Positions 1-32,839 of a stretch of 32,839 bases of DNA are shown here, in pieces. Position numbers and translations under genes: made by a program. The number at the start of each line of letters is the position of its first letter. Within the stretch, counting starts at the first letter, position 1. The notes under the pieces were generated by a model. The model worked only from the letters and a program-made list of their open reading frames with translations, ran no database searches and was not told the origin of the DNA. Source of the stretch: Myxococcota bacterium (GTDB lineage Bacteria; Myxococcota; JACRCW01); contig JBFMGU010000118.1 of the NCBI GenBank assembly GCA_040752415.1, forward strand, positions 1 to 32,839. Reading direction: 5' to 3'.

Positions 1-1201
1 CCTTGGCCGAGCCCACCGGCGTGCCCGTGGGACGCGCCGGGCCCCTGCCGCCCGGCAGCGACGACACATCCACCGCCATGGTGCTCTCACCCACCGCGCG
101 CACCGGCGTGCCCACCGGCTTCACCGGCGTCTTGCGCACCGGCTGCGTGGTCGAGGTGGAACGCGGCTTGCGCTCCTCCTGCTGCGCGAACAGCACCTCC
201 ATGCGGCTCGCCATGTTGGGCTGGAAGGTGGTGTGCTGGATTTCCTCCTCGGGGATGGCGGCAAACGGGTCATCCAGGATGTGCGCCAGGTTCTGCTTGA
301 TGAACTCCGCCAGGTCCGTCTGGCTGAACCCGCCCGCGTAGCCGTGCAGGTAGCGCATGATCTGGCGCTCCAGCGTGCCCGCGTCGGGGTAGCGGTCCTT
401 GGGGTCGGGGGCCACGCAGCGCTGCAGGATGGCGTCCAGCGCCGGGCCGCAGTCCGGGTTCACCTGGCTCACCACCGGTGGAGGCGCGCGCCGCAGCTTC
501 TCCCCGAAGTCATGCGTCACCGGGAAGTTGTGCAGGTGCTCGAAGGTGAGCAGCTCGTAGAACACCACGCCCAGCGCGTAGAGGTCGGCGCGGTGGTCAA
601 TGGCCTCGCCGTCAAACTGCTCCGGCGGCATGTACCCGCCCTTGCCCTTGATGACGCCGGCGGAGGTGTTGCCCACGCGATCCAGCGCCTTGGCAATGCC
701 AAAGTCGCTGATCTTCACGTCGCCGTTGACGGAGAGCAGGATGTTCTGCGGGCTGATGTCGCGGTGGATGATGCCCAGCGGGTTGCCGTTCTCGTCGCGC
801 GCCTCGTGGGCGTAGGCCAGCCCGCGGCACGCCTCCGCCGTCACGAAGCACGCCAGCTCCACGCTGGGCTTGAGCCCCCGCTGCTTGCAGGCGGCAATGA
901 GCGCGGAGAGGTCCATGCCCTCCACCAGCTCCATGGCGATGTAATAGGTGTCGTCGTAGCGCCCCAGCTCGATGGTCTGGACGATGTTCCCGTGGGTCAG
1001 CCGACCGGCGATCCGGGCCTCATCGATGAACATCGTGATGAAGTCCTGGTCGGAGCTGAAGTTGGGGAGGATGCGCTTGAGCGCCACCATGCGCTCGAAC
1101 CCGGCCTCCCCCAGCAGCTTGGCGCGGAACACCTCGGCCATGCCGCCCACAGCCAGCCGGTTGACGAGCGCGTATTTCCCGAACTGTTGCACCGCTGCCA
1201 T
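1..1201 (-). CDS. Hanks-type Ser/Thr protein kinase (C-terminus runs off the window)
   Basis: Absent from the ORF track because there is no stop in the window. Manual translation from the ATG at 1201 gives MAAVQQFGKYALVNRLAVGGMAEVFRAK...VALKRIL...HRDISPQNILL...KISDFGIAK...KGKGGYMPPEQ...DLYALG. Catalytic motifs are intact and followed by a Pro/Thr-rich linker. Confidence 0.93.
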   Translation of the reverse strand, partial: MAAVQQFGKYALVNRLAVGGMAEVFRAKLLGEAGFERMVALKRILPNFSSDQDFITMFIDEARIAGRLTHGNIVQTIELGRYDDTYYIAMELVEGMDLSALIAACKQRGLKPSVELACFVTAEACRGLAYAHEARDENGNPLGIIHRDISPQNILLSVNGDVKISDFGIAKALDRVGNTSAGVIKGKGGYMPPEQFDGEAIDHRADLYALGVVFYELLTFEHLHNFPVTHDFGEKLRRAPPPVVSQVNPDCGPALDAILQRCVAPDPKDRYPDAGTLERQIMRYLHGYAGGFSQTDLAEFIKQNLAHILDDPFAAIPEEEIQHTTFQPNMASRMEVLFAQQEERKPRSTSTTQPVRKTPVKPVGTPVRAVGESTMAVDVSSLPGGRGPARPTGTPVGSAK

Positions 1202-1280
1202 TCGACCTTGGGGACCTGTGGGGCGGGCCATCTTGGTCCGTCACCGTGGGGCTCCACAAGCCCGCCGCCACGGCGTCAGC

Positions 1281-1310
1281 CCACATGGGCTACGCCTTGA
1301 CCACATGGGC
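1281..1310. promoter_or_regulatory. Direct repeat CCACATGGGC x2 (20-bp period), candidate regulator-binding site upstream of the kinase
   Basis: Exact 10-mers at 1281-1290 and 1301-1310 in the intergenic region, 80-110 bp upstream of the kinase start. Confidence 0.3.
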
Positions 1311-1566
1311 AGGCCAGCGGTCGTGGTGACGTGGGGAGTGGGGCGTGGCGCGGCGTCCCGGGTGGCTGACGTGTGCGAATCGTCGCTCGCCTTTGGACGC
1401 ATCAGGGGACTCCGGGCCGCGCGCAGCGGGCCGGGGCGGGAAGAGAGGGGTGGGTTGGGTCGCGTTCGCGCGCCAGGGAGGCGCCCAGCGTGTTTGGCGG
1501 GGCCGGGAGGCGCTGGATTGAGGCGCGTTCATACTGCAGGCCCACGCGCGTCCGCGGAGCCGGGGC

Positions 1567-1854
1567 CTACCGAATCACTGGCAACCCTTGCATGCCGTGC
1601 CGAACTCGCAGCACGTCGACGAAACCAGGTCGGCGCAGCTCGTAATAGATCACGTACCCCGTGCCAGCCACCACCTGTTCCCGGGTGCCCTCAATGCGAC
1701 CAATCCGCCCGAGTTCCGGGAACTCTTTCAGACGCTGCATCGCAGCGTCGATCTTGTCGTAGGTCGCCATGGCTGACTGCGGCTTGTTGTTCCGCAGCCA
1801 CACGATGATCTCCTCCATGTCCTCAAGTGCCTCGGCGGAAAGACTCAACTCCAC
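1567..1854 (-). CDS. Type II toxin, RelE/ParE family
   Basis: 95 aa with the ParE-like pattern SAEALEDMEEI...RLKEFPELGRIGRIEGTRE...YVIYY...VLRVRHG. Overlaps the 3' end of the upstream antitoxin by 10 bp. Confidence 0.88.
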   Translation of the reverse strand: MELSLSAEALEDMEEIIVWLRNNKPQSAMATYDKIDAAMQRLKEFPELGRIGRIEGTREQVVAGTGYVIYYELRRPGFVDVLRVRHGMQGLPVIR

Positions 1855-2117
1855 CGCGGCTTCTCCGCCGGCAGCCCCTGCGCCAACTTGCGCAAGTACT
1901 CCTTGGCGTCGTCGTACTTCACGGTGCGTCCAGCAGCGACGGAAGCCCGAGCCTTCTCGATGTCCTTGAGCAAATCACCGTCCGCCAACACCGTCGACAA
2001 TGTCTCCGCGGCCAGGTCCTCCGCCGAACGATTCTGCGCCGCCGCGAACTCACGGAATCGGCGCACCAGCTCCGGAGGAAGGCGCAAGACGCTGTCGTCA
2101 CCAGTGGGGGTAGACAT
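1845..2117 (-). CDS. Antitoxin, CopG/ribbon-helix-helix-like
   Basis: 90 aa from ATG 2117 with SD AAGGGAGG. N-terminal SVLRLPPELVRRFREFAAAQNRS is RHH-like; C-terminal DIEKARASVAAGRTV resembles ParE-partner antitoxins. Lies directly upstream of the toxin. Confidence 0.8.
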   Translation of the reverse strand: MSTPTGDDSVLRLPPELVRRFREFAAAQNRSAEDLAAETLSTVLADGDLLKDIEKARASVAAGRTVKYDDAKEYLRKLAQGLPAEKPRWS

Positions 2118-2402
2118 GCCTCCCTTGTAGCAAACCCCACCAGGATCCGCACCGTTCGCCGTAATCGTCGTTGTGGCCGAGGGCGGACTGGTTCCCGCCT
2201 TCAGCATCGCCGGGAGCTCACAAAGAGTGCGAAACTCGAACAAAGCAAGGAAGGATCTGCGCTGCGTTCGCGAGGAGGATCGCTTCCTTGCCGCGAAGTT
2301 CGTGATCGCGCACCAGTCGTTCTTTGGCCGGACAACATGAACGCAGCGGCGGCAATGCCGCTGACGCCGAGCCCCACGGCGGACCGCGACCTCTTCCAGG
2401 CA

Positions 2403-3467
2403 TCAACGCCCTGGCGGATTCGACTGCTCGCCGCCCGGGGAGAAGCTCCTCACGTAGCCCACGGCCCAGTATTCCTTGCGCCCGTCGAACGGGCCGCGCA
2501 GCTGTCGCGCGGGGACGGGGGAGAGGATCCTCGCCACCGCCACCTTGCGCTCGGCGCCCAGGTAACGCGCGCATTCCGGCGCGTCCGACGTCATGAGCAG
2601 GTGGGCCAACAGGTGCTGCTCCTCCAACTCGGAGATGCTCCAGAGCGCGTAGCAGAGACCCGTGCGCTCGTCCCGGGCGCGCCCGTATTCCTTCAACATC
2701 GACGGCACCGATGGACTGATGTCCGCCGCAACGCTGCCGGCGCAGCGTAACGCTGCGTATCCGTCTCCGCTGTTCCATTCCGCGTCGGCCTTGAGTCGCC
2801 ACGTGAGGTCCATGGCCAGAACAGCCTGCACCTGCTCGCGGGCGTTCTTCGTCGGCTGTAGCTCGCTCGGTCGCCGACCCACCAGCCCAAAAGCCACTGC
2901 GCTTCCTTCCGGCAGCCGCCGCAAACAGATCCAATCCGGAGCAGCCGCTCCCGACGAGAAACGACACGGCACCTTCGGCAGGAAAGAGAGCAACAGGTCC
3001 TGGACACGGACCATCCGTCGATTGCTCGTCATTTCGTTGAACCATTCCCAGATCCCGCATTCACGCCCCGCCACCGAGACCTGTAACCTCGCCTTGGACT
3101 CGTCCATCGCCGGCATCCGCTCCGACGTACGTTGTTCACACGCCGATATCTCGACGAGGAGCGTTGCCAATTGAAGCAGCTTGGCGCGCGTCAGGGTTGC
3201 GGCGACTTCCTCCCGCGGCTGCCCATGGCGGGTCAGCAGGCCGGAGAGGCGCGTTCCTTCGAGGACGATGGTGTCGCCCCCATGCAGGGGGTGGAACTCG
3301 TCATAGACAATCTTGACGTCGGTGATGTCTGCATGTCGCCGCAACCGCGCATGCAACTCAGCAGGAAGGTCCTTTCCAGGTGCCCCCGACGCGACTTCAG
3401 CCTGCACACCACCTGGCAATCCCAGCAACACGAGCGCACCAACACACGCGATCGAGACTCGTCCCAT
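2403..3467 (-). CDS. Hypothetical exported protein (C-terminal part weakly LPP20-like)
   Basis: ORF 2403..3506; preferred start is ATG 3467, giving signal peptide MGRVSIACVGALVLLGLPGGVQA. The segment APDWIC...AFGLVG...NAREQVQAVLA weakly resembles LPP20. Third codon positions look less GC-biased than in neighbouring genes. Confidence 0.6.
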   Translation of the reverse strand: MGRVSIACVGALVLLGLPGGVQAEVASGAPGKDLPAELHARLRRHADITDVKIVYDEFHPLHGGDTIVLEGTRLSGLLTRHGQPREEVAATLTRAKLLQLATLLVEISACEQRTSERMPAMDESKARLQVSVAGRECGIWEWFNEMTSNRRMVRVQDLLLSFLPKVPCRFSSGAAAPDWICLRRLPEGSAVAFGLVGRRPSELQPTKNAREQVQAVLAMDLTWRLKADAEWNSGDGYAALRCAGSVAADISPSVPSMLKEYGRARDERTGLCYALWSISELEEQHLLAHLLMTSDAPECARYLGAERKVAVARILSPVPARQLRGPFDGRKEYWAVGYVRSFSPGGEQSNPPGR

Positions 3468-3534
3468 GTCAGGCGCTGAACACCTCGTCGGGCAGCCGTC
3501 TTCCATGGGCGTTGGGACATCGGTTCACACAGGA

Positions 3535-3987
3535 CTACTCTTGGGCGTCCTCCCCCGTGCGCCGCGCGCCCCCCACCGCCACCGACGACACGCTGCCCCC
3601 TGCGGAGAGCACATCCCCGCCGCTCGCCGCCAGCGTGCGCCGCATCCGGCGGATCATCGCCATCACGAACATGATGCGCGCGCGGAACGCCAGCAGGATG
3701 AACGCGTAGAAGGAGCCGCTCACCGCGATCATGAAGATCGCGTCGGCGAGCTTGTTCTCGTGGTTGCGCGTCACCAGGCTGAGGAGGTTGGACAACAACA
3801 CCGTGGGCGCGAAGGCCACGACGAAGCTCACCGGCCACGCCAGCAGCTTCACCGCCACGTGCGCGGCGCGGATGGTCGCGGCGGTTCCGCTGGGCATCTG
3901 GAAGAGCAGCGTCTCCATCTCCTCGAGCGCCGCGCGGACCTTGCGGTCGTTCTCCCGCATCTGCCGGGCGGACTCCTCGCTGACCAT
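3535..3987 (-). CDS. Hypothetical membrane protein (2 TM)
   Basis: ATG 3987 with GGAGG SD; 150 aa with two hydrophobic stretches and host-like codon usage. Confidence 0.7.
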   Translation of the reverse strand: MVSEESARQMRENDRKVRAALEEMETLLFQMPSGTAATIRAAHVAVKLLAWPVSFVVAFAPTVLLSNLLSLVTRNHENKLADAIFMIAVSGSFYAFILLAFRARIMFVMAMIRRMRRTLAASGGDVLSAGGSVSSVAVGGARRTGEDAQE

Positions 3988-4111
3988 GGTGCACCTCCGC
4001 CGTCGAGCATGGGACCCGGTGCGGCGGTGCGCAAGGCGCTGTCCTTGCTGGCGCCTCCGGTGGTGCCGCGCGTCGTCGTCGTTACCTTGGTGGGGAAGCG
4101 GGAGGACGACC

Positions 4112-4843
4112 ATGGCCACGCCGCAGGGCACACCCAGCTCCCAACCCCAGCCCTCCATGCTGGAGGACCGCCCCTCCGGCATCCTCGACACCCAGCCCAA
4201 CCGCGCGCCGCTGCGCAGCCTGCCGGAGATCATGCTCTCCCGTCACCACGTGGCCGCCTTCGCCCCGGACCCCGTCCCCGACGACGTGCTGGAGTCCATC
4301 CTCAAGCTGGGCCTGTGGGCGCCCTCCGACTTCAACCTGCAGCCCTGGCGCTTCATCGTGGTCCGGGACCCCGCGCAACGTCACCTGCTGATGCGCGCCG
4401 CCGCCGACCACACCGTGGTGGGGGAAGCGCCGGTGGTGATCATCGCGCTGGGCCTGGCGGAGGCGTGGCGACGCACCATGGACGCCATCTTTGCCACGGA
4501 CGCCCTGCTGGGTGAGCTGGATCCCGACGAGCTGGAGGACCGCAAGCAGCGCGCGGAAGCCTTCATGACCACGCAGGACCCCGCGGTGTGGCTCACGCGT
4601 CAGACCATGGTGGCGGTGACGCAGATGGTGCTGGCCGCGGAGGCCTATGGATTGGGCACCGCGCTCGTCGAGCAGTTCGACCCCGACGTGATCCGCCGCG
4701 AGTTCGACATCCCCGACGAGGGCGAGGTGGTGGTGCTGCTGGCGCTGGGTCGCGCCGTGGACGTCCCGCCGCCCCGTCCTGCGCGCTTCACCGTCGACGC
4801 GGTGGTGTTCCGCGACCGCTTCGGCGCGCCGTGGAGTCCGTGA
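4112..4843 (+). CDS. Nitroreductase family protein
   Basis: ATG 4112 after GGAGGA. Motifs DPVPDDVLESIL...APSDFNLQPWRFIVVRD, MVLAAEAYGLGT and VVLLALG. Confidence 0.88.
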   Translation: MATPQGTPSSQPQPSMLEDRPSGILDTQPNRAPLRSLPEIMLSRHHVAAFAPDPVPDDVLESILKLGLWAPSDFNLQPWRFIVVRDPAQRHLLMRAAADHTVVGEAPVVIIALGLAEAWRRTMDAIFATDALLGELDPDELEDRKQRAEAFMTTQDPAVWLTRQTMVAVTQMVLAAEAYGLGTALVEQFDPDVIRREFDIPDEGEVVVLLALGRAVDVPPPRPARFTVDAVVFRDRFGAPWSP

Positions 4844-6943
4844 TCAGCCGCGTCGCGCCAGCACGCCCTCGGCCAGGAAGAGCAGGGACAACATGGCCAG
4901 CAGGTAGGGCCACATGGGCTGCTGCAACGGACCGGAGGCGCCGCCGTCCTTGAGGTAGCGCGCGCCCTGCGGCATGCGGGCGGCCAGCTCCTCCTCGCTG
5001 AGCGGGACCAGATCGCTCTCGGCGGTGTCCGGCCACACGGCAAAGCGCTCGCCGGGCACCTCGGTCAGCTCGCCCTCGGGCGGATTCATCAGCACCTGGT
5101 GGATGCCCAGCTCCTTGAGCCCGCGCACCGCCACCCGCGCGTCCTCCTCGCGCACCGGCACTTCCTGCTCCGCGCCCGAGGGACTGCGCACCACCACGCG
5201 CGCCACGCCCTTGCGCACCTGCACCTGGCGCACCTCGCCGTGACTCGTGTGGCGCGGCCGGCTGTCCTCCAGCGCGTCGGCCAGGTAGAGCACCGCCTGC
5301 TGCATCAGCGGGAGGAAGCCGGGGCGGATGGCCAGGTCGCTCCAGTCGCGGTCCACCGTGGTGGTCCAGAGCAGCACGCGCCCCATCCCCACGCGACGCT
5401 CCAGCAGCGCCGGCGCCTCGTTGGAGAAACGCATCAGCACCTCGCGCTCGGTGCGGCTGCCGGTCTCGAGGAGCAGCAGCGTGTCGGTGCGCGCGCGGGT
5501 GAGCCCCTCGGGACGCTGGCCGTTGAACGGCGCCAGGATGGGATGGTCCACCTCCACGTGGCCCAGGCCCAGCACCTCCTTGCGCGCCGGGTCATCCAGC
5601 TCCACGCGGCTCTTCTCCCCGCGCAGCGCCTGGGGCAACAGGTCCATCAGGCTGCCGTTGTAGAAATCCACGTCGACGTGGTCACCGCCGCTGATGAACA
5701 GCCCGCCACCGCGCTTGACGTGCGCGCGCAGGGCTCCCACCGCGGGCGCGGGCAGGGAGCGCACGTTGCACAGCATCACCACGTCGGCGGCCTCGATCTC
5801 CTGCGGCGTGGGCGCCTGCGCCAGCACCTTCAGGCTGAGTCGACCACCGCTCTTGGGCGGGGCCCGCAGCGCGCGCTCCAGGTAGAAGACCTCGTCGCGC
5901 CAGGCCACCGTCTGCGGGTCCCCGTCGACGACGAGCACGTTGACCTCCCGCGGCGCCTTGACCGGGAGCCACAGGGTGTCGTCGTGGGTGAGCGCGTCGG
6001 CGGAGAGGGCCACGCTGAGGTCGTGGACCGGCGCGGTGCCGGTGAGCGCGTGGGTGAAGCGCTTCTGCCAGGGGCCCGCGCCCTTCAGCACCACCGACGA
6101 GCGGGAGGCCGGCGCGCCATCCACCGCCAGCGTGATCTCCACCTCCTCACCGTCGGCGTGGCCCCACGCTTCCAGCTCCACCTCCACCGAGACGCTGCGC
6201 GCTCCCGCCTCCGGCGCCGCCGCCACGGTGATGGAGCGGATGGCGCGGTTGACCGGGCTCTCCTTGTCCGGACGCACCACGCGGATGTCCACGCCGCGCA
6301 GGTCCACCGCCGCGCGGGAGGTCCAGGCATGGCGCGCTCCGTCGGTGAACAGGGTGATGCGGGCCGGTCCCTCCAGCGCGCTTCCCAGCGCCAGCTTGGC
6401 GCGGGCCAGGCAGGCGGGCAGGTCGCCGCTCTCCAGCGTGCCCTTCACCTGGTCCAGGGCCCCGTCGGCCACGGCGCGGTCGAACGTGGGCGGCTCGACG
6501 AGCGACTGCGGCGATGCACCACACACCACCACCGCCACCGGCTCCTCCGCCGGGAGATCCTTCAGCGCCGCGCGCGCCTTCTTCACCGCCAGCTCCCAGC
6601 GCGGCTCGTCGTTGGGGGCGGCCATCATGCTCGCGGTGACGTCGATGGCGAAGACGTGCTTGACCGCGGCCTTGGCTCCCGCGGCCTGCTGCTGGGGCTC
6701 GGCCAGCATGGGGCCCAGGATGGCTCCCGCCAGCGCCAGCAGCGCGAGGGTGCGGATGAGCAGGAGCAGCCACTGCCGGAGCTGGATGCGCCGTGCGCTG
6801 CGCTGCTGGGAGCGGAGCACGAACTCCATGGCGGCGAACCGCACCTCGCGCGCCTTGCGACGGGAGATCAGGTGCACCACCAGCGGCAGCGCGGCCACGG
6901 CCAGCACGGGGAGCAGCTCGGGGTGGCGGAGGGCCCATTCCAT
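4844..6943 (-). CDS. BatA N-terminal / vWA-domain membrane protein
   Basis: BatA-type N-terminus LPLVVHLISRRKAREVRFAAMEFV...QWLLLLIRTLA; MIDAS-like DVTASM...TDG; GATase-like VKRGGGLFISGG; C-terminal TM WPYLLAMLSLLFLAEGVLARR. Confidence 0.85.
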   Translation of the reverse strand: MEWALRHPELLPVLAVAALPLVVHLISRRKAREVRFAAMEFVLRSQQRSARRIQLRQWLLLLIRTLALLALAGAILGPMLAEPQQQAAGAKAAVKHVFAIDVTASMMAAPNDEPRWELAVKKARAALKDLPAEEPVAVVVCGASPQSLVEPPTFDRAVADGALDQVKGTLESGDLPACLARAKLALGSALEGPARITLFTDGARHAWTSRAAVDLRGVDIRVVRPDKESPVNRAIRSITVAAAPEAGARSVSVEVELEAWGHADGEEVEITLAVDGAPASRSSVVLKGAGPWQKRFTHALTGTAPVHDLSVALSADALTHDDTLWLPVKAPREVNVLVVDGDPQTVAWRDEVFYLERALRAPPKSGGRLSLKVLAQAPTPQEIEAADVVMLCNVRSLPAPAVGALRAHVKRGGGLFISGGDHVDVDFYNGSLMDLLPQALRGEKSRVELDDPARKEVLGLGHVEVDHPILAPFNGQRPEGLTRARTDTLLLLETGSRTEREVLMRFSNEAPALLERRVGMGRVLLWTTTVDRDWSDLAIRPGFLPLMQQAVLYLADALEDSRPRHTSHGEVRQVQVRKGVARVVVRSPSGAEQEVPVREEDARVAVRGLKELGIHQVLMNPPEGELTEVPGERFAVWPDTAESDLVPLSEEELAARMPQGARYLKDGGASGPLQQPMWPYLLAMLSLLFLAEGVLARRG

Positions 6944-7065
6944 CAGGACGCCGGGTCAAACACCTTCAGGTCGTTCACGTCAACTTCCCGCGTCACGTCG
7001 ACGGAGGTCCGCGCCACCATCTCCGGGTCATGCTCGGGCGTGAGCCCACGGGCCTGGGCAATCAT
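6943..7065 (-). CDS. Putative 40-aa small ORF translationally coupled to the BatA gene
   Basis: MIAQARGLTPEHDPEMVARTSVDVTREVDVNDLKVFDPAS*. Its stop overlaps the BatA start (TGATG). TGC-TAGGGT (extended -10-like) lies 8 nt before the ATG, and most third positions are G/C. Confidence 0.5.
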   Translation of the reverse strand: MIAQARGLTPEHDPEMVARTSVDVTREVDVNDLKVFDPAS

Positions 7066-7203
7066 GACGGGGCACCCTAGCAGGGGAGCCCGCGCGCTTC
7101 AGGCCGTCACGCCACCCCTTGTGCGCCACCCCGCCAACCACGCAGGATGCGCCTCCCCTGGCCGTTGGTTAAGGCGGCGTTGCCCAAGCATCCAGGAAGC
7201 CCC

Positions 7204-8310
7204 ATGCATCCAGTCATCTTCCAGATTCCCGTCCAGGCCCTGGCGCCCTTGCTGAACCTTGGCGTCATCGTGGTGCTCACCGCGCTGGTGGCCTTCGTGA
7301 GCTACCGGCTGGCCCGCAGCCGCGGCGAGAGCTCCCAGGAAGCCATCAACGGCCTCATCGTCCCCGCCGCCATCACGTTCGTGCTCCTCATGGTCATCAA
7401 GGGCGCCAAGACCGCCTGGCCGCTGCATACCTACGGCGTGCTCATCGCGCTGGGTTTTGTCTTCGGCATCGGCGTGGCGGTGCGCGAGGCGCGTCGCACC
7501 GGTTTTGACGAGGAGGCCGTGCTGGACATGGGCTTCTGGGCGCTGGTGGCCGGCATGGTGGGCGCACGCGTGTACTTCATTGCCGTCAACTGGCGGGAGT
7601 ACTTCATCGAGCGACCCTTTGTTCACGTCGACGGCATCCCCTTCGACATCCCCAGCGTGCTCGCGGTGTGGCAGGGCGGCCTGGTGTTCTACGGCGGCGC
7701 GCTGGGCGCGGTGGCGGCGTTCTTCTGGTTCGCGCGCAAGCGCGGGCTGCCGGTGGGACGCTTCGCGGACATCTGCATCGTGGGCCTGCCGCTCGGTCAC
7801 GCTTTTGGGCGACTGGGCTGCTTTGCCGCTGGCTGCTGCTGGGGCGACGCGGCCTTCCACCTCGACGGCACCGCCGTGGTGAGCGACTTCCCGTTCCCCG
7901 CGCAGTTCCCCAAGGAGTCGCTGGCGTACGGGAGCCTGTTGCGCTCGGTGGACCCGTTCCTGCACCAGGTCATGGTCGACACCGGGCACACCCTCCCGCT
8001 CTACCCCACGCAGATCATGGAGAGCTTCGGTGAGCTGCTGATCTTCGGCGTGCTGGTGCTGGTGCGCAGCCGCAAGTTCTTCCACGGCCAGGTGGCCGCC
8101 ACCTACTTCCTGCTCTACCCGCTGCTGCGCGCCTCCCTGGAGTTCTTCCGCGGCGACGCCGAGCGTGGCTACATCATCAAGGACGTGCTCTCGGTGGGTC
8201 AGTTCACGTCGATCCTGGTGGCCGCCGGCGCGCTCGCCATCATCCTGATGCTGAGCCAGCGGGCGCGCGCCGCCAACGCCACGCTGCAGCAGGTCCCCGC
8301 CAGCGCCTGA
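7204..8310 (+). CDS. lgt: Prolipoprotein diacylglyceryl transferase
   Basis: Motifs MHP, HTYGVLI, GARVYF, VWQGGLVFYGG, GRLGCFAAGCCWG, YPTQIMES and EFFRGD; extra N-terminal TM pair. Confidence 0.93.
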   Translation: MHPVIFQIPVQALAPLLNLGVIVVLTALVAFVSYRLARSRGESSQEAINGLIVPAAITFVLLMVIKGAKTAWPLHTYGVLIALGFVFGIGVAVREARRTGFDEEAVLDMGFWALVAGMVGARVYFIAVNWREYFIERPFVHVDGIPFDIPSVLAVWQGGLVFYGGALGAVAAFFWFARKRGLPVGRFADICIVGLPLGHAFGRLGCFAAGCCWGDAAFHLDGTAVVSDFPFPAQFPKESLAYGSLLRSVDPFLHQVMVDTGHTLPLYPTQIMESFGELLIFGVLVLVRSRKFFHGQVAATYFLLYPLLRASLEFFRGDAERGYIIKDVLSVGQFTSILVAAGALAIILMLSQRARAANATLQQVPASA

Positions 8311-8356
8311 CCCCCTTCGTGGCGACGGGACGCCGGGGTGCTACGCTTCGCGCCCC

Positions 8357-10744
8357 ATGCGCACACTCCGCGCCCTCTCCGTCCTGGGAATCGGCTGGCT
8401 TGTCTCCGGCTGCCCTCCCGGCAACACACGCTACGCCTGTGAGTCCGACGCGGACTGCGTGGGCGGCTACACCTGCGTCGAGCGCGTGTGTGAGGCGCGC
8501 TGCGCATCCCACGCGGACTGCGGGGGAGGCACCTGCGCCAACGGGGTGTGCCAGCCGGGGGAGACCTCGGGCGCGTCCACGTCGTCGTCATCCGGCGCAG
8601 CCAGCTCCGCGGTGAGCGGGAGCGCATCCAGTGCGTCCGCCAGCAGCGCGTCGTCCTCGTCATCTTCCGGCGCCTCCGCGGTCAGCTCGTCTTCCAGCGG
8701 CGTGGCTTCCAGCTCGTCGGGCACGGCGGGCACCAGCTCCTCCGCCGTCGTCACCACCAGCTCGTCGGGGACCACGTCCTCCGGCTCCACGGGGTCATCC
8801 GCCAGCTCCAGCTCGACGACGAGCAGCACCTCGTCCCCGTCGAGCGCCGCGTCGTCCAGCAGCTCGTCGTCGTCGTCGTCCAGCAGCAGCTCGTCGTCGT
8901 CCAGCGGCCTGCTCCTGGACTGCGCGCTGGCGGAGGGCGCCACGTGCGCGGGCAACGTGACGCCGGTGCAACAGTCGGGAGCGCTGCGCTTCAGTGAGGA
9001 GGCCGCGCTCCTGCTCAACGGGCGCAGCGACGGAGCCCGGCTGGGGCCCGCGGCGGACTTCCTGGGCGACGGGACCGACCGGTCCTTCACGTTGGAGGGC
9101 TACTTCCTGGTCCTGCCGGAGCTGCGCGGCAACTACTGGTTCGAGAGCGCGCTGCTGGGCGCCTCCGCCGACACCAACGGGTGCTCCGGCAGCCCCGGCT
9201 CGGTGGTGGCGGTGCAGTTCACCGGCACAGCGCAGGCGCGGCTCATGTTCGCCCTGCCGCACGGGCCCGAGGACAACTGCCAGGACACCACCAGCATCAT
9301 CTCCAACGCTCTCGACCTCGGCCGCTGGTACCACTTCGCCGCCACCTACAACGCCAACGAAGCCAAGATGGCGCTCTACCTGGACGGACTGCTGGTGGGC
9401 ACTGACACCTGGGATGGCGGCGACCCCATCGAGTGGAACACCGACCTGCACCTGGGACGGGGCGGGTCCAACCGGGATTTCCACGGCGTGCTCGACGAGA
9501 TCCGCATCTCCGCCGGGGAGAAGTACACGGATGTCTTCGCGCCACCCGTCGCCCCGCTGGCCGCGGAGGGTGACACGGTGCGCCTGTTCCACTTTGACGA
9601 GGCGGGCCGCGACCCGCGCTTCTCCGGCCGCTTCCGCGACGACTCCGGCAACAACGGTCACGGCACCATCCAGGGCACGCCCGTCTTCGTGCGGGGCCTG
9701 CCCGCGCTGGACCAGGACCTGCCGCTCGCGCTCCAGGGCGGGACGCCCGGCTCCCGTCGGGGCGTGCTGCTGGAGCGCGGGACCACCAACCTCTTCCGCA
9801 ACCCCGGCTTCGAGTCGTCCGGGTTGACGGACTGGGCCGTGGGCGGCGGCATCACGGCCAGCACCACCTCGGGCCCGGGGCGCACCTTCTCCGGAACCAC
9901 CGCGGCCCTGCTCGCCAACGCGCAAGACGTCAACGGGGAGCGCACCCTGCTCGCCCCCGCCACCCCGAGCAGCGCCAAGGTCACCCTCTCCTTCCACGTC
10001 TACCGCCTGACCACGGGCAACGTGGGCGGGGTGGTCGACAACGTCGTCACGCCGGTGTTCAACGGTTTTGGCGTCACCGGCGGTTATGAGGCCATGGGCG
10101 GTGGGTGGTGGCGGGTGGTGGCCAGCGCCACGGTGGCGCAGACCGCGGGAAGCTACGGGCTCATGCTGGCGGCGGGTGAGACGGTGCTGGTGGACGCGTT
10201 TCAGCTCGAGGGCGACGTGCCCACCAGCTACGCGGATGGCGCGCTGGGCAGCGGCTACGTGGGCAGCTCCTCCGCGCACCAGCGGGCCGCTGCGGTCCTG
10301 GTCTACGACGCCACCCACATCCGCGCCAACGCCGGCACCATCCGCTTGTGGTACCAGCCGGTGTTCTCATCGTCGGAGCAGGTTGACCGCGTGGCGCCGC
10401 TGGTGACCTCCGGCGACCTCTCCCTGCGCTACCAGAGCGACAGCGGCGGCAACAGCGCGTTCGTGTTGGAGCGGGCGGGCGGCGGAAACGTGATGATGAA
10501 CGTCGAGGTCTCGCGCAACACCTGGTACCACGTGGTGGCGCGCTGGAGTGACCAGGACGGCCTGGCGCTGGCCATCAACGACAACAACAACACCGACGGC
10601 GACACCACCCCCGTGACCGTGGGCAACGTCCGCGTGGGCAGCAACGGGAACGGCACCGCCTTTGCCGACGGCATCATCAGCGGCCTGCTCATCCACGACC
10701 GCTGGCTCAACGACGACGACGTGCGGCAGCTCTACCGGCGCTAG
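8357..10744 (+). CDS. Lipoprotein with Cys-rich repeats, poly-Ser linker and LamG/ConA-like domains
   Basis: Lipobox LVSG-C19; CxSDADC...C repeats; roughly 110-aa Ser-rich linker; LamG motifs FTLEGYF, WYHFAATY, LYLDG, FHGVLDEIRIS; second LamG at the C-terminus (WYHVVARW...DGIISGLLIHDRWL). Confidence 0.85.
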   Translation: MRTLRALSVLGIGWLVSGCPPGNTRYACESDADCVGGYTCVERVCEARCASHADCGGGTCANGVCQPGETSGASTSSSSGAASSAVSGSASSASASSASSSSSSGASAVSSSSSGVASSSSGTAGTSSSAVVTTSSSGTTSSGSTGSSASSSSTTSSTSSPSSAASSSSSSSSSSSSSSSSSSGLLLDCALAEGATCAGNVTPVQQSGALRFSEEAALLLNGRSDGARLGPAADFLGDGTDRSFTLEGYFLVLPELRGNYWFESALLGASADTNGCSGSPGSVVAVQFTGTAQARLMFALPHGPEDNCQDTTSIISNALDLGRWYHFAATYNANEAKMALYLDGLLVGTDTWDGGDPIEWNTDLHLGRGGSNRDFHGVLDEIRISAGEKYTDVFAPPVAPLAAEGDTVRLFHFDEAGRDPRFSGRFRDDSGNNGHGTIQGTPVFVRGLPALDQDLPLALQGGTPGSRRGVLLERGTTNLFRNPGFESSGLTDWAVGGGITASTTSGPGRTFSGTTAALLANAQDVNGERTLLAPATPSSAKVTLSFHVYRLTTGNVGGVVDNVVTPVFNGFGVTGGYEAMGGGWWRVVASATVAQTAGSYGLMLAAGETVLVDAFQLEGDVPTSYADGALGSGYVGSSSAHQRAAAVLVYDATHIRANAGTIRLWYQPVFSSSEQVDRVAPLVTSGDLSLRYQSDSGGNSAFVLERAGGGNVMMNVEVSRNTWYHVVARWSDQDGLALAINDNNNTDGDTTPVTVGNVRVGSNGNGTAFADGIISGLLIHDRWLNDDDVRQLYRR
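8567..8905 (+). repeat. Low-complexity Ser/Thr/Ala linker-coding tract
   Basis: In-frame runs of TCG/TCC/AGC codons (SSSSS...) within the lipoprotein gene. Confidence 0.8.
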
Positions 10745-10747
10745 CCC

Positions 10748-11677
10748 TCAATCCCACTGTCGCAGCAGCTTCTCCAGCAGCGGCTCCACCGTGTCCCGCT
10801 CGCGGAGCTGGTCCAGCCAGCGTCGGGGAATCGCCTCCACGCCGTCGCGCACGCCGGCCAGCCCGCCCGCCACCGCCGCGGTGGTGTCGGTGTCCCGTCC
10901 CAGCGCCACGGCGGCGCGCACCACGCGATCATAGGACGGCTCCCGCAAGGCAAACCGCGCGCTGTGCAGGCAGTCCACCACGTAACCGGTGCCCCGCGGG
11001 ACGTGTTCCTCGTCGGGACGCACGTGCCGCTCCAGCTCTTCCGCGTGGGGACCCGCGCCACCATAGATGGCCCGCAACATCGCCACGGCGGCGCGGTAGG
11101 GGTCGGCGACGTCGTGGAGCAGGCGCCGCGCCCACAGGCAGTACAACGCGCAGCAGACCTGGGAGCGCGGATGGCCGTGCGTGGGGAGAGATTGGTGATG
11201 CGCGTCGTGCACCAGCTCCTCGTCGGTGCCGCGGTGCCACAGCGCCAGGGGAAGCACACGCATGAGCGAGCCGTTGCCGTTGTGCATCTCCTCGCGCGGC
11301 CCGGTGTGCTCCGCCGGCTTCCCCTCGCGCAGCGCGTGGATGGCCTGCGCGGTCTGGATGCCCACGTCGAAGATCCGGTTGTCGACGGCGAGGTAGCCGT
11401 GGTCGTGCCAGTTCACCAGGCGGCGGCCCAGGTCGTCGATATCGAGACGGCCGCAGTGGTTGAGGCTGGCCAGGAGGCAGAGCGCGTGCGCGCCGTCGTC
11501 GGACCAGGTGCCCGGTGGCACCCCATGGCTCGCGCGGAAGCCGGGCGGAGGCGTCATCTCGATGAGCGGCGGCGCGGGAATCTCTTCGGCCGAGTGGAAC
11601 TCGTAGGGCACGCCCAGCGCGTCACCCACGAGGAGCCCCCAGATACCGCCCGCCACGCGCTCCTTGAGACCCGGCAT
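10748..11677 (-). CDS. ADP-ribosylglycohydrolase family protein
   Basis: ATG 11677. Motifs GLLVGDALGVPYEF, GTWSDD, GNGSLMR, THGHP and GRDTDTTAAVAGGLAG. Confidence 0.92.
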   Translation of the reverse strand: MPGLKERVAGGIWGLLVGDALGVPYEFHSAEEIPAPPLIEMTPPPGFRASHGVPPGTWSDDGAHALCLLASLNHCGRLDIDDLGRRLVNWHDHGYLAVDNRIFDVGIQTAQAIHALREGKPAEHTGPREEMHNGNGSLMRVLPLALWHRGTDEELVHDAHHQSLPTHGHPRSQVCCALYCLWARRLLHDVADPYRAAVAMLRAIYGGAGPHAEELERHVRPDEEHVPRGTGYVVDCLHSARFALREPSYDRVVRAAVALGRDTDTTAAVAGGLAGVRDGVEAIPRRWLDQLRERDTVEPLLEKLLRQWD

Positions 11678-11736
11678 GGTCCGGATCCTCGTCGACGCTG
11701 GAGCCTCTTGCCAACGCCCCACGCCCGCTGGTCTCG

Positions 11737-11906
11737 AGCCAAAGCGGTATTTCAGACCGCACTCCCAGGGTGCCGGCGCGTTCTCCGTCCGGTCCATCAG
11801 CCGGCACGCGGCGCTTCCCGATGAAACACCCGCGTGCGGGCCCTGGTGGCAAACTGTTGAGCGGTGCCCGCACCCTGGGAGTGCGGCCTGCAATGCCGCT
11901 TTGGCT
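11737..11906. repeat. REP-like inverted doublet (REPIN/BIME-like), 37-bp arms with internal hairpins
   Basis: 11737-11773 and 11870-11906 are inverted repeats with 3 mismatches. Each arm is GGAGT plus a GCGGY...RCCGC hairpin plus TTTGGCT. Internal 8-bp stems at 11770-11777/11800-11807 and 11834-11841/11866-11873. Confidence 0.85.
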
Positions 11907-12045
11907 TCAAAGTCCGAGGGACGCCTGTGCCAGACGGAGGCCAAGCGGCGTGACAACCTTCAACGGGAACCGCAGTCATTCGCCCGGCCGCCAGACCCGC
12001 CACGCAGCTTTTGCCAACACCTGTGGGAGGGGGTATTCCCGCCCC

Positions 12046-13023
12046 ATGCAGCGTTTTGGGCACTACGTCCTCAAGCAGCGCCTGGGTCGGGGCGGCATGT
12101 GCGAGGTGTTCCGGGCCCGACGGGAGGACGCCCACGCCGGCACGCCCGACGTGGCGCTCAAGTTCCTGATGCCCGAGCTGCAGGGCGACCCGCGCGCCGT
12201 CGAGCTGTTCCGCAAGGAGGTGGAGATCAGCGTCCGGCTGGGCCACCCCAACGTGGTGCAGGTTTATGAGCACGGCCTCGTCGACGGCGTGGTGGCCTTC
12301 CTGGCCATGGAGCTGCTGGACGGACCCGACCTGGCCGAGCTGCAGCAGGCGGCCTTCCGCCAGGGCCTGGCCCTGGGCCTTCCGCTCAGCCTGCACATCT
12401 GCATCCAGGCGCTGCGCGGCTTGGACCACGCCCACACCCTGACCGGGCCCGGCGGCGTCCCCCTGGGCCTGGTCCACCGCGACATCAGCCCCGACAACCT
12501 GTTCTGCACCCTCGCCGGCGCGGTGAAGGTGGCCGACTTCGGCATTGCCAAGCTCAGCGCGCTGGAGGGCTTCACCGACCCGCGCTTTGGCCTCAAGGGC
12601 AAGCTGGCCTTCATGGCGCCGGAGCGGGCGCGCGGGGAGCCGGTGGACGCCCGCTCCGACCAGTTCAGCATGGGCCTCATCCTCTACGAGCTGTGCACCG
12701 GCGTGCGGCCCTACCGCTCGCAGCCGTCCGAGCCGATGGAGGCGCTGATGCGTCGGGTGGCCAGCGGCGACGTCCCGCGCGCGCGCAAGATCCACCAGGA
12801 GATCCCCAAGGGCCTGGACGCGGCCATCATGCGCGCGCTGGATCCCCGGCCCCGCGGTCGCTTCCGCAGCTGCGCGGAGTTCGCCGACGAGCTCGAGGCC
12901 ATCATGCGTCGCGAGCACCTGCCCGCCGCCAGCAATGAGCTCAAGGTGTTGATCGAGGAGCTCTACCCGGCGGGCTACCAGCGGGTGATGCCCAACGTGG
13001 CCGGCCCGGTGCCGCTGCCCTGA
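12046..13023 (+). CDS. Hanks-type Ser/Thr protein kinase, cytoplasmic, kinase domain only
   Basis: ATG 12046. LGRGGMCEVF, VALK, HRDISPDN, DFGIAK, FMAPE, DQFSMG; no TM segment. Confidence 0.92.
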   Translation: MQRFGHYVLKQRLGRGGMCEVFRARREDAHAGTPDVALKFLMPELQGDPRAVELFRKEVEISVRLGHPNVVQVYEHGLVDGVVAFLAMELLDGPDLAELQQAAFRQGLALGLPLSLHICIQALRGLDHAHTLTGPGGVPLGLVHRDISPDNLFCTLAGAVKVADFGIAKLSALEGFTDPRFGLKGKLAFMAPERARGEPVDARSDQFSMGLILYELCTGVRPYRSQPSEPMEALMRRVASGDVPRARKIHQEIPKGLDAAIMRALDPRPRGRFRSCAEFADELEAIMRREHLPAASNELKVLIEELYPAGYQRVMPNVAGPVPLP

Positions 13024-13050
13024 CCCTTCGGATCCGCAGGCAACGGTCCA

Positions 13051-13079
13051 TTGACACCCCCATGGCCCTTGCGTAGAAG
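13051..13079 (+). promoter_or_regulatory. sigma70-type promoter of the rpsP operon
   Basis: TTGACA (13051-13056), 17-bp spacer, TAGAAG (13074-13079), about 70 bp upstream of rpsP. Confidence 0.7.
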
Positions 13080-13151
13080 CGCCGGTCCCTACGCCTGGCC
13101 CGAAGCCTGGGCCTGGGGCGTGATCACATCTTCGAAGGAGTTGGAAGCATC

Positions 13152-13406
13152 ATGGCCGTGACCATTCGGCTCTCCCGGCAGGGCGCCAAGAAGCACCCGT
13201 TCTACCGCCTGATGGTGGCGGATTCCCGTCGTGGTCGTGACGGCAAGTTCCTGGAGTGGGTTGGTACGTACAACCCCGGGACCAAGCCGGAAACGCTGGA
13301 CTTCGAACTCGACCGCATCAACGAGTGGATCAAGAAGGGCGCCCAGCCCTCCGACACGGTCCGCAACCTCCTGAAACGGCACGCGGCCCGGGCCCCCAAG
13401 GCCTGA
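13152..13406 (+). CDS. rpsP: 30S ribosomal protein S16
   Basis: [26 protein letters not shown]...[14 protein letters not shown]...[16 protein letters not shown]. Confidence 0.98.
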
Positions 13407-13499
13407 CAGCCCGCAACCCAAGCTCCTCTCCAACACCATCGAGCACGGTCCCCGGGGCGGTCCTGGCCCGGTCGGCACCGTTGCATCATGGGGTATCCA

Positions 13500-13793
13500 A
13501 TGCGCTCACTGGTGGACTATCTGGCTCGGGCGTTGGTGGATGATCCGTCGCAGGTGGAGGTGACGGAGACCGGTGATGACGCCGGGAGCACCCTGCGCCT
13601 CAAGGTGGCCAAGAGCGACCTGGGCAAGGTGATTGGCAAGAAGGGTCGCACGGCGCGCGCGTTGCGCACGGTGCTCTCCGCCGCCAGCACCAAGGCCAAG
13701 AAGCGCTACGTGCTGGAGATCCTGGAGCCGCCCGCGCCGCAGGGTGCCGGTGGCGCGCCCGCGCCCAGCAGCAACGGGGCCACGGCCCAGTGA
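13500..13793 (+). CDS. khpA: KH-domain RNA-binding protein (KhpA/YlqC)
   Basis: LVDYLARALVDDP...DLGKVIGKKGRTARALRTVL, in the canonical position after rpsP; alternative start at 13488. Confidence 0.93.
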   Translation: MRSLVDYLARALVDDPSQVEVTETGDDAGSTLRLKVAKSDLGKVIGKKGRTARALRTVLSAASTKAKKRYVLEILEPPAPQGAGGAPAPSSNGATAQ

Positions 13794-14341
13794 CCACGCC
13801 GGGGGGACGGGTCCACGTGGGGCGGATTGCGCGCGCCCACGGGATCCGCGGCGGACTCAAGCTCAGCACCTTTGATCACGAGGCGCCCAGCATCCGCGTG
13901 GGCGTCTCCCTCCATTTGCTCGACGAGAACGCTCGCCCGGTGCGCACCCTGAAGGTGACCCGCGTGCAGCGCCAGCCCGACGGGTTCGTGGTGCAGGCCG
14001 AAGGGATCACCACGCGTGAGGCCGCAGAGGCGCTGGAGGGAATGCAGATCCACGTCGACGCCGAGACGTTGCCTGCGCTGCAGGAAGGTGAGTTCTGGGC
14101 CTTCGAGATGGTGGGCTGGCAGGCGGTGGATGAGAACGGGCAGGCGCTGGGAGAGATTGCCGCGGTGCAGCCGGGGCCGGCGCATGATTTCCTGACGGTG
14201 CGCACGCCGGGCGGGGATTACGACGTGCCGCTCGTCGAGGCGTTGGTGGTGCGCATGGACCGCGCGGCGCGCACGGTGGTGCTGCGCCCCCCGGAAGGCC
14301 TGCTGGACGACGTGGAGCTGAAGTCCCCGCCGGCTCGCTGA
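13790..14341 (+). CDS. rimM: 16S rRNA processing protein RimM
   Basis: VGRIARAHGIRG...TREAAEALEG...LPALQEGEFW...PPEGLLD; GTGA overlap with khpA. Confidence 0.95.
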   Translation: MTTPGGRVHVGRIARAHGIRGGLKLSTFDHEAPSIRVGVSLHLLDENARPVRTLKVTRVQRQPDGFVVQAEGITTREAAEALEGMQIHVDAETLPALQEGEFWAFEMVGWQAVDENGQALGEIAAVQPGPAHDFLTVRTPGGDYDVPLVEALVVRMDRAARTVVLRPPEGLLDDVELKSPPAR

Positions 14342-14428
14342 CACCAGACCAGGGCGCTGCGAGGATTGCTCTGCAATAGGGCTCCCGTGTTGCACGTCAG
14401 GAATCCCTGGCGTCCCTTGGAGGGGAAC

Positions 14429-15229
14429 GTGACTGACGGGACACACGACACCGGAAACGGACCCGTGCTTCCCTCGGCGGACGCCGGTCCGCGACGCTGG
14501 GGTGTTCTCGGAAGCTTCGCCTGGGCGGTGTTGAGCATCGTGCTCGCGCTCATCGCTGAGGCCATCGCCGTCGGGATCTGGGCGTTCAGGGTTGGCTATC
14601 GCTCGGCGCGGGAAGGCCGGTCGCCCGATCTGGACACGGAGTTCTTCGAGAAGCTGGCGACGAGCGGCGATGTCACATCACTCTCGCAGTTCCTTGGCAC
14701 GCCCGTCGGCCTTCTCGTCATCTGGACCGCGGTCCGACTCCGGAAGGGGTCCACCTTCCAAGAATATCTCGGATGGCGTGACCCTGGCGGCCAAGCGCTC
14801 ATCTTCTGGTCATTCGCCGCCCTCTTCTGCGCGCTCGCCACCGACGTCGTGGGTCAAGTGTTGGAAGTGGACATGGGAGGGGCGCAGCTCGTCGAGGAAG
14901 TCCAGAGCGCGGAGTGGGGCTGGATGCTCGTCGTTGCCGTGGTGGTGTTGGCCCCACTGAGCGAGGAAACCCTGTTCCGCGGGTTTCTATTCGAACCGCT
15001 GCGGGCATCCGTGGCGGGACCCGTCGCCACCGTGCTCCTGACCGCCAGCATCTGGACCTTCATTCACGTGCAGTACGACTTCCCGACCCTGTGCTCGCTC
15101 TTCCTGCTGGGCGTTCTGCTGGGAACCGCTCGCGTCCGCACGAACTCGCTCGTGGTGCCGCTGGTAATGCACGGTTGCTGGAACGCGGGGGCCTTGGCTG
15201 CGGCCTGGCTCATTGCCTCTTCGCCGTGA
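14429..15229 (+). CDS. CPBP family intramembrane metalloprotease (Abi/CAAX)
   Basis: GTG 14429 after GGAGGGG. Multi-TM protein with APLSEETLFRGFL, WTFIH and MHGCWN motifs. Confidence 0.88.
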   Translation: MTDGTHDTGNGPVLPSADAGPRRWGVLGSFAWAVLSIVLALIAEAIAVGIWAFRVGYRSAREGRSPDLDTEFFEKLATSGDVTSLSQFLGTPVGLLVIWTAVRLRKGSTFQEYLGWRDPGGQALIFWSFAALFCALATDVVGQVLEVDMGGAQLVEEVQSAEWGWMLVVAVVVLAPLSEETLFRGFLFEPLRASVAGPVATVLLTASIWTFIHVQYDFPTLCSLFLLGVLLGTARVRTNSLVVPLVMHGCWNAGALAAAWLIASSP

Positions 15230-15290
15230 TCAAGCTCTTTCTCCCAACGCGGAGCGAGTATCCCGCCATCTCCGTCGCGTCGAGACTCCT

Positions 15291-16124
15291 GTGCACATCG
15301 ACTTCCTCAGCGTCCTCCCCGAGATCTTCGAGCCCGTGATGCGCCTCGGCGTCGTCGGCCGCGCCGCCACGGAGGGACGCTTCACCTGGCGCGCCATCAA
15401 CATCCGCTCCTTCTCCACCGGTCGCCACCGCATGACCGACGAGGCGCCCTTCGGCGGCGGCGCGGGCATGGTGATGAAACCCGAGCCGCTGGTGAGCGCC
15501 ATCCGCTGGGCCAGCGCGCATGGCCCCGACGTGCCCGCCCCGCCCTGGGACGCCGTGGACACGCCCGCTCCGTCGACGCGTGAGGTGCGCGAAGGTCGCC
15601 GCGTGGTGCTCATGGACGCCGCCGGTCCACCGTTCACGCAAGAGACCGCCCGTCGCTACGCCGCCCTCGAGCACCTGGTGCTGGTGTGTGGTCGGTATGA
15701 GGGCGTGGATGAGCGGGTGCGCGCGCACGTGGATGAGCTGCTCAGCATCGGCGACTACGTGCTGACCGGTGGGGAGCTCGCCGCGCTCGTCGTCACCGAC
15801 GCCAGCGTGCGCCTGCTCCCGGGCGTGCTGGGCAACGTGGCGAGCACGCTGGAGGAGAGCCACTCCGGCGGTCTCCTCGAGTACCCGCAGTACACCCGCC
15901 CCCGCGACTTCGAGGGCGCGCTGGTCCCCGAGCTGCTGCTCAGCGGTGACCACGCGAAGATCGGTCGCTGGCGTCGTCAGCAGGCGCTGGTGCGCACGCG
16001 CGCGTTGCGTCCGGACGTCTTCTCCCGCCTCACCCTCACCGAAGAGGACCAGCGCCTCCTCGACGAGGCCGATGGCAAACCGCCGCCGCCCAGGCGCAAA
16101 CGCTCGCGCCGCAAGGCGTCGTAG
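15291..16124 (+). CDS. trmD: tRNA (guanine-N1)-methyltransferase
   Basis: GTG 15291. DEAPFGGGAGMVMKPEP, LVCGRYEGVDERV, SIGDYVLTGGE, LLEYPQYTRP, LLSGDHAKI. Confidence 0.97.
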   Translation: MHIDFLSVLPEIFEPVMRLGVVGRAATEGRFTWRAINIRSFSTGRHRMTDEAPFGGGAGMVMKPEPLVSAIRWASAHGPDVPAPPWDAVDTPAPSTREVREGRRVVLMDAAGPPFTQETARRYAALEHLVLVCGRYEGVDERVRAHVDELLSIGDYVLTGGELAALVVTDASVRLLPGVLGNVASTLEESHSGGLLEYPQYTRPRDFEGALVPELLLSGDHAKIGRWRRQQALVRTRALRPDVFSRLTLTEEDQRLLDEADGKPPPPRRKRSRRKAS

Positions 16125-16178
16125 CGGTTTTTGGGCGGGTTGGCTCGGGCGCGGGCGTGCGTGCTAGGTCAGGCGCCC

Positions 16179-17039
16179 GTGAATCTTCCCGTCCGCTCCA
16201 CGCCCCGGGCCCTGCTGCGCAGCCGGATCGTTGATCCGGAGATCGCCAGCGCCATCGACCGCAATCCCACCGCCGTCAATGAGCTGGGCTTTGACCCCTG
16301 GGGTCTGAATCCCGAGGACGCCAAGGTCTATTTCTCCGTCGCCCGGAAGATCTACAACTACTTCCGCCCGGAGATTCACGGCATTGAGCACGTGCCCGCG
16401 GGCCGCGTGCTGATCGTCCCCAACCACTCCGGGCAGATTCCGTTCGACGGCCTGGTGATCGCCGTGGCGTGCCTGCTCCACGCCAAGCCGCCGCGGTTGT
16501 GTCGCGCCATGGCGGAGCGCTGGTTCCCCACCATCCCCTTCGTCAATGAAGCGTTCAGCCGCTCCGGCGTCGTCGTGGGCGACCCGATCAACTGTCGCAA
16601 CCTGCTGGAAGCGGAGAACGCCATCCTGGTCTTCCCCGAGGGTGCGCGCGGCTCGGGCAAGGTGTTCCAGCAGCGCTACCAGCTGCGGCCCTTTGGTCGC
16701 GGGTTCATGCGCCTGGCGCTGCAGACCGACACGCCGGTGGTCCCGGTGGCGGTGGTGGGCGGCGAGGAGTCCATCGTCAGCGTGTACAACTGGAAGGGCC
16801 TGGCCAAGCTGCTGGGCACGCCCTACGTCCCCATCAGCCCGTGGCTGCCGGTGTTGGGCCCGTTGGCGTACCTGCCCATGCCGGTGAAGTTCCACGTCCA
16901 CTTCGGGGAGCCCATGCGCTTCACCGGCCCCTTCGACGACGAGGACAGCGAGATCGACAAGAAGGTCCAGAAGGTGATGGACCGCGTGCAGGGGCTCATC
17001 AACGAGGGGCGCGCCAAGCGACGCTCCCTGTTCTTCTGA
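16179..17039 (+). CDS. Lysophospholipid/glycerol acyltransferase (PlsC-like)
   Basis: NHSGQIPFD (HxxxxD-type) and VFPEG motifs, plus N-terminal GFDPWG; start uncertain (GTG 16179). Confidence 0.87.
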   Translation: MNLPVRSTPRALLRSRIVDPEIASAIDRNPTAVNELGFDPWGLNPEDAKVYFSVARKIYNYFRPEIHGIEHVPAGRVLIVPNHSGQIPFDGLVIAVACLLHAKPPRLCRAMAERWFPTIPFVNEAFSRSGVVVGDPINCRNLLEAENAILVFPEGARGSGKVFQQRYQLRPFGRGFMRLALQTDTPVVPVAVVGGEESIVSVYNWKGLAKLLGTPYVPISPWLPVLGPLAYLPMPVKFHVHFGEPMRFTGPFDDEDSEIDKKVQKVMDRVQGLINEGRAKRRSLFF

Positions 17040-17051
17040 CGGAGGCAGCGC

Positions 17052-17987
17052 GTGGCCCATGTGCTGGTGACCGGAATGGCCGGCGGTCTGTCCCGCCTCG
17101 TCGCGCAGCGGCTGCTGGCGCTGGGCCACCAGGTCGTGGGCGCCGACTACCGCCCGCTCCCCGCGCCGCTCCCCGACGGGATGCCCTTCTACCAGGCCAA
17201 CTACAACAAGACGCGCATCGAGGACATCTTCAAGCGCCACAAGGTCGACAGCGTGTTGCACCTGGGCCGCGTGGGCAATCTCAAGGAGTCCATGGGCAAA
17301 CGCTTCGACCTCAACGTGGTGGGCAGCCAGAAGATCATGAATCTCTGCCTGCAGCACGGCGTGAAGCGCCTGGTGGTGCTCTCCACCTTCCACATCTACG
17401 GCGCGCACCCCGCCAACCACATCCCCATCTACGAGGACGAGCCGCTGCGCGCCGGCACCAACTTCCCGCAGCTCGCCGACGCCATCCAGCTGGACAACAT
17501 GGCCTGCCAGTGGGTCTACCAACACCGCAAGGTGCGCACCGTGGTGGTGCGGCCCACCAACGTCGTGGGGCCCCTGATCCACAACACCATGAGCCAGTTC
17601 CTGCGCCTGCGCTACATCCCGCACCTGGCCGGCTTCAATCCCATGACCCAGTTCATCTACCAGGATGACCTCGCCGACGCGGTGGTGGCCGCGCACGAGG
17701 GCGACGCCGCGGGCGTGTTCAACCTCACCGGCGACGCGGTGGTGCCCTGGCGCACCGCGCTCAAGCTGGTCAAGGCCGACACCTTCCCGCTGCCCGCCCC
17801 CTTGGTGAGCGGCTATCTCCGTCTCATCAGCGGCTTCCCGCAGTACCTGATGAACTTCTTCCTCTACCCCTGCGTCATCAGCGACCGCGCCTTCCGCGAG
17901 AAGTTCCCCTGGCGCCCGCAGGTCAGCCTGCAGGACGCGCTGTGGCGCACCGTCGAGGAGACGCGCCGCGCGCAGGGAGCGGCCTGA
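17052..17987 (+). CDS. NAD-dependent epimerase/dehydratase family protein
   Basis: [11 protein letters not shown]ossmann motif, [28 protein letters not shown]. Confidence 0.87.
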
Positions 17988-18034
17988 ACCCCGTCCTCAA
18001 CCCCCACACGCCGCACCGCGGCAGGAGATGCACC

Positions 18035-18802
18035 ATGGAGCTCAAGGGAAAGACAGCCATCATCACCGGCGGAGCCTCCGGCCTCGGCCGCGCCACCGTG
18101 GAGCGCTTCCACGCCGCGGGCGCCAACGTGGTCATCCTGGACCGTGAGCAGTCGGACGGCGCCAAGGTGGCCGCCGCGCTGGGGAGCCGCGCGCTCTTTA
18201 CCCCCGCCGACGTCACCAGCGCGGACCTGGTGAAGGCCGCGGTGGACAAGGCGGCTGCCCAGTTCGGTGCGCTGCACATCTCGGTGAGCTGCGCGGGCGT
18301 GGGCACCGCGGCACGCACGCTCAGCAAGAACGGTCCCATGGACCTCACGCTGTTCCAGCACGTCATCAACGTGAACCTGGTGGGCACCTTCAACGTGGTG
18401 CGCCTGGCCGCCGAGAAGATGTCCACCAACGAGCCCAACGCCGACGGGGAGCGCGGCGTCATCATCAACACCGCGTCCGTGGCGGCCTTTGATGGCCAGA
18501 TTGGCCAGGCGGCCTACGCGGCCAGCAAGGGCGGCATTGTCTCCATGACCCTGCCGGTGGCGCGTGACCTCAGCAAGAACGGCATCCGCGTCATGACCAT
18601 TGCGCCGGGCATCTTTGACACGCCCATGCTCGCCCTCCTCCCCGACGACGCGCGCGCCGCCCTCGGCGCCTCCGTGCCCTTCCCGCCACGCCTGGGCAAG
18701 CCCGCGGAGTACGCGCAGCTGGCCGAGGCCATCGTGCTCAATCCCATGCTGAACGGGGAGGTGATCCGCCTGGACGGCGCGCTGCGCATGGCGCCCAAGT
18801 GA
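18035..18802 (+). CDS. SDR oxidoreductase, 3-hydroxyacyl-CoA dehydrogenase type II (HSD10-like)
   Basis: [65 protein letters not shown]. Confidence 0.93.
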
Positions 18803-18808
18803 GTGCCC

Positions 18809-18840
18809 GCGGCGGTGGCTCGCGCTCGGGTTACCGCCGC
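18809..18840 (+). terminator. GC-rich 3' hairpin after the SDR gene (no U-tract)
   Basis: GCGGCGGTGGCTCG-CGCT-CGGGTTACCGCCGC: a 14-bp stem whose three G-U pairs form only on the + strand RNA. Confidence 0.45.
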
Positions 18841-19121
18841 ATCCTCCCGTTGTCGGCCCTGGCCCGCGCCGCGACGTTCAGCCGACGGGTCGACGTCGTC
18901 AACGTGACCTGTCCGCGGTGATGCTCCCGTCGTTCGTTGGGAGCGGATCCGCAGCGTCTGCGTCATTTTTCAGCCAGGTTGCTTGCGCTTTGACATGCCG
19001 AATGACATAGCGGGGTGCGACAGCGGGCGACACAGTAGGTGGGCTCGGGGTCGCGCCCTAGGTCAATCCAGGCCGGGCGGTGAGTGTGCTGCTGACGCAG
19101 TACGAGAAAGCAAGAAAGCAA

Positions 19122-19325
19122 ATGCCAGTCGGTACCGTGAAGTGGTTCAATGATGCCAAGGGTTTCGGGTTCATCGCGCGCGAGGGCGGCCCTGATGTGT
19201 TCGTGCACTTCAGCGCCATCTCGGGCCAGGGCTTCAAGAGCCTGCAGGAAGGCCAGCGCGTGGAGTTCGAGGTTGTCCCGGGCAAGAAGGGGGAGCAGGC
19301 GCAGAATGTCCGGCCCGTGGGCTGA
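19122..19325 (+). CDS. Cold-shock protein (CspA family)
   Basis: 67 aa, [15 protein letters not shown] (RNP1) and DVFVHF (RNP2). Confidence 0.97.
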
Positions 19326-19361
19326 CTGAAGCGTTTGCACTTCTGGGCTGATGAGGCCCTC

Positions 19362-19390
19362 AAAAGCCCGCGGGAGACCGCGGGTTTTTT
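19362..19390. terminator. Intrinsic terminator, probably bidirectional
   Basis: AAAAGCCCGCGG-GAGA-CCGCGGGTTTTTT between the convergent csp and DUF1801 genes. Confidence 0.88.
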
Positions 19391-19407
19391 GTTGCCCGAA
19401 ATTCGGC

Positions 19408-19878
19408 TCAGCGACGCGCCGTCTTCTTTGCCGCCGCCCTCTTCACCGGCGCCTTCTTCGCGACCGTCTTCTTCGTGGCGGCCTGCTTCGCCGGCTTCTT
19501 CACCGCGCCCTTGGCCGCGCCCTCCGCGTGCAGGCCGCACCACGACGCCACCACCGCCGCCAGCTCACCCCGCCGCTTCTCGGCGTCGGCCACGTCCTGG
19601 ATGCGCATGTAGCGCGCGGTGTCGCCGCCACCCTCCAGGCCGGGATGGTGACCCGGGATCTTCGCGCCGGTGTGGAACAGCAGGCTCACGTGCGCCTTGC
19701 TGCGCGGGTTGAAGCTGGCCAGGTTGCCGTTGAAGGTGAACGTGGGCGTCTGCCACTTGATGCACTCATCCATGCGCGCGTCGGCGTCCAGGATGATCTC
19801 CCGCACGCGCAACATGGCGTCCTTCAGCGGGTGCTCCAGCTTCTTGAACCACTGGTCCACTTCGGCTCGTCGGGGCAT
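19408..19878 (-). CDS. DUF1801-domain protein with Lys/Ala-rich C-terminal tail
   Basis: ATG 19878 after GGAGGAG. HPLKDAMLRVREIIL...ECIKWQTPTF...LLFHTGA; tail KKPAKQAATKKTVAKKAPVKRAAAKKTARR. Confidence 0.83.
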   Translation of the reverse strand: MPRRAEVDQWFKKLEHPLKDAMLRVREIILDADARMDECIKWQTPTFTFNGNLASFNPRSKAHVSLLFHTGAKIPGHHPGLEGGGDTARYMRIQDVADAEKRRGELAAVVASWCGLHAEGAAKGAVKKPAKQAATKKTVAKKAPVKRAAAKKTARR

Positions 19879-20091
19879 GGCTCCTCCGTTTCCGTCAACG
19901 TTGGCGCAACCGCCCGCTGCAATCAACGCGGACCTCGGCGTTGCCATTCTGTCCCGGGTTTCCTCCCCACGGCGCGGCTTCTTGCCAACATTTCCGGACG
20001 TCGTCACGCGCCCGCCCGGCATGACACGCGGGAACCATGCGTTACGCCCTGGCGCGCCGATTGCTCGGCGGGGAGGCGGAGAGCGCGCGTC

Positions 20092-21273
20092 ATGCAACTG
20101 GACACCCTCATCACCCTGGCCCGGGAGCACGGCGCCAGCGACCTGCACCTGGAAGGCGGACTGCCCGCGGCGCTGCGCGTGAGGGGCTCGCTCAAGACGG
20201 TGGGGGAGGCCATTCCCGCCGCCACGTTGTCGGCGATGGCGCGGGAGCTCGTCGGGGAGGCGCACTGGGGGGAGCTGCGGGAGCGTCGTTCCTTGGACCT
20301 GGCGCGCACCATCCAGGGCGTGCGGTGTCGCATCAACATCCTGCACACGCTGCGCGGCGTGGGCCTGGCGGTGCGACTGCTCGCCGCCACGCAGGCCTCC
20401 ATCAAGCGCCTCAACCTCCACCCGGACATGAAGCGCCTGGTGCAACCGGAGACCGGGCTGGTCCTCGTCAGCGGGCCCACCGGCAGCGGCAAGACCAGCA
20501 CGCTGGCCGCGCTCATCCAGGAGATCAACGCCAGCGAGTCGCGGCACATCATCACGCTGGAGCATCCCATCGAGTACGCGTTCCGGCCGCAGCAGGCCTT
20601 CATCCGCCAGCGCGAGGTGGGGCGCGACACGCCCTCGTTCGAGCAGGGCCTGCTGGACGCGCTGCGCGAGGATCCCGACGTCATCATGGTGGGGGAGATG
20701 CGCGACCCGCACACCATGCGTCTCACCCTGAACGCCGCGGAGACTGGTCACCTGGTGCTGGCCACCATGCACTCCGCCACCTGCGCGGAGGCGCTGCAGC
20801 GCGTGGTGAGCAGCTTTGCGCCGGAGGTGCAGCCGGCGGTGTGCGCGCAGCTGGCGGATTGCCTGGTGGCCGTGGTGTGCCAGCGGCTGCGCTTCCGACC
20901 GAAGGAGAAGCTGCGCGTGCCGGAGTGCGAGATCCTCGTCGCCACCACCGCGGCCAAGGCGGTGATCCGGCAGAACCAGTTCTTCAAGCTCCCGTCGGTG
21001 ATGGAGTCCGGCGGCGCGGACGGGCACTGGACGTGGGCGCGCTACGCGGAGTGGCTGGACCGACGCACGGATTGGTCCATCCCCTCGTCGCAGGCCAACG
21101 AGCCGCCCGAGGACACGCTGCGCGAGGAGCCAGCCGAGCCCGCGCCCCCGCCTCCCCGACGGACCGAGCCGCGCGCACCTCCACCCGCCACCCCGCCGCC
21201 GGAGGGCGTCATCGTCATCAACGAGGAGGAGGACGACCTGGACGCGCTGTTGCGCCAGATTCAGAAGCGGTAG
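20092..21273 (+). CDS. PilT/PilU-family type IV pilus ATPase
   Basis: ASDLHL, Walker A GPTGSGKT, QREVGRDT, ALREDPDVIMVGEMRD, AAETGHLVLATMH; Pro/acidic C-terminal tail. Confidence 0.92.
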   Translation: MQLDTLITLAREHGASDLHLEGGLPAALRVRGSLKTVGEAIPAATLSAMARELVGEAHWGELRERRSLDLARTIQGVRCRINILHTLRGVGLAVRLLAATQASIKRLNLHPDMKRLVQPETGLVLVSGPTGSGKTSTLAALIQEINASESRHIITLEHPIEYAFRPQQAFIRQREVGRDTPSFEQGLLDALREDPDVIMVGEMRDPHTMRLTLNAAETGHLVLATMHSATCAEALQRVVSSFAPEVQPAVCAQLADCLVAVVCQRLRFRPKEKLRVPECEILVATTAAKAVIRQNQFFKLPSVMESGGADGHWTWARYAEWLDRRTDWSIPSSQANEPPEDTLREEPAEPAPPPPRRTEPRAPPPATPPPEGVIVINEEEDDLDALLRQIQKR

Positions 21274-21932
21274 CGGAGGCGCCGGAACAGCGGTAGCGCC
21301 AGGAACGCGTAGCGCGGCTTGCGGAGCACCTGCAGCCCCTTGAGCACGAACAATCCCAGCACCGTGCCGCCGAGCCCCACCGCCAGCTTCGTCGCGGGCG
21401 ACCAGTTCTGCTGCAACAGCTCCGGCACCTCCCCCGCCCGCGTCATGCCGCCCTGCAACGCGGGATGGTCGGTGCCGCCGCGTTCCAGCGCGTCGTCGAC
21501 GTGGGTGACGCCGGGGATGGACCGCACCGCGTGCAGCGTCCGCTCCGCCTCCTCCGCCAGGATGGGTCCGCTCAGACGCACCCGCCCGTCCTGCGCAAAC
21601 ACGATCACCGCGTGCGGGTGGGAGCAGTAGCGGCCGAGCTTGGCGCGCACGCGCTCTTCCAGCACGTTGTCGGGCACGGCTTCACGACGGAAGCGGGTGC
21701 GCAGCGCGTAGAACAGGCCGCGGGAACGGTTGCTCACATCCATGGCGGTGACCTGCGCGCCTTCCCGGATCTCATGCGCCGCGTGCACCATCTTGTCGCG
21801 CGTGAGCGCCCGTCGACGACGACCGCTCAGCGGATCCAGCCAGAACATCAGCTCCGTGCCCAGTGCCACGGCGCCCAGGAACATCGCCGGCGCCAGGATG
21901 CCCCGGCCGCCCTTCAGACCCATCAGCTCCAT
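21261..21932 (-). CDS. BON-domain membrane-associated protein
   Basis: ATG 21932 after AGGAGG. MFWLDPLSGRRRRA and DNVLEERVRAKLGR...DGRVRLSG...VRSIPGVTHVDDAL. Confidence 0.83.
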   Translation of the reverse strand: MELMGLKGGRGILAPAMFLGAVALGTELMFWLDPLSGRRRRALTRDKMVHAAHEIREGAQVTAMDVSNRSRGLFYALRTRFRREAVPDNVLEERVRAKLGRYCSHPHAVIVFAQDGRVRLSGPILAEEAERTLHAVRSIPGVTHVDDALERGGTDHPALQGGMTRAGEVPELLQQNWSPATKLAVGLGGTVLGLFVLKGLQVLRKPRYAFLALPLFRRLRYRF

Positions 21933-22099
21933 GATGACCTCCTGCGCAATCCTCGTGGAGCTACCGCGCGCGCGGAGGCCGGCAAGGGCGCGGTGACGTC
22001 GGGTGCGCACCTTCCCGGACATCCGGCAGGGCGTCCTGGGGAGGGAGCGGGAGCGTGGGGTTGTGGAGCACGGATTTCCCGCCAGCTAGGCTGCTGCGC

Positions 22100-23011
22100 A
22101 TGCTGGCTGCGCTCTGGTGGATGCCGTTGGGAATGGTGCTGGCCACGAGCCCGGAGGCGGACGGGCACCTGCTGGATCCCGACGCGGAGCTGCGGGCCGC
22201 GGTGGCCAGCGCGCAGGTCGACACCACGCCACTGCTCGACGAGCACCTCCTGGACCCACAGGCGGAGATGCGCGCGCCGCTGCCGGAGGCCATGGACCCG
22301 CGGCTGGCCGCCGTCACCATGATCCCGCCCAGCCTCACCGTCGAGGAGATGATGGCCACGGAGGTGATGCCGGACATCGCGGCGGTGCGGGTGGACGTGG
22401 GCTCGTCCGAGGACGTGGCCCCGCTGCTCCCGCCGCTCGTCGACGAGGGGAACGACACGCTGCTCTCCGAGGACCTCTCCACGGTGGCGCTGCCCCTCCC
22501 GCAGGTGGAAGCGCCCTCCCACGACGCGCTTCCCCTCGCCATGACGACGGCGGGAGAGCCGCTGGCTTCGCCCGAGGGCGACACGACCTTCGAGGCGCTG
22601 CCCCCCAGCCAGCCACCCGTGCCGGTGGGAATCACCCGTCCCGAGCCGCTGGAGCTGCGCCCCTACCAAGCGCCCGCGCTCGTCGTCAGTCGCGGGGTGC
22701 TGAGCGGTGCGGCGCTGGTGGGCGTGGGCTCGTTTGCGCTTGGCGTGGCGTCGGTGGTGGCGGCCAACCTGGCGTGGATGCAGCTGCGTCGCGGCGCGGT
22801 TCCCGACGAGAGCTACTCCAACGCGGCCTTCCTTGCCGACGCGGGGTTTGTCGCGGGCGCCGGCCTGTTCCTGGTGACGGCAATCTGCGTGGCGGTGGGC
22901 GGGGCGGCCATGGCGTCGGCGGGCGTGCTCGACGCGCTGGAGGGACCGGAGCCCGCGCCGCGCAACGGGTCCACCAAGGGTCGCGCCACCACGGTGCGCA
23001 CCACGCCGTGA
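22100..23011 (+). CDS. Hypothetical exported/membrane protein with acidic low-complexity N-region and two C-terminal TM helices
   Basis: Host-like codon usage, signal-like N-terminus, D/E/P-rich middle and two hydrophobic C-terminal stretches. Confidence 0.7.
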   Translation: MLAALWWMPLGMVLATSPEADGHLLDPDAELRAAVASAQVDTTPLLDEHLLDPQAEMRAPLPEAMDPRLAAVTMIPPSLTVEEMMATEVMPDIAAVRVDVGSSEDVAPLLPPLVDEGNDTLLSEDLSTVALPLPQVEAPSHDALPLAMTTAGEPLASPEGDTTFEALPPSQPPVPVGITRPEPLELRPYQAPALVVSRGVLSGAALVGVGSFALGVASVVAANLAWMQLRRGAVPDESYSNAAFLADAGFVAGAGLFLVTAICVAVGGAAMASAGVLDALEGPEPAPRNGSTKGRATTVRTTP

Positions 23012-23021
23012 TACCCGCGCC

Positions 23022-23795
23022 TCACTGCAGCTCGAGCAACGGATCCTCGGCGGTGCCCACCGCGTAGAACTCCTCGAGCAGCGCCTGGAACTCCGGGGCG
23101 GGCTCGGTGATCTCCACCCCCAGACCACTGCGGCCACCCTCGCGCACCCGTCGACGCACCACCACATTCATGGGCAGCCACGCGCCGGTGCGCGGATGCA
23201 CCAGGTGGATGAGCAGCTCCGTCCCTTCCGGCACGTCCACCGGCGTGGTGAGGAACATGCCGCCCACGCTGACGTTCTGGGTCATGCACTCGCGCAGCTC
23301 CCCGTCGTCGGCCAGGCGCACCACCAGCTCCGCGGCGAAGCGCGGGTAGGCGCGCCGCACCGGGTCGGCGGCATCCACCGGCGCCATGAGGATGGACTGG
23401 TGGGTGGACTCCGGGCGCGAGCGCCGGATGTGGTGGATGAAGCGCTCCCAACGCTGCTGCGCGTGCTGCGAGAGGCCGTAGAACTGGATGCCCGCGCCGG
23501 GCACGCGCTGCGGGTGGCCCACACCCACCACGTGCGCCACCACTCCCAACATGTCCAACGGCTCGGGCTCGGTGGGGATGGTGACGCGCAGGCGCACCAG
23601 GTGGCGCAGGTCGGGTGGGTTGTCGGTGCGCACGAACATGCCGCGCAGGCTGATGTCCTCCGTCAGCGACGACACCTGCGTACCATTGGCGGAGAGCGTC
23701 ACCGCCAGCCGGATGCGGTAGCGGACGTCACGGCGGGCCTCGCCGCGAAGGAAGGTTCCCGGTGGGGCTTCTGGCAGGACCTTGCCATCACTCAT
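23022..23795 (-). CDS. Tandem PilZ-domain protein
   Basis: ATG 23795 after GGAGG. Two RxxxR + (D/N)xSxxG motif pairs: RRDVR/DISLRG and RAYPR/NVSVGG. Confidence 0.88.
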   Translation of the reverse strand: MSDGKVLPEAPPGTFLRGEARRDVRYRIRLAVTLSANGTQVSSLTEDISLRGMFVRTDNPPDLRHLVRLRVTIPTEPEPLDMLGVVAHVVGVGHPQRVPGAGIQFYGLSQHAQQRWERFIHHIRRSRPESTHQSILMAPVDAADPVRRAYPRFAAELVVRLADDGELRECMTQNVSVGGMFLTTPVDVPEGTELLIHLVHPRTGAWLPMNVVVRRRVREGGRSGLGVEITEPAPEFQALLEEFYAVGTAEDPLLELQ

Positions 23796-24028
23796 GAATC
23801 GGCCTCCGCGTTTGGGCCATCGGCACGCACCGCCCGGTCCTGAAGCGCGGACCCGCCCCCGGTCATCCGCGGGACCCCCCACCCATCGGACAAGGGGATG
23901 ATGGGGGAAAAACCGCTGCATTTTCGCGCCACTCCAGCCCACGTCGCAGGTTGTCACCCCAGGTGCGCTCCGTCATCCTGCCGACCGCCGGGGCGCCCCC
24001 CCAACGCCCCTGGATCCGGACGAGAAAC

Positions 24029-25918
24029 ATGTTGATTCGCCGCACCCGAGCCCTTCCCTTCACGACCCTCATGCTGGCCGCGCTGATGGCCGCCCCGGCG
24101 CACGCGCAGCAGCGCTGGCTGCTGGATGAGCTGGATGTCCGCCCGGACATTCCCAATCCCGCGCTGGTGGAGGGCGCGCCGCTGTTCGAGCGCAGTCTCT
24201 CGCCGGAGGAGTACCGCGCGTGGGTGACGCATCCGCCGTCACGGAAGCTGGATGAGCTGGCGCGCGCCAACCCGGTGCCGCGGCTGGGCGGAGGCAACCC
24301 GCAGTTCGCGGCGGAGACGGTGGGCGACATCCTCGTCGTCGACGGGACCAGCCAGACGGTGCTCTCCGTCAACCAGGATGGCAGCGCGTGCACCGGCGGT
24401 CCCAACCAGTGCTACAAGGTGCTCAACCACCAGGGCCGCGCGGTCGACCGCATCGTCGAGGACGCGCTGGACGTCCTGGGCGACAACTACGACATGATCG
24501 TGGTGTGGACCACCTTCGAGGACTACAGCGGAGGCGCGTACTACTCGCCGCTGCGCAATGACATCCAGGGCCTGGGCAAGTGCAACCAGAGCCAGGGCCA
24601 GGACGCCATCTTCGGCTGCATGTTCGACCAGTCCGGCGGGCTCAACCTGCAGGGCGAGATCTTCATGAACAGCGTGGACATGTGGATGCAGACCGACCAG
24701 CAGATGGGTCTGGGCTACACGGAGGATGACTTCGAGAGCCAGATCTACAGCACGCTGGCGCAGGAGAGCGCGCACCGCTGGCTGGTGGGCTTCCACATCA
24801 ATGACCCGGACACCGGCGCGGACAGCACCGCCCTGCTCGGCCGCGACCGCAGCCACTGGAACCTGAAGGTGGACGCCAACGGCTCGGTGATGGACGGCCT
24901 GGACTGGGAGCACAACGGCGGCAGCAACTTCGAGATCGTGGGCGACAACGACACCTACAGCCCGCTGGACCTCTACGCCATGGGCCTGGCCTCCCCCGAC
25001 GAGGTGGAGCCGTTCTTCATCGTCAAGAACGCGTTCAGCCAGGACCTCAAGGACATCTACCGCTCCTGGGGCCAGAACATCAGCGGCTACATCCCCGACG
25101 GCAACGACGAGCTCTTCGTCCCGCCCGTGGAGCTGACCGGCCCCCTGGCCGCCACCGGCACGCTGCAGGAGGTCACCATCGACGACATCATCACCACCAA
25201 CCGCGCGCGCGTGCCCTCCGCCGCCAACAGTCCCAAGGAGTTCAAGCAGGCCTTCGTGCTGGTGACCTACCCGGGCGAGTCGCAGAGCTCGATCAGCAAC
25301 AAAGTGGAGCAGCTGGAGCTGGTGCGCACCGTGTGGGAGCAGTGGTTCGCGGCCAAGACCGGCGGGCGCGGCACCGTGTGCACGGCGCTGGATGGCGTCT
25401 GTCGCCCGGCGCAGCCGGAGATCCGCGACCTGCGCATGGGCGAGTGGAAGCGCGGGGAGACGGTGGACGCCTTTGTGTCCATCTCCAACCCCGGCGGGCG
25501 CATGCTGGAGAGCGCCACCGCGCGCATCAGCACCGCGCAGGGCTTCATCACCCTGGAGCAGGACAGCGTCACCATCACCAACGTGGACGCCGGGCAGCTC
25601 AAGGAGAGCGGCACGCCCTTCCGCCTGCGCGCGGAGAATGACCTGCCCTGCAGCGTCACCAGCGTCCCGCTCACCGTCACCGTGGAGACCGCGGGCAACG
25701 CGCCGGTGAGCCGTCAGTTCAGCGTCTCGGTGGGGGAGTGCACCGCGGGCCAGGGGGGCAGCTCCACCTCGTCGGGTGGCGTGGCGGTGGGCCCGGGTGG
25801 CGCCGGAGGCATCCCGGTGGGTCCGTGCCGCTGCGCCTCCCCCGCCGCCGAGGGCGCCCCGCTCATGGCGCTGGCGCTGCTGGGCCTGGGCACGCTGCTG
25901 CGTCGTCGTCGGAAGTGA
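24029..25918 (+). CDS. Secreted zincin-like protein with MYXO-CTERM sorting tail
   Basis: Signal peptide ending AHA-Q; QESAHRW...SHW...GSVMDG...YSPLDLYAMGL; Ig-like C-terminal domain; tail CRCAS...ALALLGLGTLLRRRRK. Confidence 0.8.
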   Translation: MLIRRTRALPFTTLMLAALMAAPAHAQQRWLLDELDVRPDIPNPALVEGAPLFERSLSPEEYRAWVTHPPSRKLDELARANPVPRLGGGNPQFAAETVGDILVVDGTSQTVLSVNQDGSACTGGPNQCYKVLNHQGRAVDRIVEDALDVLGDNYDMIVVWTTFEDYSGGAYYSPLRNDIQGLGKCNQSQGQDAIFGCMFDQSGGLNLQGEIFMNSVDMWMQTDQQMGLGYTEDDFESQIYSTLAQESAHRWLVGFHINDPDTGADSTALLGRDRSHWNLKVDANGSVMDGLDWEHNGGSNFEIVGDNDTYSPLDLYAMGLASPDEVEPFFIVKNAFSQDLKDIYRSWGQNISGYIPDGNDELFVPPVELTGPLAATGTLQEVTIDDIITTNRARVPSAANSPKEFKQAFVLVTYPGESQSSISNKVEQLELVRTVWEQWFAAKTGGRGTVCTALDGVCRPAQPEIRDLRMGEWKRGETVDAFVSISNPGGRMLESATARISTAQGFITLEQDSVTITNVDAGQLKESGTPFRLRAENDLPCSVTSVPLTVTVETAGNAPVSRQFSVSVGECTAGQGGSSTSSGGVAVGPGGAGGIPVGPCRCASPAAEGAPLMALALLGLGTLLRRRRK

Positions 25919-25922
25919 GCGC

Positions 25923-26642
25923 TCAGGCGGGGGACGGGCCCAGCACCGCGGCCCGCTTCTGCAGGCGCCGGTATTCCTTCAGCACCTTGGTCGGGTAACC
26001 CGCGTAGAAGCGCGTGCGCAGCTCGCGGTCCGCCAGGATCTCGCGCGCCGCGGTGGGCCCCGCGTTGTAGGCCACCAGCGCCGCACGCAACGAGCCAAAG
26101 CGACGCACCAGCTCGCTCAGGTAGCTGGTGGCCAGCGCCACGTTCAGCTCCGGGTCGAACAGGTTGGTGTCGCGCCCCAGCGCCACGCCCTGCCGCTCCG
26201 CCAGCCAGCGCCCCGTGTCGGGCATGACCTGCATGAGCCCCATGGCGCCCTTCTGGCTCACCGCGAAGGAGTGGAAGCTGCTCTCGGTGCGGATCACCGC
26301 CACCACCAGCAGCGGGTCCAGCTCATGGCGACGGGACTCCCGCAGGATGGCCACCGCCACCCGCTTCTGCACGTGCGGCGGGAGACCAGAGCTCTGCACC
26401 GCGGCCAGGATGCCCAGGCGCTCGGCGTCCTGCAGGAGCGGCCCGTCGTCCAGGTCGGCCACGCGACGTTGCAGGCGTTGCAGCTGGCGGTCCCGCAGGA
26501 GCAACAGCGCGTGCAGCTCCTCCGCCGCCACGGTGTCCGACTCCAGCACGTCCAGCACCGCGGGAGGCTCCCACAGCGCGGCGCCCAGGCAGGACAAGAG
26601 GGCGGTCACCAGCGCAACCGCGGCGGCCATCCTTCCGCCCAT
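25923..26642 (-). CDS. Lytic transglycosylase (SLT domain)
   Basis: DPLLVVAVIRTESSF, GAMGLMQVMP, LFDPELNV, ALVAYNAGP; N-terminal hydrophobic segment; start uncertain (26630, 26642 or further upstream). Confidence 0.9.
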   Translation of the reverse strand: MGGRMAAAVALVTALLSCLGAALWEPPAVLDVLESDTVAAEELHALLLLRDRQLQRLQRRVADLDDGPLLQDAERLGILAAVQSSGLPPHVQKRVAVAILRESRRHELDPLLVVAVIRTESSFHSFAVSQKGAMGLMQVMPDTGRWLAERQGVALGRDTNLFDPELNVALATSYLSELVRRFGSLRAALVAYNAGPTAAREILADRELRTRFYAGYPTKVLKEYRRLQKRAAVLGPSPA

Positions 26643-26836
26643 GACGCTCCCGTTCCCGGCGCCCCACGAGGTGACGCGCGACGCGCGCACCGCGGCCCCC
26701 TCCCCACGACGCCCGGCGTGCCACGTGCCCGCGGACTGCCAGCCCCCCTGCTCCAGCGCAGATGATGACAACTTGGACCCCAATCGGCCGGTGGCGACTG
26801 TTCCGCCCCCCGAACATCCGGCCGACCGCGCTTCAG

Positions 26837-26852
26837 AGCAGCGGCCATGCCA
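26837..26852 (-). promoter_or_regulatory. Candidate sigma54 (-24/-12) promoter for the lytic transglycosylase
   Basis: Minus strand TGGCATGGCCGCTGCT has GG-N10-GC spacing and matches consensus TGGCACGNNNNTTGCW with two mismatches. Confidence 0.5.
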
Positions 26853-27036
26853 TGCACCCGGGATTCACACCGGTCGCTGCGGGAATGCGCGTCACGCGTC
26901 AGGGGCAATCATCACGTGCCCACAGCCCTTGATGCCGCGCGCGGAACCACCCGTTGTCGTCGGAGCGAGCGCACCTCACGGGGAGCGGCGTGAACACGCC
27001 CGACGTCACGTGGCGAGCGGGACGCGCCCGCGCGTG

Positions 27037-28188
27037 TCAGGCGGAACGCAGATCCCGGAGCAGCTCCCCGAAGCCCGTGAAGGGGCTGCCGTCCTGGTGC
27101 TCTGCCTGCAGCGTGAGCAGCTCCTCGTCGGAGGTGCTGGCGTAGGCGGCCACCACGCCGGGGTCCAGCTGCGTGCCGCTGGCCAGCGCAATGAGGTCGC
27201 GCGCGTCGGAGATGGGGCGGCCCTTGCGGTGGGGCCGGTTGCTGGTGATGGCGTCATGCGCGTCCACCACGGCGAAGATGCGCGCGCCGAGGTCAATGGC
27301 CTCTCCGCGCAGGCCCGCCGGGTAGCCGCTGCCGTCCCAGCGCTCGTGATGCTGCGCCACCACCCGACGCGCGTGCTGCAGGAAGGCAATGGGAGCGAGC
27401 AGCTCGTCGCCCATGAGCGGGTGGCGCTGCATGATGGCCCACTCCTCCGGCGAGAGCGGGCCACGCTTGCGCAGGATGTGATCCGGCACGCCGATCTTGC
27501 CCACGTCGTGGAGCAGCGCGCCGGCGGTGCAGTCCGCCAGCGCCTCGCCCTCCAGGCCCATGCGGGTGCCCAGGCAGCGCGCGTAGGCGGCCACGCGTCG
27601 GCTGTGCGCTTGCGTCTCGGTGTCGCGGTAGTCCAGCGCGGCCAGCAGGCCACACAGCAGCTCCGCGGTGCGCTTGGTGACGGCGTCCTGCAGTCGCGCG
27701 TTGGCCTGCTCCAGCTGGGCGGTGCGCTCGCTGAGGTCGCGCTGGAGGCGGTCGCGCTCCCGCACCACGCGGGTGAGCGAGCAGGCGCGGTCCAGTGTGG
27801 CGAGCAGCGCCTCCTGCGAGAAGGGCTTCTCCACCACCTGGTACACCCCCACGCCGTTGACGGCGGTCATGACGCTGTGGAGGTCCACCGCGGCGCTGAT
27901 GAGCAGGCGGCTGGCCTCGTTCTGGATGCGCGCCGCGTCCCACAACACGTCCAGGCCGCTGTCCCGCCCCAGCATGAGGTCCACCAGGATGGCGTCGTAG
28001 GTGTCGGCCTTGAGGCAGTCGCGCGCCTCGGCGCGGTCGGCGGCCAGCACCACGGTGAACCCGCTCCGCTCCAAGAGCACGCGCAGCATGAGGCGCAGGT
28101 CCCGGTCGTCGTCGACCACCAGCACCTTCAGCGGTGGACGCTGCGGGGTGTGGTCGAAGATCTCGGTGTGGGGGATCACCAGGCTCAC
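27037..28188 (-). CDS. Response regulator with HD-GYP c-di-GMP phosphodiesterase domain (RpfG-like)
   Basis: REC domain (VLVVDDD, LVDLML, EKPF), coiled coil, then HSRRVA, LLHDVGKIG, HHERWDGSGYPAGL. Confidence 0.92.
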   Translation of the reverse strand: MSLVIPHTEIFDHTPQRPPLKVLVVDDDRDLRLMLRVLLERSGFTVVLAADRAEARDCLKADTYDAILVDLMLGRDSGLDVLWDAARIQNEASRLLISAAVDLHSVMTAVNGVGVYQVVEKPFSQEALLATLDRACSLTRVVRERDRLQRDLSERTAQLEQANARLQDAVTKRTAELLCGLLAALDYRDTETQAHSRRVAAYARCLGTRMGLEGEALADCTAGALLHDVGKIGVPDHILRKRGPLSPEEWAIMQRHPLMGDELLAPIAFLQHARRVVAQHHERWDGSGYPAGLRGEAIDLGARIFAVVDAHDAITSNRPHRKGRPISDARDLIALASGTQLDPGVVAAYASTSDEELLTLQAEHQDGSPFTGFGELLRDLRSA

Positions 28189-28227
28189 GTCCGGGCACCG
28201 TAATGGACGTGGTGGAGGGCCACAAAT

Positions 28228-28258
28228 GCGAACGCCCCCGGTTTAAGGGGGCGCTCGC
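28228..28258 (-). terminator. Hairpin after the second csp (possible terminator, weak U-tract)
   Basis: Minus strand GCGAGCGCCCCC-TTAAACC-GGGGGCGTTCGC followed by ATTTG. Confidence 0.5.
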
Positions 28259-28298
28259 TCCATCCCGCCATCAAGAGAGCGGGCTGGCTTGCCGCGGT

Positions 28299-28502
28299 TC
28301 AGCCGACGACGCGGACGTTCTGGGCCTGCTCACCCTTCTTGCCGGGCACCACGTCAAACTCCACGCGCGCGCCCTCCTGCAGGCTCTTGAAGCCGTCCGA
28401 CTGGATGGCCGAGTAATGGACGAACACGTCCTCACCGCCCTCGCGGGAAATGAAGCCGTAGCCCTTTGCGTCGTTGAACCACTTCACGGTGCCAACTGCC
28501 AT
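28299..28502 (-). CDS. Cold-shock protein (CspA family), second paralogue
   Basis: 67 aa, [15 protein letters not shown] and DVFVHY. Confidence 0.97.
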
Positions 28503-28643
28503 CTTCCAACCCTCTTTCTGACGGGGCGCACTCCCACGCCCCCCTGCAATGCCGCGGGCCTCCGTGACCCGGTCGGCGCCCCCCGCGTGGGCTTCATGAT
28601 GCCAGCGAGTTGTGAACCCCTCCCTCAGGGTCCCCCTTCAGGC

Positions 28644-28659
28644 AGCGGCGTCTATGCCA
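28644..28659 (-). promoter_or_regulatory. Weak candidate sigma54 promoter for the second csp
   Basis: Minus strand TGGCATAGACGCCGCT (GG-N10-GC), about 140 bp upstream of the csp start. Confidence 0.3.
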
Positions 28660-28769
28660 CAGCGTAACAAAGGTTTGAAGGGCTTTTGTCGTCGTCCCGC
28701 GGCCCCTCTCGCGTTTTGCCAGGGAGCACGCGAACTTGCCCCGCCTCGGTCAACTGGCGGCCGGATCGC

Positions 28770-29414
28770 TCAGCCGGCGTCGGGGCCCGCGTCGGAGGGC
28801 CCGCCGTCGTCGGAGGAGGCGCCGGCGTCGCAGCGGAAACGGAACGGCACGAAGCTCTCCGGGTCCGGATCCACCCCGCCCACCAGGCGCTGGTCCTCCG
28901 CGGTGGCGCCGGTCTCGTCGGAGACGGTGACCCGGAGGAGGAAGGGGCCCTGGCACAGGAGGCGGTGGAGGGGCACGGACTCGTTGGGGAGGAAGGCGGT
29001 GAGGCCGGTCTTTTCCTGGCCGCCGCCTACGCGGGCGCACACCGTGGTGCGCGTGCCGGCGCTCTCGAAGATCACGCCGCCGTCGGGCTCCAGGTAGCGG
29101 TAGCTGGGCTGCACCTCCGGCCCCAGGCCCACGGTGCGCACGCTGAGCCAGAGGTGCTGGCCGCCCTGGGGGCCGCGCGCGGCGGTCCAGCGGTCCCCGT
29201 CCGCCACCGCCACGAACTCCGAGGAGCCGCGCCCGATGGTGAGCTGCGGGTCGCCGGCGATGATGCCCGGGCCCGCGGGACAGCTCCCCACGCCGCCGGT
29301 GGTCCCGCCCGGCCCGCCGCTGGTGGTGGGACAGGCCGCGGCCAGCCCCAGCAGGGAGAGGCCCCAGGCCAACGCGCTGCGCAACCAGCCGGGAAGGATG
29401 CGGGCTTGCTCCAC
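28770..29414 (-). CDS. Hypothetical lipoprotein
   Basis: Lipobox-like LLGLAAA-C, Gly-rich linker, GPQGGQH motif, DAG-repeat C-terminus. Confidence 0.72.
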   Translation of the reverse strand: MEQARILPGWLRSALAWGLSLLGLAAACPTTSGGPGGTTGGVGSCPAGPGIIAGDPQLTIGRGSSEFVAVADGDRWTAARGPQGGQHLWLSVRTVGLGPEVQPSYRYLEPDGGVIFESAGTRTTVCARVGGGQEKTGLTAFLPNESVPLHRLLCQGPFLLRVTVSDETGATAEDQRLVGGVDPDPESFVPFRFRCDAGASSDDGGPSDAGPDAG

Positions 29415-29502
29415 GACGGGGATTCCTTAGCGCGCGCCTCCGCCGGCGTCAGGGGCTGCGCCCCAACCAGCCGCTCCGCGGGCGTGCCGACCTCGTCAGC
29501 GA

Positions 29503-29691
29503 GCCGCGACCTGGAGTGCGGCGGGCCCTCGCCGCCCTGGTCAGCGCCGCGTGCGTTCTCGACGTGCGGAACGTGCTCGACCTGGTGGCGACGGGGCGTC
29601 GACGCCGCCGCGACCCGCGACCGCTGACGAGGGTGCCACACGCTCGGCGCTGACCAGGGCGGCGAGGGCCCGCCGCACTCCAGGTCGCGGC
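29503..29691. repeat. Perfect 47-bp inverted repeat containing a REP-like GGAG-tagged palindrome
   Basis: 29503-29549 is the exact reverse complement of 29645-29691, with a 95-bp spacer. Each arm contains TGGAGT-GCGGCG-GGCCCT-CGCCGC-CCTGG. Confidence 0.9.
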
Positions 29692-29745
29692 CCCGTCACG
29701 ACGTGTGAGCGCCCACTGTGCCGCTTGTCTCGACGAGAAACGCGC

Positions 29746-31953
29746 TCACTGCCCGCCCAGCGCGGCCATGGCGTTGCGGGCCACGTCGGCGTCCGGGCCG
29801 TTGGGCAGGATGTCCAGGTAGCGCTTGTAGTGCTTGATGGCGTTCTGCTTGTCGCCGCGGAACTTGTGGACCTCACCCAGGCCCAGGTGCGCCTCGGCGT
29901 AGCGGCTGTTGAGCTGCAGGGCGCGGTCGAACTCCCCGAGCGCGGCGGCCATCTTCTCCTGGTCGATGTAGCACCAGCCCAGTCCCACGTGCGGCTCGGC
30001 GCGGTCGGGGGAGAGCTCGTTGGCCTTGAGGTAGAGCGCCAGCGCCTTCTGGGTCTGGCCGCGGTCGCGCGCCTTGTCGGCCAGCGAGAGCGCGCGGTCG
30101 AACGTCATGGGCTTGGCGTCCTTGTCCTTCTCCTTGTCCGCGGTGGGCTTGGGGGCCTCCTCCGGCGCGGGCTCCTTGGGTTTCTCCTCGGCGGGAACCG
30201 GCTGGGGCGCCTGCTGCGCGGCGGGCGGCGGAGCGGCGGCGGCGCGGGCCTTGGCCAGGATGGCCTTGGCGCGTTCATGGCCGGCGTTGTCCTTGAGGAG
30301 CAGCTCCGCCTGCACGCCGGCCTCGGGCAGCTTCCCGTCGGCTTCCAGGAGCGCGGCCAGGCGCCAGCGGGCCACCAGCGCGTCCTGGTTCTCCCGCAGC
30401 AGCGCTTCCAGGTCGTTGGCGGCCAGCGCGCGACCCCCGGCATCCAGCCCACGCGCCTCGGCGAGGATGATGGGAAGGAACGGGTCGCCGGCCGGGCGCA
30501 GGCTCCTGGCGCGGTCCAGGTAGGGTTGGGCCTCCTTGGCCACGCGACGGGACACGTAATAGGCGGCCACCGCGGTGTTGGGCAGGTAGTCGTTGGGCGC
30601 GGCGCCCAGGGCCTCCTTGGCCAGCTCGAAGGCGGCCTTGAAGTGCTCCAGCTCGGCGGCCTGGGTCTTGTCCAGCCGCTCCTTGAGCGCCTTGGCCTCG
30701 GCCGCGTCGGGGGTGCCCTCGGTGACCGTGCCGCCGGTGGCCTTGGTGAGCCCGGCCAGACGCGCGCTCAGCTCCGCCTTCTCCTCGCCCAGCGCGGTGC
30801 CCAGCAGGCTCTCGGTGAGGCTCTTGAGCGCCAGCGCGTCGCCCCAGCGGGGGCTGGCGGCCAGCGCGGCATCCGCGTTCTGGCGCGCCGACTCCAGGTC
30901 CACCACCGCGCTGCGCAGCCAGCTCTTGCGCGCCGCCTCGAACGCCGCCACCGCCGCGGGGGGACGCGCCAGGCCCAGCCCCGCCTGCGCCTGCTGCACC
31001 AGCTCCGGCGGCACCAGGAAGTATCCGCCCACGCCCACCACCACGGCGCTGAGCGCCACGCCAATGAGCACCGCGCGGCGACGCTGCCCGCGCTGCCACT
31101 CGGCCACCGGGTCGTCGTCATCCAGCGCGGGGTTGGGACCGCTGAGCTCGGCGGGCACGGTGGCGCGCGGCGGTGTCAGCGAGCCCGACGGGGAGATGGC
31201 GCCGGGAGTGGCCACCGGGGTGGGGATGGGGATGGCCACCGGCGCGGCGGGCGCGGGATAGGAGCCGGTGGACTCCGCGCCGCCGGGAGGAGGCACCGCG
31301 GGATAGGGGTAGCCCGGCACCGGGTACATGGCGGGGTAGCCCGGCGGGGCGTACGGCGGGACGGCGCCGGGGGGATAGCCGGGGTAGACCGCGCCAGGGA
31401 CCGGGGGCATGCCAGGCACGCCGGGGACCGCGCCCAGCGGAGCGGGGAACGCGCCGGCGGGGGTCAGCTGCGAGGGCAGGTAGCCCGGCGGCATGCCGGT
31501 GGAGTAGCCCGGCGGCACCGTGGGCGGCATGGCCATGGGCGGCGCGGGCGTGGCGGGCGCGGGCGGCGCCGCGACGGTCGGCACCACCGCCGGGGTGTCC
31601 ACCGCCTGGAAGAAGCTGGCCAGCTCCGCGATGTTGCCCAGGCGCTTCCAGGTCTCCCCGCTCTTGGAAATCTCGTCGTCGCGGGTGACCTTGCGCTCCA
31701 CGATCCACTTCTGGAGCGTGGTGAGCTCCTTGAACGTGAAGATGTTGCCGTTGGGCTGGCGCACCATCCAGTTGCTGCTCTTCTGGCGCGCGGGCGCTCC
31801 CGCGGGTGCGGCGACGGGTCGGGAGCCACCGTCCTCCTTGCGGACCTTGAACACGTGGCCACAGGTGGCGCACTTGACGGTGACGGCCTCGGAACCCAGC
31901 CGGTCGTCGTCAAACTCGTATTCGGTCCCGCATTGTTCGCAGCGAACGTCCAT
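29746..31953 (-). CDS. Zinc-ribbon (MJ0042-type) + GYF_2-like + Pro-rich + TM + TPR protein
   Basis: ATG 31953. MDVRCEQCGTEY...VKCATCGHVF; WMVRQPNG...LQKWI...GETWKRLGNIAEL; Pro/Tyr-rich linker; TM AVLIGVALSAVVVGVGGYFL; C-terminal TPRs (AEAHLGLG...YKRYLDILPNG). Confidence 0.88.
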   Translation of the reverse strand: MDVRCEQCGTEYEFDDDRLGSEAVTVKCATCGHVFKVRKEDGGSRPVAAPAGAPARQKSSNWMVRQPNGNIFTFKELTTLQKWIVERKVTRDDEISKSGETWKRLGNIAELASFFQAVDTPAVVPTVAAPPAPATPAPPMAMPPTVPPGYSTGMPPGYLPSQLTPAGAFPAPLGAVPGVPGMPPVPGAVYPGYPPGAVPPYAPPGYPAMYPVPGYPYPAVPPPGGAESTGSYPAPAAPVAIPIPTPVATPGAISPSGSLTPPRATVPAELSGPNPALDDDDPVAEWQRGQRRRAVLIGVALSAVVVGVGGYFLVPPELVQQAQAGLGLARPPAAVAAFEAARKSWLRSAVVDLESARQNADAALAASPRWGDALALKSLTESLLGTALGEEKAELSARLAGLTKATGGTVTEGTPDAAEAKALKERLDKTQAAELEHFKAAFELAKEALGAAPNDYLPNTAVAAYYVSRRVAKEAQPYLDRARSLRPAGDPFLPIILAEARGLDAGGRALAANDLEALLRENQDALVARWRLAALLEADGKLPEAGVQAELLLKDNAGHERAKAILAKARAAAAPPPAAQQAPQPVPAEEKPKEPAPEEAPKPTADKEKDKDAKPMTFDRALSLADKARDRGQTQKALALYLKANELSPDRAEPHVGLGWCYIDQEKMAAALGEFDRALQLNSRYAEAHLGLGEVHKFRGDKQNAIKHYKRYLDILPNGPDADVARNAMAALGGQ

Positions 31954-32223
31954 GGTCCGTGGGCGTTGGGGGTCCGTGGCCTTCTGGCCAAACCTTGGGA
32001 GCGGCGTGGACGGGCGGCACGCCGCGGCGTCGCACAGGAGAATCACCTTCCTAGCATGCGGCGGCGCTGGGCGGCCAATGGCGGATGCGGATCCCCGAGC
32101 GCAGCGCCGGGACCAAGGTGGGACTTGTGCGTGGGCATTGCCACGTTGTGGGGCAAGACATGACGCCGCGGCATCCGTCCGCTATGGTCACGGACCGCCG
32201 ACAACTTCTCGAGGTGCACCCGC

Positions 32224-32713
32224 GTGCCCAAAATCCTCATCCAGGTGAGTGCACCGGGGGAGGCCCCCCGACGTCTCTCCGTCCAACAAGGAGGAGATCC
32301 TGGTGGGTCGTTCATCCCAGGCGGACGTCCACCTGGAGGACGAGCAGATCTCCCGCCAGCACTGCAAGCTGCTCCACACCAGCGGTCGCTGGCGGCTGGC
32401 GGACTGCAACAGCGCCAACGGTGTGTACCTGGACCGCGGCGGACGCGGCGCCCCGTTCCTGGCGCGCAATGATCCCGTGGTGAGCGGCGACCGCCTCTAC
32501 ATCGGCCGGTTCACGCTCTCCCTGCTGATGGACGCGGCGGCGGACGCGGAGGCCGCGGAGTCCACGCCCCCGCCCACCGAGGGCGCCGACCGCGACGCCA
32601 AGACCGTGGCCGTGGACCGCGCGCGCATCCAGGACAGCGTGCGCCACCGCCTGGCCACCGACGGAGAAGTGACCACGCCGGGCTCGGGTCGACCGAAGCT
32701 CGGCGGCGCGTAA
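32224..32713 (+). pseudogene. FHA-domain protein, apparently frameshifted near its 5' end (or a sequencing error)
   Basis: GTG 32224 after GAGGTG gives MPKILIQVSAPGEAPRRLSV. The FHA core NKEEILVGRS...ISRQH...DCNSANGVYL continues in the +1 frame from 32285 to the stop at 32713. Confidence 0.7.
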
Positions 32714-32753
32714 ATCACCTACCTGGGAAGACTCCGGTGGGGCCCGGACAGCC

Positions 32754-32839
32754 CGAGCCAAAGCGGTATTTCAGACCGCACTCCCACAGTGCCGGCCGCG
32801 CCATCCCCGAGGCGGAGAGGCCGGCACGCAGAGTTTCCC
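32754..32839. repeat. Second copy of the 11.7-kb REP-like element (truncated by the window end)
   Basis: 32754-32786 is identical (33 bp) to 11735-11767. It is followed by the same GTGCCGGC...GCCGGCAC stem with a different loop, then GCAGAGTTTCCC (GCGGCGCTTCCC in the first copy). Confidence 0.9.

Follow-up and report, generated by a model that had tools for sequence, protein, structure and literature searches.

To our knowledge, nearly all work on REP/RAYT systems has dealt with Proteobacteria, where the tag is GT[AG]G. Another group of bacterial repeats is formed by the MITEs, e.g., Correia, ERIC and the IS-derived MITEs. The inheritance of REPINs is presented as mostly vertical and lineage-specific in the portions of the REPIN papers available to us. 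Canonical REPs carry the GT[AG]G tag, as stated in the accessible part of Quentin et al. 2018 (PMC6006769). The same part of that source describes subclass 2.8 of the TnpA-Y1 transposases by the motifs W[YH] and YIHYNP and by GT[AG]G feet, and assigns to this and the neighbouring class 2 subclasses the NHYH form of the HUH motif, long flanking REPs and relatives "from other unrelated phyla". A further type, TIRYT/TIRtron, consists of tyrosine transposase genes in long inverted repeats with the shared TIR motif GGGGWSAS. Some of them have moderately abundant dispersed dimer copies, and an Acidobacteria group is included, according to the available excerpt of Di Nocera et al. 2013 (PMC3733652).

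The window considered here is the whole of a 32,839-nucleotide contig from a Myxococcota genome, in which the initial annotation had proposed five intergenic copies of a tagged palindrome. We hold, with a probability of about 0.8, that these five repeats are the REP sequences of a REP/RAYT system, mostly arranged in inverted doublets (REPIN-like) and accompanied by RAYT genes on other contigs. In the literature on RAYT/REP and Myxococcota, no account of such repeats was found in the titles and abstract openings surveyed, and a search by repeat sequence strings returned nothing relevant.

Tagged hairpins in the window and across the genome

All five copies proposed for the window were found at their positions (Table 1), with the tags facing inward at 11.8 kb and outward at 29.5 kb, and the letters of the three stem variants quoted for them (A form, A variant and B form) are correct. 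The intergenic placement is borne out for the three loci, the gene limits being taken from Pfam domains and, in one case, from the length of a called protein. The window holds no transposase, as the initial annotation had noted; the RAYT genes sit elsewhere.

Table 1. Positions of the repeats in the window and of the two RAYT genes on other contigs.
Feature	Position	Strand	Basis
A-type REP doublet (REPIN-like), inward-facing tags	11737..11906	.	pattern match and fold
REP, A form GGAGT-GCGGT-CTGAAAT-ACCGC-TTTGG	11739..11765	-	exact pattern match
REP, A variant GCGGC-CTGCAAT-GCCGC	11878..11904	+	pattern match; exact form once in genome
B-type composite palindromic element, ~290 bp	29452..29741	.	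aligned to 53 other B elements; right end approximate
REP, B form GGAGT-GCGGCG-GGCCCT-CGCCGC-CCTGG	29513..29540	+	exact pattern match
REP, B form, inverted partner, tag outward	29654..29681	-	exact pattern match
A-type element, left part only	32714..32839	.	alignment of 86 A-type arms; start approximate
REP, A form	32758..32784	-	exact pattern match
RAYT-1	C476:44403-44810 (ORF C476:44151-44873)	-	NCBIfam NF047646
RAYT-2	C512:9306-9692		NF047646, 71.5 bits

The first doublet lies between an ADP-ribosylglycohydrolase gene (10748-11677, minus strand), 60 nt upstream of its start, and a divergent Ser/Thr kinase gene on the plus strand. Its two arms differ by a compensatory change in the stem, from T-A to C-G. 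A TPR/zinc-ribbon gene with its stop at 29746 has the 29.5-kb locus just beyond its 3′ end, and the composite element ends 5 nt ahead of this stop codon. The outer terminus of this element is GGGGCTGCG, with TCA before it, and its right outer arm is degenerate. The third element starts right behind the TAA stop of an FHA-domain gene (32713), which places its REP 45 nt beyond that stop; its outer arm is shorter than the family consensus. This element is cut off, because the REP stands 55 bases from the end of the contig (C22), which the window covers entirely. Folded as single-stranded DNA, the 11.8-kb doublet forms one long hairpin of -65.7 kcal/mol (z -8.5) and the 29.5-kb doublet a long hairpin of -113.9 kcal/mol (z -9.4), and in both cases none of 200 shuffles was as good.

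The genome-wide count called for by the initial annotation gave 275 matches to GGAGT-GCGGY-N-RCCGC-YYTGG in the 11-Mb assembly (520 contigs, 69% G+C), against 0 for the reversed pattern used as a control. The motif opens with the conserved tag GGAG, then T and the stem GCGG, and closes with the conserved 3′ foot YYTGG. Exact copies number 166 for the B form and 56 for the A form. With 582 occurrences against about 306 expected, the 9-mer GGAGTGCGG by itself is no rarity in a genome of such composition, and only the full motif is diagnostic. The paired arrangement, which had likewise been put forward for checking, is also present: a slightly looser pattern yields 277 matches, consisting of 79 inverted pairs and 119 single copies. 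Of the pairs, 57 are BB with outward tags (span of about 172 bp), 14 are AA with inward tags (about 171 bp), 4 are AA with outward tags and 4 are of other kinds. Of the 119 single copies, 71 are found no more than 300 bp from a contig end, at assembly breaks.

Two claims about the family itself need revision. Subfamilies A and B are real, yet the GGAG-tagged subfamilies number three rather than two, the third being the C family, a long-hairpin GGAG form with a CCCTGG foot, which flanks RAYT-2 and has 70 copies in the genome. Nor is the 27-nt hairpin the unit: the REPs of this genome are embedded in palindromic elements, and the conserved unit is far larger, about 290 bp. The co-variation of the stems is real. 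In a set of 94 different hairpins taken from other genomes, Watson-Crick pairs occupy stem position 5 in 86, position 6 in 86 and position 7 in 53, above the maxima of 66, 73 and 37 reached in 500 shuffles, with the value for position 5 partly set by the search pattern.

RAYT genes and the distribution of the motif

The genome carries two single-copy RAYT paralogues, reached through motif pairs 300-5000 bp apart, the ORFs of which were then tested against NCBIfam. For the RAYT-1 ORF, the NF047646 profile ("REP-associated tyrosine transposase") aligns from position 4 to position 146 of 146 (E 1.7e-22, 79.9 bits; 81.3 bits in the genome-wide search). The scores of the two genes lie at about the curated cut-off of 80 bits or below it. 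On both sides of each gene stand GGAG-tagged hairpins, inverted relative to each other, the association that the initial annotation had suggested looking for. Around RAYT-1 are A-type REPs with a TTTG(G) foot, one of them inverted and 125 nt downstream, the others upstream at 178 and 255 nt. RAYT-2 stands between 78-nt arms, 91% complementary, containing GGAGTGCGGTGCA...CACCGCCCTGG. The reading frame of RAYT-1 passes through the downstream REP to a first stop at 44151, and its C-terminus may be altered. Hairpins of type B flank no RAYT, though B is the commonest subfamily and includes the 29.5-kb locus. Judged by the CCTGGAGTGCGG...CCGCCCTGG ends in common with the hairpin family of RAYT-2, the B subfamily is probably served by that paralogue.

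Pfam found no family in RAYT-1 at E<=1, and no gathering-score match to PF01797 (Y1_Tnp). A search of the genome with PF01797 gave two short Y1_Tnp genes only, neither of them with motif flanks, a result that seemed for a time to speak against the REP/RAYT reading. The flank test has a positive control in another Y1_Tnp gene (on C24), which is bordered by a distinct hairpin family of its own. Some database relatives of the RAYTs carry PF01797, and the only PDB match for the RAYT profile is 4ER8, the TnpA-REP of E. coli (E 6e-9). By analogy with this protein, a RAYT would bind the folded hairpin within single-stranded DNA, the tag beside the stem would presumably guide the position of the cut, and the enzyme may copy REP doublets, or move them, in trans. 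Cleavage and mobilisation of the REPs by the RAYTs of this genome are what the analogy predicts.

The association recurs in other genomes. In a first set of six genomes, 6 of 27 RAYT-like loci are motif-flanked on both sides, namely one in this genome (G000), one each in G041, G044 and G026, and two in G045. Aligned without the broken G026 copy and with RAYT-2 added, the proteins of these six loci are 44-54% identical, H55-Y56-H57 and Y116 being invariant. The genomes G041, G043 and G044 also have long RayT-like ORFs (309-446 aa), rejected as cognate genes because motif flanks are absent from them. The genes between neighbouring doublets in G043 and G041 are ordinary; one example encodes a secreted protein, taken by eye for a glycoside hydrolase.

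The distribution is patchy among relatives. Within 40 of them and this genome, the RAYT clade (E<=1e-10) is present in this genome, in G026 and weakly in G030, and the motif in 3 of 41 (275 copies here, 11 in G026, 1 in G016); the single genome of the same family has no motif copy. The tagged hairpin, mostly in inverted doublets, reaches 110-172 copies in genomes titled Acidobacteriota, and is found in records titled Verrucomicrobiota, Planctomycetota, Armatimonadota and Chloroflexota too. The system is not confined to Myxococcota and belongs to a widespread REP/RAYT clade. Among 151 genomes of the phylum of G043, the motif is present in 19 (at least 3 copies in 14) and a strong clade member (at least 150 bits) in 10, of which 7 have at least 3 motif copies too. 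Strong RAYT loci of this sample are flanked on both sides in 6 of 10 cases, and the weaker ones, of other clades, in 0 of 5. Clear flanks are absent from the remaining 4 of the 10 strong loci, and 7 of the 14 motif-holding genomes have no member of the clade. An example is G043 itself, a closed 7.5-Mb chromosome with 110 motif copies, no member of this RAYT clade and one NF047646 match without motif flanks. Altogether, RAYT genes flanked by tagged hairpins are present in this genome and at least ten others.

The REP/RAYT-type assignment of the initial annotation is thus supported by the copy number, the inverted pairs, the two motif-flanked RAYTs and the same link in other genomes. Its description as a possibly uncharacterised system has to be narrowed. 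The clade is widespread and already named "REP-associated tyrosine transposase" by some annotation pipelines, so this is not a novel kind of system; the family of about 275 copies, with matching single-copy RAYT genes elsewhere in the genome, makes it a new family of a known type.

Outer termini of the B elements and alternative explanations

In 115 B arms the conservation reaches about 60 nt past the tag and stops at a sharp terminus, GGGGCTGCG[TC]CA, at both element ends. The same outer terminus also bounds a REP-less repeat family, "Z", and three short forms of 99-108 bp without a REP core, so the composite may be moved by something other than a RAYT. The elements of about 290 bp, including the one in the window, could accordingly be MITEs, the terminal inverted repeats of which (GGGGCTGCGTCA...) would be read by a DDE transposase inserting at TNA. 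The GGAG hairpins would then be passengers, e.g., a REP doublet once inserted in the middle of a 99-bp MITE and co-amplified with it. This explanation draws on the termini and on their flanks, with T at -3 in 64 and A at -1 in 80 of the 115 arms, and on nested copies, one within another, after ..GAACACC-TNA. A 3-bp direct repeat is present in 7 of 20 clean pairs, but this is close to chance for two independent TNA flanks, and another 4 of the 20 have an inverted repeat and 9 neither. The search for a parent IS in the 520-contig assembly found no partner transposase either: termini paired at 400-6000 bp gave just two elements, of 582 and 838 bp, and of the two transposase families tried, PF01609 had 2 matches, neither within B termini, and PF13359 none. 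Moreover, B cores without outer arms exist (e.g., on C30, C346, C474 and C516), and the MITE explanation leaves the A and C families and the RAYT flanks unexplained. We regard it as unlikely, at perhaps one chance in four.

Still less probable is that the host retains the repeats chiefly because the hairpins end transcripts or stabilise mRNA, with their spread as a by-product, an explanation compatible with a mobile origin and suggested by the very stable folds of the doublets and by the 5-45 nt separating two of the three window loci from a stop codon, but opposed by the 11.8-kb copy between divergent gene starts, by the patchy distribution (3 of 41 relatives, 19 of 151 genomes in another phylum), by the tie to a nuclease gene, which speaks for a mobile element, and by Rfam, which gave no family at gathering scores in the window and just sub-threshold miRNA-hairpin look-alikes for 20 foreign loci at E<=1.

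Possible wider superfamily and comparison with known systems

Beyond the assignment of the window repeats to a REP/RAYT system, a broader proposal can be made tentatively, at somewhat less than even odds. The GGAG-tagged REPs may constitute a distinct superfamily, hitherto undescribed, with the code GGAGTGCG-hairpin-CGCTTTGG and its own Pfam-invisible RAYT clade, common to several phyla (by record title, the five listed above) and standing beside the GTAG and CGTC ones. In this genome it would have split into three REP families with two RAYTs and fused with an unrelated palindromic family, giving "giant REPINs" of about 290 bp. If so, the GGAG superfamily would either be of much greater age than the REPIN-RAYT pairs studied so far, which are mostly inherited vertically, or spread horizontally to a much greater extent. 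REP ends and a RAYT clade that form a well-defined pair recur in very distant phyla, and a single genome combines two RAYT paralogues and three REP families with differing feet (TTTGG and CCTGG), which amounts to a natural experiment on the reading of hairpin and tag by a Y1 nuclease. There are consequences for annotation as well, as Pfam overlooks these RAYTs, and for assembly, as the repeats break short-read assemblies, the end of the window being among the affected sites.

Compared with bacterial MITEs, the B composites are alike in size, terminal inverted repeats and the preferred TNA flank, and unlike in having no consistent target duplication or parent IS. The arms of 78-95 nt around RAYT-2 resemble the long inverted repeats of TIRYT/TIRtron; as far as the published description available to us goes, they differ in being built on the GGAG-tagged hairpin and not on GGGGWSAS. 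With TnpA-Y1 subclass 2.8 and its class 2 neighbours, as characterised in the accessible sections of that work, the present RAYTs share the NHYH form of HUH, the long gene-flanking REPs and the multi-phylum relatives. Their motifs, NYW[ED]/NFWE and Y[VAT]xxN[PA]VKHGLV, and the GGAG foot are different, a comparison by described motifs rather than by tree.

In architecture the family is close to the REP/BIME-RAYT systems known from Enterobacteria and Pseudomonas. Common to both are extragenic hairpins in high copy number that bear a conserved 5′ tag, doublets in inverted arrangement that fold into long hairpins, single-copy HUH/Y1 genes between their own REPs, and several REP families per genome, each with its own RAYT paralogue, apart from B, which flanks no RAYT here. 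The match to E. coli TnpA-REP extends to the profile and to NF047646. In contrast to these systems, the tag is GGAG(T), one base from the stem, instead of GT[AG]G, the 3′ foot YYTGG is conserved too, the HUH motif is H-Y-H, and RAYT-1 escapes PF01797. The doublets of this genome span about 171 bp within palindromes of about 290 bp and are much longer than the "+ -" doublets of the other genomes examined, the hairpins of which are about 20-60 bp apart. Finally, unlike the REPINs of the literature, as far as the available parts of it describe them, nearly identical REP ends recur here across several phyla.

Abundance, pairing and folding of the tagged hairpins

All five GGAG-tagged hairpin copies of the initial annotation lie where it had placed them (see the table), and the many further copies it anticipated are present in the genome. 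The 11.0-Mb assembly (520 contigs, 69% G+C), of which the window makes up one complete contig (C22, 32,839 bases), contains 275 matches to the pattern GGAGTGCGGY-N6-9-RCCGCYYTGG, against 0 for the same pattern read backwards. Two forms dominate, the B form GGAGTGCGGCGGGCCCTCGCCGCCCTGG with 166 exact genome copies and the A form GGAGTGCGGTCTGAAATACCGCTTTGG with 56. The signal is carried by the whole motif and not by the bare 9-mer GGAGTGCGG, which is seen 582 times in the genome versus about 306 predicted from composition, an approximately twofold excess.

The paired arrangement was also recovered, as a slightly looser pattern gives 277 genome matches, which comprise 79 pairs (less than 400 bp apart) and 119 single copies, 71 of the latter no more than 300 bp from a contig end. 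The opposite geometry noted for the doublets (inverted pairs of REPs) at 11.8 and 29.6 kb proved to be a family-wide trait: in 57 BB pairs, spanning about 172 bp, the tags point outward, and in 14 AA pairs, spanning about 171 bp, they point inward. Four further AA pairs have outward tags, and four pairs are mixed.

As single-stranded DNA, both window doublets fold into long hairpins, with z-scores of -8.5 and -9.4 and none of 200 shuffles as good. Between the two arms of the 11.8-kb doublet, one base pair changes from T-A to C-G, which leaves the local hairpins intact and the long hairpin mismatched. The proposed co-variation of the stems extends to other genomes, where, among 94 distinct hairpins, stem positions 5, 6 and 7 form Watson-Crick pairs in 86, 86 and 53 cases; the maxima over 500 shuffles were 66, 73 and 37, position 5 being partly fixed by the search pattern.

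Coordinates of hairpins, related elements and genes (window, contig C22, and other contigs of the same assembly)
Feature	Position	Strand	Remark
REP	11739-11765	-	11.8-kb doublet, tags inward
REP	11878-11904	+	11.8-kb doublet, tags inward
REP	29513-29540	+	29.5-kb doublet, tags outward
REP	29654-29681	-	29.5-kb doublet, tags outward
REP	32758-32784	-	host element truncated by contig end
'Z' family examples	C475:11499-11780; C108:13257-14094; C17:26053-26634		
Short coreless forms, 99-108 bp	C18:24333-24431; C500:24805-24904; C257:10621-10728		
B hairpins with TTTGG foot (examples)	C35:72140-72373; C103:1-118; C389:3814-3909		
Third GGAG family, long hairpin	C512:9060-9945 and ~55 other places		GGAGTGCGGTGC[AG]A..~35 nt..AGCACCGCCCTGG
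RAYT-1	C476:44151-44873	-	241-residue ORF
RAYT-2	C512:9306-9692		
Y1_Tnp gene	C12:36-377		145 aa, at contig start
Y1_Tnp gene	C24:5900-6232		150 aa

Composite elements around the hairpins

Alignment of the copies together with their flanks shows that, in this genome, the 27-nt hairpin, earlier taken as the unit, is part of a larger conserved one. In the B elements, conservation and palindromy extend about 60 nt beyond each tag, to a sharp end at GGGGCTGCG[TC]CA, giving about 290 bp in total. Their outer arms are of two types with hybrids between them (27 XX, 13 YY and 21 mixed). In the 29.5-kb window copy the left end still has the B terminus (29452, with TCA before it), and the right arm is decayed. 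The A elements reach about 60 nt outward, to ..TAAGTACCTGGCCAGAAG.. The 11.8-kb copy is without these outer arms; in the 32.7-kb copy the arm is shortened and begins at the TAA stop of an FHA-domain gene. This stop is the same TAA that precedes the A-type outer arm (window 32711-32730), so an A-type element may supply or abut the stop codon of the gene.

The B terminus is common to a 'Z' family, which has no GGAG hairpin, and to three coreless forms. The 'Z' elements are palindromes of about 280-340 bp with the terminus GGGGCTGCGTCAGAACAAG, often situated at contig ends, and some copies are nested one within another after ..GAACACC-TNA. The short forms consist of two B outer arms joined directly, with no REP core, at GTCGTG, which repeats on both core sides in full-length B copies. 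These forms represent either deletion derivatives or the empty carrier. Eleven B hairpins have a TTTGG foot instead of CCTGG, and in 10 places the same stretch of sequence, at least 70-130 nt long, joins exactly at this foot and runs off the contig. These junctions look like those of an unassembled multi-copy element with one fixed site beside the hairpin, the interior of which is absent from the assembly.

The 290-bp B composite might instead be mobilised by another enzyme, carrying the REPs along as passengers. This explanation is kept because the outer termini are sharp, adjoin T-N-A (of 115 arms, 64 have T at -3 and 80 have A at -1), and also bound elements devoid of REPs. However, searches of this assembly for terminus-paired elements and for two transposase families (PF01609 and PF13359) yielded no parent IS for these termini, and 3-bp direct repeats occur in 7 of 20 pairs (4 inverted, 9 neither), no more than two independent TNA flanks give.

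RAYT genes and their association with the hairpins

The Pfam Y1_Tnp model finds two short genes in the genome, on C12 and C24, and the motif is absent from the flanks of both. The C24 gene (PF01797, 59 bits) lies, within C24:5500-6500, between hairpins of another family, CCTGCCAATGAGATTGGCAGG, the core of which, CCAATGAGATTGGCAGG, occurs 63 times on both strands of the genome. It is a second, unrelated REP/RAYT-type pair, and since the gene is flanked by its own hairpins, it shows the flank test to be effective on this assembly. The C12 gene is followed (C12:1-700) by two tandem 105-bp units with two hairpins each, and this unit has no other occurrence in the assembly.

The cognate gene was sought by listing motif pairs 300-5000 bp apart and translating the intervening DNA, which revealed RAYT-1 between motif copies. 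Unlike the two Y1_Tnp genes, RAYT-1 escapes Pfam, where it has no match; against the NCBIfam model NF047646 ('REP-associated tyrosine transposase') it gives E 1.7e-22 over profile positions 4-146 of 146, with 79.9 bits, just below the curated cut-off of 80. The same model searched against the genome has three matches: RAYT-1 (81.3 bits), RAYT-2 (71.5) and the C12 gene (33.5). On the sense strand, RAYT-1 is preceded by two tandem A-type REPs, and another A-type REP, inverted, lies at its 3' end. The reading frame stays open through this last REP, adding about 75 codons before a stop is reached; thus, the REP overlaps or has replaced the 3' end of the gene.

RAYT-2 lies between 78-nt arms, 91% complementary, each of which contains GGAGTGCGGTGCA and CACCGCCCTGG with about 34 nt between them. 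This is the long hairpin of a third GGAG-tagged family (70 copies, frequently paired as doublets at a spacing of about 220 bp), which raises to three the two subfamilies initially described. A RAYT gene flanked by tagged hairpins, as predicted, was therefore found twice, and the flanks define two paralogues that differ in their REP feet, which are TTTG(G) at RAYT-1 and CCCTGG at RAYT-2. The B family has no RAYT of its own, and its ends, CCTGGAGTGCGG...CCGCCCTGG, are as in the RAYT-2 family; these shared ends suggest that RAYT-2 may serve the B family.

A motif scan of one genome per species gave at least 125 matching stretches. Among the matches listed, titles include Acidobacteriota (Pyrinomonadaceae, Blastocatellia, Terriglobia, Thermoanaerobaculia), Verrucomicrobiota, Planctomycetota, Armatimonadota, Chloroflexota and others; many are inverted doublets, and the hairpin interior is variable while GGAGTGCGG and CCGCTTTGG are fixed, a constancy imposed by the search pattern and thus not independent evidence. 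Five of these genomes carry 131, 4, 110, 165 and 172 copies (reversed control 0). Among 27 RAYT-like loci surveyed with NF047646 in six genomes, 6 have the motif on both sides: RAYT-1, one in each of G041 and G044, two in G045 and one, with a frameshift, in G026. The flanked genes group into a single clade, 44-54% identical to RAYT-1, in which F-S-N-H-Y-H, the Tyr of R-L-x-Y, and N-x-V-K-H-G-L-V are invariant. The only solved-structure match of the clade profile is E. coli TnpA-REP (4ER8, E 6e-9). Relatives in the databases, 150-233 residues long, mostly lack a name or are annotated as 'putative transposase', 'hypothetical protein' or 'REP-associated tyrosine transposase', and few have a precomputed Pfam match.

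Among this genome and 40 relatives, the motif occurs 275 times here, 11 times in G026 and once in G016; the clade profile (E<=1e-10) matches with 234 and 224 bits here, matches two pieces of one broken gene in G026 and gives a weak 44 bits in G030. Of 151 genomes from the G043 phylum, 19 contain the motif, 14 of them in at least 3 copies (reversed control: four single matches in all), and 10 have a strong clade member (at least 150 bits). Seven genomes belong to both groups. Three strong-RAYT genomes are without the strict motif, among them G059, which has TTTGCC-foot REPs. Seven motif genomes are without the clade, including G043 itself (closed 7.5-Mb chromosome, titled Acidobacteriota, 110 copies). 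The only NF047646-like gene of G043 is not flanked by the motif, and the REPs of this genome look orphaned or dependent on another enzyme. GGAGTGCG-tagged hairpins stand on both sides of 6 of the 10 strong loci and at none of 5 weaker loci of other clades in this phylum. As the sampled genomes are mutually related, these co-occurrence counts overstate independence; in addition, a single-copy gene lying between repeats may be missed where a MAG is incomplete.

Comparison with known REP/RAYT systems

Judged from sequence, the hairpins and RAYTs fit a REP/RAYT system, the type initially proposed. The fit rests on hundreds of extragenic tagged hairpins, mostly doublets, on single-copy HUH/Y1 genes embedded in REPs, and on one paralogue per family. 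The suggestion of a possibly uncharacterised system is narrowed accordingly: the kind of system is known, and what is new is the family, which is unusual in some points of its architecture. By analogy with the E. coli enzyme and IS200/IS605, as presented in the main text of PMC6006769, the RAYT would bind the hairpin folded from single-stranded DNA, its cut would be positioned by the bases next to the stem, and the doublets would be copied in trans.

Among the papers listed on RAYTs or repetitive extragenic palindromes in connection with Myxococcota, no title or abstract opening points to such repeats in that phylum. PMC3733652 describes, in its main text, GTAG and CGTC super-families, together with tyrosine transposases that have long inverted repeats on either side, one group of them in Acidobacteria. 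The tag is GGAG here, in contrast to GT[AG]G of canonical REPs, which is also the foot of the class 2 RAYT subclasses in PMC6006769; GGAG is absent from the main text of both papers. The clade may be likened, by the description in the main text of PMC6006769, to the small NHYH subclass 2.8, which has relatives 'from other unrelated phyla'.

Follow-up and report, generated by a model that had tools for sequence, protein, structure and literature searches.

The locus and its anatomy

The window, which is the whole stretch of 32,839 nucleotides analysed here, comes from contig JBFMGU010000118.1 of a Myxococcota bacterium (assembly GCA_040752415.1), the genome of which comprises 11.0 Mb in 520 contigs with 69% GC. 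Within the window a symmetric element (11737..11906) lies between a gene of the ADP-ribosylglycohydrolase family (10748..11677, minus strand; PF03747, E 6.6e-69) and a Ser/Thr protein kinase gene (12046..13023, plus strand; PF00069, E 1.1e-29). Both genes are outside the element and point away from it. The tRNA/tmRNA search of the window gave no match. A weak inverted match (70%) was also observed between positions 11933-11976, upstream of the kinase gene, and positions 23931-23974; these two intergenic-looking stretches have the word GTGACAAC in common and possibly represent a shared regulatory site.

The element is organized as a tag-inside (TT) doublet of REP units, very probably a REPIN, with two accessory hairpins in its spacer. 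Its 37-nt arms (11737-11773 and 11870-11906) show three differences, at arm positions 12, 16, and 20, and an arm read outward consists of the GGAG foot, a T, a 5-bp GC stem with a 7-nt loop, and TTT. The left REP unit (11741..11765, minus strand) has the type A consensus of this pattern and matches the REP flanking a RAYT gene on contig C476, while the right REP unit (11878..11902, plus strand) is a variant with a compensatory C-G pair in the stem and one loop change. By terminator scoring a terminator-like hairpin, which is followed by T's, was located within the right unit (11883-11899, plus strand). The REP-to-REP spacer of 112 nt contains hairpin A (11770..11807; 8-bp stem of strands 11770-11777 and 11800-11807, 22-nt loop), a 26-nt linker (11808..11833), and hairpin B (11834..11873; 8-bp stem of strands 11834-11841 and 11866-11873, 24-nt loop), each hairpin standing 4 nt from the foot of the adjacent REP. 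Elements of the family possess about 20 nt of extra inverted flank; in this copy the left (11718..11736) and right (11907..11925) partners are decayed. No strand is assigned to the hairpins, the linker, the flanks, or the element as a whole.

A previous sequence-only reading of this DNA described the arms, both hairpins, and their loop lengths, all of which are directly present in the sequence, and it considered the two loops unrelated, which agrees with the identity between loop A and reverse-complemented loop B being at the shuffled level (0.38 and 0.41, respectively). Some of its other descriptions were correct in part. The arms with three differences exist, but not all of their length goes into the closing stem, which is 33 bp in the branched fold because the final 4 nt of either arm also serve as an outer strand of hairpin A or B. 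The compensatory T-A to C-G pair is real, but it sits in the small within-arm hairpin and not in the arm-arm stem, and the central palindrome, corresponding to the linker, is a weak one in this copy that other copies, with linkers of 0-28 nt, do not keep. What the same reading overlooked is that the arms represent REPs belonging to a RAYT system, and that the window contains one more copy of the family (32754..32839, plus strand), where an inverted REP, hairpin A, and the start of the linker are ended by the contig edge.

Folding of the element is strong both as RNA and as single-stranded DNA (z-scores -9.3 and -8.5, respectively; 0/200 shuffles equally stable); the lowest-energy fold of this copy is an unbranched rod, with -58.9 kcal/mol for the core as DNA versus -52.4 kcal/mol for the branched fold, and -105.6 versus -95.4 kcal/mol as RNA.

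The repeat family in the host genome

Iterated nhmmer search (E <= 1e-3) identified 154 loci of the family in the host genome, including 58 across the whole model and 34 at most 30 nt from a contig end; the copies are spread over 114 contigs. The REP census resulted in 94 REPs of type A (GGAG foot), 109 of type B (GGAC foot), and 197 of family F1. From the 203 A/B REPs, 104 are used in 52 tag-inside doublets, which have the feet inward and spacers of 69-125 nt. F1 is the third GGAG family, and its 197 REPs include 57 doublets with outward feet, one of which is found in the window (29466-29728) with a spacer free of accessory hairpins. In addition, the 21-mer census of the genome indicated palindromic families with about 70 copies, GTAG-footed ones among them, as well as about 150 copies of a repeat some 36 nt long, which is CRISPR-like in appearance.

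The location of the doublets was analysed against the 8295 genes predicted by our own gene caller, by which 85% of the sequence is coding. All 52 doublets lie outside predicted genes, compared with 10.8% of random windows; 29 are placed between convergent genes, 13 between tandem genes, and 1 between divergent genes, and 9 are at contig ends, while the background of gaps of at least 150 nt includes 385 convergent, 1367 tandem, and 1017 divergent ones. This location bias is significant (P about 1e-15 and 7e-8, the latter for so few divergent settings). At least one gene ends upstream of 42 of the 43 doublets with both neighbours called, so that these doublets are downstream of a gene, and the sole divergent doublet among the 43 is the element at 11737..11906; its position between divergent genes was thus seen correctly in the sequence-only reading but is not the typical setting.

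In other characteristics this copy also departs from the family. The arms are identical within 35 of the 52 doublets and differ at three sites here, outer-flank complementarity has a family mean of 12.8/20 and is 8/20 here, and a spacer relative with more than 90% identity is available for 20 of the 52 spacers, while the nearest relative of this spacer has 74% identity. The copy appears to be an aged, degenerate insertion in an unusual divergent gap.

The ends of the elements are blurred: direct repeats of 4-8 nt at the doublet edges are slightly above the cross-copy control (7/49 versus 4.2 +/- 1.6 at 6 nt), and a consistent target-site duplication was not seen at the doublets (49 copies at 6 nt). 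For a DDE-type MITE as a candidate, no clear target duplication was seen, and the arms match a Y1 RAYT locus. At C232:11590-11975 and C256:17-206 tandem runs of hairpins A and B were observed with the REP bodies deleted between units, and these runs are probably the family in decayed or arrayed form. The DNA search of 40 relatives gave no match to the element; however, only one of these 40 is from the same family, and therefore absence from the lineage is not implied.

Conservation of the REP and accessory hairpins

The REPs are multicopy and extragenic, and both the REP hairpins and the accessory hairpins are kept by both-sided changes. In an alignment of 27 copies the REP stems are paired in 270/270 cells with 17 both-sided changes, one of them being the T-A to C-G change mentioned above. 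In the same alignment 96.6% of the cells in hairpins A and B are paired, and both-sided change affects 5 of the pairs (0/500 shuffles), the set having been hand-picked from full-length copies for diversity and including three with both-sided changes already seen, while the rod pairing has 77.7% paired cells, which is the shuffle level. RNAalifold applied to the 27 copies gave the closing stem with hairpins A and B and an unpaired linker. Among 131 unselected hairpins, 12 distinct one-sided and 5 distinct both-sided stem changes were counted; T-G wobbles make up several of the former.

The four stems could be parsed in 49 of the 52 doublets, 3 being dropped because of missing anchors. The A+B register accounts for 742 of 784 Watson-Crick pairs and the rod register for 622, with A+B better in 48 doublets and equal in 1, although the anchors come from the A+B consensus and favour it. 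Loop A is 18-26 nt and loop B 19-27 nt long (one of 6 nt), the linker ranges over 0-28 nt, and identity between copies is 90-95% in the stems and 48-69% in the loops. The C/G difference that sets hairpin A apart from hairpin B, and which spoils the rod, is fixed. The internal stems are thus kept in other copies with both-sided changes, and the earlier proposal that selection acts on fold and loop length finds support in stems that covary and loops held at 18-27 nt while their sequence drifts. These data argue that hairpins A and B are real, since the both-sided changes support the A+B fold and not the rival rod.

Several other structural candidates were rejected. The rod is the lowest-energy fold of the 11737..11906 copy, but as a conserved fold it has shuffle-level support in the family; a central third hairpin disagrees with the variable linker length and with the unpaired linker of the family consensus; and the loops do not look like captured genomic DNA, since a 14-mer recurs elsewhere for 52 of 89 distinct loops versus 49.9 in shuffles. 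Against the branched fold stand the equilibrium models, in which hairpins A and B dominate in only 27/49 doublets as RNA and in 20/49 as DNA, the rod dominates in 13/49 including the 11737..11906 copy, and the arm-arm stem has a probability of about 0.99, by which the REP hairpins would be buried.

The long-loop hairpin belongs to the single REP unit. Of 178 A/B REPs, 127 have it shortly 5' of the foot, and REPs that stand alone are among them; for F1 the corresponding count is 8 of 193, and among random 60-mers the rate is 1.5%. In the same place 29 of the 178 A/B REPs, including those at the RAYT gene, carry a short hairpin with the motif GCGNNAGC; the REPs beside the C476 RAYT have this mini-hairpin form and not the long-loop form. 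The cloverleaf therefore consists of two units of accessory hairpin plus REP placed back to back. Among 235 REPs at RAYT loci of other organisms, 70 have GCGN(N)AGC in the 18 nt that precede the foot, at 29 of the best 80 of 577 loci (random windows, 1.9%), and 58 of these 70 motifs stop exactly 5 nt before the foot. Elsewhere the long-loop form was detected at a single REP in each of two sets, one of 235 REPs from RAYT loci and one of 86 from doublet loci, the two sets of loci overlapping and the latter coming from 50 genomes searched for tag-inside doublets, 22 of them with a match; it therefore looks lineage-specific and was not found to be general.

RAYT genes and their association with the REPs

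Profile search with NCBIfam NF047646 revealed two RAYT-like genes in the host genome, located on contigs C476 and C512. The C476 RAYT scores 81.0 bits (cut-off 80), keeps the residues H63, H65, and Y124 that are invariant in its clade, so that the catalytic HYH motif and tyrosine are intact, and is surrounded by three type A REPs, one downstream and two upstream. The only solved relative found for it is E. coli TnpA-REP 4ER8 (E 1.8e-10). Its reading frame (L022 1060-1932, minus strand) has 290 codons and crosses the downstream REP, while the homology covers about 180 residues. The second RAYT (C512:9261-9836) is below the cut-off with 71 bits, is 52% identical to the first, and is flanked by longer F1-like REP units; it is likely the cognate of the F1 REPs. 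No RAYT flanked by type B REPs was found in the host genome. The PF01797 profile also detected two short Y1 transposases, C12:3-437 (55.2 bits) and C24:5888-6289 (51.7 bits; IS200 cut-off 55), which were rejected as the cognate enzyme, their flanks carrying other palindromic repeats of their own and not the element family.

In the GTDB locus search a single-protein query gave no match, whereas an alignment query gave 577 confirmed stretches, the best 80 of which were kept. In 74 of these best 80 of 577 homologous loci a GGA[G/C]TGC-hairpin is present at most 400 nt from the RAYT, and the density of such hairpins is 227 in 63 kb of near flank versus 9 in the 103 kb farther out. In a phylum sample of 401 genomes, only 3 exceed three such REPs (212, 29, and 12 REPs), and the same three are those carrying this RAYT among the 301 of the 401 genomes searched by protein. 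The RAYT clade includes at least 2427 protein clusters at E <= 1e-20, with hosts among Verrucomicrobia, Acidobacteria, Planctomycetes, Armatimonadota, and others; the plasmid collection contained no RAYT match at E 1e-15. Judged from these gene neighbourhoods, the GGAG/GGAC type of REP is tied to this RAYT clade across phyla.

Nature of the element and competing explanations

The arms are REP units, the same unit flanks the C476 RAYT, and GGAG/GGAC hairpins accompany homologous loci; the element is therefore assigned to the REPINs. Two inverted REPs less than about 130 bp apart (112 nt here), a short hairpin preceded at its 5' side by a conserved foot of four nucleotides (GGAG or GGAC), high copy number with an extragenic location, and a RAYT gene flanked by the same REP at C476, that is, a REPtron, are all present. 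The canonical REP subtype with the GT[A/G]G foot was rejected, the feet being GGAG and GGAC. Nevertheless, non-canonical feet including GGAGTG occur among REPtron REPs (PMC6006769, Table S1), and therefore only the canonical subtype and not the class is excluded. The element is an inverted doublet of GGAG-footed REPs with long-loop hairpins and, with high confidence, a non-autonomous REPIN that would be spread by the C476 RAYT; it likely represents passenger DNA, and no dedicated control element for its two neighbours.

An alternative that leaves the element a REPIN is that the inner stems are kept by self-templated repair and not by function, with hairpins A and B as a by-product; it is possible though doubtful, and the same holds for its conceivable routes, namely strand slippage or template switching in a quasi-palindrome, or RAYT-linked copying. 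It would account for arms that are identical within 35 of the 52 doublets yet differ between copies, for outer flanks that are more complementary within a copy (12.8/20) than across copies (9.6), and for the tolerance of one-sided stem changes; within-copy arm identity together with flank complementarity does mean that symmetry is restored by copying somewhere. Against it stand a loop length held at 18-27 nt while the linker ranges over 0-28 nt, the fixed rod-spoiling C/G difference between A and B, and the GCGN(N)AGC hairpin placed at the same foot distance in 29 of the best 80 of 577 RAYT loci. Insertion of A, linker, and B as a separate mini-element into the centre of a plain REP doublet is highly improbable, since a REP adjoins 161 of 170 stem-pattern matches (one pattern counted on both strands), most of the remaining 9 being coding sequence or elements in decay, no tag-inside spacer is shorter than 69 nt, none of the 16 rows from a relaxed search for spacers of at most 60 nt was an empty doublet by eye, and single REPs carry one hairpin each.

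The family could also be maintained mainly as RNA, as a 3' structure working in both directions to stabilise transcripts or end them, in which case the branched fold would count in the mRNA and the link to RAYT would be historical. This is rather unlikely, despite the location of 42 of 43 doublets downstream of at least one gene, the TTT after each REP hairpin with its terminator-like score, the T-G wobbles among the one-sided changes, and the role of E. coli REPs as 3'UTR terminators or stabilisers in the portion consulted of bioRxiv 10.64898/2026.03.23.713779. The 11737..11906 copy is upstream of both its neighbours, the family is confined to the host genome among the genomes searched, and the loops GCCA and GCA fit DNA mini-hairpins, as far as PMC13037366 was available, better than RNA GNRA loops. 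An RNA role at 3' ends is, moreover, compatible with the REPIN assignment and not exclusive of it. An attC-like integron site or a structured small RNA had also been suggested, with a possible effect on both divergent genes, and the strong single-strand fold speaks for it. A dedicated element of any of these kinds, whether attC site, small RNA, or promoter, is hardly probable at all. The ends of attC sites are an inverse core RYYYAAC and a core GTTRRRY; such a pair is present in 0 of 52 doublets, and no inverse core is found near the 11737..11906 copy. An integron-integrase-like gene does exist in the genome (C385:943-1941; 380.7 bits versus a cut-off of 435, one internal TGA), but no copy of the family is on its contig, which is only 4.2 kb long, and the copies form no tandem cassette array, being scattered over 114 contigs mostly between convergent genes. 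A weak cis-regulatory match, RF02401, overlaps hairpin B with 21.9 bits versus a gathering score of 42; Rfam gave 0 matches at the gathering score, and no known RNA family is assigned; nor is there a sigma-70-type promoter match at the element. What endures of the suggestion is the single-stranded DNA substrate, which is the best analogy for the element.

Proposed mechanism

For a REPIN of this structure the following course can be proposed. When a strand is exposed, either as the lagging strand or during transcription, the local hairpins would fold first in the order inverted REP, A, linker, B, and REP, and either strand of the element would offer one correctly oriented REP. The RAYT, as an HUH/Y1 transposase, would bind this REP by its foot and stem and nick nearby, and the resulting 3'-OH or covalent 5'-tyrosine would permit strand transfer or copying to a new site, so that the C476 RAYT may copy the element via a single-stranded intermediate. 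By analogy with the guide rule of PMC8266576, cut sites of CT would be expected for the GGAG foot and of GT for GGAC. The accessory hairpin at its fixed distance from the foot may be part of the substrate, and may also keep the spacer from closing up as a single long rod. The copies would persist chiefly downstream of genes, with a possible role there in stabilising the 3' ends of mRNA or in termination. We infer both the cleavage of the element by RAYT and its mobility, as neither a transposition event nor an empty site or excision read came to light and none of the 40 relatives searched carries the element.

Relation to known systems

For the biochemistry of TnpA-REP we rely on the sections consulted of PMC8266576 (Corneloup et al.). 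There the enzyme binds REP in single-stranded form but does not bind the inverse, depends on the foot, and makes its cut on the 5' or 3' side of the foot, after which strand transfer follows. REPINs with variable, length-constrained spacers are likewise known from the parts consulted of PMC3116915 and bioRxiv 2021.07.10.451892. As in the REPINs or BIMEs with RAYT covered there (Bertels & Rainey 2011, PMC3116915; PMC8266576), two inverted REPs about 100 nt apart occur here in many extragenic copies, the spacer is variable with constrained length and compensatory changes, and a single-copy RAYT is flanked by the same REP (PMC3116915). The differences from what these excerpts contain are the foot, which is GGAG/GGAC here and GT[A/G]G there, GTAG and GTGG being the feet tested in vitro; the spacer, which forms two separate long-loop hairpins here and extends one hairpin in PMC3116915; and the host, which is outside the gammaproteobacteria.

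REP dimers with two stem-loops in the spacer are already published. Di Nocera et al. (2013, PMC3733652), in the text consulted, described tag-inside (TT) dimers, dimers with small stem-loops at the spacer ends, A. tumefaciens CGTC-3 dimers in which 20-23 bp separate two different stem-loops, and REP-plus-stem-loop units that flank Pseudomonas RAYT genes; they also found few copies between divergent genes. The TT orientation, the two spacer stem-loops, and the rare occupation of divergent gaps are shared with the present family; in contrast, the families of that text are GTAG- or CGTC-tagged, the CGTC repeats having no transposase link, the term GGAG is absent from its main text, and conserved loop lengths in the spacer hairpins do not figure in the text consulted. 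Quentin et al. (2018, PMC6006769, Table S1 row 21) list a REP of the same type as the arms, with GGAGTG as its foot and a stem rich in GC, for the subclass 2.2 REPtron ABY36092.1 of Chloroflexus aurantiacus, the likeness being one of the REPs; this single supplementary-table entry gives neither a doublet architecture nor an accessory hairpin. The motifs GCGNAGC and GCGNNAGC are known extra-stable DNA mini-hairpins (PMC13037366, as far as consulted), and the short accessory form at the C476 RAYT and in 29 of the best 80 of 577 RAYT loci contains this motif, whereas the 11737..11906 element has the long-loop form; the scope of that paper is phage origins, promoters, and biotechnology, and REPs are unmentioned in the text consulted. 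The literature covered, with figures and bioRxiv supplements that may bear on the point lying outside its scope, contained no paper devoted to GGAG-footed REPs, no account of the GGAG/GGAC REP-RAYT clade as such, and no REP accessory hairpin or mini-hairpin at a fixed foot distance.

Significance

The locus at 11737..11906 is itself of little import, being one aged copy of a genomic repeat. The family, on the other hand, is a compact test set within one genome, with an intact RAYT, feet of both GGAG and GGAC, two forms of accessory hairpin, and both doublet orientations, and it points to a RAYT clade whose REP type was found in print only as one supplementary-table entry.

It is also conceivable, though unlikely, that this RAYT clade acts on a two-part single-stranded DNA substrate, in which the GGAG/GGAC REP hairpin is combined with a second hairpin 4-6 nt upstream. 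In that case the GCGN(N)AGC mini-hairpin of many lineages would have been rebuilt here with an 8-10-bp stem and an 18-27-nt loop, and the second hairpin would set the cut site or give an SSB-resistant priming signal; if the latter, REPINs would have their own copying start. The presence of GGAG and GGAC feet in one genome would then constitute a natural test of guide-directed cut-site choice.
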